From positions 1-53,745 of IMG/VR virus record IMGVR_UViG_3300010400_000009: DNA of 53,745 nucleotides. One strand, 5' to 3'. The notes under the pieces are model-generated. The model did not search any database and was not told the DNA's origin. It saw only the letters and a list, made by a program, of their open reading frames with translations. Of this stretch, positions 1 through 53,745 are shown piece after piece. Source of the DNA: a virus. Its lineage: Duplodnaviria; Caudoviricetes. How positions within the stretch are numbered: position 1 is the first letter of the stretch; every line of letters starts with the position of its first letter. A program made the translations under genes and the position numbers.

Positions 1-123
1 CCGAGGCGGTAGGCTTTGATGTGAAAGCCTTAAACGCAAGCAGTGCTTTAAATGCAAATAATATTACTAATGTTAGTTCTAGTTTAAATATTGTTAGTAG
101 CAACTTAAAAAGCGTATCGTCTA
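1..123. repeat. Terminal direct repeat, identical to 53623-53745 (circular contig overlap)
   Basis: ccgaggcggt...cgtatcgtcta is present at both ends, and the fibre ORF reads through the junction in frame. Confidence 0.95.
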
Positions 124-3100
124 GCTTAGATGTTACTATTGGCGAGGTAACTGCAATTACGGGCTTAACTAGTAGTATTAGTGCTGATTTATTAACAACA
201 AACACAAGTGTAACTACCGTATCTACTAGTTTAAGTTCTGTTAGTTCTACTATTATGTTACTTTCAAGCGGTTTAAGTAACATAAGTTCAAATTTAAGTG
301 ATGTTAAATTAAATATTGATGATGTTAGCAGTAATTTAATTTTAACTAGCTCTAATCTTAGTTTATTAAGCAGTAATCTAAATATAACTAAAACAAATAT
401 AAGCAGCATATCAAATAATTTGAGTTTAACAAGTAGTAATTTATTATTAGTAAGTTCAAATATAAATGATGTATCATCAAATTTAAGTAATACCTCTAGC
501 GTATTACTATTGGTTAGTGATAATTTAGCAAACGGAGCAAATACAACTGCTTTAAGTAGTAATTTATCACTAGTTAGTAGCAGTTTATTAATAAATAATG
601 CGGATAATAGTGCAATATCTAATAATTTAAAAGCGGTAAGCTCTGCATTAAATTTAACAAGCAGTAATTTAAGCAGTGTATCATCTACATTAAACAAAAA
701 TATAGCTGATACTAGTTTTATTAGCTCCGATTTATTAGCATTAAATACTAATGTATTTTTAATTTCTGATAATTTAAGTTCTGTTAGTTCTTCATTAAGT
801 AATACTAGTGCTAATTTAAGCAGCGTATCATCTGCATTAAGTGATGTAATTGTATCAAGTAATAATATTGATGATGTATCCGATACTTTGTATGCTGTAA
901 GTTCAAGCATAATAGACATTAGTAGTAATATTGGTGTAATTTCCTCTATTATTACTACTAATATATCTGCTGTATCTGATACAGTAAACAGCGTAATATC
1001 AAGCCTTAGCCAAGTTTCCAGTACATTAGGTGTAACAAGTGCGGGTTTAAATGCTGTATCAAATACATTAAGTGTTACTAATTCTAATTTAAATTTAATT
1101 AGTGATAATATTAGCTCTGTATCAAGTAGTTTAAGTACAAGTATTTCTAATATTAATGTAATAAGTAGCAATCTTAGCTTAACTTCTAGCCGATTAATAT
1201 CCGTATCTAGTAATATCAGTTTGACTAGTTCCACATTAAATTTAATATCAAATAATGTAAGTAATTTAACATCAAGTTTTAGTATTATAAGCAATAATTT
1301 AAGCTCTGTATCTGATAATTTAATTTTAACTAGTTCCAACTTAAGCTTAGTTTCAAACGCTTTAAGTAATACCAATTCTAATATTGTTTTGATTAGCAAT
1401 AATTTAAGTTTAACCTCAAGTAATTTAGAATTGACTTCTGCGAATTTAAGTTTAACAAACTCCAATCTAAGTTTAGTTTCTAGTGCCTTGAGTAGCACTA
1501 ACTCGAATATTGGCGTAATTAGTAACAATCTAAGCCTTACATCAAGTTGTTTAATTAGCGTATCATCAACCCTAAGTTTAACTAGTTCTAATTTATTGCT
1601 TGTATCGGCTAGTTTAAGCGGAACAATATCTAATATAAGTATAATTAGCAGTAACTTAAGCAGTGTTAGCTCATCTTTAATTGTTACAAATACAAATATA
1701 AGCACTGTATCCAATAATTTAAGCTTAACCAGTAGTAATTTAATTGCAATATCTAATACAGTATCTAATACAATTAGTAATATTGGTGTAATTTCTAATA
1801 ATTTATTGCTTACTAGTTCCAATCTTTCCCTTGTTTCTGCTGGTTTAGTTTTAACTAATTCAAATTTAACACTAGTAAGCGATAATTTAAGTTTAACAAG
1901 TAGCCGTCTTAATTCTGTATCTAATAATCTTAGTAGTACATCGTCTAATTTATTACTTGTATCTAGTAATATCAATAATGTATCAAACTCATTAAGTACA
2001 ACCATAAGCAACTTTACATCATCAATAACATCTATAAGCGGTAATTTAAGCCTTACTTCTAGTAACCTATCTTTGACTAGTTCAACCTTAAATACCGTAA
2101 GCGGCGGATTAAGCACAACAAATAGTAATCTTGGATTAACTAATACATCAGTTTCTGCGGTTAGCGGATTATTAAGTACAACTATTAGTAATTTAGGTTT
2201 AGTAAGTACAAACTTAAGTAATACAGTATCCAATCTTACACTTGTAAGTAATAATTTAAGCAATACTAACTCAAACTTAACTTTAGTATCAACGAGCTTA
2301 AGTACATTAACATCTAATTTTACATTGGTTAGTAACAATTTAAGTTTAACTAGCAGCGGATTAATTGGCGTAAGCTCTACGCTTAATTTAACTAGTAATA
2401 ATTTAAGCTTAGTAAGCTCAAACTTAAGTAAAACTTCCAGCACATTAATTTTAGTATCTAATAGTTTAAGTAGTGTTAGTTCATCTTTAATTTTAGTTAG
2501 TTCTACTATATCATCTATAAGTAGTAATTTAAGTCTTGTTAGCTCAAGATTAAGTTTAGTGAGCAGTAATTTAAGTAGTGTTAGTTCATCTTTAAGCAAT
2601 ACATCTAGTTCACTTGCTACACTGACGGACTTTGCACAACTTAGAACTATACGTGTTTTAGATGATTTTTTAGATTTAAATAGCTGGACTATAGTTACTG
2701 GCGGATTAGGAGAAACAGCAACAGTTGTAAATGGAGCACTTACTGCATATAGCCATTTTGGTGTTGTAGAATTATCAACTAGCGCCGCCACTGGAGGTAC
2801 TGTTTCAATTGAAAAACTGGGACAAAAAACTAGTTACGATGGCAATAATCCCATAACTGTAGATTTGGTATTCGGATTTAGCCATGTAAATGCTAATCAT
2901 CGGTTTTTAATTGGATATTTTAATTCAGTCGGAACGACTGTTGCTTCTATAAATAGTGGTTTTGGTATTGAGTATAATGCGGCAAATAGTGCCAATTTAC
3001 AAGGCATTACATCAACTGGTACAGCTAATACTTTTACACGTGCTAGCTTAGGTATTGCGGCGGCTACTGGCACTGTTTATGTTATGAGAATTGTTGCAAC

Positions 3101-3296
3101 CACTTCTAGTGTTGATTTTTACCAACAAACCAGTTTAAGCAACTTTACATTAATAACAAGTATCACAACATCATTAAATATATTAAATGTTGTTCCTACA
3201 ATTAAACATATTAAGACTGCGGCATCGTCTAATCAAGCAGCTTGGTGTGATGTATTTTATACAGAGCGCGGGTTAAATAAATTTAATTTAATCTAG
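21..3296 (+). CDS. Ser/Asn/Leu-rich heptad-repeat fibre/adhesin-like protein; true start at ATG 53592 across the junction (1108 aa)
   Basis: About 870 aa of SSNLSL[VT]-type 7-residue repeats followed by a ~220-aa non-repetitive C-terminal domain. The N-terminus MSLEIRLSVFAEAVGFDVK resembles that of ORF 53094. Confidence 0.7.
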   Translation: MKALNASSALNANNITNVSSSLNIVSSNLKSVSSSLDVTIGEVTAITGLTSSISADLLTTNTSVTTVSTSLSSVSSTIMLLSSGLSNISSNLSDVKLNIDDVSSNLILTSSNLSLLSSNLNITKTNISSISNNLSLTSSNLLLVSSNINDVSSNLSNTSSVLLLVSDNLANGANTTALSSNLSLVSSSLLINNADNSAISNNLKAVSSALNLTSSNLSSVSSTLNKNIADTSFISSDLLALNTNVFLISDNLSSVSSSLSNTSANLSSVSSALSDVIVSSNNIDDVSDTLYAVSSSIIDISSNIGVISSIITTNISAVSDTVNSVISSLSQVSSTLGVTSAGLNAVSNTLSVTNSNLNLISDNISSVSSSLSTSISNINVISSNLSLTSSRLISVSSNISLTSSTLNLISNNVSNLTSSFSIISNNLSSVSDNLILTSSNLSLVSNALSNTNSNIVLISNNLSLTSSNLELTSANLSLTNSNLSLVSSALSSTNSNIGVISNNLSLTSSCLISVSSTLSLTSSNLLLVSASLSGTISNISIISSNLSSVSSSLIVTNTNISTVSNNLSLTSSNLIAISNTVSNTISNIGVISNNLLLTSSNLSLVSAGLVLTNSNLTLVSDNLSLTSSRLNSVSNNLSSTSSNLLLVSSNINNVSNSLSTTISNFTSSITSISGNLSLTSSNLSLTSSTLNTVSGGLSTTNSNLGLTNTSVSAVSGLLSTTISNLGLVSTNLSNTVSNLTLVSNNLSNTNSNLTLVSTSLSTLTSNFTLVSNNLSLTSSGLIGVSSTLNLTSNNLSLVSSNLSKTSSTLILVSNSLSSVSSSLILVSSTISSISSNLSLVSSRLSLVSSNLSSVSSSLSNTSSSLATLTDFAQLRTIRVLDDFLDLNSWTIVTGGLGETATVVNGALTAYSHFGVVELSTSAATGGTVSIEKLGQKTSYDGNNPITVDLVFGFSHVNANHRFLIGYFNSVGTTVASINSGFGIEYNAANSANLQGITSTGTANTFTRASLGIAAATGTVYVMRIVATTSSVDFYQQTSLSNFTLITSITTSLNILNVVPTIKHIKTAASSNQAAWCDVFYTERGLNKFNLI

Positions 3297-4024
3297 CCAC
3301 CAATTTTACTAATTAACCAACTTAAAAAAGCTTCATATAGTAAGCTTTTTTTTTGTTTTGTATTTTCATTTATTGATTTTTCAACTTGTAAAGCTCTATC
3401 TTTTGCTTTAGTTTCTGCCTCTGAAACGCCAACAGGTATAGACTTTAAACCACGTGTTTTATCATATTGAAAGTCTTTTTCCGCTGGTTCTTGATCGGGT
3501 TTGCTTTGTTTGCCATAGCCTCGTTTAATTGCCTGACTTTCATTTAAAGCTATACGCCTACATCTGCAATTATAGCCGCATAATGGGCTGTTTGTTTTCC
3601 AGAAGGGGTCATCTGCTCTTGCAATAAACCCGTTCCAAGCTTTATGCTGCGGTCTTGTTTTGCTATCATTTACAGCAGAATACATATAATAGCCGTATAG
3701 CTCTTCACTTTCTTTTTGACGTTCATATATACCGCTGTTAAATGCGGATTGAATATTAGTGTGATAAACTGTATACAATCTATTTTCAGGCAATATATTT
3801 TTAGATAAAATGCCTTGTTTCCATGTTTCGAAGGTTTCGCCCGTTTCTAAATTTTTTACTAAGCTATCTAAAATATCACTTAAAGTATTTAAGTTTGATA
3901 TACCCGCAACACTAAAGGTAAGTGTTCTATACTCAATATTAGCCTCACTATAGTAAACGTTTGGCGGTATTATTTTACGCTTTTTTGCCCATGCAATAGC
4001 TTCATCAAACGGGAGTGCTTGCAT
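3293..4024 (-). CDS. Head morphogenesis protein, Mu gp30/gpF (SPP1 gp7) family
   Basis: Motifs YSAVNDSKTRPQH and PLCGYNCRCR; lies downstream of the portal. Confidence 0.9.
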   Translation of the reverse strand: MQALPFDEAIAWAKKRKIIPPNVYYSEANIEYRTLTFSVAGISNLNTLSDILDSLVKNLETGETFETWKQGILSKNILPENRLYTVYHTNIQSAFNSGIYERQKESEELYGYYMYSAVNDSKTRPQHKAWNGFIARADDPFWKTNSPLCGYNCRCRRIALNESQAIKRGYGKQSKPDQEPAEKDFQYDKTRGLKSIPVGVSEAETKAKDRALQVEKSINENTKQKKSLLYEAFLSWLISKIGG

Positions 4025-4027
4025 TTA

Positions 4028-4201
4028 TTAATCCTTAGGTACACATACTGCAATTTTTGTAGCATATAAATTTTTATTTTTAAATGCTTGTATTAATTCA
4101 TTACTTGCATTTATACAAGCTTTTTGTGTGTTAAATTCTTGAGATATAGCAGATTGATTGCCATTAAAAATAACTATCATTATCAATATGTATGTAGTCA
4201 T
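4028..4201 (-). CDS. Small 57-aa protein with hydrophobic N-terminus and two Cys (not in ORF track)
   Basis: Manual translation MTTYILIMIVIFNGNQSAISQEFNTQKACINAS...AVCVPKD; GGAG lies upstream and the ORF fills the portal-gpF gap. Confidence 0.6.
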   Translation of the reverse strand: MTTYILIMIVIFNGNQSAISQEFNTQKACINASNELIQAFKNKNLYATKIAVCVPKD

Positions 4202-4206
4202 TTTAT

Positions 4207-5685
4207 TTACTCCCCTTGTTTCTCTGTAACATAGCCGTAAATATCTGCACTTATTAAAGCGTCATGCATTTTGCTAAAATCTTGTTCATGCTCGTATGTT
4301 TCCATTAAACTAGCAAAATTAGCGATTAAATCCTCTTTATTTTTGCTTTTTTTAATGGTTTCTAATACTGCTAGAGCAAACCCTGCTTCATGTGCTTGCA
4401 TAGCTTCATTGTTTAATTGCTCTATACCTTCTTGCTCTTTAGTAAACAAATTTTGCTTACTTAAATTTAGTGATTGATTATTAGTTTTATCTGTATTAGT
4501 TTGAGTGTCAATATTAGTTATAATAATGTCGCCTTCCTCAAAATCATAATGCTTGTCGTAATACTGTTTCTGCGGGCGTACGCCTTGAGTAAATAATATG
4601 CTATCCCTTTCCGCCCTTTCTGTATTCAGATTGATTACTTTGTTATATTCAAATTTAATTCTATCATTTATATTGTTGCAAATTAATACGTGGTTAAGAA
4701 TATCAGAATATAATCCATTTGCAAATACGCTAAAACTACCTATACGCTCCGCTAATATTTCCTTAAGCGTTTTAGCTGCTGCTTGGCTTCCGCTTTTTAC
4801 TTCTGATGTTAAATTTTGCCCTAAAATTAATTTAGTTATTTCTGTACTAATAAATTCTACAAATTGCTTATGTGCGTCGGTTTCAGGCTTAGACACATGG
4901 TTTTCAAAGCTTGAGGCAGTATCAACTATTATTGATAGCGGATTAATTCCCTCCAATTTCTTAGTAATTTCCGCAATTTTTTTCGGGTCGGTCATGCCTG
5001 TTTTAAGAATTCTGCTAGGATAACTTGTACTTTTTAACATCTTTTGCCATGTGTCTAATCCGCCTTGTTTAAGTATAATTAAAGCCGCAACATCAAATAT
5101 TAAGCCGTCGCCTTGCGGTTCAAGATATATTTCTATATTTTTATAACGTTTATATACATATGGGTTTACATATGTTTTAATCCCATTTTTAAAATAATAT
5201 AGCTTGTAATTTAACGTGTCTTGTTTAACTTTATTAAATGGTAATATTCTTAATTCTCTAGGCAGTTTAGGCTCAATCTCTTTGTTAAAATCAAATTCTA
5301 TACATGTATTGCCGTACAATACAGTATTAATTACAATACCTAACATTAAATCTTTAACGTTCAGTTGCTCCATATAATCTGCTATAAATTTTGTATTGCG
5401 GTTTAATTTCGCTCCGTTTTCCATAGTTATTTTGTAGCCTAAGCCGTTTAGTGCGTCTGATATAGTTCTAAAGCTTTGTCCGATTGAATTATCATGTACT
5501 AAAATATCTAACATACTATTTGTTAGTTGTTCACATGTATAAAGCGTTTTAATATGGTTTGATATAATCGGTTGTAGTGTGCTAATTATGTTGTTTATAT
5601 CATCATTTTTAATAACTGTAATTAAATCGTTATTAGTTACTTTTTTAGGCGCTAATGCCTCTTTAATTCTGCTTAATACGCCCAT
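4207..5685 (-). CDS. Portal protein, Mu gp29/DUF935-like
   Basis: Motif ITKLILGQNLTSEVKSGSQAAA; position between terL and gpF. Confidence 0.85.
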   Translation of the reverse strand: MGVLSRIKEALAPKKVTNNDLITVIKNDDINNIISTLQPIISNHIKTLYTCEQLTNSMLDILVHDNSIGQSFRTISDALNGLGYKITMENGAKLNRNTKFIADYMEQLNVKDLMLGIVINTVLYGNTCIEFDFNKEIEPKLPRELRILPFNKVKQDTLNYKLYYFKNGIKTYVNPYVYKRYKNIEIYLEPQGDGLIFDVAALIILKQGGLDTWQKMLKSTSYPSRILKTGMTDPKKIAEITKKLEGINPLSIIVDTASSFENHVSKPETDAHKQFVEFISTEITKLILGQNLTSEVKSGSQAAAKTLKEILAERIGSFSVFANGLYSDILNHVLICNNINDRIKFEYNKVINLNTERAERDSILFTQGVRPQKQYYDKHYDFEEGDIIITNIDTQTNTDKTNNQSLNLSKQNLFTKEQEGIEQLNNEAMQAHEAGFALAVLETIKKSKNKEDLIANFASLMETYEHEQDFSKMHDALISADIYGYVTEKQGE

Positions 5686-5689
5686 TTTT

Positions 5690-7267
5690 TTAATTCCTTG
5701 TGTCTGAAATCCAAATACCGCCCATTGAATTTTTTAATACTATTATAGCATGTGTTATAGCGTCTACTAAGTCATCATTTCCGCCGCCTTCACGAAATGC
5801 ACACATATCATTTACGATTAAATCGTATTTACTCCATTCTTTTTGGCTATAATCATCAAAAATATACTCATCTTTTAATTTATCCCATATATAAATATTC
5901 CCCGCGCACCAAATAGGCTCGGTACTTTGCACACGTGCGAACTTGCTATCTTTTGCTTCAATCTCACTTACGCTATATGTGCTTAAATCTCCCCTTAATT
6001 GCTCAATAATAGCCGTTCCGTTTGCTTTATCCTCTATGTGTATATTATGTCTTGTTTGCGGGTGTAGCTCCGCTGTATTCTTTACCATTTGCAGACTTTC
6101 CGAAAAGCTAGCACGTTTTTTGACTATATCTAATATATAAAATTTATTGTTATAGTATGTCATTATCGCCGAAGCCACGCAATCGCTAGTTTTGTTTTTT
6201 TTGAATGCCATATCCCAAAACTGCCCTACGTTGTAAAAATCAGACATTAAACAAGGCAATGGCACTAATGAGTTGTTAAAGTATTCCCGTTTAATTAAAC
6301 CGCCTTCTTTTGGTACTGGGTCTTGCTGATACTGCCCAGCATAACCCCAATTTCCTTTATTGTTTAGCTCAAGTTGCAAAACCCGCTCACCAAAACGGGC
6401 AGGGAATAATAGCTCGCCATGTTTGCGGTTATCCCCAATACTGCGGGGTTTGCTATCATCAAACTTGGCTCTTAAGCATAAATGTGTCCACTCTTTTTCG
6501 CTCTGCCCTTCATCTTTCCGCAATAAATAGCCGCATAAATCATAATCGTGCAACCGCTGCATAATTATAATTTTAAAGCTTCTATCCATATCATTTAAGC
6601 GGTTGCTTAATTGTTGGTTATAGTATTCAATATGTGCGTCTCTTATTGGTGTGCTTAATACGTCTGTTGCAGTAATCGGGTCATCTATGCATAATAAATT
6701 TGCTCTATGCCCAGTAGAACCCGCACCGAAGCTTGTAGAATACCTAAAACCACGGGCATTATTTACATAGTAACCTTTGGCGTTTTGGTCTTTGGCAAAC
6801 CCAAAATTAGGTGCTATTTGTATAAATTCCTTACTAGTTAGTAAAGTACGCATTTTCACGCTATCACGTAATGCTAATGCATTCGCATAACTTGCATTAA
6901 TTATGCTTATTTTTGCATTAAGAAACCATAGCCAGCTTTGAAACATAACATTTACAGTTAAACTTTTCATAAACCCGGGCGGAATATTTATAATAAGATT
7001 ATTCATATTATTAAATAAATATTCAACTTCGGCAGGTGTCAATATAGTATATTCAAAGCTTGCAGCGGTTTTTTTATCAACGAAACGACGTGCTACAATT
7101 TGTAAGTAGTCGCACAATAAGTCAATATGCCAATTATGTACATATATTTCATTGTCAATAACAGGGAAGAAGTGCTGAATAAATGCGGATAGACTAACTC
7201 TTAAATTTTCTTTTAATAAATCATTGTAAGCTTGTTCAAAATTTAAAGAGTTAAAATCAATTTTCAT
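5690..7267 (-). CDS. terL: Terminase large subunit
   Basis: INIPPGFMKS Walker A-like motif, LCIDDP Walker B, QRLH, YQQDP, and nuclease motifs FWD and NDDLVDA. Confidence 0.95.
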   Translation of the reverse strand: MKIDFNSLNFEQAYNDLLKENLRVSLSAFIQHFFPVIDNEIYVHNWHIDLLCDYLQIVARRFVDKKTAASFEYTILTPAEVEYLFNNMNNLIINIPPGFMKSLTVNVMFQSWLWFLNAKISIINASYANALALRDSVKMRTLLTSKEFIQIAPNFGFAKDQNAKGYYVNNARGFRYSTSFGAGSTGHRANLLCIDDPITATDVLSTPIRDAHIEYYNQQLSNRLNDMDRSFKIIIMQRLHDYDLCGYLLRKDEGQSEKEWTHLCLRAKFDDSKPRSIGDNRKHGELLFPARFGERVLQLELNNKGNWGYAGQYQQDPVPKEGGLIKREYFNNSLVPLPCLMSDFYNVGQFWDMAFKKNKTSDCVASAIMTYYNNKFYILDIVKKRASFSESLQMVKNTAELHPQTRHNIHIEDKANGTAIIEQLRGDLSTYSVSEIEAKDSKFARVQSTEPIWCAGNIYIWDKLKDEYIFDDYSQKEWSKYDLIVNDMCAFREGGGNDDLVDAITHAIIVLKNSMGGIWISDTRN

Positions 7268-7952
7268 CTTTTTTAGCTTTTTTCATTAATTCTAAAAATT
7301 GCTTTTGTTCTTTTCTATTTAATTTACTTATATCAATATTATTTTTTTCTGCTGGTTTTTCAGGCTCAACCTCGCCCGCTTTATCCCCGTATTTTCTAGG
7401 ATTTAGCTTAGCTAGACTAAACTTTAGCGTATCAACAATTAATTTGTCGCAATTCACGCTTAGCGGGTTAGAATTTAGTGCAACTTCTATCATGTCATCG
7501 TGTGCATTATCAAGTTTTTTAGCATAAGCCATACGATACATGTCGGCAAACGCAGTATGTTTAATGCACCATTCCAAGATTGTACTTCTATCGGGGAAGT
7601 GGGGATTTTCTGCACAAACCCATTTTAAAGGGCGTTTTCCGCTATCGCCTATTGCCTGACAAATTTCTTGTGCTAATTCTAAATTATATAAGGTAGGGCG
7701 ACCACCTTTGTTTTTTTCTATTGGTTCAGTAAGATTATTCTTATTTTTTTCATAATTTAAAATCTCGTTATTTTGCGAGCTTTTAAGGGTTTCCATTAGA
7801 TTTTTGAGTGATGAAACCTCGTCTTTGTCTAATTTCTCGCCTTTCCCTGCTGAATTAATTAATTTATAGAGTTTTGCTTGAAGTGCTTTAAATTCTTTGT
7901 CGTGCTTTTCATTTAAAGTTTGCAAACCCTCTGCATATTCTTTTCTATTCAT
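7257..7952 (-). CDS. terS: Terminase small subunit with N-terminal coiled-coil extension
   Basis: GGRPTLY...EICQAI...PDRSTILEW...KLNPRKYGDK; directly upstream of terL. Confidence 0.85.
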   Translation of the reverse strand: MNRKEYAEGLQTLNEKHDKEFKALQAKLYKLINSAGKGEKLDKDEVSSLKNLMETLKSSQNNEILNYEKNKNNLTEPIEKNKGGRPTLYNLELAQEICQAIGDSGKRPLKWVCAENPHFPDRSTILEWCIKHTAFADMYRMAYAKKLDNAHDDMIEVALNSNPLSVNCDKLIVDTLKFSLAKLNPRKYGDKAGEVEPEKPAEKNNIDISKLNRKEQKQFLELMKKAKKDEN

Positions 7953-9225
7953 TAAGTAGCTCCGCTTTCTGCCCTGTTAAATTTTCATATCTTTGTAAAA
8001 TTACATCGCAATATTTCGGGTCTAATTCCATTATATAAGCTTTACGCTCTGTTTTTTGACAAGCTATTAGGGTTGTACCGCTTCCGCCGAATAAATCTAA
8101 TACAATATGATTTTTATTAGAGCAGTCTAAAATTGTGTCTGCAACTAATTCAAGCGGCTTAACAGTAGGGTGCATTCCTGCTTCTTCGGCTCTATCCTTA
8201 TTTTTAAAGCTATTTACAATAGGATAATCCCATACATTAGAGCGCGTACGCCCGAATTGCCCTAATTCAAAGTTGTTTATATGTTTTTCATTACCATTTT
8301 TATAAACAAATATAAGCTCATGCTTACTTCTGTAAAAACTGCCCATACCAAAATTGTCTTTATTCCATATGCACAAATTTTTAAGTTCAGTAAATACTCC
8401 ATTGGCTGCATTAATAACATTATGCATATGCCTCCAATCCATACATATATAATGTATACTGCCGTTTGTACTATGAATAATTAGATTATTAAAAGTATCT
8501 TGTAAAAATTGTGTAAATTCCTTATCAGTCATTTCCCCGCTTGCCATTTTAAACTCGCCCATTTCTTTTATGCTATCAAAACCTTTTAAGCCAGTTCCTA
8601 TATTTGCAATCTTTATATTATAAGGCGGGTCGGTAAATACCATATTAGCCTTACTGCCGTTCATCAATTTATCAACATCAGATAGCAAAATAGAGTTACC
8701 GCACATTAATCTATGATTACCTAGCTTGTATATATCGCCGTATTTAGTTTTAGGCTCAATTGGCGGTTCGGGCGTTTCTTCTTCCTCTTCCATGTTTTCA
8801 GGCATAACTTCATCAGGATTTAGCAACTGCTCAAGCTCTCCTTCATCAAAACCGATTAAACTTAAATCAAAATTTAACTCCTGCAACTGCTCAAGCTCAA
8901 CTTTTAGCAGTTCATTATCCCATGTAGAATTTAAAGCAAGTTTATTGTCGGCTATGATATATGCCTTCTTTTGTGCCTCACTTAAATGCGATAATTCAAT
9001 ACAAGGCACTTTTTTAAGTTTTAACATTTTTGCAGCAGATAGCCTACCATGCCCCGCAATTATGCCATTTTCGCCGTCAATTAATATAGGATTGGTAAAT
9101 CCGAACTCTTTTATTGAGGCGGCTACTTGTGATATTTGCTCATCGCTATGTAAACGTGAATTATTAATATAGCCGATTAAATCAGATACATTTTTATAAA
9201 TTATTTGCTGATTTTCATTTTTCAT
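7945..9225 (-). CDS. ParB-like N-terminal domain fused to an N6/N4 DNA methyltransferase
   Basis: N-terminal NSRLH...FGFTNPIL...IIAGHGRL...IADNKL; C-terminal DPPY, HPTVKP and DLFGGSGT. Confidence 0.92.
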   Translation of the reverse strand: MKNENQQIIYKNVSDLIGYINNSRLHSDEQISQVAASIKEFGFTNPILIDGENGIIAGHGRLSAAKMLKLKKVPCIELSHLSEAQKKAYIIADNKLALNSTWDNELLKVELEQLQELNFDLSLIGFDEGELEQLLNPDEVMPENMEEEEETPEPPIEPKTKYGDIYKLGNHRLMCGNSILLSDVDKLMNGSKANMVFTDPPYNIKIANIGTGLKGFDSIKEMGEFKMASGEMTDKEFTQFLQDTFNNLIIHSTNGSIHYICMDWRHMHNVINAANGVFTELKNLCIWNKDNFGMGSFYRSKHELIFVYKNGNEKHINNFELGQFGRTRSNVWDYPIVNSFKNKDRAEEAGMHPTVKPLELVADTILDCSNKNHIVLDLFGGSGTTLIACQKTERKAYIMELDPKYCDVILQRYENLTGQKAELLNE

Positions 9226-9493
9226 TTTTTGTCTTTTTTATTTGCTTAAATTCTTTTGCAGCTTTATTGTTTAAGTATTTTTTTAGTGCTAAATCGGCAT
9301 TATTGCAACGAATAACTTTACCTAAATTTTTATTAAAAAAAGTAGTTGCTTTATCTTGGAATTTATCGACAAAGTCGATAATTAGAGGCTTGCGGGTATA
9401 ATTGATTTTATTAATACGAATAGACTTACCTTCGTATTTTTTTAAAATATTGTATGCCTCATTGCCGAAATTTTGGAATAATTCATCAATCAT
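9215..9493 (-). CDS. Hypothetical protein, possible Mor/C-like activator
   Basis: N-terminal pattern weakly resembles the Mor family; first gene before the packaging operon. Confidence 0.3.
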   Translation of the reverse strand: MIDELFQNFGNEAYNILKKYEGKSIRINKINYTRKPLIIDFVDKFQDKATTFFNKNLGKVIRCNNADLALKKYLNNKAAKEFKQIKKTKNEK

Positions 9494-9599
9494 TGAATAA
9501 TCTAGCTACAATAGTGTTAATTCTATTATATTACATTAATTTATAAAAAGACATGTTTTATAGGCATAAAGCCCTAAAAATAGGGCTGATAGAGCTATT

Positions 9600-9785
9600 T
9601 TATAGGGTATAAACCTCCTTTACTTCATAATGAATAATATTAGGGTATGTAGTGCTGTTGTTTAATACAGCATCGCCCGCTAATTTTGCGGTTAAATACA
9701 AAGAATAGTATTGTAGTAATGGTACGCTTCCCGGACTTCCATTAGTAGTATATTCAACTACCCATTTTTGATAAGTTAAAGCCAT
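9600..9785 (-). CDS. Hypothetical protein (61 aa)
   Basis: RBS GAGG upstream; hairpin AGCCCTA/TAGGGCT downstream at about 9570-9588. Confidence 0.55.
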   Translation of the reverse strand: MALTYQKWVVEYTTNGSPGSVPLLQYYSLYLTAKLAGDAVLNNSTTYPNIIHYEVKEVYTL

Positions 9786-9930
9786 TTTGTTTGTATCCTC
9801 TTTTTTTTATTGATGAATTAAGCAAATATTATTCGCTCAATTTAATTTTAATAAATCATTTTAATACAGCTTAAAACTATTTTATTTTGTGTGATATTTT
9901 AGATACATGCAAAATAATTTCATAAAAGAC

Positions 9931-9959
9931 TTGTATAATATTATATACTAGTATATAAT
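9931..9959 (+). promoter_or_regulatory. Sigma70 promoter with palindromic operator (copy 1)
   Basis: TTGTAT-17-TATAAT; palindrome ATTATATACTAGTATATAAT at 9940-9959. Confidence 0.75.
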
Positions 9960-9998
9960 TATATTAATCAAACCACAAAATATTAAAAGGATTAAAAA

Positions 9999-10286
9999 AT
10001 GAATAAATTATTAAATGTAACTAGCTCTGATGTTGGTACAGGCTGGGATAAAGAAGCTAAATTAGTATGTGAAAGAATGTTTAAGATATTTAATAATCTT
10101 TCAGAATTGGATAAAAGAAAAGCAGATAAAGAGATTGATGATATAGATTTAAGAAATGATTTACATAACGAAGGTAAATCAATTTTATCAGAAATTGAAA
10201 TTCAAGCAATAAATGAAATTGAAAAAGAATTAGGATATGACAACATGAATGGATTGAACCATACTTCATTTGTATTCGAAATTTAA
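9999..10286 (+). CDS. Hypothetical acidic protein
   Basis: RBS AAGG; follows the promoter at 9931. Confidence 0.7.
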   Translation: MNKLLNVTSSDVGTGWDKEAKLVCERMFKIFNNLSELDKRKADKEIDDIDLRNDLHNEGKSILSEIEIQAINEIEKELGYDNMNGLNHTSFVFEI

Positions 10287-10421
10287 AATAAATAATAAAT
10301 AAGTGGTCGAATTCGACCACTTTAATTAATTATATAGGCAGAGTAATAAAAGAAACTCATAAATTTGCTAATTTAGAACAAGCAAGAGATTTTTGTATAC
10401 AAAATTATAAAGGATAAAAAT

Positions 10422-10649
10422 ATGTCAAATTCTCAAAGTCCGCAAAGCAAGGCAACACGCAAAAATACTGCTGCTGAATGGAATAAGAAAAATCGAAAAA
10501 ATGGAAATGTTAAGCAATTTAACGTTACATTAATAGACACATTAGCAATTGAAGCAGTTGCAGAACTACCAAATAAAGCCCAATTCTTAACAAACGTATT
10601 AAGTTTGTATAAAAATGGTTTAATTAGCAATGAAGGCAAAATAATTTAA
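10422..10649 (+). CDS. Small putative ribbon-helix-helix/antitoxin-like DNA-binding protein
   Basis: Basic N-terminus, beta-strand KQFNVTL, then NKAQFL helix; RBS AAGGA. Confidence 0.5.
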   Translation: MSNSQSPQSKATRKNTAAEWNKKNRKNGNVKQFNVTLIDTLAIEAVAELPNKAQFLTNVLSLYKNGLISNEGKII

Positions 10650-10678
10650 ATATTCTTGCACTTTGTATAAAAAAGTGC

Positions 10679-10707
10679 TTGACTATAATTATATACTAGT
10701 ATATAAT
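10679..10707 (+). promoter_or_regulatory. Sigma70 promoter with palindromic operator (copy 2)
   Basis: TTGACT-17-TATAAT; the same 20-bp palindrome at 10688-10707. Confidence 0.75.
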
Positions 10708-10743
10708 TATATTAATAAAACAAATAATAAAAAAGGTAACAAA

Positions 10744-11004
10744 ATGGCAAGACGCAACTATATACAAAAAAGTTCTGATAATGGAAGTAGCGAAATGAAA
10801 CGTTTGTTTACAATGGCAAACGAACAAATAACTATTTTAGAACTGCAATTACAAAATCTTGATGAAGGCGAATTAAAGAATGAAAAAAATCACAGCATAA
10901 GAAATGAAAAAAGAAATCCTATAGTTGAAAAAATAGAAAAATTAAAAGAAGCTAAATTAAATTATATTTTTTCATTATTTGCTAACGGCTGTATAGTTGA
11001 GTAA
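10744..11004 (+). CDS. Hypothetical coiled-coil protein (start reassigned to ATG 10744)
   Basis: The track start overlaps the promoter; AAGG RBS precedes 10744. Confidence 0.65.
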   Translation: MARRNYIQKSSDNGSSEMKRLFTMANEQITILELQLQNLDEGELKNEKNHSIRNEKRNPIVEKIEKLKEAKLNYIFSLFANGCIVE

Positions 11005-11085
11005 AAATCATGTACCCAAAATTGCAAAACGGGTACATGTTTTCAAAACATAGGTAAATAATGGAGGATTTACCCATAAAAAATA

Positions 11086-11325
11086 TTATTGATTAATAAT
11101 AGAATTGCTATCTGTAGGATTAGGTGTAGGCGTTGGATTAGGGTTGCTTACATCTGATTTATATTCTCTAACCTTACCAATTAAACCAGTTAAAAACTCT
11201 AATTGTTTTATTGTGCTTTCATTAAAACCGTTTTGGTCTAACTCATTACTTGCGTTCTCTGCAGTTTCTTTAATTTCTCTTAACACATCTTTTGTTAAAT
11301 CGCTTACGAATTGTTCTACTGCCAT
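11086..11325 (-). CDS. Hypothetical protein with PT-rich tail
   Basis: RBS AAGGGG; C-terminus NPNPTPTPNPT. Confidence 0.6.
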   Translation of the reverse strand: MAVEQFVSDLTKDVLREIKETAENASNELDQNGFNESTIKQLEFLTGLIGKVREYKSDVSNPNPTPTPNPTDSNSIINQ

Positions 11326-11479
11326 TTTTTGCCCCTTTATTTTAATACTTAAAAATATATCCGAGTTTTCATATTAGCAAATTTTGTATAAAAAATCTAT
11401 ACCTTATTTTATTATAGATTTAATGGCTTATTTTTACGCATTTTTTTATCTAGTTAAGGGTAACCTATATCTATTGCTT

Positions 11480-12175
11480 TTAAAGCGATTTTTGAGGCGT
11501 TTGCACGCTGAAATTGATTATATTTACTCTACCACCTTTCTTAATTGGTTCATATATAATTTTTAAATCTGTTACGTCGTTGATTTCTGCTATAGCTGGC
11601 TTTAATAGCATATTATTAAAATGTTTAAATTCTGCATAGCTTTTTTTATCTTTTGCTAGAAAATCATAAATAAATTTAAATGATAAATTGAAATTTTTAA
11701 ATTTAAATGTTTTAGATTTTATTAGCTCATACATTGGTAGGCTGTGAATTCCTTGCAACACATTTAATTTATTTAGGTCTAGCTCCGTATATCCATGCTC
11801 AATATTTTTTTTGCCCGCTGAGTTTTTATAATTAATATTTAAAAAATTAATTAGCTGGCTTGACATCTCAATTTGATAGTTGTTTCTAGTAGCTTTAACT
11901 GCTGAAATATAACAACTAAATTCATAATCCTCGTTTAGATTATTTTCTAATGAGAACATCTCATTTTTCATTAAGCCTAAAAATATTTTTTTTATTTGTG
12001 CATGTGAAAAATTAGAAGGGATAAAGTCGCCTAGCTCTTGCCTGCTTAAATTTATAATATTAGAAGTGAATTTTATTTTTGAAAATTCAAAGATTAGCTG
12101 ATTGAATAGTTTGCGTTGCAGGTTAGTTAGATTATTATTTGCAATTATTGCAAAATTAGGCTTATAGATTATCAT
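11480..12175 (-). CDS. repB: Plasmid replication initiator, Rep_3 (RepB) family
   Basis: Motifs LTNLQRKLF, YTELDL...SLPMYELIK and YAEFKHFNNMLLKPAIAEIN...YEPIKKGGRV...F; iterons nearby. Confidence 0.88.
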   Translation of the reverse strand: MIIYKPNFAIIANNNLTNLQRKLFNQLIFEFSKIKFTSNIINLSRQELGDFIPSNFSHAQIKKIFLGLMKNEMFSLENNLNEDYEFSCYISAVKATRNNYQIEMSSQLINFLNINYKNSAGKKNIEHGYTELDLNKLNVLQGIHSLPMYELIKSKTFKFKNFNLSFKFIYDFLAKDKKSYAEFKHFNNMLLKPAIAEINDVTDLKIIYEPIKKGGRVNIINFSVQTPQKSL

Positions 12176-12178
12176 AAA

Positions 12179-12850
12179 TTAATTATTTTTATATTTTGTC
12201 TGAAAATGATTTATTATATTTAATGCCGTTTTTAAATCATCTTTTAAAAGCTGGCTATATTTAACAATACCAAAATAATTATATAATCTATTATAGATTT
12301 TTTTTATAAAAAATGGTAATTCATCATCTGAATTTGCTAACTGGTATGCACGATTTTTAATACCATTTTGTAAAATTAGTTGCTCTTGAGGATTAATTGT
12401 ATCTGCTGTTAAATCCTCTATTTGATTTTCTAATTCATATATTTCATTTTCTAATTGAATTATTATATCGTTACGCCAGTCTATATGATATAGTAGTCTA
12501 TTTCTCTCAGTATCATACATACCAGTTTTTCTTATGGCTGGTAGAACTTCATTGAATACCCAATTTTGAAAATCTATAGCTTCTTTTTTATCAGAACGCA
12601 TAACTAAATAATATAATTGTGGTTCTGTTATAAATGTTGTTTCTTGTGTTCTACCCAGATTGTCAATTATGGGGTAGGTTTTACCGACCCCATCTTTAAA
12701 TCTTAATTTTAATCTAGTACTAATATCATTAATATTTTTAATATTTAAGAAATTGCATATATCTTTTAGACAAAATAATGGGCTGTCAAATGTGCCCAAT
12801 GTACGTAAATTTTTATTTTTAAAAGAAAAAACTTGAAGTTCGTTTATCAT
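12179..12850 (-). CDS. Bro-N family antirepressor with ORF6C-like C-terminus
   Basis: FCLKDIC, DNLGRTQETTFITEPQLY, RSDKKEAIDFQNWVFNEVLPAIRKTGMY. Confidence 0.9.
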   Translation of the reverse strand: MINELQVFSFKNKNLRTLGTFDSPLFCLKDICNFLNIKNINDISTRLKLRFKDGVGKTYPIIDNLGRTQETTFITEPQLYYLVMRSDKKEAIDFQNWVFNEVLPAIRKTGMYDTERNRLLYHIDWRNDIIIQLENEIYELENQIEDLTADTINPQEQLILQNGIKNRAYQLANSDDELPFFIKKIYNRLYNYFGIVKYSQLLKDDLKTALNIINHFQTKYKNN

Positions 12851-12872
12851 ATTTTATCGCTTGTTTATAGGG

Positions 12873-12952
12873 TGGGCTTGGAGCGGTAGTTCAGGTAAAG
12901 CGTACCCTCACTCCTGCCCATTGAAAAGTTTTATTGCGAACTACTGCAATAA
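12873..12952 (-). ncRNA. Structured leader RNA (hairpin plus junction, pseudoknot-capable) upstream of bro-rep
   Basis: On the minus strand, hairpin UUAUUGC/GCAAUAA has loop AGUAGUUC. A downstream UGGGC/GCCCA + GGAGUG/CGCUCC structure exposes the complementary GAACUAC. Confidence 0.6.
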
Positions 12953-12956
12953 GTAA

Positions 12957-12985
12957 ATTGTATATTTTTTTAATAAGCAAAGCAA
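12957..12985 (-). promoter_or_regulatory. Sigma70 promoter for leader-bro-rep
   Basis: TTGCTT-17-TACAAT on the minus strand; predicted start falls at the first hairpin. Confidence 0.65.
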
Positions 12986-13170
12986 GCCAATTTTTAATAA
13001 AAAAAGTTAGCTTAATTTTTTAAAAAAATACGTGCGTCTCGCGCGAAAATGTTTAAATAATCACAAGTGATTATTTTAGGTTTATAAATTATATTTCTTT
13101 TTTTTATATATTTCTCTTATTTTATCTTATTTGTTGAGGCGACGAGCCTTTTATTCATGCGTCATTTGGC

Positions 13171-13263
13171 GGTTTCAGGTAAAAGAAAAGTGGGTTTCAG
13201 GTAAAAGAAAAGTGGGTTTCAGGTAAAAGAAAAGTGGGTTTCAGGTAAAAGAAAAGTGGGTTT
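13171..13263. repeat. Iteron array, 4 x 22 bp (GGTTTCAGGTAAAAGAAAAGTG) plus partial copy; probable plasmid origin
   Basis: Exact tandem copies start at 13171, 13193, 13215 and 13237, followed by an AT-rich tract; a Rep_3 gene is nearby. Confidence 0.9.
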
Positions 13264-13345
13264 ATTTAAACTAATACATATTTATTTTATGCAATTAATT
13301 ATGTATCATCTACATATTTATTTATACAAAATAAATCATAATATA

Positions 13346-13374
13346 TTGCATAATTATTTATTTTTATATATAAT
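13346..13374 (+). promoter_or_regulatory. Sigma70 promoter for the replication operon
   Basis: TTGCAT-17-TATAAT. Confidence 0.65.
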
Positions 13375-13435
13375 GACTTCATAATAACAATAAGAGCATA
13401 GACAATTATTTTATAATTTTTAAAAGGAATGCATT

Positions 13436-13612
13436 ATGTCTGAAAAAAACGAAAATGAGGCTATTTTAAATAAGCTAGAAACCTTAGAAGACAAATTAAA
13501 CAATTTACATTCTACAATTCAAGAGGCTTTAGGTGTAAATATTGTTAAGGTATTAGAGAGCCACCAACGTTCAATAAATATTTTAAGTAAAAATAAGGAA
13601 GATAAAAAATGA
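13436..13612 (+). CDS. Small coiled-coil protein, 58 aa (not in ORF track)
   Basis: MSEKNENEAILNKLETLEDKLNNL...; RBS AAGGA; ATGA overlap with the next gene. Confidence 0.65.
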   Translation: MSEKNENEAILNKLETLEDKLNNLHSTIQEALGVNIVKVLESHQRSINILSKNKEDKK

Positions 13613-14391
13613 GTTTAATAGACGCTGCAAACAAAAGAAGGAATGATATTTTAAAAAATTTAATTAAGGAGCAAGTGCAACATTCTTTAGTACATATAAA
13701 TTTTATGAAGTTAGCCAAAAAATACAATGTTAATCGTAATGCCATAGCTAATGATATTAATTTTTTTTTAAAAAATAATATGCTTGAATGGTTTTTACCA
13801 AACGCACAGGTTTATAAGCTTGTTGGTGATAAAAAAACTATAAATAATGAATATCTACCACCTGCAGAAATTAAGCCCAAAATTGAAGCAGAGGCAGAGC
13901 CAAAAAAAATAAATGTTGCTAATAAAAAACAATCTGATAAAGATTTAGACTTTTCTTTAATAAATGTTGATTTTTTTAACGAATTAGAAATAAAATCTAT
14001 TCATGATTTTGTTGCACATAGGCAACAAATAAAAGAGCCATTTACAAAAATAGGATTTTCGGCATTTATTAATAAAGCAAAAAAATTTAAAGAAAAAAAA
14101 TATTGTTTAATACAATGTGTTGAAGACGCTATTGTTGGTTCATGGAAAAGTATTTATCCGCCAAAAAACTATAATAACAATAATGTAAATATTAGGCAGA
14201 TGACTTACAAAGAAATTGACGAGCATAATAGAATAGACGCACTAAGAAGAGATAGAGAAGCCATGAATATCGCAAATAATGCGGTAGAAAGTATTAGTGA
14301 TAAATGGGCGAATAAATATAAAAATAATATTAATGGAGAAAATGAAAATGACAATGGAAATTTACTTACAAGCACTTACAAAAATAGTTAA
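13609..14391 (+). CDS. Phage replication initiator (lambda O-like: N-terminal HTH plus conserved C-terminal domain)
   Basis: LAKKYNVNRNAIANDI HTH; FVAHRQQIKEPFT...CVEDAIVGSWKSIY. Confidence 0.65.
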   Translation: MSLIDAANKRRNDILKNLIKEQVQHSLVHINFMKLAKKYNVNRNAIANDINFFLKNNMLEWFLPNAQVYKLVGDKKTINNEYLPPAEIKPKIEAEAEPKKINVANKKQSDKDLDFSLINVDFFNELEIKSIHDFVAHRQQIKEPFTKIGFSAFINKAKKFKEKKYCLIQCVEDAIVGSWKSIYPPKNYNNNNVNIRQMTYKEIDEHNRIDALRRDREAMNIANNAVESISDKWANKYKNNINGENENDNGNLLTSTYKNS

Positions 14392-15028
14392 TGAATGTTT
14401 TTTTTTGTATCCAAAACAACAAATTTTTAACGCTTGGAATATAGAAAGTGCTCCTGATTTTTTTGAAAATAAAGCAGATTTATTATTAAAAAAAATAATT
14501 GAATTAAAAATACCAGCAAAATATTTAAAAGATATTACGCATAAATTACAAGAAAATTATGTAAAATATCCGCCTTCATTACTACAACTAATAGATTTAA
14601 TGAAGCCAGTGCATAATTACGAACGTTTATTTAGAACCACCCAGCAAAACGCCATAATTATACAACAATATTTAGACGGCTTAAATAGTCATAGTTTAGA
14701 TAAACTTTGTAAATTTTCTTATAATATTTATGAGAAAATGAAAAGCTTAAAAGGTATAAACATTATATCTAAACAATGGTGTAATGTAAACTGCGGGCAG
14801 ATGGATATAGAATTCAAAAATTGTTCTGATGAGTTTATTGAAGTTTTTAATTTAGTAGATTTTATACAAGAATGCGAACTTTTGCCTATTCCTGCACCAA
14901 TAATCAAAATTGATATTATTAAATCTAAGGCAGAATTAGAGGAAGAGGATAGGATAAATAAGGAAAACATAAAAATATTTAAAGAAGTAATGCAAAGCTT
15001 GTGCGAAAAATTTACTGTAAATACTTGA
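14342..15028 (+). CDS. Putative helicase loader (P-like)
   Basis: Follows the O-like gene; KYPPSLLQLI motif. Confidence 0.45.
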   Translation: MKMTMEIYLQALTKIVNECFFLYPKQQIFNAWNIESAPDFFENKADLLLKKIIELKIPAKYLKDITHKLQENYVKYPPSLLQLIDLMKPVHNYERLFRTTQQNAIIIQQYLDGLNSHSLDKLCKFSYNIYEKMKSLKGINIISKQWCNVNCGQMDIEFKNCSDEFIEVFNLVDFIQECELLPIPAPIIKIDIIKSKAELEEEDRINKENIKIFKEVMQSLCEKFTVNT

Positions 15029-15053
15029 CAAATATTCTACAAATATGTAGAAT
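15025..15053 (+). promoter_or_regulatory. Strong sigma70 promoter with overlapping inverted-repeat operator for the RNA/Ro60 operon
   Basis: TTGACA-17-TAGAAT; ATTCTACA-aata-TGTAGAAT at 15034-15053. Confidence 0.8.
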
Positions 15054-15060
15054 TATAAAT

Positions 15061-15129
15061 GTGATGTGCTGAAGCTTGCAGTTACTTATCTTGAAAATAA
15101 AACCAACTGTAAGCGATTGTTGCCGTTAT
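15061..15129 (+). ncRNA. Y-RNA-like unit 1
   Basis: Basal stem, internal loop UGCUGAA/GAUUGUUGC, 10-bp stem GCUUGCAGUU/AACUGUAAGC and conserved AGUUACUUA. Confidence 0.72.
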
Positions 15130-15133
15130 GTGA

Positions 15134-15198
15134 TTATGCGTGTTGAGTTATACAGTTACTTAATGCTATCTAGTCTGTATACATTTGTTACCGCATAA
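15134..15198 (+). ncRNA. Y-RNA-like unit 2
   Basis: Stem UUAUGCG/CGCAUAA, loop UGUUGA/AUUUGUUAC, stem AUACAG/CUGUAU and AGUUACUUA. Confidence 0.72.
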
Positions 15199-15208
15199 AT
15201 GATGATGT

Positions 15209-15273
15209 TTGCGTGCTGAAAAAAATAGTTACTTAATATGGTTTTAAAACACTATTTTTGCTTATTGCCGCAA
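15209..15273 (+). ncRNA. Y-RNA-like unit 3
   Basis: Stem UUGCG/CGCAA, loop UGCUGAA/GCUUAUUGC, stem AAAAAUAG/CUAUUUUU and AGUUACUUA. Confidence 0.72.
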
Positions 15274-15279
15274 TTAAAA

Positions 15280-15403
15280 TGAGTGGTGCAGTAAAAAGTT
15301 ACTTATACAATTGGACTGTTTACTCGGAGGTTCAATCCCTCTGCCATATTTTAAAATATGGTTCTTGGTTAGAGAGTTGTTACTTTTTACGCTTGTTCCC
15401 TCA
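15280..15403 (+). ncRNA. YrlA-like Y RNA (unit 4) with circularly permuted tRNA-mimic domain
   Basis: Stems UGAG/CUCA and GUAAAAAG/CUUUUUAC plus AGUUACUUA enclose a T-arm (GGAGG-UUCAAUC-CCUCU), a closed acceptor-like hairpin (15343-15362) and a D-like arm (UCU-UGGUU-AGA). Confidence 0.78.
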
Positions 15404-15408
15404 ACGTT

Positions 15409-15484
15409 AGCGGGGTAGAGAAGCAGTATCTCGTCGGTCTCATAAGCCGAAGGTCGCTGGTGCAATCCCAGCCCGCCGCTACCA
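15409..15484 (+). tRNA. tRNA-Met(CAT), initiator-like and atypical
   Basis: fMet-like body; anticodon arm UCGGU-CUCAUAA-GCCGA; T-loop UGCAAUC; encoded ACCA; extra G in the 3' acceptor strand. Confidence 0.85.
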
Positions 15485-15485
15485 T

Positions 15486-15561
15486 GGTTCTATAGTGTTA
15501 ATGGTTAGCACGTAGCATTGTCAATGCTATAGTGTGGGTTCGAACCCCACTAGAACCGCCA
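15486..15561 (+). tRNA. tRNA-Asp(GTC)
   Basis: Acceptor GGUUCUA/UAGAACC, G73, CCA; anticodon arm UAGCA-UUGUCAA-UGCUA; T-loop UUCGAAC. Confidence 0.92.
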
Positions 15562-15563
15562 TT

Positions 15564-15643
15564 GCTAACTTAGCTTAACAGTAAAGCAACTTTTGGCTTC
15601 GGCTTTGAGAAGTATATAGGTGCAATTCCTTTAGTTAGCTCCA
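15564..15643 (+). tRNA. tRNA-like RNA with Gly-like acceptor end and no canonical anticodon loop
   Basis: Acceptor GCUAACU/AGUUAGC, U73, CCA; D-stem GCUU/AAGC; extended anticodon arm capped by GGC-UUCG-GCU. Confidence 0.7.
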
Positions 15644-15665
15644 ACAATCACAGCATATTATCCAA

Positions 15666-15681
15666 TGTTTCACGTGAAACA
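15666..15681. promoter_or_regulatory. parS: parS consensus site 1
   Basis: TGTTTCACGTGAAACA, intergenic. Confidence 0.85.
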
Positions 15682-15707
15682 ATTTAACATTTAAGGATTA
15701 AATTAAT

Positions 15708-17027
15708 ATGCAAACTAATACCAAAAATCAAAATACAAACCATGAAGGCACAGTCATTCAAGTTATACCTCCATTTATTGAATTAAAACGGGCGGTAATG
15801 ACAACTTTATTAGGCGAAAATACTTTTTATGAAAGCGGTCAATCTGTAAAGGCTAGAATTAGCGAGTTAGTGCATAAATGTGAATTTGACGCAGTGCTAG
15901 ACTTAGCTATTGAAAGCAAAGAGCAAGCGAATTTAAGACATGCACCACTTTTAATATTAAAAGAATTAGCTAAACATGCAGGCTTAAAAGATTTTAACAA
16001 TGCCAAAGCATACCGCAATGCAATATTTAGGGTTTGCACACGTGCCGACGACTTAACCGAACTATTGGCTATGTACTGGGAAGGCGGACGTAAACCTATA
16101 GCTAAACAATTAAAATTAGGTTTAGCTCAAGCCTTCACAAAATTTAATGAATATGCATTAGGTAAATACAATCGTGATAAAGCAGTAAAATTAAAAGATG
16201 TTTTATTTATGGTTCATGCTAAACCAAAAGATACAGCACAGGCTGAATTATGGAAGCGTCTTATTGATAATAAACTCGCAACGCCTGATACATGGGAAGT
16301 TGCTTTGTCTGCTGGAAAAGATAAAAAAGAAACGTGGACAAGATTATTAAATGAAAATAAGCTAGGCTATTTAGCAGTACTTAGAAATTTAAGAAATATG
16401 CGAGATGTTGGCGTAGATGATAATTTAATAAAAGATAAATTAATAAATTCAAAAGGAAAAGAAAAAATACTACCGCACCAGTTTATAGCGGCCGCTTGTG
16501 TAAATCCTAGTCTTGAAAATTCTATAAATGACGCTTTACTTGAAAATTTATCTAATCATGAAAAATTAAAAGGTAAAACAATTATTTTAGTTGATGTATC
16601 GGGTTCTATGGAAAGCAAACTATCGGAAAAATCGGAAATGCGACTAATTGAAGCAGGTGCGGGAGTTGCTGCAATATGCCGTGAAATTTGCGAACAGGTT
16701 GAAATATTTGCATTTAGTAATGATGTTAGAGAAGTTCCTGCACGTCAAGGCATGGCTTTAATTGATAAATTAAAATCTATGTTAGGCGGCGGTACAAGTT
16801 TAGGCAAAGCAATAGATTTTTTGAATACTAAAGATTATGATAGAATTATTGTAATTACCGACGAACAGTCAAGCGACAAAGTGCAAGCTCCTAAAGGCAA
16901 GGGTTATATTGTAAATATTGCCCCTTATAAAATGCAGATAGGTTTCGGGGAATGGATTAGAATTAATGGGTTTAGTCAAAACTTAATTAAATATATTTTA
17001 GAACACGAGAAAGAAGGTATAGTATAG
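15708..17027 (+). CDS. rsr: Ro60/Rsr (TROVE plus vWA domain) RNA-binding protein
   Basis: NHEG, LLGENTFYESG, NLRHAP, RADDLTELLA, KFNEYALGKY, TPDTWEVALS, LRNLRN; MIDAS DVSGS and ITDEQ. Confidence 0.93.
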   Translation: MQTNTKNQNTNHEGTVIQVIPPFIELKRAVMTTLLGENTFYESGQSVKARISELVHKCEFDAVLDLAIESKEQANLRHAPLLILKELAKHAGLKDFNNAKAYRNAIFRVCTRADDLTELLAMYWEGGRKPIAKQLKLGLAQAFTKFNEYALGKYNRDKAVKLKDVLFMVHAKPKDTAQAELWKRLIDNKLATPDTWEVALSAGKDKKETWTRLLNENKLGYLAVLRNLRNMRDVGVDDNLIKDKLINSKGKEKILPHQFIAAACVNPSLENSINDALLENLSNHEKLKGKTIILVDVSGSMESKLSEKSEMRLIEAGAGVAAICREICEQVEIFAFSNDVREVPARQGMALIDKLKSMLGGGTSLGKAIDFLNTKDYDRIIVITDEQSSDKVQAPKGKGYIVNIAPYKMQIGFGEWIRINGFSQNLIKYILEHEKEGIV

Positions 17028-17272
17028 AACCTAACGCATTAGATGATATTAGCTCTAATGCACAACTAGAGCTAATTAAGTTCATCAAAGCCGAGCGGCA
17101 AAAGCAAGATATTAATCCGCACAAACTAAGTTTTTTAGCTGGCGGAATTAATATTTATCGCTTTGAAAATAACACACATAATCATAAATTAAAGGATATT
17201 ATTAAAATTCTTAATATTTTAGGCTATACTTTGGATATAAAACATTTAAAAAAAAAGGTAAATCATGGATAA
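17024..17272 (+). CDS. XRE-family HTH regulator, probable ATA start (not in ORF track)
   Basis: Open frame reads ...LIKFIKAERQKQDINPHKLSFLAGGINIYRFENNTHNHKLKDIIKILNILGYTL... There is an in-frame TAA at 16988 and no ATG/GTG/TTG ahead of the HTH. GAAGG lies 6 nt before an ATA that overlaps the Ro60 stop. Confidence 0.65.
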   Translation: MEPNALDDISSNAQLELIKFIKAERQKQDINPHKLSFLAGGINIYRFENNTHNHKLKDIIKILNILGYTLDIKHLKKKVNHG

Positions 17273-17495
17273 AATTATAAAATATAGCATGTTATTAGTA
17301 TCAGTAATTGTTACTGGTTTAATATTTTTGCTCGGGTTTGCTGTTTATGATGAGATGACTTTTAAAGATAAAACAGATAAATTCATTACGGCGAATAACT
17401 GCAAAGGCACAAATAACGCAGTTGGTACACGCTATACTGTGCAGCAGGAATTTATTTGTAAGGATTATCAGTCTTTTTGGTTAAGAGTTAAATAA
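17265..17495 (+). CDS. Small membrane-anchored protein with two Cys
   Basis: N-terminal TM segment; RBS AAGG. Confidence 0.65.
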   Translation: MDKIIKYSMLLVSVIVTGLIFLLGFAVYDEMTFKDKTDKFITANNCKGTNNAVGTRYTVQQEFICKDYQSFWLRVK

Positions 17496-17497
17496 TT

Positions 17498-17644
17498 TTA
17501 ATTTTGCAATGAATTATGAAAATTTATTGCAAACCCAATAAGCCATACGGCTTTTTGAAATTGTGTAGCTGTATCAATAAAAATCAAAGCTAAACCGCAT
17601 GCAGTTGCACATATGCACGATATAAGAAATAATATTTTTGTCAT
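17498..17644 (-). CDS. Small hydrophobic protein, 48 aa (not in ORF track)
   Basis: MTKILFLISCICATACGLALIFID...; ATGA coupling to the upstream ORF. Confidence 0.5.
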   Translation of the reverse strand: MTKILFLISCICATACGLALIFIDTATQFQKAVWLIGFAINFHNSLQN

Positions 17645-17817
17645 AAAAAAGAATAAGTGAAATATTTAAGGTTGCATAAAACACAAATAAAAAATGTAAG
17701 AATTCCCGCTATAGCAGTTACTATAAATAGATTGCTCCGCTCCGCCTTGCCATTCAAAAAATTTAATATAAGAAAACTGCCCAACATTACATAAGCACTA
17801 ATTATTAGACACAGCAT
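17641..17817 (-). CDS. Small two-TM protein, 58 aa (not in ORF track)
   Basis: MLCLIISAYVMLGSFLILNFL...LFIVTAIAGILTFFICVL... Confidence 0.5.
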   Translation of the reverse strand: MLCLIISAYVMLGSFLILNFLNGKAERSNLFIVTAIAGILTFFICVLCNLKYFTYSFL

Positions 17818-18256
17818 TGTACTTGCTCCCGTATTTTTCTAACAGGCTATCTATATGCTTATTTATTGTATCTTTAAAATTTGCATTAAATTTTATAAAA
17901 TCAAATGTTTTAATATTTATATTTTCTACAATTTTAATAAGCGGTTCGCAACAGCCTATAGAAATTATTATCTTTTCGGGGTTACTGGAACTTACATCAA
18001 AATAAAATGTTAAGGTAAAATCCTTTTTAGTATGCAATTTTAGTTCTAGTTCATCTATATGCATATCTGAATAAGTAGACTTGCAATAATTAATATATGT
18101 ATGCGTTAGCTCATATTTGCTTAATACAGGGTGGCTTTTAAATAATTCTATATACTTATTTAAATTCTCTGATACTATGCTTATTGCTTCGTGATAATTA
18201 AACTTGATTGCACGCATTGTCTGCCTTACATTTAAATAATTGATTAATGAGTTCAT
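17798..18256 (-). CDS. Hypothetical protein, possible paralogue of 18198-18566
   Basis: Similar segments ELELKLH/CLELIFNFH and FNANFKDTINKHIDSL/FNNKAKNIINELINQL. Confidence 0.6.
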   Translation of the reverse strand: MNSLINYLNVRQTMRAIKFNYHEAISIVSENLNKYIELFKSHPVLSKYELTHTYINYCKSTYSDMHIDELELKLHTKKDFTLTFYFDVSSSNPEKIIISIGCCEPLIKIVENINIKTFDFIKFNANFKDTINKHIDSLLEKYGSKYNAVSNN

Positions 18257-18566
18257 TTATAATATTCTTAGCTTTATTATTAAAAGCTTTGTAAGCTACA
18301 GTGTCAAGGCGACCTACTGTTTTTGTTGTATTAAAATCAAGTATAAATACCAATAAATAATTATAATCAATTTTTATATTAATTTTTAATTTACTGGTGC
18401 TATGAAAATTAAAAATTAATTCTAAACAATCATCATCAATTAAATTTATGCTATATCTTGGTATACATTTATATAATTTTTTGATATTAGAATTTTTTAA
18501 TATTAATTCCTGAATTGCATTAATATTACTTTTTGTTATTTCATTTAATCCGTATTGATTTATCAT
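18198..18566 (-). CDS. Hypothetical protein
   Basis: First ORF of a very AT-rich leftward unit. Confidence 0.6.
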   Translation of the reverse strand: MINQYGLNEITKSNINAIQELILKNSNIKKLYKCIPRYSINLIDDDCLELIFNFHSTSKLKINIKIDYNYLLVFILDFNTTKTVGRLDTVAYKAFNNKAKNIINELINQLFKCKADNACNQV

Positions 18567-18824
18567 ATTTTAATACTATGTATGACTTTAAATTGCATTT
18601 TTTTCATTTTTAACACTTATTTTTATAGTAGAATATTTATACTTTAATAATTTATATATGTCAATTAATTTTTAATTAAAGACATAAAAAAATACGCTAA
18701 AACAACAGAATTAGCGTATTTAAAATAAAAAGACAAACATTTAAAAAAGATTAAAAATGTATTTGCATAAATACATTACATATGCATTATAGGTTAAATT
18801 TATTTATATTGCAATCGGGGCGGA

Positions 18825-18853
18825 TTGACACAAGAAAAACTACAATGTATTAT
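18825..18853 (+). promoter_or_regulatory. Sigma70 promoter
   Basis: TTGACA-17-TATTAT upstream of rusA. Confidence 0.65.
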
Positions 18854-18920
18854 TAAAAAATAAAAATATGAGACAAAACAAGTGAATAATGCAAATTATG
18901 CATAATTCACAAATATAAAA

Positions 18921-19304
18921 ATGATTATCTTAAAATTACCTATTCCGCCAAGTATTAATAAATATTATGGCACTAAAAATGATAAATCAAAATTTTTACT
19001 TGATGAAGTTAAGTTGTTTCGCTGGGAAACCCTTATCGAAGTAAAAAAATTGAAAATTAAGCCGCTTAATGGAAGTGTGCAATTGCGTATATTATTTGTA
19101 TTTAAAGATAAACGTAAGCATGATGTAGATAACCGCATAAAATCATTGCAAGACGCTTTACAGATAGCAGGATTATTTGCTGATGATGTACAGGTAAATA
19201 ATTCAAACTTAGCTAAAATGTATAAGAAAAGCGATAAAAGCTACGTTCTTGTACGTGTTGATAATTCCCAAAACATAATTAATGAGGATTGGATAAATGA
19301 TTAA
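18921..19304 (+). CDS. rusA: Holliday junction resolvase RusA
   Basis: LPIPPSINKYY; DKRKHDVDNRIKSLQDAL...DDVQV. Confidence 0.9.
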   Translation: MIILKLPIPPSINKYYGTKNDKSKFLLDEVKLFRWETLIEVKKLKIKPLNGSVQLRILFVFKDKRKHDVDNRIKSLQDALQIAGLFADDVQVNNSNLAKMYKKSDKSYVLVRVDNSQNIINEDWIND

Positions 19305-19758
19305 AAGATTAGCTTTAATTTGTGCATTTTTTGCACAAACTGCATTTGCTGCTGAATTTGTTAAAAATCACGACGGCGATACAATAAAGATAAGCGAGGC
19401 TGGGCAGATTGTAACTATTAGGCTTGAATATATAGACGCACCAGAACTTAAGCAAACTATGGGCAAGGAAGCAAAAGAGGCATTATATAATTTATGCAGT
19501 AAAGCAGATATTACTTATACGCAAAGCAATAAAAAAAGCTTTAATCGGGTAGTGAGTGAGTTATATTGTAATCATACAAATGTAAATCAATATCTAGTTA
19601 AAAATGGGTTTGCTATACTGGATTATAGGTATGCTAAAGGCAAGACTGATTATATAGCTTTAGAGAGTGAGGCGAAGCAAAATAGGCGTGGAGTATGGAA
19701 TATAGAGAATATGCATACCCCCAAAGAGTGCCGAACTGATAAAAAAATGTGCATGTAA
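19297..19758 (+). CDS. Secreted thermonuclease (SNase family)
   Basis: Signal peptide ending AFA; DGDT, IRLEYIDAPE, EAKQNRRGVW. Confidence 0.9.
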   Translation: MIKRLALICAFFAQTAFAAEFVKNHDGDTIKISEAGQIVTIRLEYIDAPELKQTMGKEAKEALYNLCSKADITYTQSNKKSFNRVVSELYCNHTNVNQYLVKNGFAILDYRYAKGKTDYIALESEAKQNRRGVWNIENMHTPKECRTDKKMCM

Positions 19759-19858
19759 ATATTTGTTGTATTTTTGATATATTTGTATAGTATCTATTTA
19801 TCTTTTTGCTACAGTGTATTAATATGAATTAAGACAAACGGCTTAAAGGTAATAAAAT

Positions 19859-20329
19859 ATGACTGCTGAAAATATAGATGTCGATTTCATTAAAAGACTT
19901 ATTCAAGATGAAATTAGCAAAATTCAATCAATTAATCAAGCTTGCACAATATCCAAAAACAAAAACAATACTCATCTTGCTATTGGTATTGCTTTTCTTG
20001 GCGTAATGTGTGCAGGCTCTATTGCTTTAATAAGCAATAATTCTAAACCGATAATAAAAGATGTTGTTTCTAATGCACCAGCTCAAAATAATAATTATTC
20101 TGAATATATTAATAAAAATCAAGAAAACACACAGAAATTTTATAAAATTGATAACAAGCCATTTAGTCGCAACTTCCCCGCTCCACCTGTTACTAGTGTT
20201 AAAAATGCAAAAATTTATTTAACTGATAGAAATAAATTACAACAGAAGGTAAAAAAAGCACAGCATGAAGATGAAATTAGTAAAATTGTAGCAGATAATC
20301 ATATTAAAAATATAATTAGGGGACAATAA
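19859..20329 (+). CDS. Hypothetical single-TM protein
   Basis: TM segment LAIGIAFLGVMCAGSIALI. Confidence 0.65.
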   Translation: MTAENIDVDFIKRLIQDEISKIQSINQACTISKNKNNTHLAIGIAFLGVMCAGSIALISNNSKPIIKDVVSNAPAQNNNYSEYINKNQENTQKFYKIDNKPFSRNFPAPPVTSVKNAKIYLTDRNKLQQKVKKAQHEDEISKIVADNHIKNIIRGQ

Positions 20330-20613
20330 TGTATCAAACTTTGAAAGCACAAGCAGAGGCTCTACTTTGCAGATTTAGAGATAAACAAACTGTATTAAAT
20401 GAAATAAATTACTATAAAAGTAATTGCACAGATACAGAGAAGGCAGGCGTTAGAATAGCAATATTATATGATGAATTAGATAAGATACAGTGCCAAGAAC
20501 GAGCAGTTGCATTAATTGAATTGGCAAATACGCAAGTGTTTTTTAATCATTTAAACCAAGCAAAAGCGTTTTATCAAAAAGCAATTTTAGTTTTAGAAAA
20601 TTTAAGGGCATAA
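20329..20613 (+). CDS. Hypothetical helical (TPR-like) protein
   Basis: Coupled ORF; AKAFYQKAI. Confidence 0.55.
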   Translation: MYQTLKAQAEALLCRFRDKQTVLNEINYYKSNCTDTEKAGVRIAILYDELDKIQCQERAVALIELANTQVFFNHLNQAKAFYQKAILVLENLRA

Positions 20614-20634
20614 TTTGCAGATAATTATTTATGA

Positions 20635-20650
20635 TGTTTCACGTGAAACA
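20635..20650. promoter_or_regulatory. parS: parS consensus site 2
   Basis: TGTTTCACGTGAAACA within a 24-bp perfect palindrome (20631-20654) between convergent genes. Confidence 0.85.
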
Positions 20651-20660
20651 TCATTTTATT

Positions 20661-21347
20661 TTATAAGTTTTCTTTAAAGAATGGGATAAACCCGCCTTGT
20701 ATTGTATAAGGTACTGGAGTTAAAGCATCGCCTTGAATATCACAACCATTTAATTTAGTAATGTTTTTATACCAAGTATGCTTAAATTCATTATGTATTT
20801 TTTTAGTTTCTACAATTAAATGAAATCCGCCACGAGTAACCAATATTTTACATGCCTCTTGATTAATAAAACTATATATATCATTTAGCACACTCATATC
20901 TTTTGTGTCGAAATCAATATCTACAAAATGCTTAGTGCCAATAGATTTTTGTACTTCGCTCATTACCTCAAAATGCGGATTAAAGCCATTGTAATGCATT
21001 AAAGATAAGTCTACTAATTTATGTATTGCTTGCTTGTTAGCTTTGATTAAGTCTCTAGGGTTTAAGTTTATATATAAAGCTATAGCCTCCTGCGGTACAA
21101 TTAAATCACGCCGCATATACGAACCAAGAGGGCATTCTAATTGCTTAATTTTATTAAATATATTCTCTTTTTTGCATGTAAAACGTGCAAGTTGGTATTT
21201 ATCTGTTTTTACATTGGCAAGTTCGGGAAAGTATTTGCCACGAGCCAATAAAGCTATGTAATATACTTCATGCGGTTTTAATTCGGGTAGCCATTCAATA
21301 AATTTAATTAGATTTTGCTCATCTGAAATAATTTTATAATTAATCAT
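20661..21347 (-). CDS. Hypothetical protein with AEP/primase-polymerase-like motifs
   Basis: FVDIDFD and VTRGGFHLIV. Confidence 0.45.
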   Translation of the reverse strand: MINYKIISDEQNLIKFIEWLPELKPHEVYYIALLARGKYFPELANVKTDKYQLARFTCKKENIFNKIKQLECPLGSYMRRDLIVPQEAIALYINLNPRDLIKANKQAIHKLVDLSLMHYNGFNPHFEVMSEVQKSIGTKHFVDIDFDTKDMSVLNDIYSFINQEACKILVTRGGFHLIVETKKIHNEFKHTWYKNITKLNGCDIQGDALTPVPYTIQGGFIPFFKENL

Positions 21348-21353
21348 ATTTTT

Positions 21354-21563
21354 TTAATCTTTTTTAATAATATCATAAATTGTTATATTATTTATCCTTT
21401 CTCCCCTTGGCTTTATCCATCTACGACGTTTTAATTCATTGATACATAAATGTACTGTACTACGTGCAAGATTTAATTTCTCGGATATATCTACGACGCT
21501 CATACTGCTATTCTGTTTGAGTAATTCAAACACGTCATTTAAATTTGGTTCTCTACTTCTCAT
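21354..21563 (-). CDS. Small winged-HTH transcription regulator
   Basis: MSVVDISEKLNLARSTVHLCINELKRRRWI. Confidence 0.8.
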   Translation of the reverse strand: MRSREPNLNDVFELLKQNSSMSVVDISEKLNLARSTVHLCINELKRRRWIKPRGERINNITIYDIIKKD

Positions 21564-21592
21564 AATGCAATGTCTTTTATTGTTTTAATCCG

Positions 21593-21655
21593 ATTGTACT
21601 ATAAATAAGACACAAAAGCAAAATAGTTGCAATTCTTATTCATACAGTGTATGAT
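21593..21655. promoter_or_regulatory. Back-to-back divergent sigma70 promoters with operator
   Basis: Leftward TTGCTT-17-TACAAT (21593-21621); rightward TTGCAA-17-TATGAT (21627-21655); TCATACA-g-TGTATGA at 21640-21654. Confidence 0.65.
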
Positions 21656-21875
21656 TAAATGATACCCGTTCTTTAAAAGTTAGCTATAAAAATAAAGATT
21701 TTTATTAAGACAACCGTACAATAAAATACGCATGTTTTCTTAAGTTTTTTAATCAAATTATGCCGAACTTGTAAATAAAGTTTGCAAGTTCGACAATAAG
21801 TAATTAATGATAAACATATTTAATGGTATGTTTATTTTTGATTTACTTAACCAATTAAAAACATGAGGGCAAACC

Positions 21876-22139
21876 ATGGAATTTGATTATAGCGATAGTG
21901 AATTTTTATCACGAAAAAAACAAGTAGAGAGCTTATTGAATAATAAGTATCACTGCTCTTTAAAAGATTTACACGTATTTAATAATGATTTACAGGATAA
22001 AAGAGATAGCACTCAATTATTCTTTGACATTGGTAAAAATACCGACATTTTTATTGACGTAAGACGTGGCGAAAATTTAGAGGTAGGCGAATTTAGAATT
22101 GTAAATCATATTTACGAAAATTTAATATTAAAAAGTTAG
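21876..22139 (+). CDS. Hypothetical protein
   Basis: RBS GAGG; first ORF of the rightward early operon. Confidence 0.65.
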   Translation: MEFDYSDSEFLSRKKQVESLLNNKYHCSLKDLHVFNNDLQDKRDSTQLFFDIGKNTDIFIDVRRGENLEVGEFRIVNHIYENLILKS

Positions 22140-22146
22140 GGTTATT

Positions 22147-22350
22147 ATGAATAAAGCTATAAAAATTATAGAAGCAGTTAAATTATTAATTAGTTTAAAT
22201 ATTGGTGGAATTAGCTTAAATGTTCCCTGCACTTATGCTGATTTTATGCGGATTAAAAAGTATTTAATGGATATAAAACAATCCGCTTTAAAATGCGAAC
22301 ATGTGTACATAAAAGATGTTGGTTTTTTAAAAGTTAGTAAGGAATATTAA
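22147..22350 (+). CDS. Hypothetical protein
   Basis: ORF in operon with RBS. Confidence 0.55.
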   Translation: MNKAIKIIEAVKLLISLNIGGISLNVPCTYADFMRIKKYLMDIKQSALKCEHVYIKDVGFLKVSKEY

Positions 22351-22469
22351 TAATATGCATGAAACATTTAAGGAATATTACTACCGCATAAATAACTGCT
22401 GCTTAGAAAGTAAATATATATTTGGCTGTAGCAAGCGAATAGCAGTAAAAGAATTTTTTAAATTAAAAA

Positions 22470-22485
22470 TGTTTCACGTGAAACA
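22470..22485. promoter_or_regulatory. parS: parS consensus site 3
   Basis: TGTTTCACGTGAAACA just before the RBS of ORF 22500. Confidence 0.85.
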
Positions 22486-22499
22486 CTAAAGAGGCAAAC

Positions 22500-22685
22500 A
22501 TGAATAAAAATACTGATGAAATTATAAAATACGCAGTTTCTAAAAGAGATATATTAACTGTTTTGAAAAACGAAAACTTGGCAAATAGTGGTGCGTTAAA
22601 TGAATATTATATGCTTTGTGGGCAGATTTCTGCTCTAAATGCATTAATTGATTTTTTTTATAACAAAGATAATATGGAGGCATAA
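22500..22685 (+). CDS. Hypothetical protein
   Basis: RBS GAGG. Confidence 0.6.
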   Translation: MNKNTDEIIKYAVSKRDILTVLKNENLANSGALNEYYMLCGQISALNALIDFFYNKDNMEA

Positions 22686-22686
22686 A

Positions 22687-23253
22687 ATGGCTGAAAATAC
22701 AAACAATACAAATAATACTCAAACTACTTTAACTCACTGGAAAAAATTAACAAACCCCGATTATTTAGGGGCGTATGACTTCCAACCAAACGAGGAAAGA
22801 ATACTAACTGTTAGAAATGTGAAGTTAGAATTAGTTATGGGTAGCTCGGGCAAAAAAGAAAACTGCACAGTGGTTTATTTTAGGGAAAAAAGCAAACCGA
22901 TGATACTAAACGCCACTAATGCAAAAATGTTGCAATTCTTGGCTGGTACGGCTTATATAGAGCAATGGGGCGGGGTACAAATTAAATTAATTGTACAAAG
23001 AGTAGCGGCCTTCGGCGAAATGGTAGACGCATTAAGAATTAAAAAAGAAAAAATACAGCAGGAAAAACAACAACAAGCTAAGCCTATATTAATTTTAGGT
23101 TCTAATAATTTTCAAGCTTGCAAAAATGCTTATATACAAAATCCAGCAAATTTAGACAAAATATTAATTAAATATAATGTAAGCGATGAAGTTTTAGCGG
23201 CCATTAAAAATATAGAAACAAACACAAACGAGGCAAACAATGAAGCAGTTTAA
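22687..23253 (+). CDS. Putative recombination/ssDNA-annealing protein (start reassigned to 22687)
   Basis: THWKKLTNPDYLGAYD and KPMILNATN; upstream of an exonuclease and SSB; GGAGG RBS. Confidence 0.5.
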   Translation: MAENTNNTNNTQTTLTHWKKLTNPDYLGAYDFQPNEERILTVRNVKLELVMGSSGKKENCTVVYFREKSKPMILNATNAKMLQFLAGTAYIEQWGGVQIKLIVQRVAAFGEMVDALRIKKEKIQQEKQQQAKPILILGSNNFQACKNAYIQNPANLDKILIKYNVSDEVLAAIKNIETNTNEANNEAV

Positions 23254-23866
23254 AATTAGATGTTCCCAAATTGGTAAAATTATGGGCAATGGCAAAGGCG
23301 GAGAATTAAGCCAAACCTGCAAAACTTACCTTCATGAATGGTATGCAGAGGATAACGAGCCTATCCATTCAAAATATTTAGATAAAGGCATATGGGTTGA
23401 AAATGACTTAATTGATTTCGCAGTGGAGCAGTTAGGGTATGGTATTGGCAGTAAAAATATGTTTAGTGCTGAAAATGATTATATAACAGGTACTTGCGAT
23501 GTATTGTTTGATGATTGTGTAATAGATACTAAGGCTTGCTGGGATAGAAAAAGTTTACACGATATAGCAACTTCTAAAATAGATAGTGATTACGAGTGGC
23601 AGGTTTTAGGTTATTTAGAAATTTATAACCGCAAAAAAGGTATAGTATTCCATGGTTTGCTAAATACGCCAGCAGAAATAAATTACGGTTTAGAAATGGT
23701 ATTTGAGGGCGAAGGCGACCAAGATAAAGAGCGTCGCTGGGTTGGTTTTAATGTGCCGTATAATCCTGAAAAAATACAACAAATTTATGCGAAAGTAGAT
23801 GAATGCAGAAAATATCTAGCCGAATATGATAATCTCATAAAATCAAAATTAGGCAAGGTTTTATAA
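23240..23866 (+). CDS. YqaJ/lambda-exonuclease-like PD-(D/E)xK nuclease
   Basis: IRCSQIG, KG...E, TGTCD...IDTKACW, YEWQVLGY. Confidence 0.8.
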   Translation: MKQFKIRCSQIGKIMGNGKGGELSQTCKTYLHEWYAEDNEPIHSKYLDKGIWVENDLIDFAVEQLGYGIGSKNMFSAENDYITGTCDVLFDDCVIDTKACWDRKSLHDIATSKIDSDYEWQVLGYLEIYNRKKGIVFHGLLNTPAEINYGLEMVFEGEGDQDKERRWVGFNVPYNPEKIQQIYAKVDECRKYLAEYDNLIKSKLGKVL

Positions 23867-23867
23867 A

Positions 23868-24056
23868 ATGATTTTAATTCAAGAAAAAACAAAAAATAAT
23901 GTTTTGCATGAATTAATCTTAGACGCAACTAAAAAGTTGCATACATCAATTTATGTAACAGTATTTCATGTGCCTACACAACAAATACATGAATATAAAC
24001 CATTTAAAACAATTGAGGAGGCGAAAGCCTTCTTATTAAACTGGGGCGATAAATGA
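23868..24056 (+). CDS. Hypothetical protein
   Basis: Coupled ORF; FKTIEEAKAF. Confidence 0.55.
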   Translation: MILIQEKTKNNVLHELILDATKKLHTSIYVTVFHVPTQQIHEYKPFKTIEEAKAFLLNWGDK

Positions 24057-24159
24057 ATAATGAAATATTATTTATAGTATTAGACATTTTGTGGAAAATG
24101 TTTGTTGGTTTTTGTATTGGTTATACAATTAGAGGTTTATTTTTTTAAGGAGTAAAAAT

Positions 24160-24687
24160 ATGTCTGTAAATAAAGTGATTTTAGTCGGTAATTTAGGAGC
24201 TGACCCTGATGTAAAGTACACAGCACACGGCGACGCAGTAGTTACGCTATCAATTGCAACATCAGAAACTAGGAAGGATAAACAAAGCGGGGAAAAGAAA
24301 ACAGCTACAGAATGGCATAGAGTTGTATTTTTTGGTGACCTAGCTGAAATTTGTAATAAATGGCTTAAAAAAGGTTCGCAGATTTATATTGAAGGTAAAT
24401 TGCGTACAAAAAAATGGCAAGACCAACAGGGCAACGATAGATATACAACTGAAATTTTAGCCGATACTATGCGTATGCTGGGCGGCAATAAAGATAAAAA
24501 TAATCAAGTTGGCACTAGTTATGATGATGAAAACCATTACAACGATAACCGCCAACAACCAACGCCAAACAATGCATATAAAAATAAGGATAGTTACGAG
24601 AAAGCCAAACAAAATGTTGATTATTCTACTAAGCCAATTGTTACTGACGGCAGTTCTGCTTTTGATGACGATGATATTCCATTTTAA
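24160..24687 (+). CDS. ssb: Single-stranded DNA-binding protein
   Basis: [21 protein letters not shown] and C-terminal DDDDIPF. Confidence 0.97.
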
Positions 24688-24705
24688 AAAAGTTAAATAA
24701 TAACC

Positions 24706-24730
24706 AAGCCCATTTTTATGGGCTTTTTTT
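24706..24730 (+). terminator. Rho-independent terminator after ssb
   Basis: AAGCCCA-ttttta-TGGGCTT followed by a T-run. Confidence 0.75.
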
Positions 24731-24851
24731 ATAAGACAAACAATCATGCTGAATAAAATAAATATTAAAACTATATATCCGCCTCCCAAAGAATTAAGGC
24801 GGGTTATTTATAAAACAAAGCTTAAACATATTAAAAAATAGAGACATACAA

Positions 24852-25796
24852 ATGATAATACTTAGTTTGTTTGACGGCATATCATGTGCTAGGGTTGCTT
24901 TAGAGCGTGCAAAAATCCCAATTACCGCATATTATGCAAGCGAGATAGATAAGTACGCTTTGCAGGTATCAGAGAAAAATTACCCTGATATTAAAAGGTT
25001 AGGCGATGTTACCAAAATATTAGCAGGCGATATAAATACTTTATTTAAACCTGATTTATTAATCGGCGGTTCGCCTTGTCAAAATTTAAGTGTGGCGGGT
25101 AATGGCATGGGACTTTTAGGCGAAAAATCAATACTATTTTATGAATATGTACGTATTTTACTTTTCACTAAACCAAAGTATTTTATTTTGGAAAATGTAG
25201 CCTCTATGAAGCCAGCAGATAAAAATAAAATATCGGAAGTACTAGGGATTGAAGCCATAATGTTAGACGCAAGTTTAGTTTCGGCACAGAGCCGTAAAAG
25301 GCTGTTCTGGGTTGGTATTTTAGAGGGCGATAAATATATTAAAGCTGATATTTCTATTCCAAAAGATAGAAATATTTATTTAAAAGATATAATCGAAAGC
25401 GGGGAGGTTGATAGGTTAAAATCTTATTGCTTAGACGCTTCTTATTATAAAGGAGCTAGCTGGAAACAATATAAAGAAAGGGGGAGCAGGCAGCTTGTAA
25501 AATTAGGGCATGTAAATAATTCAGATAGCCAAGGTAACCGTATTTACGATTTTAGCGGTAAAAGTGCAACACTACAATCTGCTTCGGGTGGATTAGGTGC
25601 AAAATGCGGATTATACACAGATAGTACAAGCAATGATAATATTATACGCAAACTAACGCCTACAGAATGCGAAACCCTAATGGGATTAGAGAAGGGATAT
25701 ACAAGCGGTATAAGCGATACCCAGCGTTATAAATGCATTGGTAACGCTTTTCATGTAGATATTATAAGTCATATTTTAAAGGAGCTAATTAAATGA
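24852..25796 (+). CDS. DNA (cytosine-5) methyltransferase
   Basis: LSLFDG, GGSPCQ, ENV, QSRKR, RKLTPTEC, GNA. Confidence 0.95.
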   Translation: MIILSLFDGISCARVALERAKIPITAYYASEIDKYALQVSEKNYPDIKRLGDVTKILAGDINTLFKPDLLIGGSPCQNLSVAGNGMGLLGEKSILFYEYVRILLFTKPKYFILENVASMKPADKNKISEVLGIEAIMLDASLVSAQSRKRLFWVGILEGDKYIKADISIPKDRNIYLKDIIESGEVDRLKSYCLDASYYKGASWKQYKERGSRQLVKLGHVNNSDSQGNRIYDFSGKSATLQSASGGLGAKCGLYTDSTSNDNIIRKLTPTECETLMGLEKGYTSGISDTQRYKCIGNAFHVDIISHILKELIK

Positions 25797-25993
25797 AGTT
25801 TGACAAAAAAGCAGAAAATGCAATGCGATTATTAAGCCAGTGGTCGATGATTGGATTATGTGCATTCATGCTTATTACAATGGTTTTATTATCGGCATTT
25901 GCAATTTTTGCAATATATAAATATATGTTTTTCAATATATAAAATTAATTTATGTATGACAAAAAATACCATACATTAAAAAGGAGCAATAAA

Positions 25994-26626
25994 ATGGGTA
26001 GAGAAATAAGACGAGTGCCTGCTAATTGGCAGCACCCGAAATACATTAGAGAGACATATAGCGGTTATATATTATGTTATAAAGCAATGTGCCAATGGTC
26101 GTATGATGAAGCTATAGAAAGTTATAAAAATCAAATAGAGGAATTTAAAGAAGCCTACAATTTGTATAAAAATGGTTTTATCATGTTTGAAAATCATTGT
26201 GTAACTATAAAGGATTATTGCCAAAAATATATAGATAAATATTTAAAGCCTGCTGATAAAAAATTTAGTGCATACGAGAAGTGCTGGTTAGTTATGGAAC
26301 ATGGGCTTGAAACTGGTACATTAGATATTGAATATATATTTAATATACCAAAATATCCCGACCCGCAACGTTATATGCCAACTGGCGAATGGTATCAATT
26401 GTATGAAACTGTAAGCGAAGGCACGCCATTAAGCCCGCCTTTTGAAACTGCCGACCAGCTTATAGATTGGCTTAGTAATAATTTAGATTATAGAGGCACG
26501 CAATGGAGCAGGGAGGCGGCTACAAATATTTTAAAAGTCGGGTTTGCGGTTAGCCTGATAGTAAATAATGGCGAAATGTATACGCCTGAACAACAACATT
26601 TAATTAAAGAGGCTCAAAATGATTGA
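25994..26626 (+). CDS. Conserved phage hypothetical protein (start reassigned to 25994)
   Basis: MGREIRRVPANWQHP and YQLYETVSEGTPLSPPF; AAGGAG RBS. Confidence 0.7.
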   Translation: MGREIRRVPANWQHPKYIRETYSGYILCYKAMCQWSYDEAIESYKNQIEEFKEAYNLYKNGFIMFENHCVTIKDYCQKYIDKYLKPADKKFSAYEKCWLVMEHGLETGTLDIEYIFNIPKYPDPQRYMPTGEWYQLYETVSEGTPLSPPFETADQLIDWLSNNLDYRGTQWSREAATNILKVGFAVSLIVNNGEMYTPEQQHLIKEAQND

Positions 26627-27323
26627 AAATATAGCAGTTGGCATTGACTTTGAAACTACGGGATTAGATGAAAATAGCCAAATTATAGAGTATGCTTTAG
26701 TTCGCTACTGCACCAAAACAAGCAAGATTATTACTTGCTTATCAAATTTAGTTAATCCTTGTATAGAAATACCACAAGAAGCACAAGAGCTTACAGGCAT
26801 AACTCAAGACATAGTTGAGAGTTATGCAATTTCTTTAGAAACGGCTACTACTCATATTAGTAGCTTTTTATCAAAAGCGACTTATTTAATAGCTCACAAT
26901 GCAGAATTTGAACTATCTTATTTAAATAAATTAAATATTGATTTATCACATTTGCAAATTGTAGATACGATGAAAGATATTGATTATCCAAGCAATATGA
27001 AACATAGAGACCTAGACCGCCTAGCACTTTATCATAAATGCCCAAATTTTGCAGCACATAGAGCATTGCCTGATACGTTAGCTATGATGAATATTCTAGC
27101 TCAATATAATTTTAGTGATGTATTAGCATATAAAGCTATATCAAATATTAAAATAATTTCTTTGGCTGGTTTTGATAAAAAAGACTTAGTTAAAAGCTTA
27201 GGGTTTAGCTGGGACGCTACTTTAAAATATTGGTACATGGATTGCAAAGAAAATAAAGCAGAAAATGTATTTGAATTATTATTGACTAATAATATTAAAT
27301 ACCAAATTTATACTAAGGAGTAA
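26619..27323 (+). CDS. DEDDh 3'-5' exonuclease (DnaQ-like) with small C-terminal domain
   Basis: DFETTG, AHNAEFE, HRALPD; C-terminal KDLVKSLGFSWD...WY. Confidence 0.9.
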   Translation: MIENIAVGIDFETTGLDENSQIIEYALVRYCTKTSKIITCLSNLVNPCIEIPQEAQELTGITQDIVESYAISLETATTHISSFLSKATYLIAHNAEFELSYLNKLNIDLSHLQIVDTMKDIDYPSNMKHRDLDRLALYHKCPNFAAHRALPDTLAMMNILAQYNFSDVLAYKAISNIKIISLAGFDKKDLVKSLGFSWDATLKYWYMDCKENKAENVFELLLTNNIKYQIYTKE

Positions 27324-27327
27324 AAAC

Positions 27328-27558
27328 ATGCATTACGATGATTTAATCGAAAAAGAAGCAAAAATTAATTTAGCAGAACCAGTATTGAATACTAATAATT
27401 CATTACGAGACCATTTTGCTGGGCTATCAATGCAAAATATGCTTAAACATGCATTAAGTTTAAGATATACAGTAATAAATACAGAAAGTATTGCCACAGA
27501 AGCTTATAAAATGGCTGACGCAATGCTAAAAGCTCGTGAATTAAATAACAAGGAGTAA
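27328..27558 (+). CDS. Conserved phage small protein
   Basis: SLRDHFAG...AYKMADAMLKAR. Confidence 0.75.
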   Translation: MHYDDLIEKEAKINLAEPVLNTNNSLRDHFAGLSMQNMLKHALSLRYTVINTESIATEAYKMADAMLKARELNNKE

Positions 27559-27564
27559 TTCAAG

Positions 27565-28665
27565 ATGAGAAAACAAGTAATTATGTTAGTAATAGCGACC
27601 ATGCTATCTAATAATGTTTTTGCCGCTTTCGGCGGGGGCGGGCGTAGTGTAAGTGTAGGGCGTAGCGTATCAGTTTCAAGAAGTGCCACGCCTGCACCTT
27701 CTAGACCAGTTAGCAATAATTCAAATAATAGTACAGTTAGCGGTGGGCGTAATATAGGCGTACAACGTACAGAAGTTACTAATAACTACAGACAACAACA
27801 GCAGGCACAGCAAAGCCAGCCAAATAGCCAAATTATGCCCCAGCAAAGCCAATATACAAGTTCTAGTTATAAACCATATTATGCACAGAATAACAATTAT
27901 GCGTCTCGTACGGATTATAACGATAGAAAATACAGCACTGGGCAGATAGTAGGCGGGGCGGTTGCTGGTATCGCTGCTGGAGCTTTAGCAGGTTATTTAA
28001 TACACAAAGCAACCGACGGAAGTACATATTATACACCGCCTAATAATCCAAGTGTTGCATATAATGCGAACGGGCAACAGTTGCAGGCTGTACCACAAGA
28101 AGCAAAAGCACAAACCATATCAAATAATACGACGCAAGCACAAGTTAGCCCAGCACCTCAATATATGCATTATCCGCAACCGCAAGGCAACGGCAATACA
28201 TGGCTATGGTTTTTATGGCTTATATTTATGCTTATTCTTGGTTTTGTATTATTTATTTTTTTAAAGTTAAATAGATTAAAAAACAATATGACAAATAAAA
28301 TTAATTTCAATCTGCCGACAAAAGATAGTTTAAATAATATTAAATATTCTTTTTTTTCTGATTTACAGAAGGCTTGGAAGCCTAGCTGTGCTAGTGTTGT
28401 GAAATATAATACTACTAAACAATTTTATGAACTCATCGAAAAAGATTTATTAAATGAACCCGAAAATAAAGAAATTGTTATACAAAAATATCAAGCAAGA
28501 TTAGTAAATGCGGATAGCAAAGAGGGAACAATACACTATCAAGCCGTTATATCTGTTAATGGAATTGACGAAAATATAGATGAATTCTGGCATTTTGAAT
28601 ATAAAGACTTTGCTTGGAAGTTAGCAGGTATTGAACAATATAATGAAAATTTAACTATATATTAA
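27565..28665 (+). CDS. Exported/membrane protein with C-terminal Tim44-like domain
   Basis: Signal peptide, G/S/R-rich segment, Gly-zipper, TM helix, then FSDLQKAW...EFWHF...WKLAGIEQ. Confidence 0.75.
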   Translation: MRKQVIMLVIATMLSNNVFAAFGGGGRSVSVGRSVSVSRSATPAPSRPVSNNSNNSTVSGGRNIGVQRTEVTNNYRQQQQAQQSQPNSQIMPQQSQYTSSSYKPYYAQNNNYASRTDYNDRKYSTGQIVGGAVAGIAAGALAGYLIHKATDGSTYYTPPNNPSVAYNANGQQLQAVPQEAKAQTISNNTTQAQVSPAPQYMHYPQPQGNGNTWLWFLWLIFMLILGFVLFIFLKLNRLKNNMTNKINFNLPTKDSLNNIKYSFFSDLQKAWKPSCASVVKYNTTKQFYELIEKDLLNEPENKEIVIQKYQARLVNADSKEGTIHYQAVISVNGIDENIDEFWHFEYKDFAWKLAGIEQYNENLTIY

Positions 28666-28685
28666 TTGAATTAAGGAGCTATAAA

Positions 28686-29465
28686 ATGTCGCATTCATAT
28701 TTAACAGTTGAAAAATTACCTACTAGAAATTTTAAAATAAATGATAGTTTAACTATAGTTGTTGAAGAAATCCACGACGATTATTTTAGAACATCTGTAG
28801 AGTTTTATATCGAACATATACAAGGCAGAGCAAAGCATATGATAGGTATGTGGGATAACGCCCGCACAACGTCATTTATCAATCAATTTATTTGTAATAA
28901 TGATGATGTGGATTTATCAAACGTTAGAGTTGGTAAAAAAATCGGCGAGATAGGCGTAGACGGCGGGCAAGTAATGATAGCCGACCCGTGCTATTTCTCA
29001 CATGATGAAAACGAACAAGAACATAATATTCAAAATAGAATACAGTTAGAACAAGCAAGAAACGATGCTATTTACCAACCCACATTACAGGTAAATTATC
29101 CTACTGGGCATGCAGGTTTAGCGGTTATATCAAGTACAAGTTATGGCGATGGCTCTTATGATTGTGTAGACTTAGTTGATGGCTCAAATAGAAAAATTGG
29201 TATAGGCGTAATTTTTGGAGGTTATGAAGAGAATATAAAAAGCCAATTAAATGATAGTGATATTATGCATATCGCAGGAAATTTAGAGCAAATACAAACG
29301 CTTTTAAATAATAAAAGCAAGGATTGTGCATTACAAAAATATCATAGCAAAGAGGACTTAATAGAGGATATGAAGCTGGCAACTGTAGTAATTCAAAATT
29401 TATTAAAATTCCTTGAAGACCCAAACACTAATTATGAAGTTGAAAACAACAAAGAGGATTTATAA
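28686..29465 (+). CDS. Hypothetical protein (DUF4241-like motifs)
   Basis: IGVDGGQVMIADPCY and SYGDGSY. Confidence 0.6.
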   Translation: MSHSYLTVEKLPTRNFKINDSLTIVVEEIHDDYFRTSVEFYIEHIQGRAKHMIGMWDNARTTSFINQFICNNDDVDLSNVRVGKKIGEIGVDGGQVMIADPCYFSHDENEQEHNIQNRIQLEQARNDAIYQPTLQVNYPTGHAGLAVISSTSYGDGSYDCVDLVDGSNRKIGIGVIFGGYEENIKSQLNDSDIMHIAGNLEQIQTLLNNKSKDCALQKYHSKEDLIEDMKLATVVIQNLLKFLEDPNTNYEVENNKEDL

Positions 29466-29834
29466 ATGAGTGGTTTATATAATATGATTTTTGGCACTAG
29501 CCAACTTGCACCATATGTATTGCATATGCTTGGCAAAAAGCCCGAGGATTTTGGCAGAATAAGAGACGCATTTATTAGTAATGGTTATTTACAGGTATAT
29601 ACAAGATGTGGCGGCGGCAACCGAGAAAGCTGCCAACATGTATTCGATGAAATAGCTAAACACCCGCTTTATTCGCATAATGCTGATGATGATTACGATA
29701 CTACATATTGCACTTTCTTTTTTAATATTCCTGATGAATATAAAGAAATATGCAAAGATATTCTTGATATGCCTAGCACATCGGAACGTTGGAAGCAGGC
29801 ATTAGAAGCCATGAGTGATAGTATTAATAAATAG
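29466..29834 (+). CDS. Conserved phage hypothetical protein
   Basis: LYNMIFG, GRIRD, YTRCGGGNRE, DDDYDTTY. Confidence 0.7.
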   Translation: MSGLYNMIFGTSQLAPYVLHMLGKKPEDFGRIRDAFISNGYLQVYTRCGGGNRESCQHVFDEIAKHPLYSHNADDDYDTTYCTFFFNIPDEYKEICKDILDMPSTSERWKQALEAMSDSINK

Positions 29835-29845
29835 ATATTAAATAG

Positions 29846-29874
29846 ATACCAAGATATATAATCTTGGTATTTTT
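29846..29874 (+). terminator. Hairpin, possible terminator
   Basis: ATACCAAGAT-atata-ATCTTGGTAT followed by TTTT. Confidence 0.5.
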
Positions 29875-29885
29875 ATAAGGTAATT

Positions 29886-30278
29886 ATGAAAAAAATATTT
29901 TTAGGCAAATGTTATACTGGCAAGCCCATAAAACAACACGCACTTCATCAAGAAATATACAATACGCAAGGTAGGGATTATTTACTTGTTTATGATAAAA
30001 AAGATTGTACCCCTATTTATGTTTATTACGATATTATTTACACAGAAACTAGCAAATCATGGTGCGATGCTGAAAAGTATAGTGGTAGAGCCTTCCCTCT
30101 TTGTAATGTTGAAAGTATTAAAGAAGCTAAATTGCTTTGTGATAAACACGCACATAGGAATAATGCAGAAAATCGCCGATTATCTAACAATGAGTATGAC
30201 GCAAAAATGAAAACAATTAATAAGCATAATCAAAAGCTTAGAGATAATTTTATGCATAAATTTATGCAGATATATTAA
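29886..30278 (+). CDS. Hypothetical protein
   Basis: RBS AAGG. Confidence 0.6.
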   Translation: MKKIFLGKCYTGKPIKQHALHQEIYNTQGRDYLLVYDKKDCTPIYVYYDIIYTETSKSWCDAEKYSGRAFPLCNVESIKEAKLLCDKHAHRNNAENRRLSNNEYDAKMKTINKHNQKLRDNFMHKFMQIY

Positions 30279-30310
30279 TCATTTAAGAAACATATAAATA
30301 TGGGTATAAA

Positions 30311-30616
30311 ATGAAAATAAAATATGATGAATTAATAAAAACATATAACGATAGGGAATGTGTTTTAGATATTGATAAAGTAATTAAAAAATGGAATAGC
30401 TTATTTTGGATAGCCCGCTGGCGAGATTATGATACAAACCAATTCAGTTATAGATTAATAGTTCGTTGGTCGAAAGTCGCAAGGGAGCGGTGCAGAATAA
30501 AATGTACTATTCCTGAAAATCAAGCAAAAGAACTTATTTGTAAATTAAACCTTTTGCCATTCCCTAGTTTTTTTAATAGCGGCACATCTTTTATAAAGGC
30601 AGAGCATGCAATTTAA
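30311..30616 (+). CDS. Hypothetical protein
   Basis: ORF in operon. Confidence 0.55.
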   Translation: MKIKYDELIKTYNDRECVLDIDKVIKKWNSLFWIARWRDYDTNQFSYRLIVRWSKVARERCRIKCTIPENQAKELICKLNLLPFPSFFNSGTSFIKAEHAI

Positions 30617-31025
30617 CATAATAAACAAAGCTGAACATTATAATACACATTCTAGCGGCATTGAATGTATAGACATAATAGAAAATTTATCTTTTTGCCT
30701 AGGCAGTGCAATAAAATATGTATGGCGTGCTGGCTTAAAATCAGATAATAAAAAACAAGATTTAGAAAAAGCAATTTACTATTTAAAAAGAGAACAGGAA
30801 CGGTTAGAGGAAATTGGCTACATGTATTCACAATTAAATATTAATGTTGATTATATAAATAAAATTTCTTTTGGTGAGGATTTATTAGCCTTATTTTTTC
30901 AAAAAATAAAGGAGCTTACTTTACCTGCAGTAAATAATACTGGGCTTTTTGTGGTTTTCAGTAGTAAAAAAGATAATATTTTATTAAATGAATTGATTAA
31001 ATTTATTAATAAAAATATAAATTAG
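30606..31025 (+). CDS. DUF3310 (SaV-like) protein
   Basis: HY...IECIDII...FCLGSAIKYVWRAGLK...QDLEKAIYYL. Confidence 0.85.
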   Translation: MQFNIINKAEHYNTHSSGIECIDIIENLSFCLGSAIKYVWRAGLKSDNKKQDLEKAIYYLKREQERLEEIGYMYSQLNINVDYINKISFGEDLLALFFQKIKELTLPAVNNTGLFVVFSSKKDNILLNELIKFINKNIN

Positions 31026-31031
31026 ATAAAT

Positions 31032-31051
31032 GCGGGACAACCCGCTTTTTT
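31032..31051 (+). terminator. Rho-independent terminator
   Basis: GCGGG-acaa-CCCGC followed by a T-run. Confidence 0.7.
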
Positions 31052-31066
31052 AATAGGAGCTAAGGA

Positions 31067-31507
31067 ATGAATGAAGTAAAAATACCGCAATTTAAAATAT
31101 ATAATATATCTGAAAAGATAGATAAAGATTTAATTTATATAAACTCAAATGATGAAGTTGTATACATTAGTACTAATAGTAATCATAAAATCTTATATGC
31201 CCAACCCTTATATGATGTTGTTATATGCAGGTTTACAGGCTATTTTTCTAAGCAAAATATACCTTTATATGCTGATGATATTGTGGAAGACGCAAAAGGT
31301 CGAATAATGCATATTACACGCACTAGACCTAATTATATTGGATTTAAACCTATTTATGAGACTAACTTTGATTTTACAAATAAAATGTGGGAGTGGGGCA
31401 TAAATTCTAAAACTAATAAAATAGACTTTAAAAGTTTAATATTAGATGTAGAAATTATAGGCAGTAAGTTTGAAACTCCCGAATTATTGGAGGCTACAAA
31501 TGAATAA
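31067..31507 (+). CDS. YopX-family protein
   Basis: CRFTG...LYADDIV...EIIGSKFETPELL. Confidence 0.7.
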   Translation: MNEVKIPQFKIYNISEKIDKDLIYINSNDEVVYISTNSNHKILYAQPLYDVVICRFTGYFSKQNIPLYADDIVEDAKGRIMHITRTRPNYIGFKPIYETNFDFTNKMWEWGINSKTNKIDFKSLILDVEIIGSKFETPELLEATNE

Positions 31508-31529
31508 TGATTTTAGATAAATTAAAAAA

Positions 31530-31545
31530 TGTTTCACGTGAAACA
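31530..31545. promoter_or_regulatory. parS: parS consensus site 4
   Basis: TGTTTCACGTGAAACA between two YopX genes. Confidence 0.85.
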
Positions 31546-31558
31546 CACAAAGGATAAT

Positions 31559-32065
31559 ATGAAAACAACAAATTTTAAGGCATGGGATTATCTAAATAAT
31601 AAATGGTTGGATACTAGTTTTTTATTATTAGATGATAATAATAATATTTTTATCAGAGGTGCTAAAAATTGGCAGAATGATATTAGAAATAATAAAGGAG
31701 GCTATGATACAACAGAATATACTGAACTTATGCCTATCCACCATGTAAATATATGTCGCTTTATAGGGCAATATGATAGTACAGGCAGGGCAATATATGA
31801 AGGAGATTTATATTTTTTAGGGAATAAAAAAGAAACTATCAGAATTATTGAATATAGTAATTATATTCATTATTCTAAACCAATGTGCGGCTTTAATTTA
31901 AATATAAATGAATTATATGCCTGCTTTTCTAGCAAAGATTATTATCCAATATATAACAAACAGGCTACATATTCAATATATGATAATTTAATAATTATAG
32001 GTTCTAAGTTTGACACAGATGTAGAGAAAATTTATAAAGAGGCACAAAATGAGAAAAAAGAGTAA
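31559..32065 (+). CDS. YopX-family protein (start reassigned to 31559)
   Basis: FKAWD, CRFIG...IYEGD, IIGSKFD; AAGGA RBS. Confidence 0.75.
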   Translation: MKTTNFKAWDYLNNKWLDTSFLLLDDNNNIFIRGAKNWQNDIRNNKGGYDTTEYTELMPIHHVNICRFIGQYDSTGRAIYEGDLYFLGNKKETIRIIEYSNYIHYSKPMCGFNLNINELYACFSSKDYYPIYNKQATYSIYDNLIIIGSKFDTDVEKIYKEAQNEKKE

Positions 32066-32537
32066 TTATAAGCCTAAAAGTAAGCAGGAGTTGCTTTATA
32101 AACTTAATAGCTTATTTGATAAAAACAAACATCAACCCCTCGAAACTCAAACGATAGAAAAAATTAAATTTAAATTTAATACATTTCATCAGAACATGTT
32201 AAACAACGTATGTACTTTTCAAGATATATTATTTTTAAACGGAATTATTATTATGCTTAAAGTTATATCAGAAAATAGTCGTAGATTAAGTTTAAATGAA
32301 CAATTGCATTTATATATCACTGCTGAACCAGTAAGAAAAGATATTGCCGAAAGACATATGCAAGATAAAATAGCGGGTTATAAAGATGATAAAGAAATAC
32401 AAATATTACAAAAAACTTATACAACAGTTATTAATGCATTAAACAATATGACTAATATTGTATATGATGAATTTATAAACTTAATAAGAAAGGCTCAAGC
32501 CAAAGCTGGAGCGGTAGTAGCAGAGGATTATTATTAA
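32049..32537 (+). CDS. Hypothetical protein
   Basis: MRKKSNYKPK start; last rightward gene of the block. Confidence 0.65.
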   Translation: MRKKSNYKPKSKQELLYKLNSLFDKNKHQPLETQTIEKIKFKFNTFHQNMLNNVCTFQDILFLNGIIIMLKVISENSRRLSLNEQLHLYITAEPVRKDIAERHMQDKIAGYKDDKEIQILQKTYTTVINALNNMTNIVYDEFINLIRKAQAKAGAVVAEDYY

Positions 32538-33037
32538 AAATGTTTAAGTATTATGTCTTTAATTAATACTAAAACCCAGCCAATAATAGAACCTACGACT
32601 AAAAATAATCCCTTGCCTAATTTATTAAAACTAATGCTAGTTAATTCATCAAATTTATCATTTATTGCTTTTATTTCTTTTTCTTGAAGTTTAAGCCTTT
32701 CATCATGGCTTTGTACACATTTTTTTAAATCCACGTTATCCCGTTTTAAATCATTTATAATAATTTCTTGGTTTTGTAAAATTTGTATAATTCTTTGATT
32801 TTCTTTTGATGAATTGACGCGCCATTCCTCTGTTTCCTCTTTAAAATCTCTTTTAAAAGACATTGAAATGTTGTGCTTACTTTCGATTTCCTGACGTAGC
32901 TCTTGCCTAATTACATCAATTTTATTTGATAAATTGCCTGCTATAGAATTGAAATTTGCCGTAACATTATTTAACATGTCGGCAAGTGCTTGATTACTGA
33001 TATAGCTCATATTATTATCGGTTTTTCTTTTTATCAT
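32534..33037 (-). CDS. Coiled-coil protein with C-terminal TM helix (lysis-region membrane protein)
   Basis: Coiled coil followed by GLFLVVGSIIGWVLVLI. Confidence 0.6.
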   Translation of the reverse strand: MIKRKTDNNMSYISNQALADMLNNVTANFNSIAGNLSNKIDVIRQELRQEIESKHNISMSFKRDFKEETEEWRVNSSKENQRIIQILQNQEIIINDLKRDNVDLKKCVQSHDERLKLQEKEIKAINDKFDELTSISFNKLGKGLFLVVGSIIGWVLVLIKDIILKHF

Positions 33038-33457
33038 AACATCAAGAAGGTGCGGGGTTGTAGCCCCCGCATAGAAAACGCCGAGAGGATTGATTATAAG
33101 CTACAATTATAATCAATTCTATGTTGCCATAGTGCCATATTTATATTATACATAAGGCATAAAGGGTTTGCTAGATGTTATTTTATACATAATAAAAAAA
33201 CTACTACAATCCATGCCCAATGTATATCTAAATTCCCCGTCGCCTTCCATATTACAATCATCAAAAACAAAAAATCTGCATGTATCATTTAAAAACCAAT
33301 AATTGTCGCAATAATCTTGTTTTATTTATGTCTTGCAATGTTTTTTTAAAATTATTTATTGCGTCTTTTAAATTATAGTCATTTTCTGCCAATGCCTTTA
33401 TTTCTTGTACGATATTATCGCCCTTACCTTTTATTTCATCAGGTATTTTAATTTCTT

Positions 33458-33907
33458 TCATTTCACAATCCCATTTAAATATGCACCTTTACGCATAGTT
33501 AAAGCCTGCAATCTTGGCTTTTTATTACCTTCTTTTAAGCCAATATGCACCCAAGTGCCTTCATAGATAAGCTGGTCGTATGTGATAGTAAACCCGCCTT
33601 CTTTCTGCAATCTTTCGGCTACTTCGTAAGGCGTACCAAATTGAGGGCATATAAAATCACACGCTAAGGCTTTTAAGTGCATACTAGTGCTAGCTCCGCC
33701 AACTGCTTTATTTACTGCTGGGCTTCTGTACATAGAATTTACTATAATCGGCTTGCCTAAAATATTACGCACTTGCTCCATTAGTTCCGCCATACGTTTT
33801 GCGTTTGCCATTAAATTATTAGGTATAGAATTATTTAAACATTTGCGTTCTGCGTATTCCGAACGGGTAAATTCATCTAGTGTAAAGTGTTCGCTTAAAT
33901 TGGTCAT
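33458..33907 (-). CDS. Endolysin, peptidase M15A
   Basis: LSEHFTLDEF, SMYRSPAVN.AVGGASTSMH...ACD, WVHIG. Confidence 0.9.
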   Translation of the reverse strand: MTNLSEHFTLDEFTRSEYAERKCLNNSIPNNLMANAKRMAELMEQVRNILGKPIIVNSMYRSPAVNKAVGGASTSMHLKALACDFICPQFGTPYEVAERLQKEGGFTITYDQLIYEGTWVHIGLKEGNKKPRLQALTMRKGAYLNGIVK

Positions 33908-33934
33908 TTTACTATTATTCCAGTTAAATTATAT

Positions 33935-34237
33935 CTATTTATTAAATCCAAAAAATGCCTTTATTTTATCTAAATAAGTTGTTTTTTTATTATATTTATT
34001 TAGTTTATTAAAAAAGTATATTATAAATTCGTTAAAATCTTTTATGTTTTCCCCCTCAAAATATGCAATAACAACTTTATCTATATTTTCTATTTTAATT
34101 AACTTGAGTTCGCTCTGCTTATTCTTATTAAAACATTTATATAAATTTATAAAAGCATTGATAGATTGTGTTATAGCTTCATACATATTAGTATCAATAG
34201 GCTTGCTAATATTATATTTAAGCTGTAAATTACTCAT
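33935..34237 (-). CDS. Hypothetical protein
   Basis: Coupled ORF. Confidence 0.5.
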   Translation of the reverse strand: MSNLQLKYNISKPIDTNMYEAITQSINAFINLYKCFNKNKQSELKLIKIENIDKVVIAYFEGENIKDFNEFIIYFFNKLNKYNKKTTYLDKIKAFFGFNK

Positions 34238-34706
34238 CTTGCTTACATATCCTATTTTCTAATTCTAAAATATCTTGCTCATGCATATATCTATTTAATC
34301 TACCATACATAGATTTTAATTCTTGATTGCTTTTCCACGCATTACCGCCGCTTATTCTTAGTATAAAAAATACACGCAAGCAATATCTAACTGAATTTTC
34401 AGGGTTTAACAATAAATTAATTAATAGGCGTATATCTGCCTCATATCTTGTGCAATACTGCTCCCAATACATATGGTCATGCACCAAATACGAACCATTA
34501 TTTAAGCTATCTTTTTGTAAAAATGGCTCTGTAAATGCGGGGCGGCTTGCTCCGTCGTTTAAAAACCCACGCTGGCATAACCTATCTATTCCGTATCTAT
34601 CTTTGTATGCAAATTCTTTAACTACAACAAGCATAGTATTGTTTACCCGCTCCATTTTAGGCATTTTTGCTAGGTAATATGGCGAATTGTTTACATCATA
34701 TGGCAT
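34230..34706 (-). CDS. DUF1353-like protein
   Basis: GFLNDGASRP, LVHDHMY, RYEAD. Confidence 0.75.
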   Translation of the reverse strand: MPYDVNNSPYYLAKMPKMERVNNTMLVVVKEFAYKDRYGIDRLCQRGFLNDGASRPAFTEPFLQKDSLNNGSYLVHDHMYWEQYCTRYEADIRLLINLLLNPENSVRYCLRVFFILRISGGNAWKSNQELKSMYGRLNRYMHEQDILELENRICKQDE

Positions 34707-34708
34707 AA

Positions 34709-34945
34709 TTAAAATCTACCTTTTTTTAAATCTACAAGCTTACTGTATTTATTTTGGTAATGTTTATGCATAATTATATGAATAGCAAAATTACTAATCA
34801 TGACTAGCGTATATAAACTTTTATCTAACTTTAAATAGCAGGCATTCAATATAGTAAATAATATAGCTATTATAAAAGGATATTTTAATAATAAATTATT
34901 CATTCTTATTGTTAAAATCATATCTAATTTATTATAGGTATACAT
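34709..34945 (-). CDS. Small two-TM protein (holin candidate)
   Basis: Two hydrophobic segments and a basic tail, in the lysis region. Confidence 0.4.
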   Translation of the reverse strand: MYTYNKLDMILTIRMNNLLLKYPFIIAILFTILNACYLKLDKSLYTLVMISNFAIHIIMHKHYQNKYSKLVDLKKGRF

Positions 34946-34947
34946 TA

Positions 34948-35121
34948 CTAAATCATTCCTAAAGCTAAAATATAAATTGTTTTAAGTTGTTTATATTTGC
35001 TAAATGCTTTTTCGGCATATTCAATTAATGGGTCGGCTTTATCATCAACTTTGCTTGTTATGTTTTGAATACTAGCACAGCCGTTTAACATCAAAAATAG
35101 TAATAGGATATATTTTTTCAT
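34948..35121 (-). CDS. Small lipoprotein, 57 aa (not in ORF track)
   Basis: MKKYILLLFLMLNG-C lipobox; ATGA overlap with the upstream gene. Confidence 0.65.
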   Translation of the reverse strand: MKKYILLLFLMLNGCASIQNITSKVDDKADPLIEYAEKAFSKYKQLKTIYILALGMI

Positions 35122-35357
35122 TTAATTTCTGTAATTCCTCGTTCCTGCATTTCTTTTTGTATAGCTTCTATTTCTTCCTTACTCATATTTTTAGCTCTTT
35201 CAAGAGCTTTCTCAAATAACTCTTCTATGACATCTGCCTTACTTTTATGAGTATTAGCATTAAATTTAACCGCCCCTTTATCATCTATACAAAAATTTGC
35301 TTCGCCAATTTCAACTCCATTAAATTTTAATGGAGCTTTTCCTGTTTTATTATTCAT
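35118..35357 (-). CDS. Hypothetical protein
   Basis: ORF with plausible composition. Confidence 0.6.
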   Translation of the reverse strand: MNNKTGKAPLKFNGVEIGEANFCIDDKGAVKFNANTHKSKADVIEELFEKALERAKNMSKEEIEAIQKEMQERGITEIK

Positions 35358-35418
35358 TTATTTATTAAATCGTATTATGTAGCCTACCATACATTATAAT
35401 ACATTATATGAAATATTA

Positions 35419-35976
35419 CTAAGCCAAAGTATCATTATAATAATTATCAATTATGTTTTTTAATTTTAATCTTAGCTTGGTGTTTGCTTTTGTGAGAGCT
35501 ATATATAATTCCTTGACTTCTGCCATATATACTTTTGCAAACCCTTTGTCGTACTTAATAATACTGTAAGCATTAGCTATTAAATCCGCTACTTTTATTG
35601 TCTGCACTTTATCGCATTGAGTAGCTAAAAAATCCCTATCTATTTTTTTCCTTACTTCCCTATTCCCGTCTTCAAGCTTTGCCTTTTCAGTTAAGCCGAT
35701 TACCATTCTTGCAACTTCCTCACCTAAAAAGGCTTCAATAATATTTATTTCTATTTTTGTATCCTCTATTACATCATGCAACCAAGCTGCGCATAGCATT
35801 TCTTTTGTATGCTCTACAGTTTCAACAATAGCCGCTACTTCTAAACAATGTCTATAATACGGCTCACCTGTATATTTGCGTTTTTGCCCTATTGCTTCAT
35901 GTGCAGTAATTGCCATGATTTTAGCAAGCCTAATTTCTTGTTCTAATTGTGAATACTCAAGAGAATTGTAAGACAT
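35419..35976 (-). CDS. Stand-alone HD-domain (p)ppGpp-hydrolase-like protein (small alarmone hydrolase/Mesh1 type)
   Basis: AH...QKRKYTGEPYYRH, AAWLHDVIEDT, IKVADLIAN. Confidence 0.85.
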   Translation of the reverse strand: MSYNSLEYSQLEQEIRLAKIMAITAHEAIGQKRKYTGEPYYRHCLEVAAIVETVEHTKEMLCAAWLHDVIEDTKIEINIIEAFLGEEVARMVIGLTEKAKLEDGNREVRKKIDRDFLATQCDKVQTIKVADLIANAYSIIKYDKGFAKVYMAEVKELYIALTKANTKLRLKLKNIIDNYYNDTLA

Positions 35977-36025
35977 TATCTACCTTGTTTTTAATACATT
36001 GTATGTTTATTATATCAATATTAAA

Positions 36026-36523
36026 TTAATTATCAAATTTTTTTAAATGTACATTAAAAACATGTTCGATAGTTTCCGCCCAACTTTTAGGTAATCCGCC
36101 TATTTCTGTTGGTAAAAATGGGCGTGCGGGTATCTTACCTATTTTTGCAGACTTAAACGGGTGGCTAGCTCCTTTAAAATACAATGCTTTTTTATTTTTA
36201 GGGAATAACTGCATTGCAGAACGCCCAAATTGGTGGGTAGGTGCATAGATTATGTTTGTACCAAAGTCTATGCGTTCGCCGTTTATTGTATATGCAATAC
36301 TTTTACTTAGATTGCCCGATAACGTCAATATTTGCCCTTCACGCCATTTAAGCGGCTTCCATTTGTTGCCGTACGGGTCTTGCTCATCTTTAAATGCTAA
36401 GGCTATGGTTTCAGTTATTGAGTTGGCTATATCTTTTTTTATCTTTGAGAAATTAGCACCTTTTATATATAACCCTTCTAATTTTTCACGCAAACCCGCA
36501 ATATCAATATTTAATATAGTCAT
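36026..36523 (-). CDS. Virion morphogenesis protein, Mu gpG-like (start reassigned to 36523)
   Basis: EQDPYGNKWKPL, ILTLSGNL, GTNIIYAPTHQFG, IPARPFL. Confidence 0.85.
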   Translation of the reverse strand: MTILNIDIAGLREKLEGLYIKGANFSKIKKDIANSITETIALAFKDEQDPYGNKWKPLKWREGQILTLSGNLSKSIAYTINGERIDFGTNIIYAPTHQFGRSAMQLFPKNKKALYFKGASHPFKSAKIGKIPARPFLPTEIGGLPKSWAETIEHVFNVHLKKFDN

Positions 36524-36524
36524 A

Positions 36525-39500
36525 TTATGCCACTGTGAAAGTGAATGTTTTGCTTTGCTGTAAATATATAACTGATATATTTCTAGGAATAGCGACAATG
36601 CTTAATTGTGTACCGCTTGCATAACCAACATTTATATAATCGCTGTCTATATCTATGGTTGCGTTAGTTGTAATACTATTATATGTTGCCGCTATTTGTA
36701 ATGTTGCACCTAGGCAGTTTATATTTTCCCAAAATATCTGATTATTATTTAATAATGTCATATTATCTATATATGCAACTGTAACATTTGGTTCATCAGG
36801 AATTGAGACTATACCTTCAAGCCCATACTCTGCCGCATAATATTCTGCTATATCACGTATAGCCGTAATCTTAGCTTCGTAATTTTGTAACGGATTAATT
36901 GCAGTAATTCTATATCTAGAGCCAACATCTGCTTTAGGCGAACCCAAAAATATAAAGTCTTCGGGTATGCTTTCAAAATAACCACTATTAGTATTTAATG
37001 TATAATTATTATCTAAATAATAACTCGCAGCGTTACTATTCCAGTTAGTAATAATTTGCAGGCGGTTATTACTAGTAATAATTGTATTAAATGTTAGTAA
37101 TTCGCCTCTTGGCGTTTTTACTGCCATGTTATAGGCGGTATTTATTGGCTCGCTCAAAGTACATGAAACATCAATAAATTTAACAATGCCTGTATCAATA
37201 ATGAAGGCAGTAATCCGTCCGCTATCTGCCCATTTTGTTAAATCATGCGCCACTTTTATAACATCGCCACGCTCTAATACTAAGCTTTCCGTTCCTGTTT
37301 CAAACTCTAATATTTCTTTATGATAAAATTCACTAGCAGCCGCTAGCCTGCATTCTCTTATCGCTTGTGATGTGTTTGTAACGCCGTATAAATTAATACT
37401 AGCTGTATTTAGTGGATTAGTAACTAATGGTACATTGCTTCTTGTGCTAGCTGGCTGAAAATCATTGTCTCGGTCAATATATGTCATTACATATTCATCT
37501 GCATTTACTTTATTATCGTAACTTAATGTAAATGTTTTTGCTTTAATGTTTGACATACCAAAAATTGCAGTTACTGGGTCATCGGCTCTATGAAATACAA
37601 CGCTTATTTTGCCATTTCTAAGATGATAACTAGCACGTCCAATACTTGCTATTTCTGTAAGTATTTTGTAAGGCTCTTGCGTCCCGTCTAATTCTAAATC
37701 AATATATAACTCTTTTTCATCACAATATGTCGCCCAATCTGCTAATCTTTCAAAATCTATTAAATCATTGGTTACGCCAACGCCAAATATCTGGCTTTTA
37801 TTATTTGCGTGATAACCCAAAAACCAGCCGTCTCTATAAAGAGGGTGGTTTATTGGTGTATTTTCATTAAAATAACCGCCTAAAACAATATATAGATACC
37901 ACCACGCAGGATTGCGTGTTGTTTGCCACGCCCAGCCACGCCCATAAACTGCGGGTAAAAACTGCGTATCGCCTCCGCTAGATTGTAAAACCCATGTTTT
38001 CGCTTCTATTAATACGCTTAATCTATCAATAGAACCGCTTATTTGTTCACTTGCTTGAATTTGTAAAGCAATTCTATTTTGTGCTGGATATTTTATTAGT
38101 TGCTGATTAAATAAATTAATATTATCAATATTAATCTCTTCGTTTATATTACTATTGTTTGCGTCGGGAGTTATTTTCCTTACTGCTAATTCTATATTTT
38201 TATAAACGTTTGGTAATTGTTTATAATAAGTTTTAGTAAATAAATCGCTGTCATTGTTTGAAAGTGTAATATTGTCTAATAACTGCCAGCCGTTGCCATA
38301 TGGCAATTGCTGAGTTAAGCCTGCTACTTTTTCCCTAAAATATATTTCTACGCCAATTGCATAAGCTTCAATTTTGCCGTTAGTATCATTTAAGCGCATT
38401 AAACGCCCGCTAAAGTTTATTTCAATTGTATATACATAGCTTCCGCCTTCTCTGATAATCCAGCTTTGCTGCGGGTCTGTATCATTGCCGTTAAAATCTT
38501 TTGTACGTGATAAACTCGCACCATTTAATATTTCAATTTTTGTCGGATATGCCCCTAATTTTGTTACCCCATTATGCAGATGATTAAATAAACCTTGTTG
38601 TTCCGCTATAGTCGGGGCGTTTTGGTCGGGCGGTAATCCAAAATTTAAGTACCCTATGCCGTAACTATTGCTTATAGGATTAATACCCGCTCCGTCCCAT
38701 GTATAAGTAGGGTGGGCGGCTATAATTGCATTTGTGCTATTTTGTATGTTGTAGTTGTTTGTATTTGCTGTATTTACATAGTTAGCACCTGTATACGTGC
38801 TAACTCCACTATCTTGGTTTGCGTCATCAGGCTTAAAAGTAAATCTATCAATTTTAGCCTGCTTAAAATTTAATAATTTAATCTTGCCTATGCGGTAATC
38901 TGATATATTTAAATCGCCAAAACCTGCATTAAATAATTGTACTAACCTTTGCTGATTTTCAAATTTAAACGCCCCATAATATTGGATTACATTCATCATT
39001 TGCCCAGCACTGCCTGCGAAATTAATAGGCTCTGTACTATAAGCCGTAGTAAATTTGCCTGCGTATCCGTTCGGGTCTATCCAGTCGGGCATTATAAAAG
39101 CTGGCGGAGTTGTTGGAGTAGGGAACGTATTGCCAAACATACCTTTTGCACCTGAAAAGCCGATTGCAATTGCGAACGATTGCATTAAACGCTCAAAAGT
39201 CTGCACTTTTGTTATTTTACTTATTAGCCCGCCCCCTGCCCCCACTGGTTGCCGTGTTTCTTCATCTACAACTACCCATGTATATGGGGCTGTGTATTGG
39301 TCAAATTTATTAGGTTGGTTATAGGTTCTCTGCGGCCCAAAAAATGAATACGTAGAAGTTGTGATATTGCCTGTGCCTGCATCTGTAAAAGTTAAAACTT
39401 TAGTATATGTGGCACTTGCTAAAACTAGACTTGGTATAACTGTCGCCTTCATAAATGGAGCTAATGAAGGTATCAAAATCGGTGTACTATCGTCAATTAT

Positions 39501-40031
39501 ATAATCATTAAAAGAATTCTGACTAAAATCTGGGAATACCCGAACAGAGCCGATTATTAATTGCAATGGCTCATATGGTTTTAATTGATTATTGCCGCCT
39601 GTAATGCCATAATTCTTGCTAGTTTTGCTTTGTGCTTCATTGTTAATGCCATTGCTTGATTTTTTCTTAAGTAAAGCACTTAAAGCAAGATTAACCGCTA
39701 CAACTAATGCTAGCTTAACAAAGAATGCTATTACTGCATGTGCCTTTAAATAAGCTATAAATGCATAAAATGCGGTACTTATTGGTTCGGCAAGTAAATA
39801 TTCTATTTTTAATATATCATCATCATTTATTTTAGTCTCTTTAGCTTCTTGTTCAGTATAAAATAATCCGTTTAAATTTATGCTTATTTCGCCTATGATT
39901 AAGTTTTTTTTATCTAAGAAATCATATATATATGTATTAGTATCAACAATATAGCTTTCGGATATATGATTTTTAGCTAATTGGTCGGTTTTTGTTTGTA
40001 GTGTAAATTTAATCATATGAATAATAGGCAT
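36525..40031 (-). CDS. Tail tip/host-specificity protein (lambda I+J-like)
   Basis: NQLKPYEPLQLIIG, TRNPAWW, ERGDVIKVAHD; follows the NlpC gene. Confidence 0.85.
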   Translation of the reverse strand: MPIIHMIKFTLQTKTDQLAKNHISESYIVDTNTYIYDFLDKKNLIIGEISINLNGLFYTEQEAKETKINDDDILKIEYLLAEPISTAFYAFIAYLKAHAVIAFFVKLALVVAVNLALSALLKKKSSNGINNEAQSKTSKNYGITGGNNQLKPYEPLQLIIGSVRVFPDFSQNSFNDYIIDDSTPILIPSLAPFMKATVIPSLVLASATYTKVLTFTDAGTGNITTSTYSFFGPQRTYNQPNKFDQYTAPYTWVVVDEETRQPVGAGGGLISKITKVQTFERLMQSFAIAIGFSGAKGMFGNTFPTPTTPPAFIMPDWIDPNGYAGKFTTAYSTEPINFAGSAGQMMNVIQYYGAFKFENQQRLVQLFNAGFGDLNISDYRIGKIKLLNFKQAKIDRFTFKPDDANQDSGVSTYTGANYVNTANTNNYNIQNSTNAIIAAHPTYTWDGAGINPISNSYGIGYLNFGLPPDQNAPTIAEQQGLFNHLHNGVTKLGAYPTKIEILNGASLSRTKDFNGNDTDPQQSWIIREGGSYVYTIEINFSGRLMRLNDTNGKIEAYAIGVEIYFREKVAGLTQQLPYGNGWQLLDNITLSNNDSDLFTKTYYKQLPNVYKNIELAVRKITPDANNSNINEEINIDNINLFNQQLIKYPAQNRIALQIQASEQISGSIDRLSVLIEAKTWVLQSSGGDTQFLPAVYGRGWAWQTTRNPAWWYLYIVLGGYFNENTPINHPLYRDGWFLGYHANNKSQIFGVGVTNDLIDFERLADWATYCDEKELYIDLELDGTQEPYKILTEIASIGRASYHLRNGKISVVFHRADDPVTAIFGMSNIKAKTFTLSYDNKVNADEYVMTYIDRDNDFQPASTRSNVPLVTNPLNTASINLYGVTNTSQAIRECRLAAASEFYHKEILEFETGTESLVLERGDVIKVAHDLTKWADSGRITAFIIDTGIVKFIDVSCTLSEPINTAYNMAVKTPRGELLTFNTIITSNNRLQIITNWNSNAASYYLDNNYTLNTNSGYFESIPEDFIFLGSPKADVGSRYRITAINPLQNYEAKITAIRDIAEYYAAEYGLEGIVSIPDEPNVTVAYIDNMTLLNNNQIFWENINCLGATLQIAATYNSITTNATIDIDSDYINVGYASGTQLSIVAIPRNISVIYLQQSKTFTFTVA

Positions 40032-40377
40032 AAAATGGGTTTAATGTATAGACATCTTTTTTAGGTTGTAAAATAGCTGATTTAAAATCTTTATGGGCGT
40101 GCAATATAAATCCGTCTCTAATATCAACATAAACTCCAACATGCCCGATTGTTCCAGCTCTTGAATACATGATAACCGCACACTTATCTATTGGCACATC
40201 AATTTTGTTAGCATATTGAATGTTTTTAAATATTTCATTTTGTTTGTCTATATTATCTACAATATTACAATTAATATTTAAATCAATCCCTAACTCATCT
40301 TGCCAAACTTTCTTAAGCAATCCAGCACAATTAAAATCTTTATATGCATAAATAAGATATTTTTCATACCACATCAT
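40009..40377 (-). CDS. NlpC/P60 tail protein (K-like)
   Basis: FNCAGLL, HVGVY, ILHA. Confidence 0.85.
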   Translation of the reverse strand: MMWYEKYLIYAYKDFNCAGLLKKVWQDELGIDLNINCNIVDNIDKQNEIFKNIQYANKIDVPIDKCAVIMYSRAGTIGHVGVYVDIRDGFILHAHKDFKSAILQPKKDVYTLNPFYAYYSYD

Positions 40378-40841
40378 GAAAATAAGCCCTCGGCGGTTTC
40401 GGGTCTATATGAATATTTAACTGTTCTTGTATCTGTTAAATTATCGAAGTTTAAAGCTATGCTTATTGATGAAGTATCATTTTTTATCGCCCCAACATCA
40501 AATATATAACTATATTCAATAACATCAGGCGAACTACGCATTACTTGTTTTAATATAAGCCTTCCGCCTTTTAAGCCATGGGTTTGCCTTATCTTTGCGG
40601 ATATTTCGGGGTGGTTGTCAATAACCAAGCTAGCCGTCGGGTTTTGTTTATCGCCGCTATCAGGCAATTTAAAATTAAAACCTGCCTGCGTATATAAAGC
40701 TCCATTACTTGCAATATCAATATTATCATTTACTAATCTTAAAGTATTTGGTAATCCTGCATAATAAAGCTCTAATAATATAATCGGTTGTTCGCTTTTT
40801 GAAATTGCATGTATAGCATAATTAAATTCGGCAGACGGCAT
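40374..40841 (-). CDS. Minor tail protein (DUF1833/L-like)
   Basis: LRLVND.DI, FKLPD...ASLVIDN, SSPDVIE, TAEGLF. Confidence 0.8.
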   Translation of the reverse strand: MPSAEFNYAIHAISKSEQPIILLELYYAGLPNTLRLVNDNIDIASNGALYTQAGFNFKLPDSGDKQNPTASLVIDNHPEISAKIRQTHGLKGGRLILKQVMRSSPDVIEYSYIFDVGAIKNDTSSISIALNFDNLTDTRTVKYSYRPETAEGLFS

Positions 40842-40844
40842 ATA

Positions 40845-41213
40845 TTATTCCCAAACTTCTATTGTTAAATCAATCATATACCCGCCATTTAGTTGGTTAT
40901 ATTCCCCGTTATTTCCACCAGTATATTTGCCTCTATTACCTAGCCTAGCTTTTTGATATATTTGTGTTTTTGGATTTTTCCATATAAAAAATGATGTGCC
41001 TTGTTTTATATCATTTCTGTGCCATGCTCTAAACTGCTCATAATCTGCTAAATTTTCGGCGTAATACGTGGCTGAATAACTAGTTTTTAATTGGCTATTG
41101 ATTACGCCTACCTTCTCGTATCCGTCTTCAAACGTAGTAACAAAAACATTAGGCTCTGTGCTTTCTTTTAAATCGGGAGTTTGTAAGAATAAATAATTAG
41201 GGAATTCTGCCAT
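40845..41213 (-). CDS. Distal/minor tail protein
   Basis: Immediately after the tape measure gene; TTFEDG, FFIWKNP. Confidence 0.7.
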   Translation of the reverse strand: MAEFPNYLFLQTPDLKESTEPNVFVTTFEDGYEKVGVINSQLKTSYSATYYAENLADYEQFRAWHRNDIKQGTSFFIWKNPKTQIYQKARLGNRGKYTGGNNGEYNQLNGGYMIDLTIEVWE

Positions 41214-44200
41214 TATGCACCTTTAAAATAACGCCCGACTTCGCCCACTTGGTCGATGTCGTCTATAATTACAGACAATACACTTTCTTTAAATAATCTA
41301 GCTCTATCTACTTGCACTCTGCTATTATTATTGTTTATAACTTCAACTTTTATATTTAAACCTTGATTGTTGGCACTATTTGTATTACTATTAGTGCCTA
41401 TTGGTTGCGTGTTGTTTGCCCCTGCAACCAATCCGCCCTCTGCGTATCCTTTTAAACTGCGTATTTTATTTTCTATTTTTTTACCAAAAGTAGGGAATGT
41501 ATTATTTTTTAACTCATTTAGAAAATCTAAACCTAAGGAATTTGTGCTGGCTTTATTTATAACGTAAGAACCTCTTTTAAGCAATCCTGCCTCTTGATAT
41601 TTACCGCCATTGCCTGTATATCCATTTAAATAATCTAGGTTTGATTTCCCTATTTTTGCTACCTCATCAGGAGTAAATACAAATTCGCCTTTATGCCCAA
41701 TACCGCCGATGTTTCCTAAGGGTTCATCTGCTAAACCGCCTGTTGCTCTACCTATGCCGTCTAAGCTAGTTGTCCCGCTACCATATGCCCCAAAGCCGTT
41801 AGATTTTAAATTAGTTCTAAATGTTGCACTTGCTAATAAATCTATAAACAGCCCTGCTATTTGGTTTGTTAAAGCTTTTTGTAAAAGCTGCTGTATCCCT
41901 TCTAATATACTTTGAGTTAAGCGCTTAATTGCTCTAATACCTCGATTGCTTCCGCTTTCTAACTCCGTAAATGCGTTTGTAATTGCACCTATACCAATTT
42001 CGCCTAAATCTTTAAATATATTTTTTAAGTTTTGAAATTCTAAAAGTTTAGTTTTAAATTCATCAATAGAAATTTTAAGATTACTTATGCTTTCTAAATT
42101 TTTATTTATTACATCATCAGTTGCAATTAATTCATCTACATTAATATTATTATTAGTAGTGCGGATTGTTTTTTCACGCTCAATATTTGCCTGCTTCAAT
42201 CGCTCTATTTCTGCTAATTGCACGGGTATTTTTTGCTTTTCTAAATCAAGTAATCTCTTTTGTGCCTGCTCTTGCAAATTTGTAGCGTTAAATGTTTCTG
42301 CAAATGCAGATAATGGGCTACTTGCTATGTTTTGTTGTTTATCTAAATTAATTTTAGTTTGAAGTTCTTTTATATTTCTATCAACTAATTCTAAGGATAA
42401 TTTCCCTTTAATTTCGGGTATATTTAGTTCTTTTTTGTTTTTATCATATTGTAACCCTGTTTTTTTATTATTATAGTCAATATCTAAAACTTGAATTTGT
42501 CCAAATAAATCTATTTTTTTTGCGATAATACTATCCCGCTCTTTTTGGATTTTTGCCAATCCAGCAGTATCTGTTATGCCTTCTTGTATGCGGTTTAATT
42601 CTGCTAAATCCTCATTTAATTGCGTTATTTGTTTAACAAGATTATTTTTTTTACTTTGTGTTTCTGCCGTTAGGTTACCTAATGCTTGCAAATAATAAGT
42701 TTGTGCCGATACCAGCCCATCGCTTAAATTACGTGATAATTCTTGAGACTGCCCGCTTAGGTTAGCAATAAATTTGTCATTATCAACTTTTATTTGTGCA
42801 AATAAAATTTGCCTACTATCCCTTAGTTTTTGTAATGACGCTAATATTTCTTTGTTTTGCTGGTCTTGCCCTTTATCTTTGCTTATTTTTGAGAAATCTA
42901 CGCTTCGCCCGCCTGTAGTAGCTGGCTTTGCTGGTGCTTGCAATAAATTATTATATCCTTTTGCCTCATCAATTCTAAATTGACGTGTAGCGTCCGCTTG
43001 CTCTTTTAATTTCTCGGCATTTAATGTGTCAATTTTAAAGTTAAATGCGTCTGCAAAATAACGCTTAATTTTATTAGCAATATCACGTGCTAAATTGCCT
43101 ATATATTCAAATGCTTTTTGAAAGCCGCCTATAATATCTATGCCGAATAAATTACCGAAATCTTGTATATCTTTTTTAATATTATTAAATAAATATGTGC
43201 CGAACTTCCCTATCTCATTAAAGGCGTAACCAAAAACATTAGCAATTTCATTCGCCGTTTGTGATATTCCTTGCCCAATTGCAATAAAATAGTTTTTAAT
43301 ACCATTAAACACAAGTAAAAATCTATCTGAAACAAAGTCTGCAACCGCAACTAAAGCGTCTTTTATAAAGCTGAATGTTGCGGATATAACTTGCGTAAGT
43401 GTTCGTGTTTGGTCGCCTATAGTTATAAATGTGGTATCAAATATATTTTTAACTTTATCAATTGCGGGCGGAATTAATAAAGCTCCTGCGACCAATAAAC
43501 CTATGCCAGCGGTTACTCCTGCAATAATTGGCAATACTGGTGCTAGTGCTGTGTATAATGCTGTGCCAAACGCTGCTATTGAAGGAATAGACGCTAACGC
43601 ACTCACAGCAACCGCTCCAAATAATCCAATAATAGCAGTTAAACCGCCAATAACAACTAATGTAATCTTAGGGAATTCATTTGTAAAATCTGTTATTGCT
43701 TTTATTGCTGTAGATAAACCTTGAATTAGCGGGCTGATTAGTGGTAAAAAACTATCGCCAATAGATACGCCAAATTCGCTAAAGTTATTTTTTAATATTT
43801 GAAACTGTTTAGCTATACTATCTAAACTGGCAGCATATGCTTTATTTACATTGCCCGCATAATCTGCGACGTTGGCAACCTTAGTTTGTGCAATATTATA
43901 TTGTTCTAAGTTGGTTAGAAGTTTTAATATTGCCTGTGTCTCTTCCCCTGCTGACCCAAAAAGAGTAGCTACCGCATTGTTACGGCTTAGTTTATCTAGC
44001 CCCGCTAATTTACTTAGCAATAAATTTAATGCACCTTGCCCGTCGGTTGTCGCTAGTTTTGAAAAGTCTTTTAAATTAAGTCCAAGTTTAACTATACCTT
44101 CCCTAAAATCCTTGGTTTGTACTTGTGCTGTGCTTAATTTCAACAACATACTATTAATTGCAGTAGCCGCAACTTCGGGAGCACTACCAAAACTTAATAA

Positions 44201-45049
44201 TGAAGCACCAAGAGCGGCTAACTGCTGGGCGGTTAAACCTAAAGCTTGTGCAGCACCTGCTGACCTTTGTACAACATTTATTAAATCACGTTCGGTTACT
44301 TTAGCGGTTGTATCCGCTAACTTATTGATTGCATCGCCAACTAAACGCAATTGCTCTATATTTAAATTATATACATTGCTTATTGCACCAAATGCATTGG
44401 TTGCCGCTTCGGGTAATATTTCAAAAGCTGACGCAACTTGTGATATTAAAAAAGTATATTCTTTTAGTTGTGAAGTCGGGATATTTGCTTGTACTCCGCC
44501 CTTTGCAATTTCTGCTAATTCTGCGGTAGTTAAAGGAATTTGACGAGATAAATCGAGTAAGTCGCTTTTAATTCCGTCTAAAGCTTTATTATCAAAAGAG
44601 CCTATTTGATTAATACCAACTATTGCGTCATGCAATTTTATCGCTTCGCCTGTAGCCGTTGCTAAACCTAAACTTAAAGCACTAAAAGCTATCCCCGAAC
44701 TAACTGCTAAAAATGCGGTTACTTCTTGAGTTAAGCCTTTTAACTCATTGTTTAATTCTTTGGTTTTTTTCTGTAATTCTTGGTTGGCTTTTCTTAATTC
44801 ATTTAAGCTTAGAACGCCTGTATCTTCTAATGCTTTGTAACTATCTTGTAATAGTTTTATTTCCGCTCTTATTGTATTATCAGGCTTCACGTCAAAAGCG
44901 CGCTGCAAGGTTTTAGCAGCGGCCGCAAGCTGTGCGTCTGTGCCTTTTGTAGTAGATTGTAGATTTTTTAACGCATTATCAACACGTTTAATATTTGCAT
45001 TAAAGCGTTCAACGTCTATTAATAACGAGCTTTGTACATCATATGTCAT
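41213..45049 (-). CDS. Tape measure protein (TP901 family core)
   Basis: 1278 aa, helical Ala/Gly-rich core, C-terminal ATGG/YAEGG motifs. Confidence 0.92.
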   Translation of the reverse strand: MTYDVQSSLLIDVERFNANIKRVDNALKNLQSTTKGTDAQLAAAAKTLQRAFDVKPDNTIRAEIKLLQDSYKALEDTGVLSLNELRKANQELQKKTKELNNELKGLTQEVTAFLAVSSGIAFSALSLGLATATGEAIKLHDAIVGINQIGSFDNKALDGIKSDLLDLSRQIPLTTAELAEIAKGGVQANIPTSQLKEYTFLISQVASAFEILPEAATNAFGAISNVYNLNIEQLRLVGDAINKLADTTAKVTERDLINVVQRSAGAAQALGLTAQQLAALGASLLSFGSAPEVAATAINSMLLKLSTAQVQTKDFREGIVKLGLNLKDFSKLATTDGQGALNLLLSKLAGLDKLSRNNAVATLFGSAGEETQAILKLLTNLEQYNIAQTKVANVADYAGNVNKAYAASLDSIAKQFQILKNNFSEFGVSIGDSFLPLISPLIQGLSTAIKAITDFTNEFPKITLVVIGGLTAIIGLFGAVAVSALASIPSIAAFGTALYTALAPVLPIIAGVTAGIGLLVAGALLIPPAIDKVKNIFDTTFITIGDQTRTLTQVISATFSFIKDALVAVADFVSDRFLLVFNGIKNYFIAIGQGISQTANEIANVFGYAFNEIGKFGTYLFNNIKKDIQDFGNLFGIDIIGGFQKAFEYIGNLARDIANKIKRYFADAFNFKIDTLNAEKLKEQADATRQFRIDEAKGYNNLLQAPAKPATTGGRSVDFSKISKDKGQDQQNKEILASLQKLRDSRQILFAQIKVDNDKFIANLSGQSQELSRNLSDGLVSAQTYYLQALGNLTAETQSKKNNLVKQITQLNEDLAELNRIQEGITDTAGLAKIQKERDSIIAKKIDLFGQIQVLDIDYNNKKTGLQYDKNKKELNIPEIKGKLSLELVDRNIKELQTKINLDKQQNIASSPLSAFAETFNATNLQEQAQKRLLDLEKQKIPVQLAEIERLKQANIEREKTIRTTNNNINVDELIATDDVINKNLESISNLKISIDEFKTKLLEFQNLKNIFKDLGEIGIGAITNAFTELESGSNRGIRAIKRLTQSILEGIQQLLQKALTNQIAGLFIDLLASATFRTNLKSNGFGAYGSGTTSLDGIGRATGGLADEPLGNIGGIGHKGEFVFTPDEVAKIGKSNLDYLNGYTGNGGKYQEAGLLKRGSYVINKASTNSLGLDFLNELKNNTFPTFGKKIENKIRSLKGYAEGGLVAGANNTQPIGTNSNTNSANNQGLNIKVEVINNNNSRVQVDRARLFKESVLSVIIDDIDQVGEVGRYFKGA

Positions 45050-45327
45050 AATAATAAATCTTTTATATGTTTCTCAAAATCATCAGTTTTCATATTCCCC
45101 ATGCCCGTTGCTGTAGAATAAACATCTTTAACTACTGCTTTTTGCTCTTCTTCATGCACCAATTCAAGATATAAGCATAATTCATCGGCTGTGTAACTTT
45201 CTATGTCTTTTTGAGAATGCCCGTATTTTTTTAGTTTATTAAGATGACCTAAGAATTGCTTGTGTTCTTGCTCTGAATTGCTTTTGTTAGAATATTGGTT
45301 GCTAGGTGCGTTTTTGCCAACTTTCCC
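45046..45327 (-). CDS. -1 frameshift extension (gpGT-like) of the tail assembly chaperone
   Basis: G GGA AAG slippery site at 45321-45327. The -1 frame stays open to a TGA overlapping the tape measure ATG and encodes GHSQKDIESYTADELCLYLE. Confidence 0.85.
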   Translation of the reverse strand, partial: GKVGKNAPSNQYSNKSNSEQEHKQFLGHLNKLKKYGHSQKDIESYTADELCLYLELVHEEEQKAVVKDVYSTATGMGNMKTDDFEKHIKDLLL

Positions 45328-45716
45328 TTAAAATAGTCCTCATTTTTCATGATAATATTAGTACATATTTCTAATATTTCTTCATCATTTAAAGCTTCTA
45401 TTAACTGGGTTTGCTGATATGCTGTCAATTCGTTTAATAAAACCTTAACATCATTTTTAAATCTTAAATTATCCTCAAGCAAATTTAAAAATTCAGTTGT
45501 TAAAGTAATCAGTATTAAATCTTGACTACTTAAAGCTTCGGGCTGTAAAACATTTCTAATACTTTGTAATATTTTACTAATTAAAGTACCATGTCTTGCG
45601 GGTAAAATAACATCGATAGCAAACTCTTTGTCATTCATTGAATGATAAAATCCCCTATTTGCTACATTTAATTTATGTTGTTTTGCGGCTTCACTTAATA
45701 ATAATTCATCTGTCAT
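45249..45716 (-). CDS. Tail assembly chaperone (gpG-like)
   Basis: Upstream of the tape measure gene and contains the slippery heptamer in frame. Confidence 0.8.
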   Translation of the reverse strand: MTDELLLSEAAKQHKLNVANRGFYHSMNDKEFAIDVILPARHGTLISKILQSIRNVLQPEALSSQDLILITLTTEFLNLLEDNLRFKNDVKVLLNELTAYQQTQLIEALNDEEILEICTNIIMKNEDYFKGKLAKTHLATNILTKAIQSKNTSNS

Positions 45717-45740
45717 ATTTAGCTCCTTAATATCTTTAAA

Positions 45741-46019
45741 TTATATCGTATTAAGTATAGTATTGGATATAGCAGACTTCCTTTTTTCTTTAACATATGG
45801 ATAAATTAAATTAAAATCTTGTAATCTATCGCCTGTATAGCTTAATCCATTGCTTTGTAATAAGGTAAATCCTTCTAAAAGTACAGCATTAAGCCATTCA
45901 TCTACGCCTTGATTAACAATTGCGTTCAAGTATATATTTAATCCGTTATTATCGGAATTAGGCAATCTTTCTCTTAACATTGCCTCGGTTATTTCGTCGA
46001 TTTCGATTTCAATTTTCAT
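45741..46019 (-). CDS. Hypothetical protein
   Basis: ORF in the tail operon. Confidence 0.6.
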   Translation of the reverse strand: MKIEIEIDEITEAMLRERLPNSDNNGLNIYLNAIVNQGVDEWLNAVLLEGFTLLQSNGLSYTGDRLQDFNLIYPYVKEKRKSAISNTILNTI

Positions 46020-46030
46020 AATAATATGTC

Positions 46031-46948
46031 TTATGTTGGATTAATACATTGTAGCGTAAAGAAACTATCGTAAGACAACATAGAGCCTAAATTTGACCCT
46101 GTACCTAATTTAAATTCTATAGTTGCATTTGCTGGCACATTAAAACTTGCTGATGATACTATCACAGTGCTGAATGAATTTATAGGAATATTAATATAAC
46201 TCATACCCATTAAAGCACTATTGCATAATAAAGAATTTTGCAAAGTAACCAATAACGAACCGCTATTGTTTGAAACTACCGCAACTCCTGTGGCTGTATA
46301 TCTACCAGCAACAGCACAAACTAAATAAGGATTAACGCCGTTTGCTGTATAAGTAACGCTTAATTTATCGGTAGAGCTTGAATGTGCTGACTTTAACCAA
46401 CTTTCATTTGCCGACATTGCAACTGTTCCGCCATAATTATTATAACTACGCCAAAAAGGCAGCGCATTTTGCTTTACGTATGGGAATGTGCCGTTTTGGT
46501 TAGTAGTTATGGCTGTATTAGTTATTGTACCGCCCGTAACTGCTGGTGCTGAAAATGTACCACCTGTAACTGCTGGCGTGGTAATGGTCGGGCTTGATAG
46601 TGTAGGAGTTGTTAAAGTAGGGCTGACTAAATTAGCATTGTTTACAACAAAGTTCCAGTTATTGCCGTTTTTTGTATATAAATTTCTTGCTAAACTGCCC
46701 CTGCCCACTAAAATTAAGCCGTCGCCCGAGTAACTTCGCCATGTAGAATTTACAAATACGTTATATGTGCCGTTGCTTATATTCGCCCATGCCGTGCCGT
46801 TGCTTGGCGTGCTGGGCTGGCTTGATTGTACAAAGTCTACAACTCTAACTAATAAATCGCCTATAATTTGCATTTCTTGGTTATAATCCCAACTTTGCCC
46901 ATTAGTATAATTTAAATCTAGATTTGTAGTAGGGTGTAGCGTAGGCAT
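46031..46948 (-). CDS. Fibre-like structural protein (DUF2793-like N-terminus, Thr/Pro repeats)
   Basis: QSSQPSTPSNGTAW; TPTLSSPTITTPAVTGGT repeats. Confidence 0.5.
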   Translation of the reverse strand: MPTLHPTTNLDLNYTNGQSWDYNQEMQIIGDLLVRVVDFVQSSQPSTPSNGTAWANISNGTYNVFVNSTWRSYSGDGLILVGRGSLARNLYTKNGNNWNFVVNNANLVSPTLTTPTLSSPTITTPAVTGGTFSAPAVTGGTITNTAITTNQNGTFPYVKQNALPFWRSYNNYGGTVAMSANESWLKSAHSSSTDKLSVTYTANGVNPYLVCAVAGRYTATGVAVVSNNSGSLLVTLQNSLLCNSALMGMSYINIPINSFSTVIVSSASFNVPANATIEFKLGTGSNLGSMLSYDSFFTLQCINPT

Positions 46949-47766
46949 TAATTATTACCTCTTATCATTATAAATGGTGCAGGGTTAGGCATTCCAGCTA
47001 TAAATCCATCGTAGCATTTGCCGCTTAAATTTAAAGGAATGTAACTATCTGCGAAAATATCATAATTAGTGCTATTTAAACCGATTTTTACCTTAGGGAA
47101 TTTGAAAGTTACAAAATTATTGTCTGCTATATTCCTGCCCGCAATAACAAATGCTTTAAAATCGTTGTTTTGGTCTTGATACGGCGTAATTTGTGTATAT
47201 TCGCTCATTGTATAAGTTAAAGTTAAAGAAGCCGCAATATTAAAATCTTTAATAAAAACAATTCTATTTAATATTATTAAATAATCTATTCCCTGTATTA
47301 ACGCTTGAGATGTACTTGTGTTTACTATACTGACATTAGTTAAAGTACCATTTTTAATAATTGCAGTGTCTGCTGGTATATATGTGCTGTATAAATATTC
47401 TGTTACTGTGCTGGCTGTAATTGATGTAACACTTGCCCCTAAAAATAAGCTTAGGTTTTCATTGCTCCAGCATTCTGTTGTAATATCTATACTTACATTT
47501 TTTAACTTTTTACCTACAGAGGAATTGAAACTATTAATATCGGAGTTTATATCAATAGTTTCAATATTAATAACTGCACTAGCAACGCCAAGCTCCCGCC
47601 CAATATCAAACGCACTTATTGAATTAAGCGAAGTATTGCCATATATAGAACCATAGCTTGCACTATAGCCGTATTTACCCGCCCCCGCAGCGTAAGCGTC
47701 TAATAGATAGATAGTAGTTCTATCTAAAGCTATACAACAACTAGCCATTAGGTAGCTCCAACCCAA
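46948..47766 (-). CDS. Tail-tube-like paralogue
   Basis: Roughly collinear with 47748-48548 (CC near N-terminus, ENL.LF, GIDY, GRN.A). Confidence 0.55.
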   Translation of the reverse strand: MGWSYLMASCCIALDRTTIYLLDAYAAGAGKYGYSASYGSIYGNTSLNSISAFDIGRELGVASAVINIETIDINSDINSFNSSVGKKLKNVSIDITTECWSNENLSLFLGASVTSITASTVTEYLYSTYIPADTAIIKNGTLTNVSIVNTSTSQALIQGIDYLIILNRIVFIKDFNIAASLTLTYTMSEYTQITPYQDQNNDFKAFVIAGRNIADNNFVTFKFPKVKIGLNSTNYDIFADSYIPLNLSGKCYDGFIAGMPNPAPFIMIRGNN

Positions 47767-48548
47767 GTGCCATATTTAAAGTTATTTTTGCTATCAGGCT
47801 TTAATGTAGCCGTAACAGTAATTATATTTGCGTCATCGCCCGAAGCAATAAGCTCAAAGTTACCTGTTAAAGTTAAAGACGCTCGGTAAATTTCAACATA
47901 ATTTTGGTTTTGGTCTACCGCACTTGTATCACCTAATAAGTTCTGTGCGGATAAAAATATACGATAATCACCCGGAGGATTAACAAATAAATCTAATGAC
48001 GTTGTGCTTTGGCTGTTATATGTAACTTGAATGTTGTTAGCTCCTACGCCTGCTGTAATTGTAGGGTTAGGGATTGTACTTGTAGGCGGTATATAAATAG
48101 TAGATGTATCCATAATAATATAATCTGTACCTGCGACATAGGTTGGCGTACCGCTTGCCCCTTTTACAACAATTGTCGGATTTGTAGCCGCTGGTATACG
48201 TAACAATCTAAAATATTCGCCTTTATTTACTGCATATGTTTCAGTTTGTGCTCCTGCTGCGGTAGTAGCCGAGCTTGCAAATAAAGCTGTTTTTAAGTTA
48301 TCTAATTTATGACAACTTAATTGAAATTCTATAGATATTGCATTAATAAAGGGTTTGCTGCACTCTAAGCCTCTTGCTATAGTTTGTTTATTGATAATAT
48401 TGCCTAAAGTGGTGTTATCTGTTGTAATTGTTGCGGCAACTGTATTGCCTACATTTATATAACTATTAACTTTATTGTTAAAGTTATTATAATCTACCAT
48501 GTAAACGTTACCAACGCCTAAATAACAACATTGAGTAGTAATTGCCAT
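47748..48548 (-). CDS. Major tail tube protein
   Basis: YLGVGNVY, VGN, DNLKTALF, GTDY insert, VEIYRA. Confidence 0.7.
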   Translation of the reverse strand: MAITTQCCYLGVGNVYMVDYNNFNNKVNSYINVGNTVAATITTDNTTLGNIINKQTIARGLECSKPFINAISIEFQLSCHKLDNLKTALFASSATTAAGAQTETYAVNKGEYFRLLRIPAATNPTIVVKGASGTPTYVAGTDYIIMDTSTIYIPPTSTIPNPTITAGVGANNIQVTYNSQSTTSLDLFVNPPGDYRIFLSAQNLLGDTSAVDQNQNYVEIYRASLTLTGNFELIASGDDANIITVTATLKPDSKNNFKYGTWVGAT

Positions 48549-48559
48549 TTGTTAAATCC

Positions 48560-48868
48560 TTAAGCTGTGTAATTAATTAATATGTTTGGCTTTTCCTCGC
48601 CTGTTTCTGAAACTATAGGCTCTATAGCTGAATGTGGTAATATTGTTATGCTTGTGCCATTATGTGCAACTGCGTAATCAATTCCGTTTCTGTATAAAGT
48701 GCCTTTATCTAAACTTGTAACTAGAATAGTTGTGCCTGCTTTAAGCGGCGGTTCTAGCGGAATATCTTTGTAAGCACTAGCTATCGCTTGCAAATTTTTA
48801 TCTGTACTAGATATTGGTACGTCTTTTCTAACTGTTACATTTGTATTATTTTCTGCCATTTTTAACAA
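48560..48868 (-). CDS. Small structural protein sharing the G(T/I)DY domain of the tube
   Basis: LYRNGIDY...ITILPHSAI...NILINY matches tube TYVAGTDY...IYIPPTSTI...NIQVTY. Confidence 0.55.
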   Translation of the reverse strand: MLKMAENNTNVTVRKDVPISSTDKNLQAIASAYKDIPLEPPLKAGTTILVTSLDKGTLYRNGIDYAVAHNGTSITILPHSAIEPIVSETGEEKPNILINYTA

Positions 48869-49314
48869 CCTTTGCTAAGTTCAAAATCCATTCTAACCTG
48901 TAAAAAAGTGCTTTCTTGGTATTGTATCGGGGTAGTAGATAAATATTCAAAACTGCCAAATTCGCCCATATGTGCCTTTGGTACGTATGTTATTACCCCA
49001 TTTATTTTATTTTTAACGCCTATTAACGTGTCTTTGATTGCTTTAGCAATTGCCCCTGCTTCCTGCATTATTAATTCGGCTTGTCCTTGGCTGTTTCCAT
49101 GCTCAACATTAAAATATATAACCCAGTTTTGCACAATTTTATTCGGTGCTTCTCTTTGCTCATTTTTTAAATAAAAAAATATTCCGTTCCCAGTAGACTT
49201 TAATTCATCTGAGGGCGTACCCTCTAAAATCCAATCAATCCGCCTAATATTTAAAGCTTCTAAATATTCGCTTTCGCATAATCTTTTTTTAAGATGTAAA
49301 CCAAAATCAAACAT
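48862..49314 (-). CDS. Putative tail terminator/completion protein
   Basis: Position between adaptor and tube; size. Confidence 0.5.
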   Translation of the reverse strand: MFDFGLHLKKRLCESEYLEALNIRRIDWILEGTPSDELKSTGNGIFFYLKNEQREAPNKIVQNWVIYFNVEHGNSQGQAELIMQEAGAIAKAIKDTLIGVKNKINGVITYVPKAHMGEFGSFEYLSTTPIQYQESTFLQVRMDFELSKGC

Positions 49315-49823
49315 TATTTAAACCTTTTGTTATAATCCCAAACGCAAACATCATCGCAAGGCGTGCAATTATTAAAATAACTTTTAGGTTGCTCAACATT
49401 AACAACTATACCTGCGTACTCCTCATTACTGATTTTATCGGGTTCAATTCCATTATTACAAACTAAACCAACTTTACTGCTTTTTAAATCATCTAAAAAC
49501 TTAATAGCATTCTCATATCGATACTTAACTTCATCAGTCGACCTAGTTTCATAAAACATGAAAGTTGCAATCCATAATGCCGCATTTTTTAATAAAGCAG
49601 GAACGGAATTATCGGCACATTTTATTGGTAAAGTATAAACAGTATTAACTAAATAAGAGCTTATGATACCCTCGGCGTTTTCTATTGCTTGAAATATTTT
49701 GTCTTCATCAAAGTTATTCCCGTTTACTCTATCGCTAACTTGTGCTAATTTGTTACAACCTAAATATGTTTTTAGGTCTTCTGCTGATATATACCAGCCT
49801 TGAATGCTATTAATACTTGTCAT
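49314..49823 (-). CDS. Head-tail adaptor, Mu gp36/DUF1320-like
   Basis: YISAEDL, AIENAEGIISSYL..YTLP, RYENAIKFL. Confidence 0.85.
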   Translation of the reverse strand: MTSINSIQGWYISAEDLKTYLGCNKLAQVSDRVNGNNFDEDKIFQAIENAEGIISSYLVNTVYTLPIKCADNSVPALLKNAALWIATFMFYETRSTDEVKYRYENAIKFLDDLKSSKVGLVCNNGIEPDKISNEEYAGIVVNVEQPKSYFNNCTPCDDVCVWDYNKRFK

Positions 49824-49824
49824 A

Positions 49825-50940
49825 TTATGTTAAAACTTGTACGCCGAAAAATGTATTAGCATCGCCAAACATTAAAGGTGCGGTTTGTGTAATAATCTGC
49901 TCGCTATCTTTCTCTTCCCATTCATAAACAAATACACGTGAATTTGTTTGCCCTGTTTTTAATGCTTGTTTAGACTGAATTTTGCCCCAAGCCTTACCTA
50001 TTTGCACTTCCCCATTTTTACGACCAATAAATAATGCACGTTTAGCAGGCATAAATTTAGTATTTACATATTTAGGCGTACCGCCCGAAGTATCGTATTT
50101 TTGATACACGTCTTCATATACATGAATATTAATACTGCCTGTTGTAGAGTTGTCTAATTTAAATACACTTACGCCGTTATAAATAAATGGTAAAGGCGAA
50201 GGCATTTGTGCTGCCCAAGGCGTATTAGCTGGGCTGGTTGCAATAGCTGTAATTTGCGGATTTGACCTAAACGCCAACCATTCTGCTTGGTTCATAACAA
50301 TATCTGTTAAAAGTGCTCCGCTGGTATTTCGCATTAAATCTGCTACTTCTTGGATTGTGTCTAAGGGTTTGCCTGTAGAGGTATCCCATGCTTTTGTACC
50401 AGTAGCACCGCTTGTGCCGTAAGTTGTTAAAGCACTTTCGCGCGGGAATTGAATATATTCGCCGTTTGAATACGCCGATGATGTATCAATACCGCCCAAA
50501 TCTAATAATGAAACTGTTTGTTGCTCAAGTAAGTTAGAAACTGCGCGCCTATGTGCCGCTATAATTTTTAATTTGCCTAAATTATATCTAGCTGTATCAT
50601 CTGCAGCACTTGTCGACCAGCGACGTAATTTGCCGTCAATAAATAATGTAGTATTAAACACGTCGCACGCCGTAATAGCGTCTTCCATTTTTACATACGG
50701 AAGTTTAATTGCAAAACGTGTTCCGCCCTCTGCATAAATAGGCACGCCGTCCACACATGGCGACACATAAGGTGCAATTGTATTGCTTTCAAAAACTGTT
50801 GTAAAATCTAATATACTATCTTTATTTACAACGTCAATTTCATAACTGCTTGATAATAAATTGTTTAAGTATCCAGCTTGCGGCAAAGTTTTATCAAATA
50901 TGATTTCTAAGCCTTGTTCATTTATAATTTCTGTACGCAT
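49825..50940 (-). CDS. Major capsid protein (lambda gpE-like)
   Basis: IAPYVSPCVDG...PYVK and terminal QTAPL; 371 aa, after the decoration gene. Confidence 0.8.
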   Translation of the reverse strand: MRTEIINEQGLEIIFDKTLPQAGYLNNLLSSSYEIDVVNKDSILDFTTVFESNTIAPYVSPCVDGVPIYAEGGTRFAIKLPYVKMEDAITACDVFNTTLFIDGKLRRWSTSAADDTARYNLGKLKIIAAHRRAVSNLLEQQTVSLLDLGGIDTSSAYSNGEYIQFPRESALTTYGTSGATGTKAWDTSTGKPLDTIQEVADLMRNTSGALLTDIVMNQAEWLAFRSNPQITAIATSPANTPWAAQMPSPLPFIYNGVSVFKLDNSTTGSINIHVYEDVYQKYDTSGGTPKYVNTKFMPAKRALFIGRKNGEVQIGKAWGKIQSKQALKTGQTNSRVFVYEWEEKDSEQIITQTAPLMFGDANTFFGVQVLT

Positions 50941-50955
50941 AATTTCCCTTTAGAA

Positions 50956-51384
50956 TTAACCGTATAATTTAGTTGTATTAAATCCTTTAGACGCTAGCAA
51001 TGCTTTTACAGTATCGCTAAACGTGCCAACTGGGAATATTAATGCGTCTTGATTTAAGCCTTCTGCTTCAATATAAATAGTAGCTCGTGGCTGTCTTTTA
51101 GTTGCTGCGGTTGCTGTTAAATTATCTATATCATAAGCCACTAAACCTGTAATATCTGCGGCTGCTGGTAAAGCGTCTAACTTAGTAATTACGCCTGCAA
51201 CAACTTTTACAAACTCGCCTTCTACAAAAGAAGTATTGCTTGCAACTCCTAAATTCTCTAAAAATTTAACCTTGCCTTTTTTTAAAAAAAGACGTGTACC
51301 TAAAGAAACCGCCGAACCAATAAATGCCCCACCATCGCAGCAATCGGTCTTTATGTCATTAGGATTTAAATTTGTTATACTCAT
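50956..51384 (-). CDS. Head decoration protein
   Basis: Between protease and capsid; 142 aa. Confidence 0.65.
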   Translation of the reverse strand: MSITNLNPNDIKTDCCDGGAFIGSAVSLGTRLFLKKGKVKFLENLGVASNTSFVEGEFVKVVAGVITKLDALPAAADITGLVAYDIDNLTATAATKRQPRATIYIEAEGLNQDALIFPVGTFSDTVKALLASKGFNTTKLYG

Positions 51385-51420
51385 AACTAACCCTTATTAT
51401 TAAAAATCTACTGAAATCCA

Positions 51421-52365
51421 CTAAATAGAAACGGTTTTACTAGATAAATCTACTTTTAACCCGCCATAATTTAAAATTTTTGCGTCTTTCTCATCGCCTT
51501 TTAAGCCTTCATCTTTGCTTAAATCTATCTTAGGAATTTTAGACGTAAATTCTTTTGCCATTTGTTCCTGCTGTTCGTCGCCTAAACTAGCTAATGTTTT
51601 TAATACTTCATCAGATAATTTTAAACTTGCAAACTTTTCTTTTGTTTTTGAGTATTTTTGTTCTTGCTCTAATAAAGCCACTTTATCCGCTAAAACTTGA
51701 TTATCTGCTGCTAACTGAATATTTTTAGCTTCGGCAACGCTCAATTTTGCACTTAAAGTAGTATTAGTATCAGTTAAAGCGTTTAACTGTTCTTGCGTAA
51801 TAGTCATTTTTGATATTTCCTTTACATCTGATAAAATTTCTTTATTCATTTTTGTAACAAAAGTATTATTATCTGCACCAAAATTTACAAAGCTTATTTC
51901 CTGCAATACAACATCAACCAAAATAGCGTCTACCAACTGCGTTTTCCCATTGATAAAGCGTTCCTCTGTCTTTTCTAATTGAAGTAAATTACCGCTTACG
52001 CCAATAGAAAGTTGTATCGGGTGTCCTTGATTAATTAGGTCAATTGTAGCTTTTGCATAAGGTATATTATCAGAATTATATACAATTCCTTCCTCTACCT
52101 TTACATTACTATTAAATGAAACTTTTGCACGCCCGATTGCCGCACTATATTCGTTATGCCCCCATAATAGCGGGATTTCACTTGTTGTCTTGTTATAAGC
52201 CGAAACATTGCTTAAATCTATGCCTAGAATTCCAAACCATCTGTCTACCGCACCGCCTGTAAAAGCCATGCCGCTAAATTTTAGATTGCCTGTCTCTTCA
52301 TCAATAGACACTTCATTGGCTGAAACATCACGTAATAGACATTCATATACTTTTTTGTTACTCAT
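51421..52365 (-). CDS. Prohead protease with C-terminal scaffold
   Basis: PLLWGH, QLSIG, LQEISFVNFGAD; coiled-coil C-terminus. Confidence 0.85.
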   Translation of the reverse strand: MSNKKVYECLLRDVSANEVSIDEETGNLKFSGMAFTGGAVDRWFGILGIDLSNVSAYNKTTSEIPLLWGHNEYSAAIGRAKVSFNSNVKVEEGIVYNSDNIPYAKATIDLINQGHPIQLSIGVSGNLLQLEKTEERFINGKTQLVDAILVDVVLQEISFVNFGADNNTFVTKMNKEILSDVKEISKMTITQEQLNALTDTNTTLSAKLSVAEAKNIQLAADNQVLADKVALLEQEQKYSKTKEKFASLKLSDEVLKTLASLGDEQQEQMAKEFTSKIPKIDLSKDEGLKGDEKDAKILNYGGLKVDLSSKTVSI

Positions 52366-52394
52366 TATTTAAATAAAAAACACTGTATAAATGT

Positions 52395-52484
52395 ATTCTA
52401 CATTAAAATTTGTTTCATTTTTGCCATTTTTGAAACAACTTTGTTTCATTTTTGCCATTTTTGAAACATTTATTTTGCTATACT
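52395..52484. promoter_or_regulatory. Divergent late control region with twin 29-bp direct repeats
   Basis: TTTGTTTCATTTTTGCCATTTTTGAAACA at 52409-52437 and 52440-52468; leftward TAGAAT (52395-52400) and rightward TGcTATACT (52476-52484). Confidence 0.7.
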
Positions 52485-52511
52485 GACTTAATTACAACAT
52501 TGTTTTATAAA

Positions 52512-52859
52512 ATGAAACTCAAACATATTGATGTTAAAAAGGGCGATACCTTCGCTAGGCTTGGCAGGATTGCTATTGCTAACGCATTTGACGGCGGATA
52601 TGAAGACTTAACGGGTTGGACGGCTCAAGCACAATTAAGGCGTTTAGATTATTCTTTAATATCAACATTAAACGTAACTATTGGTGCAAGAGTAAATGCT
52701 AAATATTTTGGTATTACTATTACTTGCCCAGCCAGCGAAACTGCAAACTGGGCGGAAGGCGAGGCTATTATGGATATAGAATTCACGTCGCCCAGTTCAG
52801 AAGTTCAAAGTTCGCCAACATTTATAGTAAATATATTAAGAGATGTTACAGATGTCTAA
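52512..52859 (+). CDS. Virion structural protein, BppU-N-like (start reassigned to 52512)
   Basis: KKGDTF...DLTGWTAQAQLR...MDIEFT...V..DVT. Confidence 0.65.
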   Translation: MKLKHIDVKKGDTFARLGRIAIANAFDGGYEDLTGWTAQAQLRRLDYSLISTLNVTIGARVNAKYFGITITCPASETANWAEGEAIMDIEFTSPSSEVQSSPTFIVNILRDVTDV

Positions 52860-53073
52860 TAATTGCGATATTTCATTACAGCCAAGCACAATAGTAGCCG
52901 AGCTTATATTAGAGCCTAAATATCATGTATTGCTTGCCTTTGATGATGAAGACTTAGATTGTGAATTACCGCCTCGGCTAGAATTAGATTTATTCCCAGT
53001 ACTACCAATTAATAATGAAGAGGAGGAGTTTGACACAGACTTACTACTTTATTATAACATAGCTAAACTTTAA
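52843..53073 (+). CDS. Small acidic protein
   Basis: Coupled ORF ending DLLLYYNIAKL. Confidence 0.6.
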   Translation: MLQMSNNCDISLQPSTIVAELILEPKYHVLLAFDDEDLDCELPPRLELDLFPVLPINNEEEEFDTDLLLYYNIAKL

Positions 53074-53093
53074 CCTAAAAAGGAAGTAAAAAA

Positions 53094-53573
53094 ATGAGTT
53101 TACAAAACAGATTAACGCTTGTCGTTCAGGCAATCGGGGCGGATATTAAACAATTGTATTTAAATGACGGCGATTTAACTACGCTAAGCACTACTGATAA
53201 AACCAGTCTTGTAAATGCGATAAATGAAATTTATACTAATTTTGGCTCAATTACCGAAGTAGATGATACCGCACCGACAAGTAGTACAACCAAAACTTAC
53301 TCCGCAAGTAAGCTTACTGATTTATTACAAGATTTAAAAGATAGTATTTTAGGCGGTGCAAGCTCTGCTTATGATACTTTGCTAGAAATACAAAATCTTT
53401 TAGGAGATGACGCAACCGCAATTAGCGGCTTAATTACTGCTGTAGGTAATAAGGTAGATTACAGTGTTTCGCAGACGCTAAATTCCACGCAAAAACTTAC
53501 AGCTTCAACTAATATCGGCGTTGGCGACCCCGAAGTAGATTTATTAGCAATTTACACTACTGCAAAATCTTAA
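53094..53573 (+). CDS. Fibre-associated structural protein
   Basis: QAIGADIK, LSTTDKTSLVNAINE, GGASSAYDTLLEI. Confidence 0.7.
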   Translation: MSLQNRLTLVVQAIGADIKQLYLNDGDLTTLSTTDKTSLVNAINEIYTNFGSITEVDDTAPTSSTTKTYSASKLTDLLQDLKDSILGGASSAYDTLLEIQNLLGDDATAISGLITAVGNKVDYSVSQTLNSTQKLTASTNIGVGDPEVDLLAIYTTAKS

Positions 53574-53591
53574 TTTTTTAAAGGGTTACTA

Positions 53592-53745
53592 ATGAGTTTA
53601 GAGATAAGACTATCGGTATTCGCCGAGGCGGTAGGCTTTGATGTGAAAGCCTTAAACGCAAGCAGTGCTTTAAATGCAAATAATATTACTAATGTTAGTT
53701 CTAGTTTAAATATTGTTAGTAGCAACTTAAAAAGCGTATCGTCTA
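53592..53745 (+). CDS. 5' end of the heptad-repeat fibre gene (continues in 1-3296)
   Basis: ATG 53592 with AAGGG RBS, in frame with ORF 21-3296. Confidence 0.85.
   Translation, partial: MSLEIRLSVFAEAVGFDVKALNASSALNANNITNVSSSLNIVSSNLKSVSS

Follow-up and report, generated by a model that had tools for sequence, protein, structure and literature searches.

The gap upstream of a Ro60 (Rsr) gene in a complete 53.7-kb phage record (53,745 bp, all of which was analysed and is referred to here as the window) is occupied by four head-to-tail units that share one covarying scaffold and belong to a large family linked to Ro60 genes. The region is very probably a phage operon in which a promoter is followed, from 5' to 3', by four Y RNA genes, the genes for tRNA-Met and tRNA-Asp, a tRNA-like element and, last, the Ro60 gene. 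The units fill the space between an ORF at 14297-15028 and the tRNA genes, and the end of the array is separated by 305 nt from the start of the Ro60 gene, with both on the plus strand. Positions are given in Table 1.

Table 1. Features of the Y RNA-Ro60 region, numbered along the window. R1 and R2 are the covariance models described in the text.
Feature	Position	Strand	Match or evidence	Parts
Sigma-70-like promoter	15025-15053	+	11/12 hexamer matches	TTGACA, 17 nt, TAGAAT
Unit 1, Y RNA-like, short hairpin type	15059-15131	+	R1 match 15061-15129, 50.0 bits, E 5.6e-12	Inner stem 15074-15081/15107-15114; UUACUUA 15082-15088; 18-nt insert
Unit 2, Y RNA-like, short hairpin type	15134-15198	+	R1 match 15135-15197, 34.7 bits, E 1.4e-7	Inner stem 15149-15155/15175-15181, one mismatch below; UUACUUA 15156-15162; 12-nt insert
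Unit 3, Y RNA-like, short hairpin type	15209-15273	+	R1 match 15208-15274, 46.4 bits, E 6e-11	Inner stem 15221-15228/15252-15259; UUACUUA 15229-15235; 16-nt insert
Unit 4, Y RNA-like, YrlA type (predicted)	15280-15403	+	R1 36.5 bits; R2 59.9 bits, E 8.6e-12	Inner stem 15291-15298/15383-15390; UUACUUA 15299-15305; 77-nt insert
Unit 4 insert				T arm 15325-15343; 7-bp acceptor-like hairpin 15344-15361; D-arm remnant ~15362-15376
tRNA-Met (CAU)	15408-15479	+	ARAGORN; Rfam tRNA 45.0 bits	4 nt past unit 4
tRNA-Asp (GUC)	15486-15561	+	ARAGORN; Rfam tRNA 65.1 bits	
tRNA-like element	15564-15640	+	Rfam tRNA 39.9 bits	Acceptor, D and T arms; CCA encoded
Ro60/Rsr homologue, 439 aa	15708-17027	+	Presumed protein partner of the units	

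The Ro60/Rsr protein was recognized by Pfam TROVE (3.1e-15), vWA_Ro60 (2e-7) and phrog_850 ('RNA-binding protein', 3e-41), and its residues 12-428 match the solved Ro60 of Thermus phage phiLo (9KOP, 9L5Y; E 5.7e-22). Searches with this protein gave no close relative, with nothing above 54% protein identity in the viral, metagenome and genome collections and nothing above 48.1% among named phages. At the nucleotide level, the region matched phages solely in tRNA-Met and over a short stretch of the Ro60 gene. The tRNA-like element was not called by ARAGORN; a longer hairpin replaces the normal anticodon arm (a stretch of 16 nt against 11 in the Rfam tRNA model), and its single-sequence fold gave no cloverleaf (z 0.04). 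The promoter candidate tied for best among 25 sites in a consensus scan of 14000-18000 and stops 6 nt ahead of unit 1; transcription is predicted to begin near the first bases of that unit. Since shuffled sequences yielded about as many sites (mean 21.5), it is to be read as a consensus match only.

All four units are built alike. In the 5' half, a basal stem closing on a G-C pair is followed by a bulged U, a 2-bp helix and a 4-nt 5' loop. The inner stem comes next, 8 bp long (7 bp and one mismatch in unit 2), ending in A-U and G-C and leading into UUACUUA and the insert, and the 3' half returns through a CU-starting inner-stem strand, a 7-nt loop, and the second strands of the 2-bp helix and basal stem. 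The 2-bp helix, 5' loop and 3' loop are GC/GC, UGAA and GAUUGUU in unit 1, GU/AC, UGAG and AUUUGUU (after one extra C) in unit 2, GC/GC, UGAA and GCUUAUU in unit 3, and GG/CC, UGCA and GCUUGUU in unit 4. Unit 2 departs from the geometry by its 8-nt 3' side and its mismatch, and the other three conform. The linkers that follow units 1-4 are 2, 10, 6 and 4 nt (counted by hand), and a repeat search returned a single family of four copies with start-to-start spacings of 74, 73 and 70. The motif AGTTACTTA occurs four times in the window, always inside the units and on the plus strand; its mean in shuffled sequence was 1.25, and four copies were reached in 3 of 100 shuffles. A constant scaffold with differing stems is what the sequence-only reading had described, and the sequence confirms that layout, with its insert sizes of about 11 to about 75 nt corrected to 18, 12, 16 and 77 nt.

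That the stems change in a compensatory manner had also been claimed, and this is upheld: when placed in an alignment against a model derived from other genomes, the four units had 93.8% of 64 cells paired and 11 of the 16 pairs were altered on both sides, figures that are favoured by the fitting of this alignment (and of the 150-hit alignment below) to the structure of the model. None of 500 shuffles attained this level of pairing, and sliding the 3' partners by 1-3 columns lowered it to 33.9-53.4%. Single-sequence folding reproduced the scaffold of units 1, 3 and 4, and approximately that of unit 2, where the loop region differs slightly. The fold z-scores were -2.64, -1.74, -2.07 and -2.39 for units 1-4, and -1.74 for the region taken as one piece, a value that 4 of 100 shuffles equalled. 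The scores of the units are modest (-1.7 to -2.6), and thermodynamics by itself would be insufficient for the case.

A covariance model (R1) was trained on 14 short units from nine other phage contigs, which had been located via Ro60 genes encoding proteins at most 52% identical to that of the window; the window itself was excluded. Within the training set, 95.4% of 218 cells were paired, 13 of 16 pairs had changed on both sides, 0 of 500 shuffles scored as high, and slid controls reached at most 55.5%. A search of the full window on both strands, with filters off, gave exactly four matches at E<1e-6, and these are units 1-4; the fifth-best match was at 11.5 bits (E 0.62). Outside the window, R1 found 62 matches at E<=0.01 in 26 of 28 Ro60-linked viral loci, and another 182, at E<=0.001, among 88 metagenome and genome loci, 74 of which had at least one (loci counted by hand). 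This gives a family of at least 244 matches from the 116 loci analysed, some of which are one contig taken from two collections. Every match in relatives has the strand of its Ro60 gene, arrays of 2-7 units are frequent, and units also occur downstream of Ro60 or at a long distance from the start codon. The best 150 hits (139 distinct) had 95.0% of 2220 cells paired in the structure-fitted alignment, with double-sided changes at all 16 pairs, and the geometry of the 139 distinct units is close to fixed (4-nt 5' loop in 139, 8-bp helix in 135, 7-nt 3' loop in 138). Viral sequences were also scanned for exact motifs, either the unit 5' motif together with AGTTACTTA or two copies of AGTTACTTA 50-80 nt apart. 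A loose filter, which asked for two or more full matches to the 5' motif or for one and a second AGTTACTTA, retained eight of at least 234 loci, and none was tandem, the matches either overlapping or lying kilobases apart; as exact-motif matches were chance only, no phage with the exact motifs of the window was found among the matches listed.

The covariation and the linkage to Ro60 bear directly on two other explanations of the array. Direct repeats with a period of about 72 bp could be elements that act as DNA, such as iterons or operators for nearby replication or regulatory proteins, and the genes for a Rep3-type initiator (11480-12175, minus strand) and for an O-like replication protein (13609-14391) lie no more than 4 kb away. 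Compensated stems with fixed loops are, however, a signature of RNA, unlike protein-binding DNA repeats, and the scaffold accompanies Ro60 genes, always on their strand, in over 100 loci, which makes this explanation extremely unlikely. A cis-regulatory leader of the tRNA genes (T-box, other riboswitch or attenuator) is just as hard to credit: Rfam does give a weak T-box match at 15055-15211 (12.5 bits, E 3.5), but the cut-off is 93 bits and the scores effectively refute it, four repeated units fit no known leader architecture, and a terminator/antiterminator pair was looked for and none was found. Besides iterons and a T-box leader, a CRISPR-like array and the small ORFs at 15258-15410 (plus strand) and 15274-15465 (minus strand) were rejected as readings of the region, because the stems covary, the loops are fixed and the scaffold tracks Ro60 genes.

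The published bacterial Ro60-site motif is GNCGAAN0-1G, which is accompanied by a conserved YUAY, and at least two Y RNAs per species are described (Chen 2014, PMC4201824). The corresponding 5' motifs of units 1-4 are GCUGAAG, GUUGAGU, GCUGAAA and GGUGCAG, so that C is replaced by U in all four, and units 2 and 4 additionally deviate at one of the two A positions of GNCGAA. U is also the majority state at this position in the aligned relatives (89 of 150). For phiLo, a C-to-U change in CGAA is reported to weaken binding about threefold in vitro (PMC12135203). Two further departures separate the window from its relatives. One pair, G-C in 136 of 139 relatives, reads C-G, U-A, C-G and G-C in units 1-4, with the flip in units 1-3 compensated on both strands, and the final C of UACUUC, present in 150 of 150 relatives, is A (UACUUA) in all four units. 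If Ro60 reads those bases, the flipped pair and UACUUA could alter binding. UACUU and an A-rich stretch ahead of the 3' strand are conserved features of the family, and conservation in the phage-linked group is equally strong on the 3' strand (G-N-U-U-R-U-U, then CC) and on the 5' strand. The proposal that the internal loop is a Ro60 site of GNCGA type is supported by the position of the loop, which is that of the published motif, by the match of the units to R1 and by the nearby downstream Ro60 gene, and the C is where the loop departs from that motif. Taken together, the sequence comparisons strongly support the units as putative Y RNA-type partners of Ro60, with the loop corresponding to the GNCGA-type site.

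The long insert of unit 4 sets it apart from the others. A second model (R2) was built on 26 long units of relatives; its RNAalifold consensus has 32 pairs, 27 of them with compensating changes, and on unit 4 it aligned the T arm, the hairpin and part of the D arm. Unit 4 aligns with the long units of relatives, with a shortened D arm whose alignment is of low confidence, and units 1-3 are without the tRNA-like domain. Judged from these alignments, unit 4 is a putative YrlA-type RNA with a predicted, circularly permuted tRNA-like domain and a reduced D arm. In M. smegmatis, YrlA is cleaved by RNase P in its acceptor-like hairpin. Neither ARAGORN nor the Rfam tRNA model recognized a cloverleaf tRNA in any of the units. 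Among the 139 distinct relatives there are 102 short hairpin inserts and 37 long ones (about 130 nt), and a T-loop motif is present in 34 of the 37. It might be supposed that only unit 4 functions and that units 1-3 are duplicates in decay, already without their tRNA-like domain, as they deviate at a nearly invariant G-C pair and unit 2 has both an inner-stem mismatch and the lowest R1 score (34.7 bits). This seems highly improbable, given that the deviations are compensated on both strands, that loop and helix lengths are kept in units 1, 3 and 4, that short units are the majority class in the family, and that two near-identical relatives differ in their inserts and not in the scaffold.

These close relatives come from public sequencing runs, of which three that hold the whole stretch were left out of the count, as they may be the source of the record. 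A DNA contig spans 15051-15282 with 4 differences and an RNA-library contig spans 15096-15246 with 5; of the eight differences that could be located, seven fall within the unit 2 and unit 3 inserts while the conserved loops have none, and the unit 2 insert (15164-15170) is variable in the two near-identical relatives. Another RNA-library contig carries the 3' part of unit 3 and the unit 4 scaffold with 1 difference and then diverges right after UUACUU, past 15304, into different sequence, a single-contig hint that inserts may be exchanged between close relatives. The RNA-library contigs possibly stem from DNA in the library, and contigs give neither RNA ends nor strand. Four runs with a small share have most of their coverage on tRNA-Met, where it comes from other organisms, and gaps in the coverage by the RNA-library run carry no evidential weight. 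Run X9 has a joint from 15121 to 15485 (side 29, depth 2) that is not strong enough to be interpreted. The idea of a constant scaffold with interchangeable cargo survives in part: there is the hint of exchange, but the inserts of relatives fall into two classes and UACUU and the A-rich stretch are conserved. The modularity of Y RNAs, with a Ro60-binding stem and an effector module, is already textbook (bioRxiv 10.1101/312249).

No Rfam Y RNA family matched the units (nothing at E<=10 in 14900-15750), and the best match of the YrlA model RF02553 in the phage was 13.7 bits at 15510-15605, off the units and below the cut-off of 69 bits. The same model matched long units of relatives below its cut-off, in L006 (43.3 bits), Xanthomonas phage Tenjo (55.9 and 38.8 bits) and Gordonia phage Neville (44.1 bits), where two weak R1 matches flank the YrlA match, with G-C-G-A-A-G then GUUACUUC. 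In common with YrlA, the units adjoin Ro60 on the same strand, their ends pair, a G-N-(C/U)-G-A-A motif lies in the 5' strand, and Y-U-A-Y follows the stem; unit 4 alone adds a predicted domain in which the tRNA-like parts (T arm, closed acceptor-like hairpin, D arm) follow one another in a permuted order. They differ in having no Rfam YrlA score, in U for C, and in the shortened D arm of unit 4. Another difference is the 3' strand, which is as conserved as the 5' strand in the phage-linked group, whereas across bacteria conservation is described as restricted to the 5' strand (bioRxiv 10.1101/312249).

Short second Y RNAs (YrlB of S. Typhimurium and M. smegmatis, Yrn2 of D. radiodurans) are described as long hairpins with a small loop and without a full tRNA-like domain, located beside a tRNA-like Y RNA in a common precursor (PMC4201824). 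Units 1-3 fit that description, and the comparison is by description only; there are three short units here rather than one, and these keep UACUU and the 4-nt, 8-bp, 7-nt geometry of the long type. A similar gene arrangement occurs in D. radiodurans, where the precursor of Yrn2, tRNA-Asp and Yrn1 lies upstream of rsr (PMC4201824). The window likewise has tRNA-Asp between Y RNAs and rsr, but with four Y RNAs first, followed by tRNA-Met, tRNA-Asp and the tRNA-like element. For metazoan Y RNAs, the conserved bases of the 5' strand are given as GGUCCGA (PMC4201824). The units resemble them in the Ro60-binding helix formed from the RNA ends, the bulged pyrimidine, the conserved 5'-strand bases and the modular design, and differ in that animal Y RNAs have no tRNA-like domain. 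Compared base by base with human Y RNA, the sequence similarity is limited to the layout of the motif.

A phage example is phiLo, whose Ro60 is reported to bind two upstream Y RNA-like RNAs (Yrl1, Yrl2) via CGAA, an internal-loop motif on which the binding was found to depend in part, and to form complexes with host PNPase (PMC12135203). Both phages encode a homologous Ro60 with Y RNA-like RNAs near the gene, but phiLo has two RNAs with CGAA and the window has four with UGAA, UGAG or UGCA. Upstream of the phiLo Ro60 gene, R1 matched nothing at E<=1, and one unit was found just downstream instead; the comparison gave no link between R1 and the two RNAs tested in the phiLo paper.

The array may be transcribed as one precursor and processed into four RNAs. 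Alternatively, the units could remain uncut as a single structured leader of the tRNA-Ro60 transcript, serving as a multivalent platform for Ro60 rings or as a feedback site on Ro60 mRNA. The linkers are very short, and the region between the units and the Ro60 gene has no terminator-like site, the sole plus-strand site in the scan being the T arm of unit 4. One Y RNA-like molecule of phiLo is likewise described as having two hairpins, each with CGAA, and as forming higher-order Ro60-RNA complexes (PMC12135203). Against this, the Y RNA/tRNA precursors of M. smegmatis and D. radiodurans are described as cut into separate RNAs, that of D. radiodurans including tRNA-Asp (PMC4201824), each of the units is closed by a basal stem of its own, in the manner of separate Y RNAs, and the location of relatives' units downstream of Ro60 or distant from its start codon is a misfit, so an uncut leader appears improbable.

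Under the preferred interpretation, an operon of separate Y RNA genes, each unit would fold into a stem made of its own 5' and 3' ends and bearing a Ro60-binding module. The predicted module consists of the bulged U, the 2-bp helix, the 4-nt (U-G-A/C-A/G) and 7-nt (G-N-U-U-R-U-U) loops facing each other, the 8-bp helix and UACUU, and the phage Ro60 ring is expected to sit on it chiefly via the 5' strand. The distal parts would vary, being permuted and tRNA-like in unit 4 (YrlA type) and short imperfect hairpins in units 1-3 (YrlB/Yrn2 type), and, if Deinococcus, Salmonella and Thermus phage phiLo are a guide, they may serve during infection to tether host factors, polynucleotide phosphorylase for instance, or to regulate them. 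A more speculative extension, which we regard as doubtful, is that the 4-nt/7-nt loop and UACUU(C), exactly 8 bp apart in the tRNA-like and the hairpin-type units alike, form a two-part ruler, both parts of which are read by Ro60 or a second conserved partner; arrays of units would then be a phage kit for redirecting one Ro60 ring by way of different distal modules, which strains would exchange through recombination at the UACUU junction, and the flipped pair and UACUUA would reflect co-evolution with this Ro60.

The kind of system is not new, because knowledge of Y RNAs beside the Ro60 genes of bacteria and phages dates from 2014 (PMC4201824), and the characterization of a phage Ro60 together with its Y RNAs followed in 2025 (PMC12135203). 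Within the full-text collection searched, no paper describing phage arrays of four or more Y RNAs was found. The window offers an ordinary but clear example of a known system: this complete phage genome holds a clean array of four such genes, invisible to Rfam. It also adds a large Ro60-linked set of fixed geometry in which the UACUUC block is more invariant than the published Ro60 motif. The natural variants (U for C, the flipped G-C pair and UACUUA) provide a test of which bases Ro60 needs. In phages Tenjo and Neville such units are unlabelled or called small hypothetical proteins, and with a curated model the pipelines that annotate phages could assign such RNAs their proper label.

The 53,745 bp window, a complete virus record that has direct terminal repeats, encodes terminase, portal and other tailed-phage proteins. 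On its minus strand it also carries a plasmid-type Rep3 initiator with WH1 and WH2 domains (11480-12175) and a fusion of a ParB-like domain with a DNA methyltransferase (7945-9225), which together hint at a plasmid-like lifestyle. A 679 nt non-coding gap separates the ORFs at 14297-15028 and 15708-17027, and the four repeat units lie head-to-tail in its first part, followed by tRNA genes and a Ro60 gene. The promoter-like site counts as no more than a consensus match, since shuffled sequences gave about as many sites in the scan. Nearly the full length of the Ro60 homologue matches Thermus phage phiLo Ro60, whose structure is solved (E 5.7e-22). This region very probably represents an operon that joins four Y RNA genes to tRNAs and Ro60; that the units instead form an unprocessed multivalent or autoregulatory leader of the downstream genes is unlikely, and a T-box-like leader is very unlikely.

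Features of the putative Y RNA-tRNA-Ro60 region of the phage
Feature	Position	Strand	Remarks
Candidate promoter	ends 15053	+	TTGACA-17-TAGAAT; consensus match
Unit 1	15059-15131	+	head-to-tail with units 2-4
Unit 2	15134-15198	+	
Unit 3	15209-15273	+	
Unit 4	15280-15403	+	
tRNA-Met	15408-15479	+	ARAGORN; starts 4 nt past unit 4
tRNA-Asp	15486-15561	+	ARAGORN
tRNA-like element	15564-15640	+	Rfam tRNA, 39.9 bits; no ARAGORN call
Ro60 homologue, 439 aa	15708-17027	+	TROVE and Ro60-vWA domains; phrog_850 'RNA-binding protein'

The tRNA-like element encodes CCA and shows acceptor, D and T arms, and was not called by ARAGORN because a longer hairpin takes the place of the anticodon arm; its single-sequence fold was no cloverleaf (z 0.04). 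Rather than serving in decoding, it may mimic a tRNA. Between it and the Ro60 start codon lies a perfect 14 bp palindrome (GTTTCAC/GTGAAAC, about 15668-15681) that may form a small hairpin or serve as an operator.

A repeat search recovered a single family of four copies spaced by 74, 73 and 70 nt, and the 9-mer AGTTACTTA is present at four sites in the entire phage, each within a unit (shuffle mean 1.25). Each unit begins with a basal stem closed by G-C, a bulged U, a 2-bp helix and a 4-nt 5' loop, continues with an inner helix (about 8 bp, terminal pairs A-U and G-C), then UUACUUA and an insert (18, 12, 16 and 77 nt in units 1 to 4), and ends with the second strand of this helix, a 7-nt loop (G/A-N-U-U-R-U-U) and the closing strands. 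The layout of four repeats proposed in the sequence-only reading is confirmed. Its stems were reproduced by single-sequence folding in units 1, 3 and 4 and nearly so in unit 2, with z-scores of only -1.7 to -2.6. The compensatory stem change it had claimed within one genome was likewise recovered: among the four units, in an alignment fitted to the covariance model R1 (see below), 93.8% of 64 cells were paired and 11 of 16 pairs had changed on both sides. Repeats acting at the DNA level are a very unlikely explanation of this pattern, and decaying duplicates are also unlikely.

Decisive support for the predicted RNA structure of the Y RNA-like units is comparison with relatives. Twenty-eight viral contig loci were fetched via Ro60 genes no more than 52% identical to that of the window, and the upstream DNA of three of them held the same type of scaffold, more G+C-rich. 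The 5' half of the relatives reads basal stem, U, GG, C/U-G-A/U-A, 8-bp helix and N-UACUUC, and the 3' half insert, return strand, G-N-U-U-R-U-U, CC and basal stem. R1 was trained on 14 short units from nine viral loci, none from the window; 95.4% of the 218 cells in this alignment were paired, with 13 of 16 pairs changed on both sides; none of 500 shuffles got this far, and in slid controls at most 55.5% was paired. When the full window was searched on both strands with filters off, R1 gave 15 matches at E ≤ 10, and the top four were units 1-4 (50.0, 46.4, 36.5 and 34.7 bits; E 5.6e-12 to 1.4e-7), followed by a fifth of 11.5 bits (E 0.62).

R1 found 62 matches at E ≤ 0.01 in 26 of the 28 viral loci and 182 at E ≤ 0.001 in 74 of 88 further metagenome and genome loci, the loci being hand-counted and not all independent, since some contigs are present in two collections. 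All matches in both sets were on the Ro60 strand. Arrays were frequent, with seven matches in one relative locus (L008), five in another (L021), five apiece in four metagenome loci, and four in some others. The cultured Xanthomonas phage Tenjo (L359, LR743531.1) has five tandem units (863-1458, 29.3-61.2 bits) in an unannotated gap 5' of its Ro60 gene, which the record labels hypothetical protein. The lengths of 139 distinct units were bimodal (102 below 100 nt, 37 of at least 100 nt), and a T-loop motif was found in 34 of the 37 long units versus two of the short ones; three short units followed by one long, as in the window, occurred in two loci of this set. The 5' loop was 4 nt in all 139, the 5' strand of the inner stem 8 nt in 135 and the 3' loop 7 nt in 138, among units picked by a model already having these lengths.

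The window units depart from this family at several bases. In 136 of 139 relatives the 2-bp helix has G-C as its second pair; units 1-4 have C-G, U-A, C-G and G-C there, and in three of them the pair is thus flipped with compensation. The final base of UACUUC is C in 150/150 relatives and A in all four window units, whose stems are A+U-rich. Either the departed bases are not read by Ro60, or the Ro60 of this phage has changed alongside them.

Chen et al. 2014 (PMC4201824) place GNCGAAN0-1G near the Y RNA 5' end and a conserved YUAY past the stem. In their account YrlA has a permuted tRNA-like domain, each species has two or more Y RNAs derived from a shared precursor by processing, and a D. 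radiodurans precursor contains tRNA-Asp. The resemblance of the internal loop to this GNCGA-type motif, suggested from sequence alone, held for position but not for the base, as U replaces C in every unit (G-N-U-G-A-A in units 1 and 3, G-N-U-G-A-G in unit 2, G-N-U-G-C-A in unit 4); 150 phage-linked relatives have 89 U and 61 C here. The Rfam YrlA model (RF02553) did not match the window units, and its scores elsewhere were below the 69-bit cut-off: 43.3 bits in a long unit of a relative (L006), 55.9 and 38.8 bits in two of the Tenjo units, and 44.1 bits in Gordonia phage Neville, where two weak R1 matches, with G-C-G-A-A-G and then GUUACUUC, lie on either side of the YrlA match. The window units are therefore tied to published Y RNAs via intermediates, without a direct Rfam match.

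In Neville (L358, NC_060131.1) the weak R1 matches and the YrlA match (1020-1347) overlap four small 'hypothetical protein' CDS directly 5' of the Ro-like gene, and these CDS may be RNA genes. Phage phiLo (L357, MH673673.1) has one scaffold-type unit (2996-3059, 28.4 bits) with GUACUUC, located 14 nt 3' of the Ro60 CDS and overlapping the annotated CDS phiLo_25. Upstream of the phiLo Ro60 gene R1 found nothing at E ≤ 1; a 2025 paper (PMC12135203) states that the two Y RNA-like RNAs of phiLo are upstream of Ro60.

Twenty-six long units of relatives were used for a second model, R2, whose RNAalifold consensus has 32 pairs, forming a Ro helix, T arm, 7-bp acceptor-like hairpin and D arm, with compensating changes at 27 of them. 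Unit 4 scored 59.9 bits (E 8.6e-12), with T arm and hairpin aligned and a shortened D arm aligned at low confidence. M. smegmatis YrlA is cleaved by RNase P, and unit 4 might undergo such cleavage in its acceptor-like hairpin. In three relatives (L017:2674-2802, L012:2199-2331 and L020:2675-2798) the first Ro60-linked unit has true tRNA topology, with an open 7-bp acceptor stem, encoded CCA, D arm and T arm; the anticodon arm is replaced by a Ro60-type helix (CC, 7-nt loop, 8-bp helix, CGAA or CGCA, GG, bulged U) that a small loop caps. These units are a circular permutation of YrlA and score 44.8-50.5 bits with the Rfam tRNA model, with a long insertion.

Public sequencing runs with small shares were compared over 14900-15800. 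A DNA contig from run X5 covers 15051-15282 with four differences, and an RNA-library contig from run X6 covers 15096-15246 with five. Of the eight located differences, the unit 2 and unit 3 inserts hold seven and the outermost basal pair in unit 2 holds one, a distribution that fits a conserved scaffold with fast-changing tips. A second X6 contig, from a freshwater sample, covers 15231-15304 with one difference and directly past UUACUU continues into unrelated sequence, starting with the C usual in relatives. This single contig is a hint of insert exchange, and suggests that a near-identical phage may carry another distal module in unit 4. The X6 contigs are no proof of transcription, because DNA may occur in RNA libraries and the contigs reveal neither RNA ends nor strand.

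By homology, Ro60 would bind the bulged helix and asymmetric loop, chiefly the 5' strand, leaving the distal parts to engage other factors; for this phage we infer Ro60 binding, processing and a host partner. PNPase is named as the partner in D. radiodurans and S. Typhimurium in PMC4201824, and PMC12135203 reports that the phiLo Ro60-RNA-PNPase complex attenuates RNA degradation by PNPase. This kind of system is already known, and Y RNA modularity is presented as the standard view in a preprint (bioRxiv 10.1101/312249). No description of phage arrays of at least four Y RNAs was found in the full texts searched. What is new is the window member with its variant motif and how widely Ro60-linked arrays of fixed geometry occur. 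Across bacteria only the 5' strand is called conserved in the same preprint, and it is also new that the 3' strand and UACUUC are strongly conserved.

What the first reader, a model, noticed from the sequence alone, without database searches (positions are those of the whole stretch)
15086..15327. Y-unit inserts resemble tRNA anticodon loops (possible nuclease decoys)
Seen: unit 1 can form UUAU-CUUGAAA-AUAA, a 7-nt loop matching the usual tRNA-Ser(UGA) anticodon loop. Unit 4 has GGA-CUGUUUA, one base from the tRNA-Asn(GUU) loop CUGUUAA. Unit 3 has GUUUUAAAAC, loosely Lys(UUU)- or Leu(UAA)-like. Unit 2 gives no clear match. Inference: Ro60-stabilised RNAs may display anticodon loops as decoys or inhibitors of anticodon nucleases. 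Short AT-rich matches could be chance.
Basis: inference. Interest (0 to 1): 0.75.

Follow-up and report, generated by a model that had tools for sequence, protein, structure and literature searches.

The report
Anticodon-arm mimics on phage Y RNAs
Small RNAs encoded beside a phage Ro60 gene carry hairpins shaped like tRNA anticodon arms, a feature shared by many related phage and bacterial Y RNAs that may distract or recruit enzymes that recognise tRNA.

Summary
The window is a complete 53.7-kb tailed-phage genome. One promoter drives four Y-RNA units (15061-15403), tRNA-Met, tRNA-Asp, a tRNA-like element and a Ro60 (TROVE+vWA) gene.

Its readings of units 3 and 4 are not, but both units have a different 7-nt-loop hairpin at the same place.

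The decisive evidence comes from homologues. In 291 distinct Y units next to Ro60 genes of other phages and bacteria, a hairpin follows the conserved YUAC motif. It has a 7-nt YU-NNN-R-N loop in 81 units (28%; shuffles 3.3%; mirrored pattern 2). It has CU-NNN-AA in 50 units (17%; shuffles 0.3%; mirrored 0). Loop sizes 5, 6, 8 and 9 are at background.

In the tRNA-like units the hairpin lies 5 nt before the T arm, where tRNA positions 27-43 lie. ARAGORN reads 19 such units as tRNAs.

This hairpin is the 'V' stem-loop of published YrlA RNAs. I found no paper that describes it as anticodon-like.

The resemblance is real. The nuclease-decoy function is plausible and already speculated for YrlA, but untested.

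The parts
15025..15053 (+). Sigma-70-like promoter: TTGACA, 17-nt spacer, TAGAAT
   Evidence: 11 of 12 consensus matches, the best site in 14800-17400. The only terminator-like site before Ro60 is the T arm of unit 4 (15325-15343). A consensus match only, not shown to function.
15061..15128 (+). Y unit 1 (short type): Ro-binding stem, GUUACUUA motif and apical hairpin
   Evidence: Covariance model R1, built from 52 short units of other phages, scores it 45.5 bits, E 1.4e-10. MFE fold z -2.78.
15086..15100 (+). Unit 1 anticodon-arm-like hairpin UUAU-CUUGAAA-AUAA (C32 U33 UGA A37 A38)
   Evidence: The same loop with different stems occurs in 8 other loci (L003, L016, L160, L173, L174, L188, L214 and others). 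Chance 0.3%. The stem is not predicted by the MFE fold.
15135..15196 (+). Y unit 2 (short type); no canonical 7-nt-loop hairpin
   Evidence: R1 38.2 bits, E 1.6e-08. No 7-nt hairpin found. It contains AUGCUAU, one base from the AUGCUAA loop that recurs in other loci.
15208..15273 (+). Y unit 3 (short type) with hairpin UUAA-UAUGGUU-UUAA at 15233-15247
   Evidence: R1 54.4 bits, E 4.1e-13. The hairpin is in the MFE structure. The loop lacks U33 and R37, and the hairpin is not beyond chance.
15280..15403 (+). Y unit 4 (tRNA-like, YrlA-like): Y stem GUAAAAAGU (15291-15299) with ACUUUUUAC (15382-15390)
   Evidence: MFE z -2.39. No Rfam YrlA (RF02553) match at E up to 10.
15305..15321 (+). Unit 4 anticodon-arm-like hairpin AUACA-AUUGGAC-UGUUU, followed by the 4-nt linker ACUC
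   Evidence: 4 of 5 pairs, linker 4.. Resembles the AUUGGGA and UUUGGGA loops of L003 and L018.
15326..15342 (+). Unit 4 T arm GGAGG-UUCAAUC-CCUCU
   Evidence: Aligned with 102 other T arms in A4.
15344..15361 (+). Unit 4 closed acceptor-like hairpin: CCAUAUU-UUAA-AAUAUGG, 7 bp
15364..15376 (+). Unit 4 reduced D-arm-like hairpin CUU-GGUUAGA-GAG
   Evidence: Read from the sequence. Inference only.
15408..15479 (+). tRNA-Met (CAU)
   Evidence: ARAGORN. Rfam tRNA 45 bits.
15486..15561 (+). tRNA-Asp (GUC)
   Evidence: ARAGORN. Rfam tRNA 65.1 bits.
15564..15643 (+). tRNA-like element with an enlarged anticodon region and an encoded CCA
   Evidence: Rfam tRNA 39.9 bits with 16 nt where the model has 11. 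Not called by ARAGORN. MFE z 0.04.
15708..17027 (+). Ro60/Rsr orthologue (439 aa)
   Evidence: Pfam TROVE 3.1e-15 and vWA_Ro60 2e-07. PDB 9KOP/9L5Y phage Ro60, E 5.7e-22 over residues 12-428.

Best explanation
The 'inserts' are the apical modules of tRNA-derived Y RNAs. Each unit is a Ro60-binding stem: a 5' GYG..A(A/G) motif and a 3' UUGUUCC-like motif, joined by a stem that shows covariation. The conserved YUAC motif follows the stem.

Directly after YUAC comes a hairpin that copies a tRNA anticodon arm. It has a 3-5 bp stem and a 7-nt loop with C/U32, U33, a variable triplet, A37 and A38. In the long, YrlA-like units this hairpin is followed by a 5-nt variable loop, a T arm, a closed acceptor stem and a D arm. 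The RNA is therefore a permuted tRNA interrupted at position 26/27 by the Ro60-binding stem. In the short units only the anticodon-arm mimic is kept.

Shown: the architecture, its enrichment over chance, its tRNA-like geometry, and the membership of window units 1-3 in this family.

Inferred: the whole array, the tRNAs and Ro60 are made as one transcript from the promoter at 15025-15053 and cut apart by tRNA-processing enzymes. The Ro60-bound RNAs then present anticodon-arm look-alikes to proteins that recognise tRNA anticodon loops.

The most likely role in a phage is to compete with tRNAs for host anticodon nucleases. Within that reading, tethering such proteins to Ro60 is the other possibility.
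For: - **Context.** The Ro60 gene is immediately downstream on the same strand. There is a single strong promoter, and the only terminator-like site before Ro60 is the T arm of unit 4.
- **Family membership.** A covariance model of the Y stem alone was built from 52 units of other phages; 12 of its 13 pairs show compensatory changes. It finds window units 3, 1 and 2 at E 4e-13, 1.4e-10 and 1.6e-08. Nothing else in the 53.7 kb scores below E 0.29.
- **Loop size.** The best hairpin after YUAC has a 7-nt loop in 85 of 291 distinct units, against 8.9% in shuffles; binomial p 3e-23.
- **Loop composition.** Those 85 loops have C32 0.65, U33 0.76, A37 0.74 and A38 0.65. Shuffles give 0.23-0.35. The 137 real tRNAs of the same loci give 0.81, 0.96, 0.77 and 0.79.
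- **Pattern test.** A YU-NNN-R-N hairpin is present in 81 of 291 units, against 3.3% in shuffles. CU-NNN-AA is present in 50 of 291, against 0.3%. The analogous patterns at loop sizes 5, 6, 8 and 9 occur in 14, 22, 15 and 15 of 291, against about 3%. The mirrored patterns occur in 2 and 0 of 291.
- **Subsets.** The signal holds in viral short units (35 of 129), viral T-type (25 of 69), bacterial short (9 of 42) and bacterial T-type (12 of 51). It also holds per sequence cluster: 79 and 50 of 267.
- **Geometry.** In 122 T-type units, a 5-bp/7-nt hairpin with at least 4 of 5 pairs peaks at a 5-nt linker before the T stem. That is 41%, against 9.5% in shuffles and 7-24% at other linker lengths; loops of 6 or 8 nt show no peak at that linker.
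- **Pairing in an unselected alignment.** In an ungapped alignment of 103 T-type units, the helix has 60.6% of cells paired. Shuffles give 45.3 +/- 1.8 (0 of 500 as high) and slid partners give 39-53%. The covariation score is 0.437 against 0.225.
- **Independent program.** ARAGORN uses this hairpin as the anticodon arm in 19 calls that overlap Y units. GenBank annotates one such unit of phage CcrColossus as tRNA-Gln.
- **Literature.** This hairpin is the 'V' stem-loop, and YUAY is said to begin the V loop (PMC4201824, passages). A competitive-inhibitor role for YrlA against an anticodon nuclease has been speculated (PMC7790460, passages). A Ro60-like phage protein was reported to counter a defence system (PMC11482910, passages).
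Against: - Only 28% of units carry a canonical anticodon-like loop. About 40% of T-type units do not pair in the tRNA register. The mimic is therefore common but not universal.
- In the window only unit 1 is a clean case. Its 4-bp A-U stem is not predicted by RNAfold. Unit 2 has none, and unit 3's loop lacks U33 and R37.
- There are no expression or processing data. The only sequencing runs that hold at least half of the region's words are three soil metagenome DNA runs.
- No anticodon nuclease, RtcB or RNA ligase is encoded in the phage, and the host is unknown.
- The crystallised Salmonella YrlA lacks this hairpin, and its Y stem takes the place of the anticodon stem (bioRxiv 10.1101/312249, passages). 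In 3D the hairpin may therefore project like a long variable arm.
- The triplets are skewed to a few types: UGA 12, GUU 12, GCU 10, UGU 7 and UGG 6 loci. That could reflect shared ancestry.
- My detector needs the TA[CT][TA]T[CA] anchor and found no unit upstream of Ro60 in 55 of 183 loci.
Confidence: 0.55

Rival explanations
1. Evolutionary relic. Y RNAs arose from tandem tRNA genes, and the hairpin is simply the leftover anticodon arm of the first tRNA. It is kept only as a structural spacer, and nothing reads its loop.
For: The dimeric-tRNA origin model is in print (bioRxiv 10.1101/312249, discussion passages). The segment from YUAC to the T arm is collinear with tRNA positions 27-65. ARAGORN can fold the 5' part of a unit into a full cloverleaf. 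Many units (72%) have lost the canonical loop.
Against: Short units that have lost the T, D and acceptor arms still keep CU-NNN-AA loops: 23 of 129 viral short units, against 0.4% in shuffles. The same loop, CUUGAAA, sits on different stems in different loci: UUAU/AUAA, UUCA/UGAA, UUCGA/UUGAA, UUCU/AGAA. Positions 32, 33, 37 and 38 are conserved while 34-36 vary. That is the pattern expected for a loop under selection for shape.
Confidence: 0.2
2. U-turn loops for RNA-RNA recognition. The 7-nt YU-NNN-R loops present three to five bases for fast kissing contacts with a target RNA, as loops of antisense RNAs do. They would guide the Ro60 particle to particular RNAs rather than to proteins.
For: The loops have the U-turn signature, U33 followed by exposed bases. 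The triplets vary between units of one array: 16 arrays have two or more such loops, and none repeats a triplet. That YUNR U-turn loops are used by antisense RNAs is recalled knowledge, not checked here.
Against: The no-repeat result has no power: 1.0 repeat is expected by chance, P 0.34. The conservation of C32, A37 and A38 and the exact tRNA geometry go beyond what a kissing loop needs. No target was sought or found.
Confidence: 0.1
3. Precursors of working tRNAs. The tRNA-like units are permuted tRNA genes. Opening the acceptor loop, removing the Y stem and joining 26 to 27 would yield a decoding tRNA with the displayed anticodon.
For: T-type units contain every tRNA part in permuted order. 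M. smegmatis YrlA is cut by RNase P and gains CCA (PMC4201824, passages). Processing of YrlA towards canonical tRNAs has been raised as a possibility (bioRxiv 10.1101/312249).
Against: Short units have no T, D or acceptor arms and cannot become tRNAs, yet they carry the same loops. No bacterial enzyme for the needed excision is known (same preprint). This phage has no RtcB or RNA ligase. Window unit 4 has a 3-bp D stem and A32.
Confidence: 0.05
4. Chance in AT-rich sequence. The window's matches are accidents, and the family signal is an artefact of my detector.
For: In the window, units 3 and 4 are within chance: 58% of shuffles of unit 3 give some 7-nt hairpin, and 7% of shuffles of unit 4 give its relaxed pattern. 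The anchor motif supplies the UUC that starts the stem.
Against: Shuffles kept the anchor fixed and still gave 3.3% and 0.3%. The mirrored pattern, which has the same composition and the same hairpins, is nearly absent: 2 and 0 of 291. Other loop sizes are at background. The T-arm-anchored test does not use my hairpin search.
Confidence: 0.02

Closest known systems
YrlA (Y RNA-like A) of Salmonella Typhimurium and other bacteria and phages (Rfam RF02553; Chen et al. 2014, PMC4201824)
   Same: It is encoded next to a Ro60 orthologue. It has a 5'/3' stem with a GNCGAA-like Ro60 motif, a conserved YUAY, a T arm, a closed acceptor stem and a D arm. Many members have a 'V' stem-loop just before the T arm. 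T-type units of related loci match RF02553 at E 2e-08 to 7e-04, which is 34-50 bits against a gathering score of 69.
   Different: Window unit 4 gives no RF02553 match. The published description treats V as a less conserved variable arm, and the structure paper says YrlA lacks an anticodon loop. Here V has the size, loop signature and spacing of an anticodon arm.
[quoted passage not shown]
   Same: They are second, shorter Ro60-bound RNAs encoded in the same cluster and cut from one precursor (passages).
   Different: Window units 1-3 and 129 viral short units carry the YUAC motif. In 35 of those 129, an anticodon-like heptaloop follows it. I did not compare them with the YrlB sequence itself.
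Deinococcus radiodurans Yrn1
   Same: The authors modelled a potential 'anticodon arm' with a 5-bp stem in this Y RNA (PMC4201824).
   Different: Its loop has 6 nt rather than 7, and its arms are arranged in a different order. The authors judged that it evolved independently.
Circularly permuted tRNA genes of algae and an archaeon (as cited in bioRxiv 10.1101/312249)
   Same: The order of parts is the same: the 3' half comes first, then a closed acceptor stem, then the 5' half.
   Different: Those are processed into working tRNAs. Here the break lies at 26/27 and is occupied by a Ro60-binding stem. No processing is shown.
Phage tRNAs with altered anticodon loops that evade tRNA-cleaving defences (van den Berg et al. 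2023, seen only as a reference in PMC11482910)
   Same: They are phage-encoded RNA answers to attack on anticodon loops. They lie in tRNA clusters like the one here.
   Different: Those are decoding tRNAs that replace cleaved ones. The units here cannot decode and would act, if at all, by competition.

Membership tests
Bacterial/phage Y RNA (YrlA/YrlB kind) | Encoded within a few kb of a Ro60 orthologue on the same strand | tested here: met
   The units at 15061-15403 lie 305 nt or more upstream of Ro60 (15708-17027) on the + strand.
Bacterial/phage Y RNA (YrlA/YrlB kind) | 5' and 3' ends form a stem that carries the Ro60 motif (GNCGAAN0-1G-like) opposite a conserved 3' strand | tested here: met
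   Model R1, in which 12 of 13 stem pairs show compensatory changes, hits units 1-3 at E 1.6e-08 or better. The window's motif variants are GUGCUGAAG, GUGUUGAG, GUGCUGAAA and GGUGCAGUAA.
Bacterial/phage Y RNA (YrlA/YrlB kind) | Bound and stabilised by Ro60 in cells | not testable with these tools
   No RNA or binding data are available. No run with informative RNA coverage was found.
YrlA (Rfam RF02553) | tRNA-like domain with conserved T and D arms and a closed acceptor stem; a match to the family model | tested here: inconclusive
   Unit 4 has a T arm, a 7-bp closed acceptor hairpin and a 3-bp D-like hairpin. It gives no RF02553 match at E up to 10. Relatives match below the gathering score.
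tRNA anticodon arm (as a structural mimic) | Stem of about 5 bp closed by a 7-nt loop | tested here: met
   Unit 1 has 4 bp and a 7-nt loop. Unit 4 has 4 of 5 pairs and a 7-nt loop. Unit 3 has 4 bp and a 7-nt loop. Unit 2 has none. In the family, 85 of 291 units have a 7-nt loop, against 8.9% in shuffles.
tRNA anticodon arm (as a structural mimic) | Loop signature: Y32, U33, purine 37 | tested here: met
   Unit 1 meets it fully (CUUGAAA). Unit 4 has U33 and A37 but A32. Unit 3 fails. In the family, 81 of 291 units meet it, against 3.3% in shuffles and 2 for the mirrored pattern.
tRNA anticodon arm (as a structural mimic) | Placed 4-5 nt (the variable loop) before the T stem | tested here: met
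   The unit 4 linker is 4 nt. In the family the peak is at 5 nt: 41% against 9.5%. The helix is supported in the alignment of 103 unselected units.
Functional tRNA | Open acceptor end with CCA, continuous D-anticodon connection, aminoacylation and decoding | tested here: not met
   The acceptor stem is closed by a UUAA loop and the chain is interrupted at 26/27 by the Y stem. ARAGORN and Rfam tRNA do not call unit 4.
Decoy or inhibitor of anticodon nucleases | Binds or is cleaved by an anticodon nuclease and protects tRNA or phage growth | not testable with these tools
   Only speculation in print (PMC7790460). No nuclease or repair gene was found in the phage.

The most novel reading that the evidence does not exclude
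Ro60 particles of phages and bacteria carry exchangeable panels of anticodon-stem-loop baits. Each Y unit would display one tRNA look-alike that soaks up, or reports, a tRNA-cleaving immune or toxin nuclease. The fast-changing triplet would track the nuclease's specificity. This would be an RNA-based counter-defence against tRNA-targeting immunity, and it would give a function to the long-unexplained tRNA mimicry of bacterial Y RNAs.
Probability: 0.2. Interest if true: 0.85.

Novelty: new variant of a known kind. Interest (0 to 1): 0.68.

Why it matters
Bacterial and phage Y RNAs are known to mimic tRNA, but the partner of the mimic and the reason for it are open questions. The published view is that YrlA lacks an anticodon loop.

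This work shows that the hairpin next to the T arm is a statistically clear anticodon-arm copy. It also shows that short Y RNAs keep only this part. That has three consequences:
- It narrows the search for effectors to proteins that read anticodon loops: nucleases, modification enzymes and synthetase anticodon-binding domains.
- It gives direct sequence support to the idea that Y RNAs came from tandem tRNAs.
- It makes the competitive-inhibitor idea testable with defined loop mutants in cultured systems that carry such arrays, such as crAss001 and CcrColossus.

It also warns annotators that tRNA finders call some Y RNAs as tRNAs.

Tried and rejected
- **Pattern scan of viral contigs.** A scan for GTTACTTC-gap-TTGTTCC returned 115 stretches. 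Only 1 of them (L122) had a Ro60 gene in the fetched DNA, so the rest were treated as chance and not used.
- **First unit detector.** It was too loose: it hit coding regions and missed window unit 3. It was replaced.
- **DNA searches of phage and plasmid collections.** They found only tRNA-sized matches and a short Ro60 stretch in crAss phages. There is no close relative.
- **Rfam.** It gave no Y RNA match in the window.
- **Alignment A3.** It covers 42 of 59 T-type units and was not used for pair counts. Two stem registers, UUCGC/GCGRG and CUUCA/UGACG, share columns there. I used the T-arm-anchored ungapped alignment A4 instead.
- **Test for repeated triplets within arrays.** No power: 0 observed, 1.0 expected.
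- **Units downstream of Ro60.** There were 29 distinct candidates. Of these, 6 had a YU-NNN-R-N loop (3.2% expected) and 3 met the strict pattern. Many candidates lie in coding DNA and are probably false, so this is only weak replication.
- **Comparison of near-identical orthologous units.** Several differ in the triplet: CUUGGGA/CUUGAGA, CUUUUAA/CUUUGGA, and crAss001 CUUCUAA against its relatives' CUUUUAA. There are too few independent pairs to claim faster change there.
- **Sequencing runs.** The three runs that hold at least half of the region's words are soil metagenome DNA runs, and two of them may be the source of this DNA.
- **Repair genes.** RtcB and RNA-ligase families were not found in the phage. 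Pfam and PHROGs scans covered 32 distinct ORFs, out of 74 in my list plus one alternative ORF call. They showed no nuclease of the anticodon kind.
- **Tools and papers not available.** The Annual Review on bacterial Ro60 (PMC10870794) is not held.
- **Basis of the 'not in print' claim.** It rests on searches, and on passages of the papers read.
Full report
**What the window is.** The window is a whole virus record of 53,745 bases with direct terminal repeats and 31.6% G+C. It encodes terminase subunits, a portal protein, a Mu-F-like head protein, SSB, DNA methylases and a Rep3-type initiator. It is a tailed phage. Only soil metagenome runs hold at least half of the searched region's words.

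**The locus.**
- The ORF at 15708-17027 is a Ro60 orthologue. It matches Pfam TROVE (3.1e-15) and vWA_Ro60 (2e-07). It also matches the solved Thermus phage Ro60 (9KOP/9L5Y) at E 5.7e-22 over residues 12-428.
- Upstream lies a near-consensus promoter, TTGACA-17-TAGAAT, at 15025-15053.
- Four repeated units follow at 15061-15403. After them come tRNA-Met (CAU), tRNA-Asp (GUC) and a third tRNA-like element.
- The only terminator-like site before Ro60 is the T arm of unit 4. A single transcript is likely, but this is inference.

**The units are Y RNAs.**
- Each unit has a 5' GYG...GA(A) motif, a stem, the motif AGUUACUUA, a variable insert, the return strand and a 3' UUGUUGCC-like motif.
- Ro60 genes of 183 other loci were collected. 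By locus number, 103 are from viral contigs and 80 from bacterial genomes, mostly Acidobacteriota MAGs.
- In 128 of them, a detector found 313 units of the same build upstream of Ro60, with the consensus GGUGAAG...GGUUACUUC...CGCUUGUUCC.
- The motifs correspond to the GNCGAAN0-1G Ro60 motif and the conserved YUAY described for YrlA RNAs (PMC4201824, passages).
- I aligned 52 of 73 short units from other phages, chosen by hand. I left out near-duplicates and units with long inserts. The alignment gave a consensus Y stem in which 12 of 13 pairs show compensatory changes.
- The covariance model built from that alignment contains no apical hairpin. It finds window units 3, 1 and 2 at E 4.1e-13, 1.4e-10 and 1.6e-08. 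Nothing else in the window scores below E 0.29.
- Unit 4 has a long insert with a T arm, a closed 7-bp acceptor-like hairpin and a small D-like hairpin. This is the YrlA plan.
- Unit 4 gives no Rfam YrlA match. T-type units of six relatives match RF02553 at 34-50 bits, below the gathering score of 69.

- Unit 1 is as described: UUAU-CUUGAAA-AUAA at 15086-15100.
- Unit 4's GGA-CUGUUUA has no 3' partner strand. The hairpin at the homologous place is AUACA-AUUGGAC-UGUUU at 15305-15321.
- Unit 3's GUUUUAAAAC would close a 4-nt loop. The MFE fold instead has UUAA-UAUGGUU-UUAA at 15233-15247.
- Unit 2 has no 7-nt-loop hairpin.
- Judged on the window alone, only unit 1 is unlikely by chance: 0.3% for CU-NNN-AA and 1.0% for YU-NNN-R-N in 5000 shuffles. 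RNAfold does not form its all-A-U stem.

**The test across homologues.** The 313 units collapsed to 291 distinct regions after YUAC. Units identical in that region were merged, and regions under 12 nt were dropped.
1. The lowest-energy simple hairpin starting within 9 nt of the motif has a 7-nt loop in 85 of 291 regions (29%). Shuffles that keep the motif give 8.9%; binomial p 3e-23.
2. Those 85 loops have C32 0.65, U33 0.76, A37 0.74 and A38 0.65, with variable positions 34-36. Shuffled loops show 0.23-0.35. The 137 ARAGORN tRNAs of the same loci show 0.81, 0.96, 0.77 and 0.79.
3. A hairpin of at least 3 bp with a YU-NNN-R-N loop exists in 81 of 291 regions, against 3.3% in shuffles. CU-NNN-AA exists in 50 of 291, against 0.3%. 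The analogous patterns on loops of 5, 6, 8 or 9 nt occur in 14, 22, 15 and 15 of 291, against about 3%.
4. The mirrored patterns test composition and hairpin potential together. They occur in 2 and 0 of 291.
5. The signal holds in each subset: viral short 35 of 129, viral T-type 25 of 69, bacterial short 9 of 42, bacterial T-type 12 of 51. It also holds per sequence cluster: 79 and 50 of 267.

**The hairpin sits where an anticodon arm sits.**
- In 122 distinct T-type units I asked, counting back from the T stem, where a 5-bp/7-nt hairpin fits. The fraction with at least 4 of 5 pairs peaks at a 5-nt linker: 41%, against 9.5% in shuffles and 7-24% at other linkers. There is no peak at that linker for 6- or 8-nt loops.
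- Five nucleotides is the length of the variable loop of ordinary tRNAs, and the linker often reads AGGUC.
- I made an ungapped alignment of 103 T-type units, selected only for having a T arm and at least 20 nt before it. The helix there has 60.6% of cells paired. Shuffles give 45.3 +/- 1.8 (0 of 500 as high) and slid partners give 39-53%. The covariation score is 0.437 against 0.225.
- About 40% of these units do not pair in this register, so the family is mixed.
- In 44 of the 57 units that fit, the stem begins at or one base before the end of YUAC.
- ARAGORN treats the hairpin as the anticodon arm in 19 tRNA calls that overlap Y units, for example Pro(UGG), Ser(GCU) and Thr(UGU).
- The GenBank record of phage CcrColossus annotates one of its six units as tRNA-Gln.

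**Relation to what is published.**
- This hairpin is the 'V' stem-loop of Chen et al. 2014. [quoted passage not shown]
- The structure paper states that YrlA lacks the anticodon loop and that the Y stem takes the place of the anticodon stem. It also offers a dimeric-tRNA origin.
- My data fit that origin. From YUAC onward the RNA is collinear with tRNA positions 27-65.
- Four full-text searches, and the passages read in seven papers, did not yield a description of V as anticodon-like.
- Supplements, which may show many V loops, and the 2020 Annual Review were not available.

**Function.** Nothing here tests function.
- The conserved loop frame with a variable triplet, kept even in short units that lost the rest of the tRNA, argues for selection on an anticodon-loop shape.
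- Hughes et al. 2020 showed that the Salmonella rsr-yrlBA-rtcBA operon responds to tRNAs cut in the anticodon loop. They speculated that YrlA could be a competitive inhibitor of the nuclease.
- A preprint reports that a Ro60-like protein of phage Bas63 counters a defence system.
- A Thermus phage Ro60 with its Y RNAs binds host PNPase.
- I therefore rank first a protein-facing role, as competitor or tether for anticodon-loop-reading proteins. I put the specific nuclease-decoy reading at about 0.2-0.3.
- The phage itself has no RtcB or RNA ligase, and no anticodon-type nuclease was recognised among the ORFs scanned.
- The most frequent triplets are UGA, GUU, GCU, UGU and UGG. Near-identical orthologues sometimes differ just there. 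That is suggestive, but the pairs are too few.

**Verdict.** The window's four units belong to a large family of Ro60-linked Y RNAs whose apical hairpin copies the tRNA anticodon arm. This is a new, well-supported feature of a known RNA class. Its purpose remains to be shown.

Noticed in passing
window 15564-15643 (+): A third tRNA-like element follows tRNA-Asp. It has acceptor, D and T arms and an encoded CCA. Its anticodon region is about 8 nt too long and can form a small UUCG-capped hairpin. Rfam tRNA scores it 39.9 bits, but ARAGORN does not call it. It may be a processing signal or another effector module.
   Followed up: partly
L300 (Caulobacter phage CcrColossus) 967-1034; 19 ARAGORN calls in related loci: tRNA finders and a GenBank record annotate tRNA-like Y units as real tRNAs, for example tRNA-Gln in CcrColossus. 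They use the V hairpin as the anticodon arm. Phage tRNA counts near Ro60 genes may be inflated.
   Followed up: partly
L299 (Bacteroides phage crAss001) about 3220-3810: Five candidate Y units match the anchor pattern in the unannotated 900-bp gap downstream, not upstream, of the TROVE gene gp96. One has AUAAU-CUUCUAA-AUUAU. Uncultured relatives (L026-L028) have CUUUUAA on the same stem.
   Followed up: partly
window 35419-35976 (-): A 185-aa protein has an HD_4 domain (9.6e-17), the kind found in small alarmone hydrolases. It could be a separate counter-defence gene.
   Followed up: no
window 7945-9225 (-) and 24852-25796 (+): The phage encodes a ParB-like domain fused to a DNA methyltransferase, and also a C-5 cytosine methylase. 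Both are probably anti-restriction functions.
   Followed up: no
window 11480-12850 (-): A Rep3-type replication initiator lies next to a Bro-N/ORF6C protein. That is a plasmid-like replication module inside a tailed phage.
   Followed up: no
all units, motif at window 15082-15088, 15156-15162, 15229-15235, 15299-15305: The near-invariant GUUACUUC (GUUACUUA in the window) follows the upper Y stem. From memory, it looks like the UUAUC-containing motif that follows the upper stem of animal Y RNAs. This was not tested.
   Followed up: no

What the first reader, a model, noticed from the sequence alone, without database searches (positions are those of the whole stretch)
15666..31545. Four perfect host-type parS sites in a phage-plasmid with no partition genes
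Seen: TGTTTCACGTGAAACA occurs at 15666, 20635, 22470 and 31530, all at gene boundaries within about 18 kb on one side of the iterons. I find no ParA/ParM/TubZ, no HTH-bearing ParB and no integrase. Established: this 16-mer is the widespread chromosomal parS consensus bound by ParB/Spo0J, which drives ParA segregation and SMC loading. Inference: the episome segregates by borrowing host ParB/ParA/SMC. ParB spreading could also dampen early genes, or the sites could titrate ParB during lytic growth.
Basis: partly seen in the sequence, partly recalled or inferred. Interest (0 to 1): 0.85.

Follow-up and report, generated by a model that had tools for sequence, protein, structure and literature searches.

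The report
Host centromere sites on a phage
A soil phage with a plasmid-style replication origin carries four perfect copies of the bacterial chromosome's centromere sequence but no segregation genes of its own, so it probably rides on its host's chromosome-partition machinery, a trick so far documented only for the small Bacillus phage phi29.

Summary
TGTTTCACGTGAAACA occurs exactly four times (15666, 20635, 22470, 31530), with nothing else at up to 2 mismatches; shuffles give a mean of 0.01. All four sites sit between genes or within 20 nt of an ORF end (p about 1.6e-4), and only the 16-mer is conserved between them.

The window is a complete, circularly assembled 53.6-kb tailed phage from soil. 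It has a Rep3 initiator and four exact 22-bp iterons. Six-frame HMM searches found no ParA, ParM, TubZ, integrase, resolvase or rve transposase. Its only ParB-fold protein is a ParB_N-methylase fusion without a detectable ParB HTH.

The best host lead is a low-GC Burkholderiaceae lineage. It has a canonical parA-parB operon and one exact copy of the same parS.

The idea has a precedent. Phi29 carries five host-type parS sites and uses host Spo0J for spore entrapment (PMC2731898; my scan). In a capped scan of viral contigs, 26 records had at least 2 exact sites; none had ParB_N, ParA or a tyrosine integrase.

Verdict: these are very probably real host-ParB loading sites. Plasmid-like segregation is the best reading but is unproven, as is lysogeny. 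This is a new variant of a known kind.

The parts
15666..15681 (.). parS site 1. Exact 16-bp palindrome, non-coding, downstream of the tRNA cluster and 26 nt upstream of the Ro60/TROVE-like gene.
20635..20650 (.). parS site 2. Exact, non-coding, between convergent genes (stops at 20613 and 20661). The palindrome extends to 24 bp (20631-20654) and is followed by a T-run, so it also scores as terminator-like.
22470..22485 (.). parS site 3. Exact, 14 nt upstream of the ATG at 22500 (RBS AGAGG). It overlaps only the last codons of a doubtful 44-aa ORF.
31530..31545 (.). parS site 4. Exact, between the two YopX-like genes (stop at 31507; likely start at 31559 behind AAAGGA).
13171..13258 (+). Four contiguous exact 22-bp iterons (GGTTTCAGGTAAAAGAAAAGTG), followed by an AT-rich stretch. 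Putative theta-type origin, upstream of the leftward bro-rep operon.
11480..12175 (-). Rep3-family plasmid-type replication initiator (WH1 + WH2).
   Evidence: (Rep3_C 1.4e-12, Rep3_N 4.2e-05). Plasmid relatives are at about 25% identity and the ten commonest genera are all Proteobacteria. No match in 50,697 GenBank phage records.
12179..12850 (-). Bro-N / ORF6C protein (antirepressor-like), first gene of the leftward operon with rep.
13609..14391 (+). Protein resembling the C-terminal part of lambda O-like replication initiators (second possible initiator).
   Evidence: phrog_678, 2e-12
7945..9225 (-). ParB_N-fold fused to an N6/N4 DNA methylase, next to the small terminase. It is the only ParB-fold protein in the element. 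No HTH_ParB or ParB_C was detected, and its box II reads GHGRL.
   Evidence: This architecture is described as phage-enriched in PMC12704722 (passages).
21354..21563 (-). 69-aa winged-helix protein, first gene of the two-gene leftward unit that ends at parS site 2. It is the only nearby phage-encoded DNA-binding candidate.
20661..21347 (-). 228-aa protein of a large uncharacterised phage family, probably with an AEP (PrimPol/RepB'-like) fold. Not linked to parS elsewhere.
   Evidence: weak fold matches. In 80 viral loci encoding relatives there were 0 parS-like sites.
24160..24687 (+). SSB. This is the gene that gives the host lead.

Best explanation
The four 16-mers are genuine nucleation sites for the host's chromosomal ParB, carried by a non-integrating tailed phage that replicates from a Rep3/iteron origin and encodes no partition proteins of its own.

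Proposed mechanism (inferred): host ParB-CTP dimers load at the four sites and slide over the early/replication arm of the circular episome. The resulting partition complex is then handled like a chromosomal origin region. Host ParA positions and separates sister copies, and ParB may also load SMC. The phage genome is therefore inherited by both daughter cells while it persists without lysis, either as a plasmid prophage or as a carrier state.

This would be the same borrowing trick that phi29 uses for spore entrapment, transposed to a plasmid-type replicon in what is probably a non-sporulating, low-GC proteobacterial host.

Shown: the sites, their placement, the replicon, the lack of own par and integration genes, and ParA-ParB plus an identical parS in the best host candidate. 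Inferred: ParB binding, segregation, and persistence without lysis.
For: 1. The motif is exact four times, against 0.01 expected. The flanks are unrelated, so the conserved unit is just the 16-bp ParB-sized palindrome. All four sites avoid gene interiors (p about 1.6e-4).

2. The same 16-mer is the common chromosomal site in the candidate host's order: 102 of 201 genomes have at least one exact copy, mostly 1-3 per genome, while the reversed control gave 0 in all.

3. No own partition or integration genes were found. The only ParB-fold protein aligns to solved ParBs over residues 24-94 only and continues into a methylase.

4. A plasmid-type replicon is present: Rep3 plus four exact iterons and an AT-rich stretch. 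The assembly is circular: a 123-bp terminal repeat, and a 53,589-bp contig in one run, which may be the window's own source, closes on itself.

5. Host lead. The SSB gene is 82% and 79% identical at the DNA level over about 350 nt to the ssb of the two genomes of one genus. G027 of that genus is a 'Burkholderiaceae' MAG. There the ssb is chromosomal, the sampled stretches of its contigs have 28-33% GC against the phage's ~31% (26-35% across 2-kb bins), and a YopX-like gene is 43% identical. G027 has a parA-parB operon with full ParB_N+HTH+C and one exact parS.

6. Precedent. Phi29 has five parS sites, and host Spo0J is implicated in moving its genome into the prespore (PMC2731898, passages). 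My scan of NC_011048 finds four identical 1-mismatch sites plus one 3-mismatch site.

7. Recurrence. Of those stretches, 26 hold at least 2 sites and fall into 19 DNA-similarity groups. 0 of 26 records have ParB_N, AAA_31 or a tyrosine integrase. No window protein other than a distant TerL recurs widely across the 119 parS-bearing loci (ParB_N-methylase hits in 4 loci; four other proteins in one locus each). A host factor is therefore the only plausible common binder.
Against: - There is no binding, ChIP or stability data.
- The host is inferred from one gene with DNA-level similarity, plus GC content and one YopX-like gene. A portal search found no related prophage in 150 genomes of that family. 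The sister genome G053 has only two 2-mismatch sites and no exact site.
- No repressor or lysogeny module was recognised, so plasmid-prophage life is not shown.
- Many ORFs matched no Pfam or PHROGs family. The wHTH protein next to site 2, or another orphan protein, could bind the palindrome.
- No close relatives exist to test conservation: TerL, Rep3 and P0121 single-protein scans of viral contigs found none. The contigs of three soil runs are identical to the window.
- Clustering near the iterons is not significant.
- With 4 sites per copy against 1 in the candidate host chromosome, the element might act mainly as a ParB sink.
Confidence: 0.55

Rival explanations
1. ParB sink or host manipulation. 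The sites bind host ParB, but their selected function is to titrate it, or to mis-load SMC, during lytic replication. This would disturb host chromosome segregation, ParA-DnaA control or nucleoid organisation to the phage's benefit. Inheritance of the episome would be irrelevant.
For: The phage has 4 perfect sites per copy. The candidate host G027 has one site at up to 1 mismatch in about 2 Mb, and genomes of its order mostly have 1-3. Replicating phage DNA would therefore outnumber chromosomal sites many-fold. No lysogeny genes were recognised.
Against: A single site would titrate little less, and sinks need not avoid genes so strictly. The plasmid-type Rep3/iteron replicon and the absence of an integrase fit persistence. 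The one studied case, phi29, uses the sites for inheritance and not for damage (PMC2731898).
Confidence: 0.15
2. ParB-mediated silencing or insulation. Host ParB clamps spreading from four sites spaced 1.8-9.1 kb apart coat the early/replication arm (15.6-31.5 kb) and dampen early transcription or replication. This would help a quiescent state, with segregation as a by-product.
For: All sites lie in the rightward early arm at operon or gene junctions, three of them directly upstream of a gene start. Site 2 doubles as a terminator-like hairpin. Silencing by plasmid ParB proteins is known (recalled, not checked here).
Against: Chromosomal ParB spreading generally has little effect on transcription (recalled). 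The sites do not overlap the strongest promoter-like matches found. Nothing here tests expression.
Confidence: 0.1
3. A phage-encoded protein, not host ParB, binds the palindrome (for example the 69-aa winged-helix protein or an orphan). The sites would then be operators or a private centromere that merely coincides with parS.
For: A wHTH gene unit ends 10 bp from site 2. Many ORFs matched no Pfam or PHROGs family.
Against: A 16/16 identity to the chromosomal consensus in all four copies is very unlikely for an unrelated operator. Nineteen DNA-similarity groups of viral records carry the same exact 16-mer, but no window protein apart from a distant TerL recurs widely in those loci. The gene next to site 2 has relatives in 80 viral loci (1.39 Mb) with 0 parS-like sites at up to 2 mismatches. 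The wHTH protein resembles the wHTH of replication initiators.
Confidence: 0.08
4. Phi29-type spore entrapment. The host is a sporulating Bacillota, and the sites deliver the phage genome into the forespore through Spo0J.
For: Low GC, about 31%. YopX and XhlA-like hits are common in Bacillota phages. The phi29 precedent applies. 10 of the 14 small multi-parS viral records tested are protein-primed, phi29/tectivirus-like.
Against: The named SSB relatives in the 120 rows listed are all Gammaproteobacteria, and the best genome hit is a Burkholderiaceae MAG. Rep3 relatives in plasmids are proteobacterial. The nearest GenBank TerL relatives are phages of Gram-negative hosts. Spo0A boxes are not enriched: 2 found against 2.76 expected. 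No protein-primed polymerase is present.
Confidence: 0.05

Closest known systems
Bacillus phage phi29 (and Nf): host-type parS sites with host Spo0J, used for spore entrapment
   Same: A phage without any par genes carries several identical copies of the host chromosomal parS. Phi29 has 4 copies of TGTTTCACGTGGAACA plus 1 degenerate site; the paper counts five (PMC2731898). The window has 4 perfect copies. In both, a host ParB is the presumed or implicated binder, and the purpose is inheritance of a non-lysing phage genome.
   Different: Phi29 is a 19-kb linear, protein-primed podovirus of a sporulating Bacillus. Its strategy also needs Spo0A boxes. The window is a 53.6-kb circularly assembled tailed phage with a Rep3/iteron replicon, no PF03175 polymerase, no enrichment of 0A boxes and a probable proteobacterial host. 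Among 27 multi-parS viral records it is the only one with Rep3_C.
Phage-plasmids with their own partition cassette (P1 parABS, N15 sopAB; recalled from general knowledge)
   Same: Tailed-phage structural genes together with a plasmid-type replicon, no integrase, and centromere-like sites on the element.
   Different: Those elements encode their own ParA and ParB and use private centromeres. Here no ParA, ParM, TubZ or HTH-ParB was found, and the centromere is the host's.
Chromosomal parS stabilising an otherwise unstable plasmid
   Same: This is the experimental basis for the mechanism. Chromosomal par operons together with a single parS from the same genome stabilise unstable plasmids and position them correctly (review PMC7022226, passage read; primary papers not read).
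   Different: Those are laboratory constructs. Here a natural mobile element appears to have adopted the arrangement, with four sites.
ParB-CTPase-fold / N6N4-methylase fusions of phages
   Same: The window's protein at 7945-9225 has exactly this architecture. It is described as frequent in phages and prophage regions (PMC12704722, passages).
   Different: It is not a partition ParB: no HTH or C-terminal dimerisation domain was detected. That paper reports a neighbouring parA consistently only for DUF3850 fusions. Its supplementary figures were not seen.

Membership tests
Chromosomal-type parS (ParB/Spo0J nucleation site) | A 16-bp palindrome matching the widespread consensus | tested here: met
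   All four copies are 16/16. The consensus itself is recalled. It is backed here by 102 of 201 genomes of the candidate host's order carrying the exact 16-mer, against 0 for the reversed control, and by the near-identical phi29 sites.
Chromosomal-type parS (ParB/Spo0J nucleation site) | A canonical ParB (N-domain, HTH and C-domain) and a ParA are available in the cell | tested here: inconclusive
   Met for the best host candidate G027: an AAA_31 ParA next to ParB_N+HTH_ParB+ParB_C. However, the host itself is only inferred.
Chromosomal-type parS (ParB/Spo0J nucleation site) | Specific binding and spreading of ParB at the site | not testable with these tools
   Needs EMSA or ChIP-seq.
Chromosomal-type parS (ParB/Spo0J nucleation site) | Origin-proximal placement | tested here: inconclusive
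   The sites lie 2.4-18.3 kb from the iterons on a 53.6-kb circle. The arc clustering gives p about 0.10.
Self-encoded ParABS / ParMRC / TubZRC partition cassette | An element-encoded partition NTPase | tested here: not met
   PF13614, PF01656, PF06406 and PF00091 gave no match at E<=1 in six frames. There is no Walker A motif in 148 ORFs.
Self-encoded ParABS / ParMRC / TubZRC partition cassette | An element-encoded centromere-binding protein (ParB with HTH) | tested here: not met
   The only ParB_N hit is a methylase fusion. It aligns to solved ParB structures over residues 24-94 only.
Phi29-type Spo0J/parS spore entrapment | Several host-type parS sites on a phage that lacks par genes | tested here: met
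Phi29-type Spo0J/parS spore entrapment | A sporulating Bacillota host and Spo0A boxes at early promoters | tested here: not met
   Host signals point to Proteobacteria. TGTCGAA occurs 2 times against 2.76 expected.
Phi29-type Spo0J/parS spore entrapment | A linear protein-primed genome (terminal protein, PolB) | tested here: not met
   PF03175 is absent from the window, although the same search found it in 10 of 14 other records. The window assembles as a circle with a 123-bp DTR.
Phage-plasmid | Phage structural and packaging genes together with a plasmid-type replicon | tested here: met
   TerS, TerL, Mu-type portal, MuF and a tail protein; Rep3 plus iterons.
Phage-plasmid | No integration module | tested here: met
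   PF00589, PF00239 and PF00665 gave no match at E<=1.
Phage-plasmid | Stable extrachromosomal lysogeny (repressor, immunity, carriage in host cells) | not testable with these tools
   No repressor was recognised. The element was seen only in soil metagenome contigs.

The most novel reading that the evidence does not exclude
Carrying several copies of the host's chromosomal parS, with no parAB, may be a general and largely unrecognised persistence strategy of non-integrating phages. It would reach well beyond phi29 and beyond spore-formers, letting many unrelated phage lineages hitch their genomes to host ParABS/SMC. This window would be its first plasmid-replicon (Rep3/iteron) example, in a Gram-negative host. 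In that host the element, with 4 sites against about 1 on the chromosome, would also compete with the chromosome for ParB.
Probability: 0.35. Interest if true: 0.75.

Novelty: new variant of a known kind. Interest (0 to 1): 0.6.

Why it matters
If correct, this shows that a phage-plasmid can dispense with a partition system altogether by copying the host's centromere. Current phage-plasmid detection and typing schemes, which lean on par genes, would miss such elements. It would extend the phi29 spore-entrapment paradigm to ordinary vegetative inheritance in non-sporulating bacteria.

It also gives a simple sequence marker for non-integrating phages that persist in their hosts: several exact host-type parS sites with no parAB and no integrase. 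Finally, it raises a testable question about competition for ParB and SMC between a chromosome with one site and an episome with four.

Tried and rejected
**Close relatives for a conservation test**
- Megablast of 13000-33000 found nothing in GenBank phages or PLSDB plasmids.
- Single-protein scans of viral contigs with TerL, Rep3 and P0121 found no relatives.
- The best TerL relative in the large protein database is 65% identical, on a 2.3-kb contig.
- Synteny and conservation of the sites could therefore not be tested.

**Sequencing runs**
- Three soil-metagenome runs hold the element. One of them may be the window's own source.
- Their contigs show no differences from the window, so they carry no information about selection.
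- The 'joints' and 'loose ends' at the parS and tRNA positions have GC-rich foreign flanks. I read them as contigs of other soil organisms that share the 16-mer or tRNA sequence, not as rearrangements or integration junctions.

**Host assignment**
- A portal search in 150 genomes of G027's family found nothing close.
- The listing of cluster members gave no organism names.

**Spore-entrapment reading**
- 0A boxes are not enriched.

**P0121**
- The single-sequence fold was useless (pLDDT 31).
- With a 53-sequence alignment the model was confident (pLDDT 96).
- Foldseek against the PDB gave no hit at E<=0.001. AEP PrimPol and RepB' chains had the best TM-scores and probabilities, so 'AEP-like' is tentative.
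- The P0121 family is not linked to parS: 0 sites in 80 loci.

**Other checks**
- Roseobacter phage CRP-902, the nearest named TerL relative at 31%, has no parS at up to 2 mismatches.
- Rfam found only tRNA matches.

**Literature**
- Searches for host-ParB or parS borrowing by phages or plasmids found nothing beyond the phi29 line: 0 papers; 0 papers.
- This covers only the held open-access and bioRxiv library.
- Livny et al. 2007 is not held and Meijer et al. 2005 was not read.
- Supplements of PMC12704722, which may list contexts of ParB-methylase fusions, are closed and were not requested.

Full report
**What the window is**

The window is a whole IMG/VR virus record of 53,745 bp with a 123-bp direct terminal repeat, so it assembles as a circle of about 53.6 kb. 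A 53,589-bp contig in one soil-metagenome run closes on itself. Two further soil runs hold contigs identical to the window.

GC is about 31%. The element has no nucleotide-level relative in GenBank phages or PLSDB plasmids. Its large terminase is at most 31% identical to any GenBank phage; the best matches are Roseobacter, Aeromonas, Rhizobium and Cellulophaga phages. In a 5.8-billion-protein database the best terminase match is 65% identical, on a 2.3-kb contig. The element is an orphan.

**The observation**

TGTTTCACGTGAAACA occurs exactly at 15666, 20635, 22470 and 31530. Nothing else matches at up to 2 mismatches. Shuffles give a mean of 0.01, and 0 of 100 reach four. One 3-mismatch site lies at 2801. 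No isolated half-sites exist.

Aligning the four sites with 50-nt flanks shows that only the 16-mer is conserved. The repeated unit is therefore the ParB-sized palindrome and not a duplicated cassette.

All four sites are intergenic or within 20 nt of the end of a maximal ORF, which gives p about 1.6e-4. Site 2 sits between convergent genes. There the palindrome extends to 24 bp followed by a T-run, so it also looks like a terminator. That all four lie on one side of the iterons within a 15.9-kb arc is not significant (p about 0.10).

**Anatomy of the element**

- *Late genes:* small and large terminase, a Mu-type portal, a MuF-like protein and a tail-morphogenesis protein.
- *Leftward bro-rep operon:* a Bro-N/ORF6C protein and a Rep3-family initiator. 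Upstream lie four contiguous exact 22-bp iterons and an AT-rich stretch.
- *Rightward early arm (13.4-32.5 kb), which holds all four sites:*
  - an O-like initiator fragment;
  - tRNA-Met, tRNA-Asp and a third tRNA-like element;
  - a Ro60/TROVE-vWA protein, RusA, a staphylococcal-type nuclease, an exonuclease and SSB;
  - a C5 methylase, an RNase T-like exonuclease, DUF3310 and two YopX-like proteins.
- *Leftward pair ending 10 bp from site 2:* a 69-aa winged-helix protein and a 228-aa protein.
  - The 228-aa protein belongs to a large unnamed family, with 928 representatives at E<=0.001.
  - It folds confidently with a 53-sequence alignment (pLDDT 96).
  - Its best structural neighbours, none reaching E<=0.001, are AEP primase-polymerases and RepB'.

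**Is it really without partition and integration genes?**

Six-frame HMM searches of the whole record found nothing at E<=1 for any of these families, while the control genomes did give matches:

| Family | Role |
|---|---|
| AAA_31 | ParA |
| CbiA | ParA |
| StbA_N | ParM |
| Tubulin | TubZ |
| Phage_integrase | tyrosine integrase |
| Resolvase | serine recombinase |
| rve | transposase |

None of 148 ORFs of at least 50 aa has a classical Walker A motif.

ParB_N does match once, in the 426-aa protein beside the small terminase. That protein is a ParB_N + N6/N4-methylase fusion (phrog_498, 1.4e-139). Against solved structures it aligns to ParB/Spo0J/Noc over residues 24-94 only. No HTH_ParB or ParB_C domain was detected. 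A recent survey describes this fusion as a frequent phage architecture that is not associated with parA (PMC12704722, passages read; supplements not seen).

**Host**

- *SSB, named relatives:* these are Gammaproteobacteria (Thiogranum, Arenicella, Woeseia).
- *SSB, genome scan:* among one genome for each of 185,579 species, the best full-length match (63%) is the ssb of a 'Burkholderiaceae bacterium' MAG, G027.
- *SSB, DNA level:* the phage ssb is 82% identical over 352 nt to G027 and 79% identical to G053. These are the two genomes of that genus that are held.
- *G027 itself:*
  - its ssb sits among housekeeping genes;
  - the sampled stretches of its contigs have 28-33% GC;
  - it carries a YopX-like gene 43% identical to the phage's.
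- *Rep3:* relatives in PLSDB are about 25% identical, and the ten commonest genera are all Proteobacteria.

These leads make a low-GC proteobacterium, possibly this lineage, the best host guess. The evidence is not strong: no related prophage was found with the portal in 150 genomes of the family.

G027 has a parA-parB operon with a full-length ParB. It has one exact copy of the 16-mer, between leuS and rnc. G053 has only two 2-mismatch sites. In the order as a whole, 102 of 201 genomes have at least one exact copy, usually 1-3, against 0 for the reversed control. The phage therefore carries more perfect sites in 53.6 kb than almost any of these multi-megabase chromosomes.

**Precedent**

The idea that a phage without par genes borrows host ParB through host-type parS is not new. 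[quoted passage not shown] Spo0A boxes repress the lytic cycle (PMC2731898, passages read). That paper cites Meijer et al. 2005, which I did not read.

My scan of NC_011048 finds four identical sites one mismatch from the perfect palindrome, plus one 3-mismatch site. This mirrors the window's four identical copies.

The rest of the phi29 scheme does not fit here:
- the host signals are proteobacterial;
- 0A boxes are at chance level;
- there is no protein-primed polymerase;
- the genome is a circle with a Rep3/iteron replicon.

**How general is it?**

| Measure | Result |
|---|---|
| Reversed palindrome of the same composition | 2 stretches |
| Stretches with at least 2 exact sites | 26 |
| DNA-similarity groups among those 26 | 19 |
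| Records with ParB_N / AAA_31 / tyrosine integrase | 0 of 26 for each (8 of the 26 are at least 90% complete) |
| Small records encoding a protein-primed PolB | 10 of 14 tested |
| Larger records encoding it | 0 of 12 |
| Records with Rep3_C, window included | 1 of 27 (the window only) |

The protein-primed records are phi29- or tectivirus-like, so the scan recovers the known class. One group of the larger records has 3-5 sites clustered beside a terminase distantly related to the window's.

No window protein other than that distant TerL recurs widely in the parS-bearing loci. The neighbour of site 2 has relatives in 80 viral loci (1.39 Mb) with no parS-like site at up to 2 mismatches. The only plausible common binder of this 16-mer across unrelated phages is therefore a host protein.

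**Interpretation**

I put about 0.8 on the sites being real host-ParB loading sites under selection. Within that, the best-supported function is ParABS-assisted (and possibly SMC-assisted) inheritance of a non-integrated, Rep3-replicated phage genome. I give about 0.55 to the whole statement. The grounds are:
- the plasmid-type replicon;
- the lack of an integrase;
- the experimental fact that chromosomal par operons with a single parS stabilise unstable plasmids (review PMC7022226, passage);
- the phi29 analogy.

The rivals are:
- ParB/SMC titration during lytic growth, made plausible by 4 sites against about 1 in the candidate host;
- ParB-mediated dampening of the early arm;
- a phage-encoded binder;
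- true spore entrapment in a Bacillota host.

None is excluded, and the first two could coexist with segregation. What is missing is any evidence of lysogeny, a confirmed host, and any binding or stability data.

**Novelty and score**

This is a new variant of a known kind. The kind (host-type parS on a par-less phage) has been known since phi29. The new elements are the replicon type, the genome form, the probable Gram-negative non-sporulating host, and the implied vegetative, plasmid-like use. My literature searches in the held library found no report beyond the phi29 line, but subscription papers are not covered. I score interest at 0.6: a specialist would find it neat and testable rather than astonishing, and the apparent breadth of the phenomenon in viral contigs adds value.

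Noticed in passing
window 15408-17027: tRNA-Met, tRNA-Asp and a third tRNA-like element (15564-15640, found by Rfam only) lie directly upstream of a Ro60/TROVE-vWA gene. This layout recalls bacterial Rsr with a Y-RNA-like partner that has a tRNA-like module. parS site 1 sits between the RNA genes and the Ro60 gene.
   Followed up: partly
L026, L065, L077 (also L109, L072) from viral contigs: A group of viral contigs with about 50% GC carries 3-5 exact parS sites packed into about 1 kb right beside a large terminase that is 26% identical to the window's. About 17 further single-site loci also have this TerL family within a few kb of the site. No ParB_N or ParA was found in the multi-site records.
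   Followed up: partly
G023 (= L104), 11,725-bp viral record with inverted terminal repeats: Exact parS sites lie at 132 and 11579, one near each end of a small protein-primed linear genome and probably within its terminal repeats.
   Followed up: no
G277:C2:104-2771 (a genome of the order of G027): The contig holds a tandem array of exact parS sites at a period of about 220 bp. The genome has 20 exact copies in all, far above the 1-3 seen in the other genomes.
   Followed up: no
window 20661-21347 (-): This 228-aa protein has no Pfam or PHROGs match but belongs to a large family: 928 representatives at E<=0.001, and 80 viral loci including records of 300-500 kb. It gives a confident AF2 model, and its nearest folds are AEP PrimPol and RepB' primases. 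It looks like an unnamed phage primase-like family.
   Followed up: partly
window 33458-35976 (-): The lysis region contains an M15 peptidase, a DUF1353 protein, a two-TM holin-like ORF and a 57-aa lipoprotein (lipobox LNGC) that could be a spanin component. Next to it lies an HD_4 (ppGpp-hydrolase-like) gene.
   Followed up: no
window 13171-13192 compared with the parS sites: The iteron begins GGTTTCAGGT, which matches 8 of the first 10 bases of the parS half-site TGTTTCACGT. This is probably coincidence.
   Followed up: no
window 24852-25796 and 7945-9225: The element encodes two DNA methylases: a C5 enzyme and the ParB_N-N6/N4 fusion. parS contains CACGTG/ACGT; only 10 CACGTG occur in the window, 4 of them in the sites. 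Whether phage methylation touches the sites is unknown.
   Followed up: no
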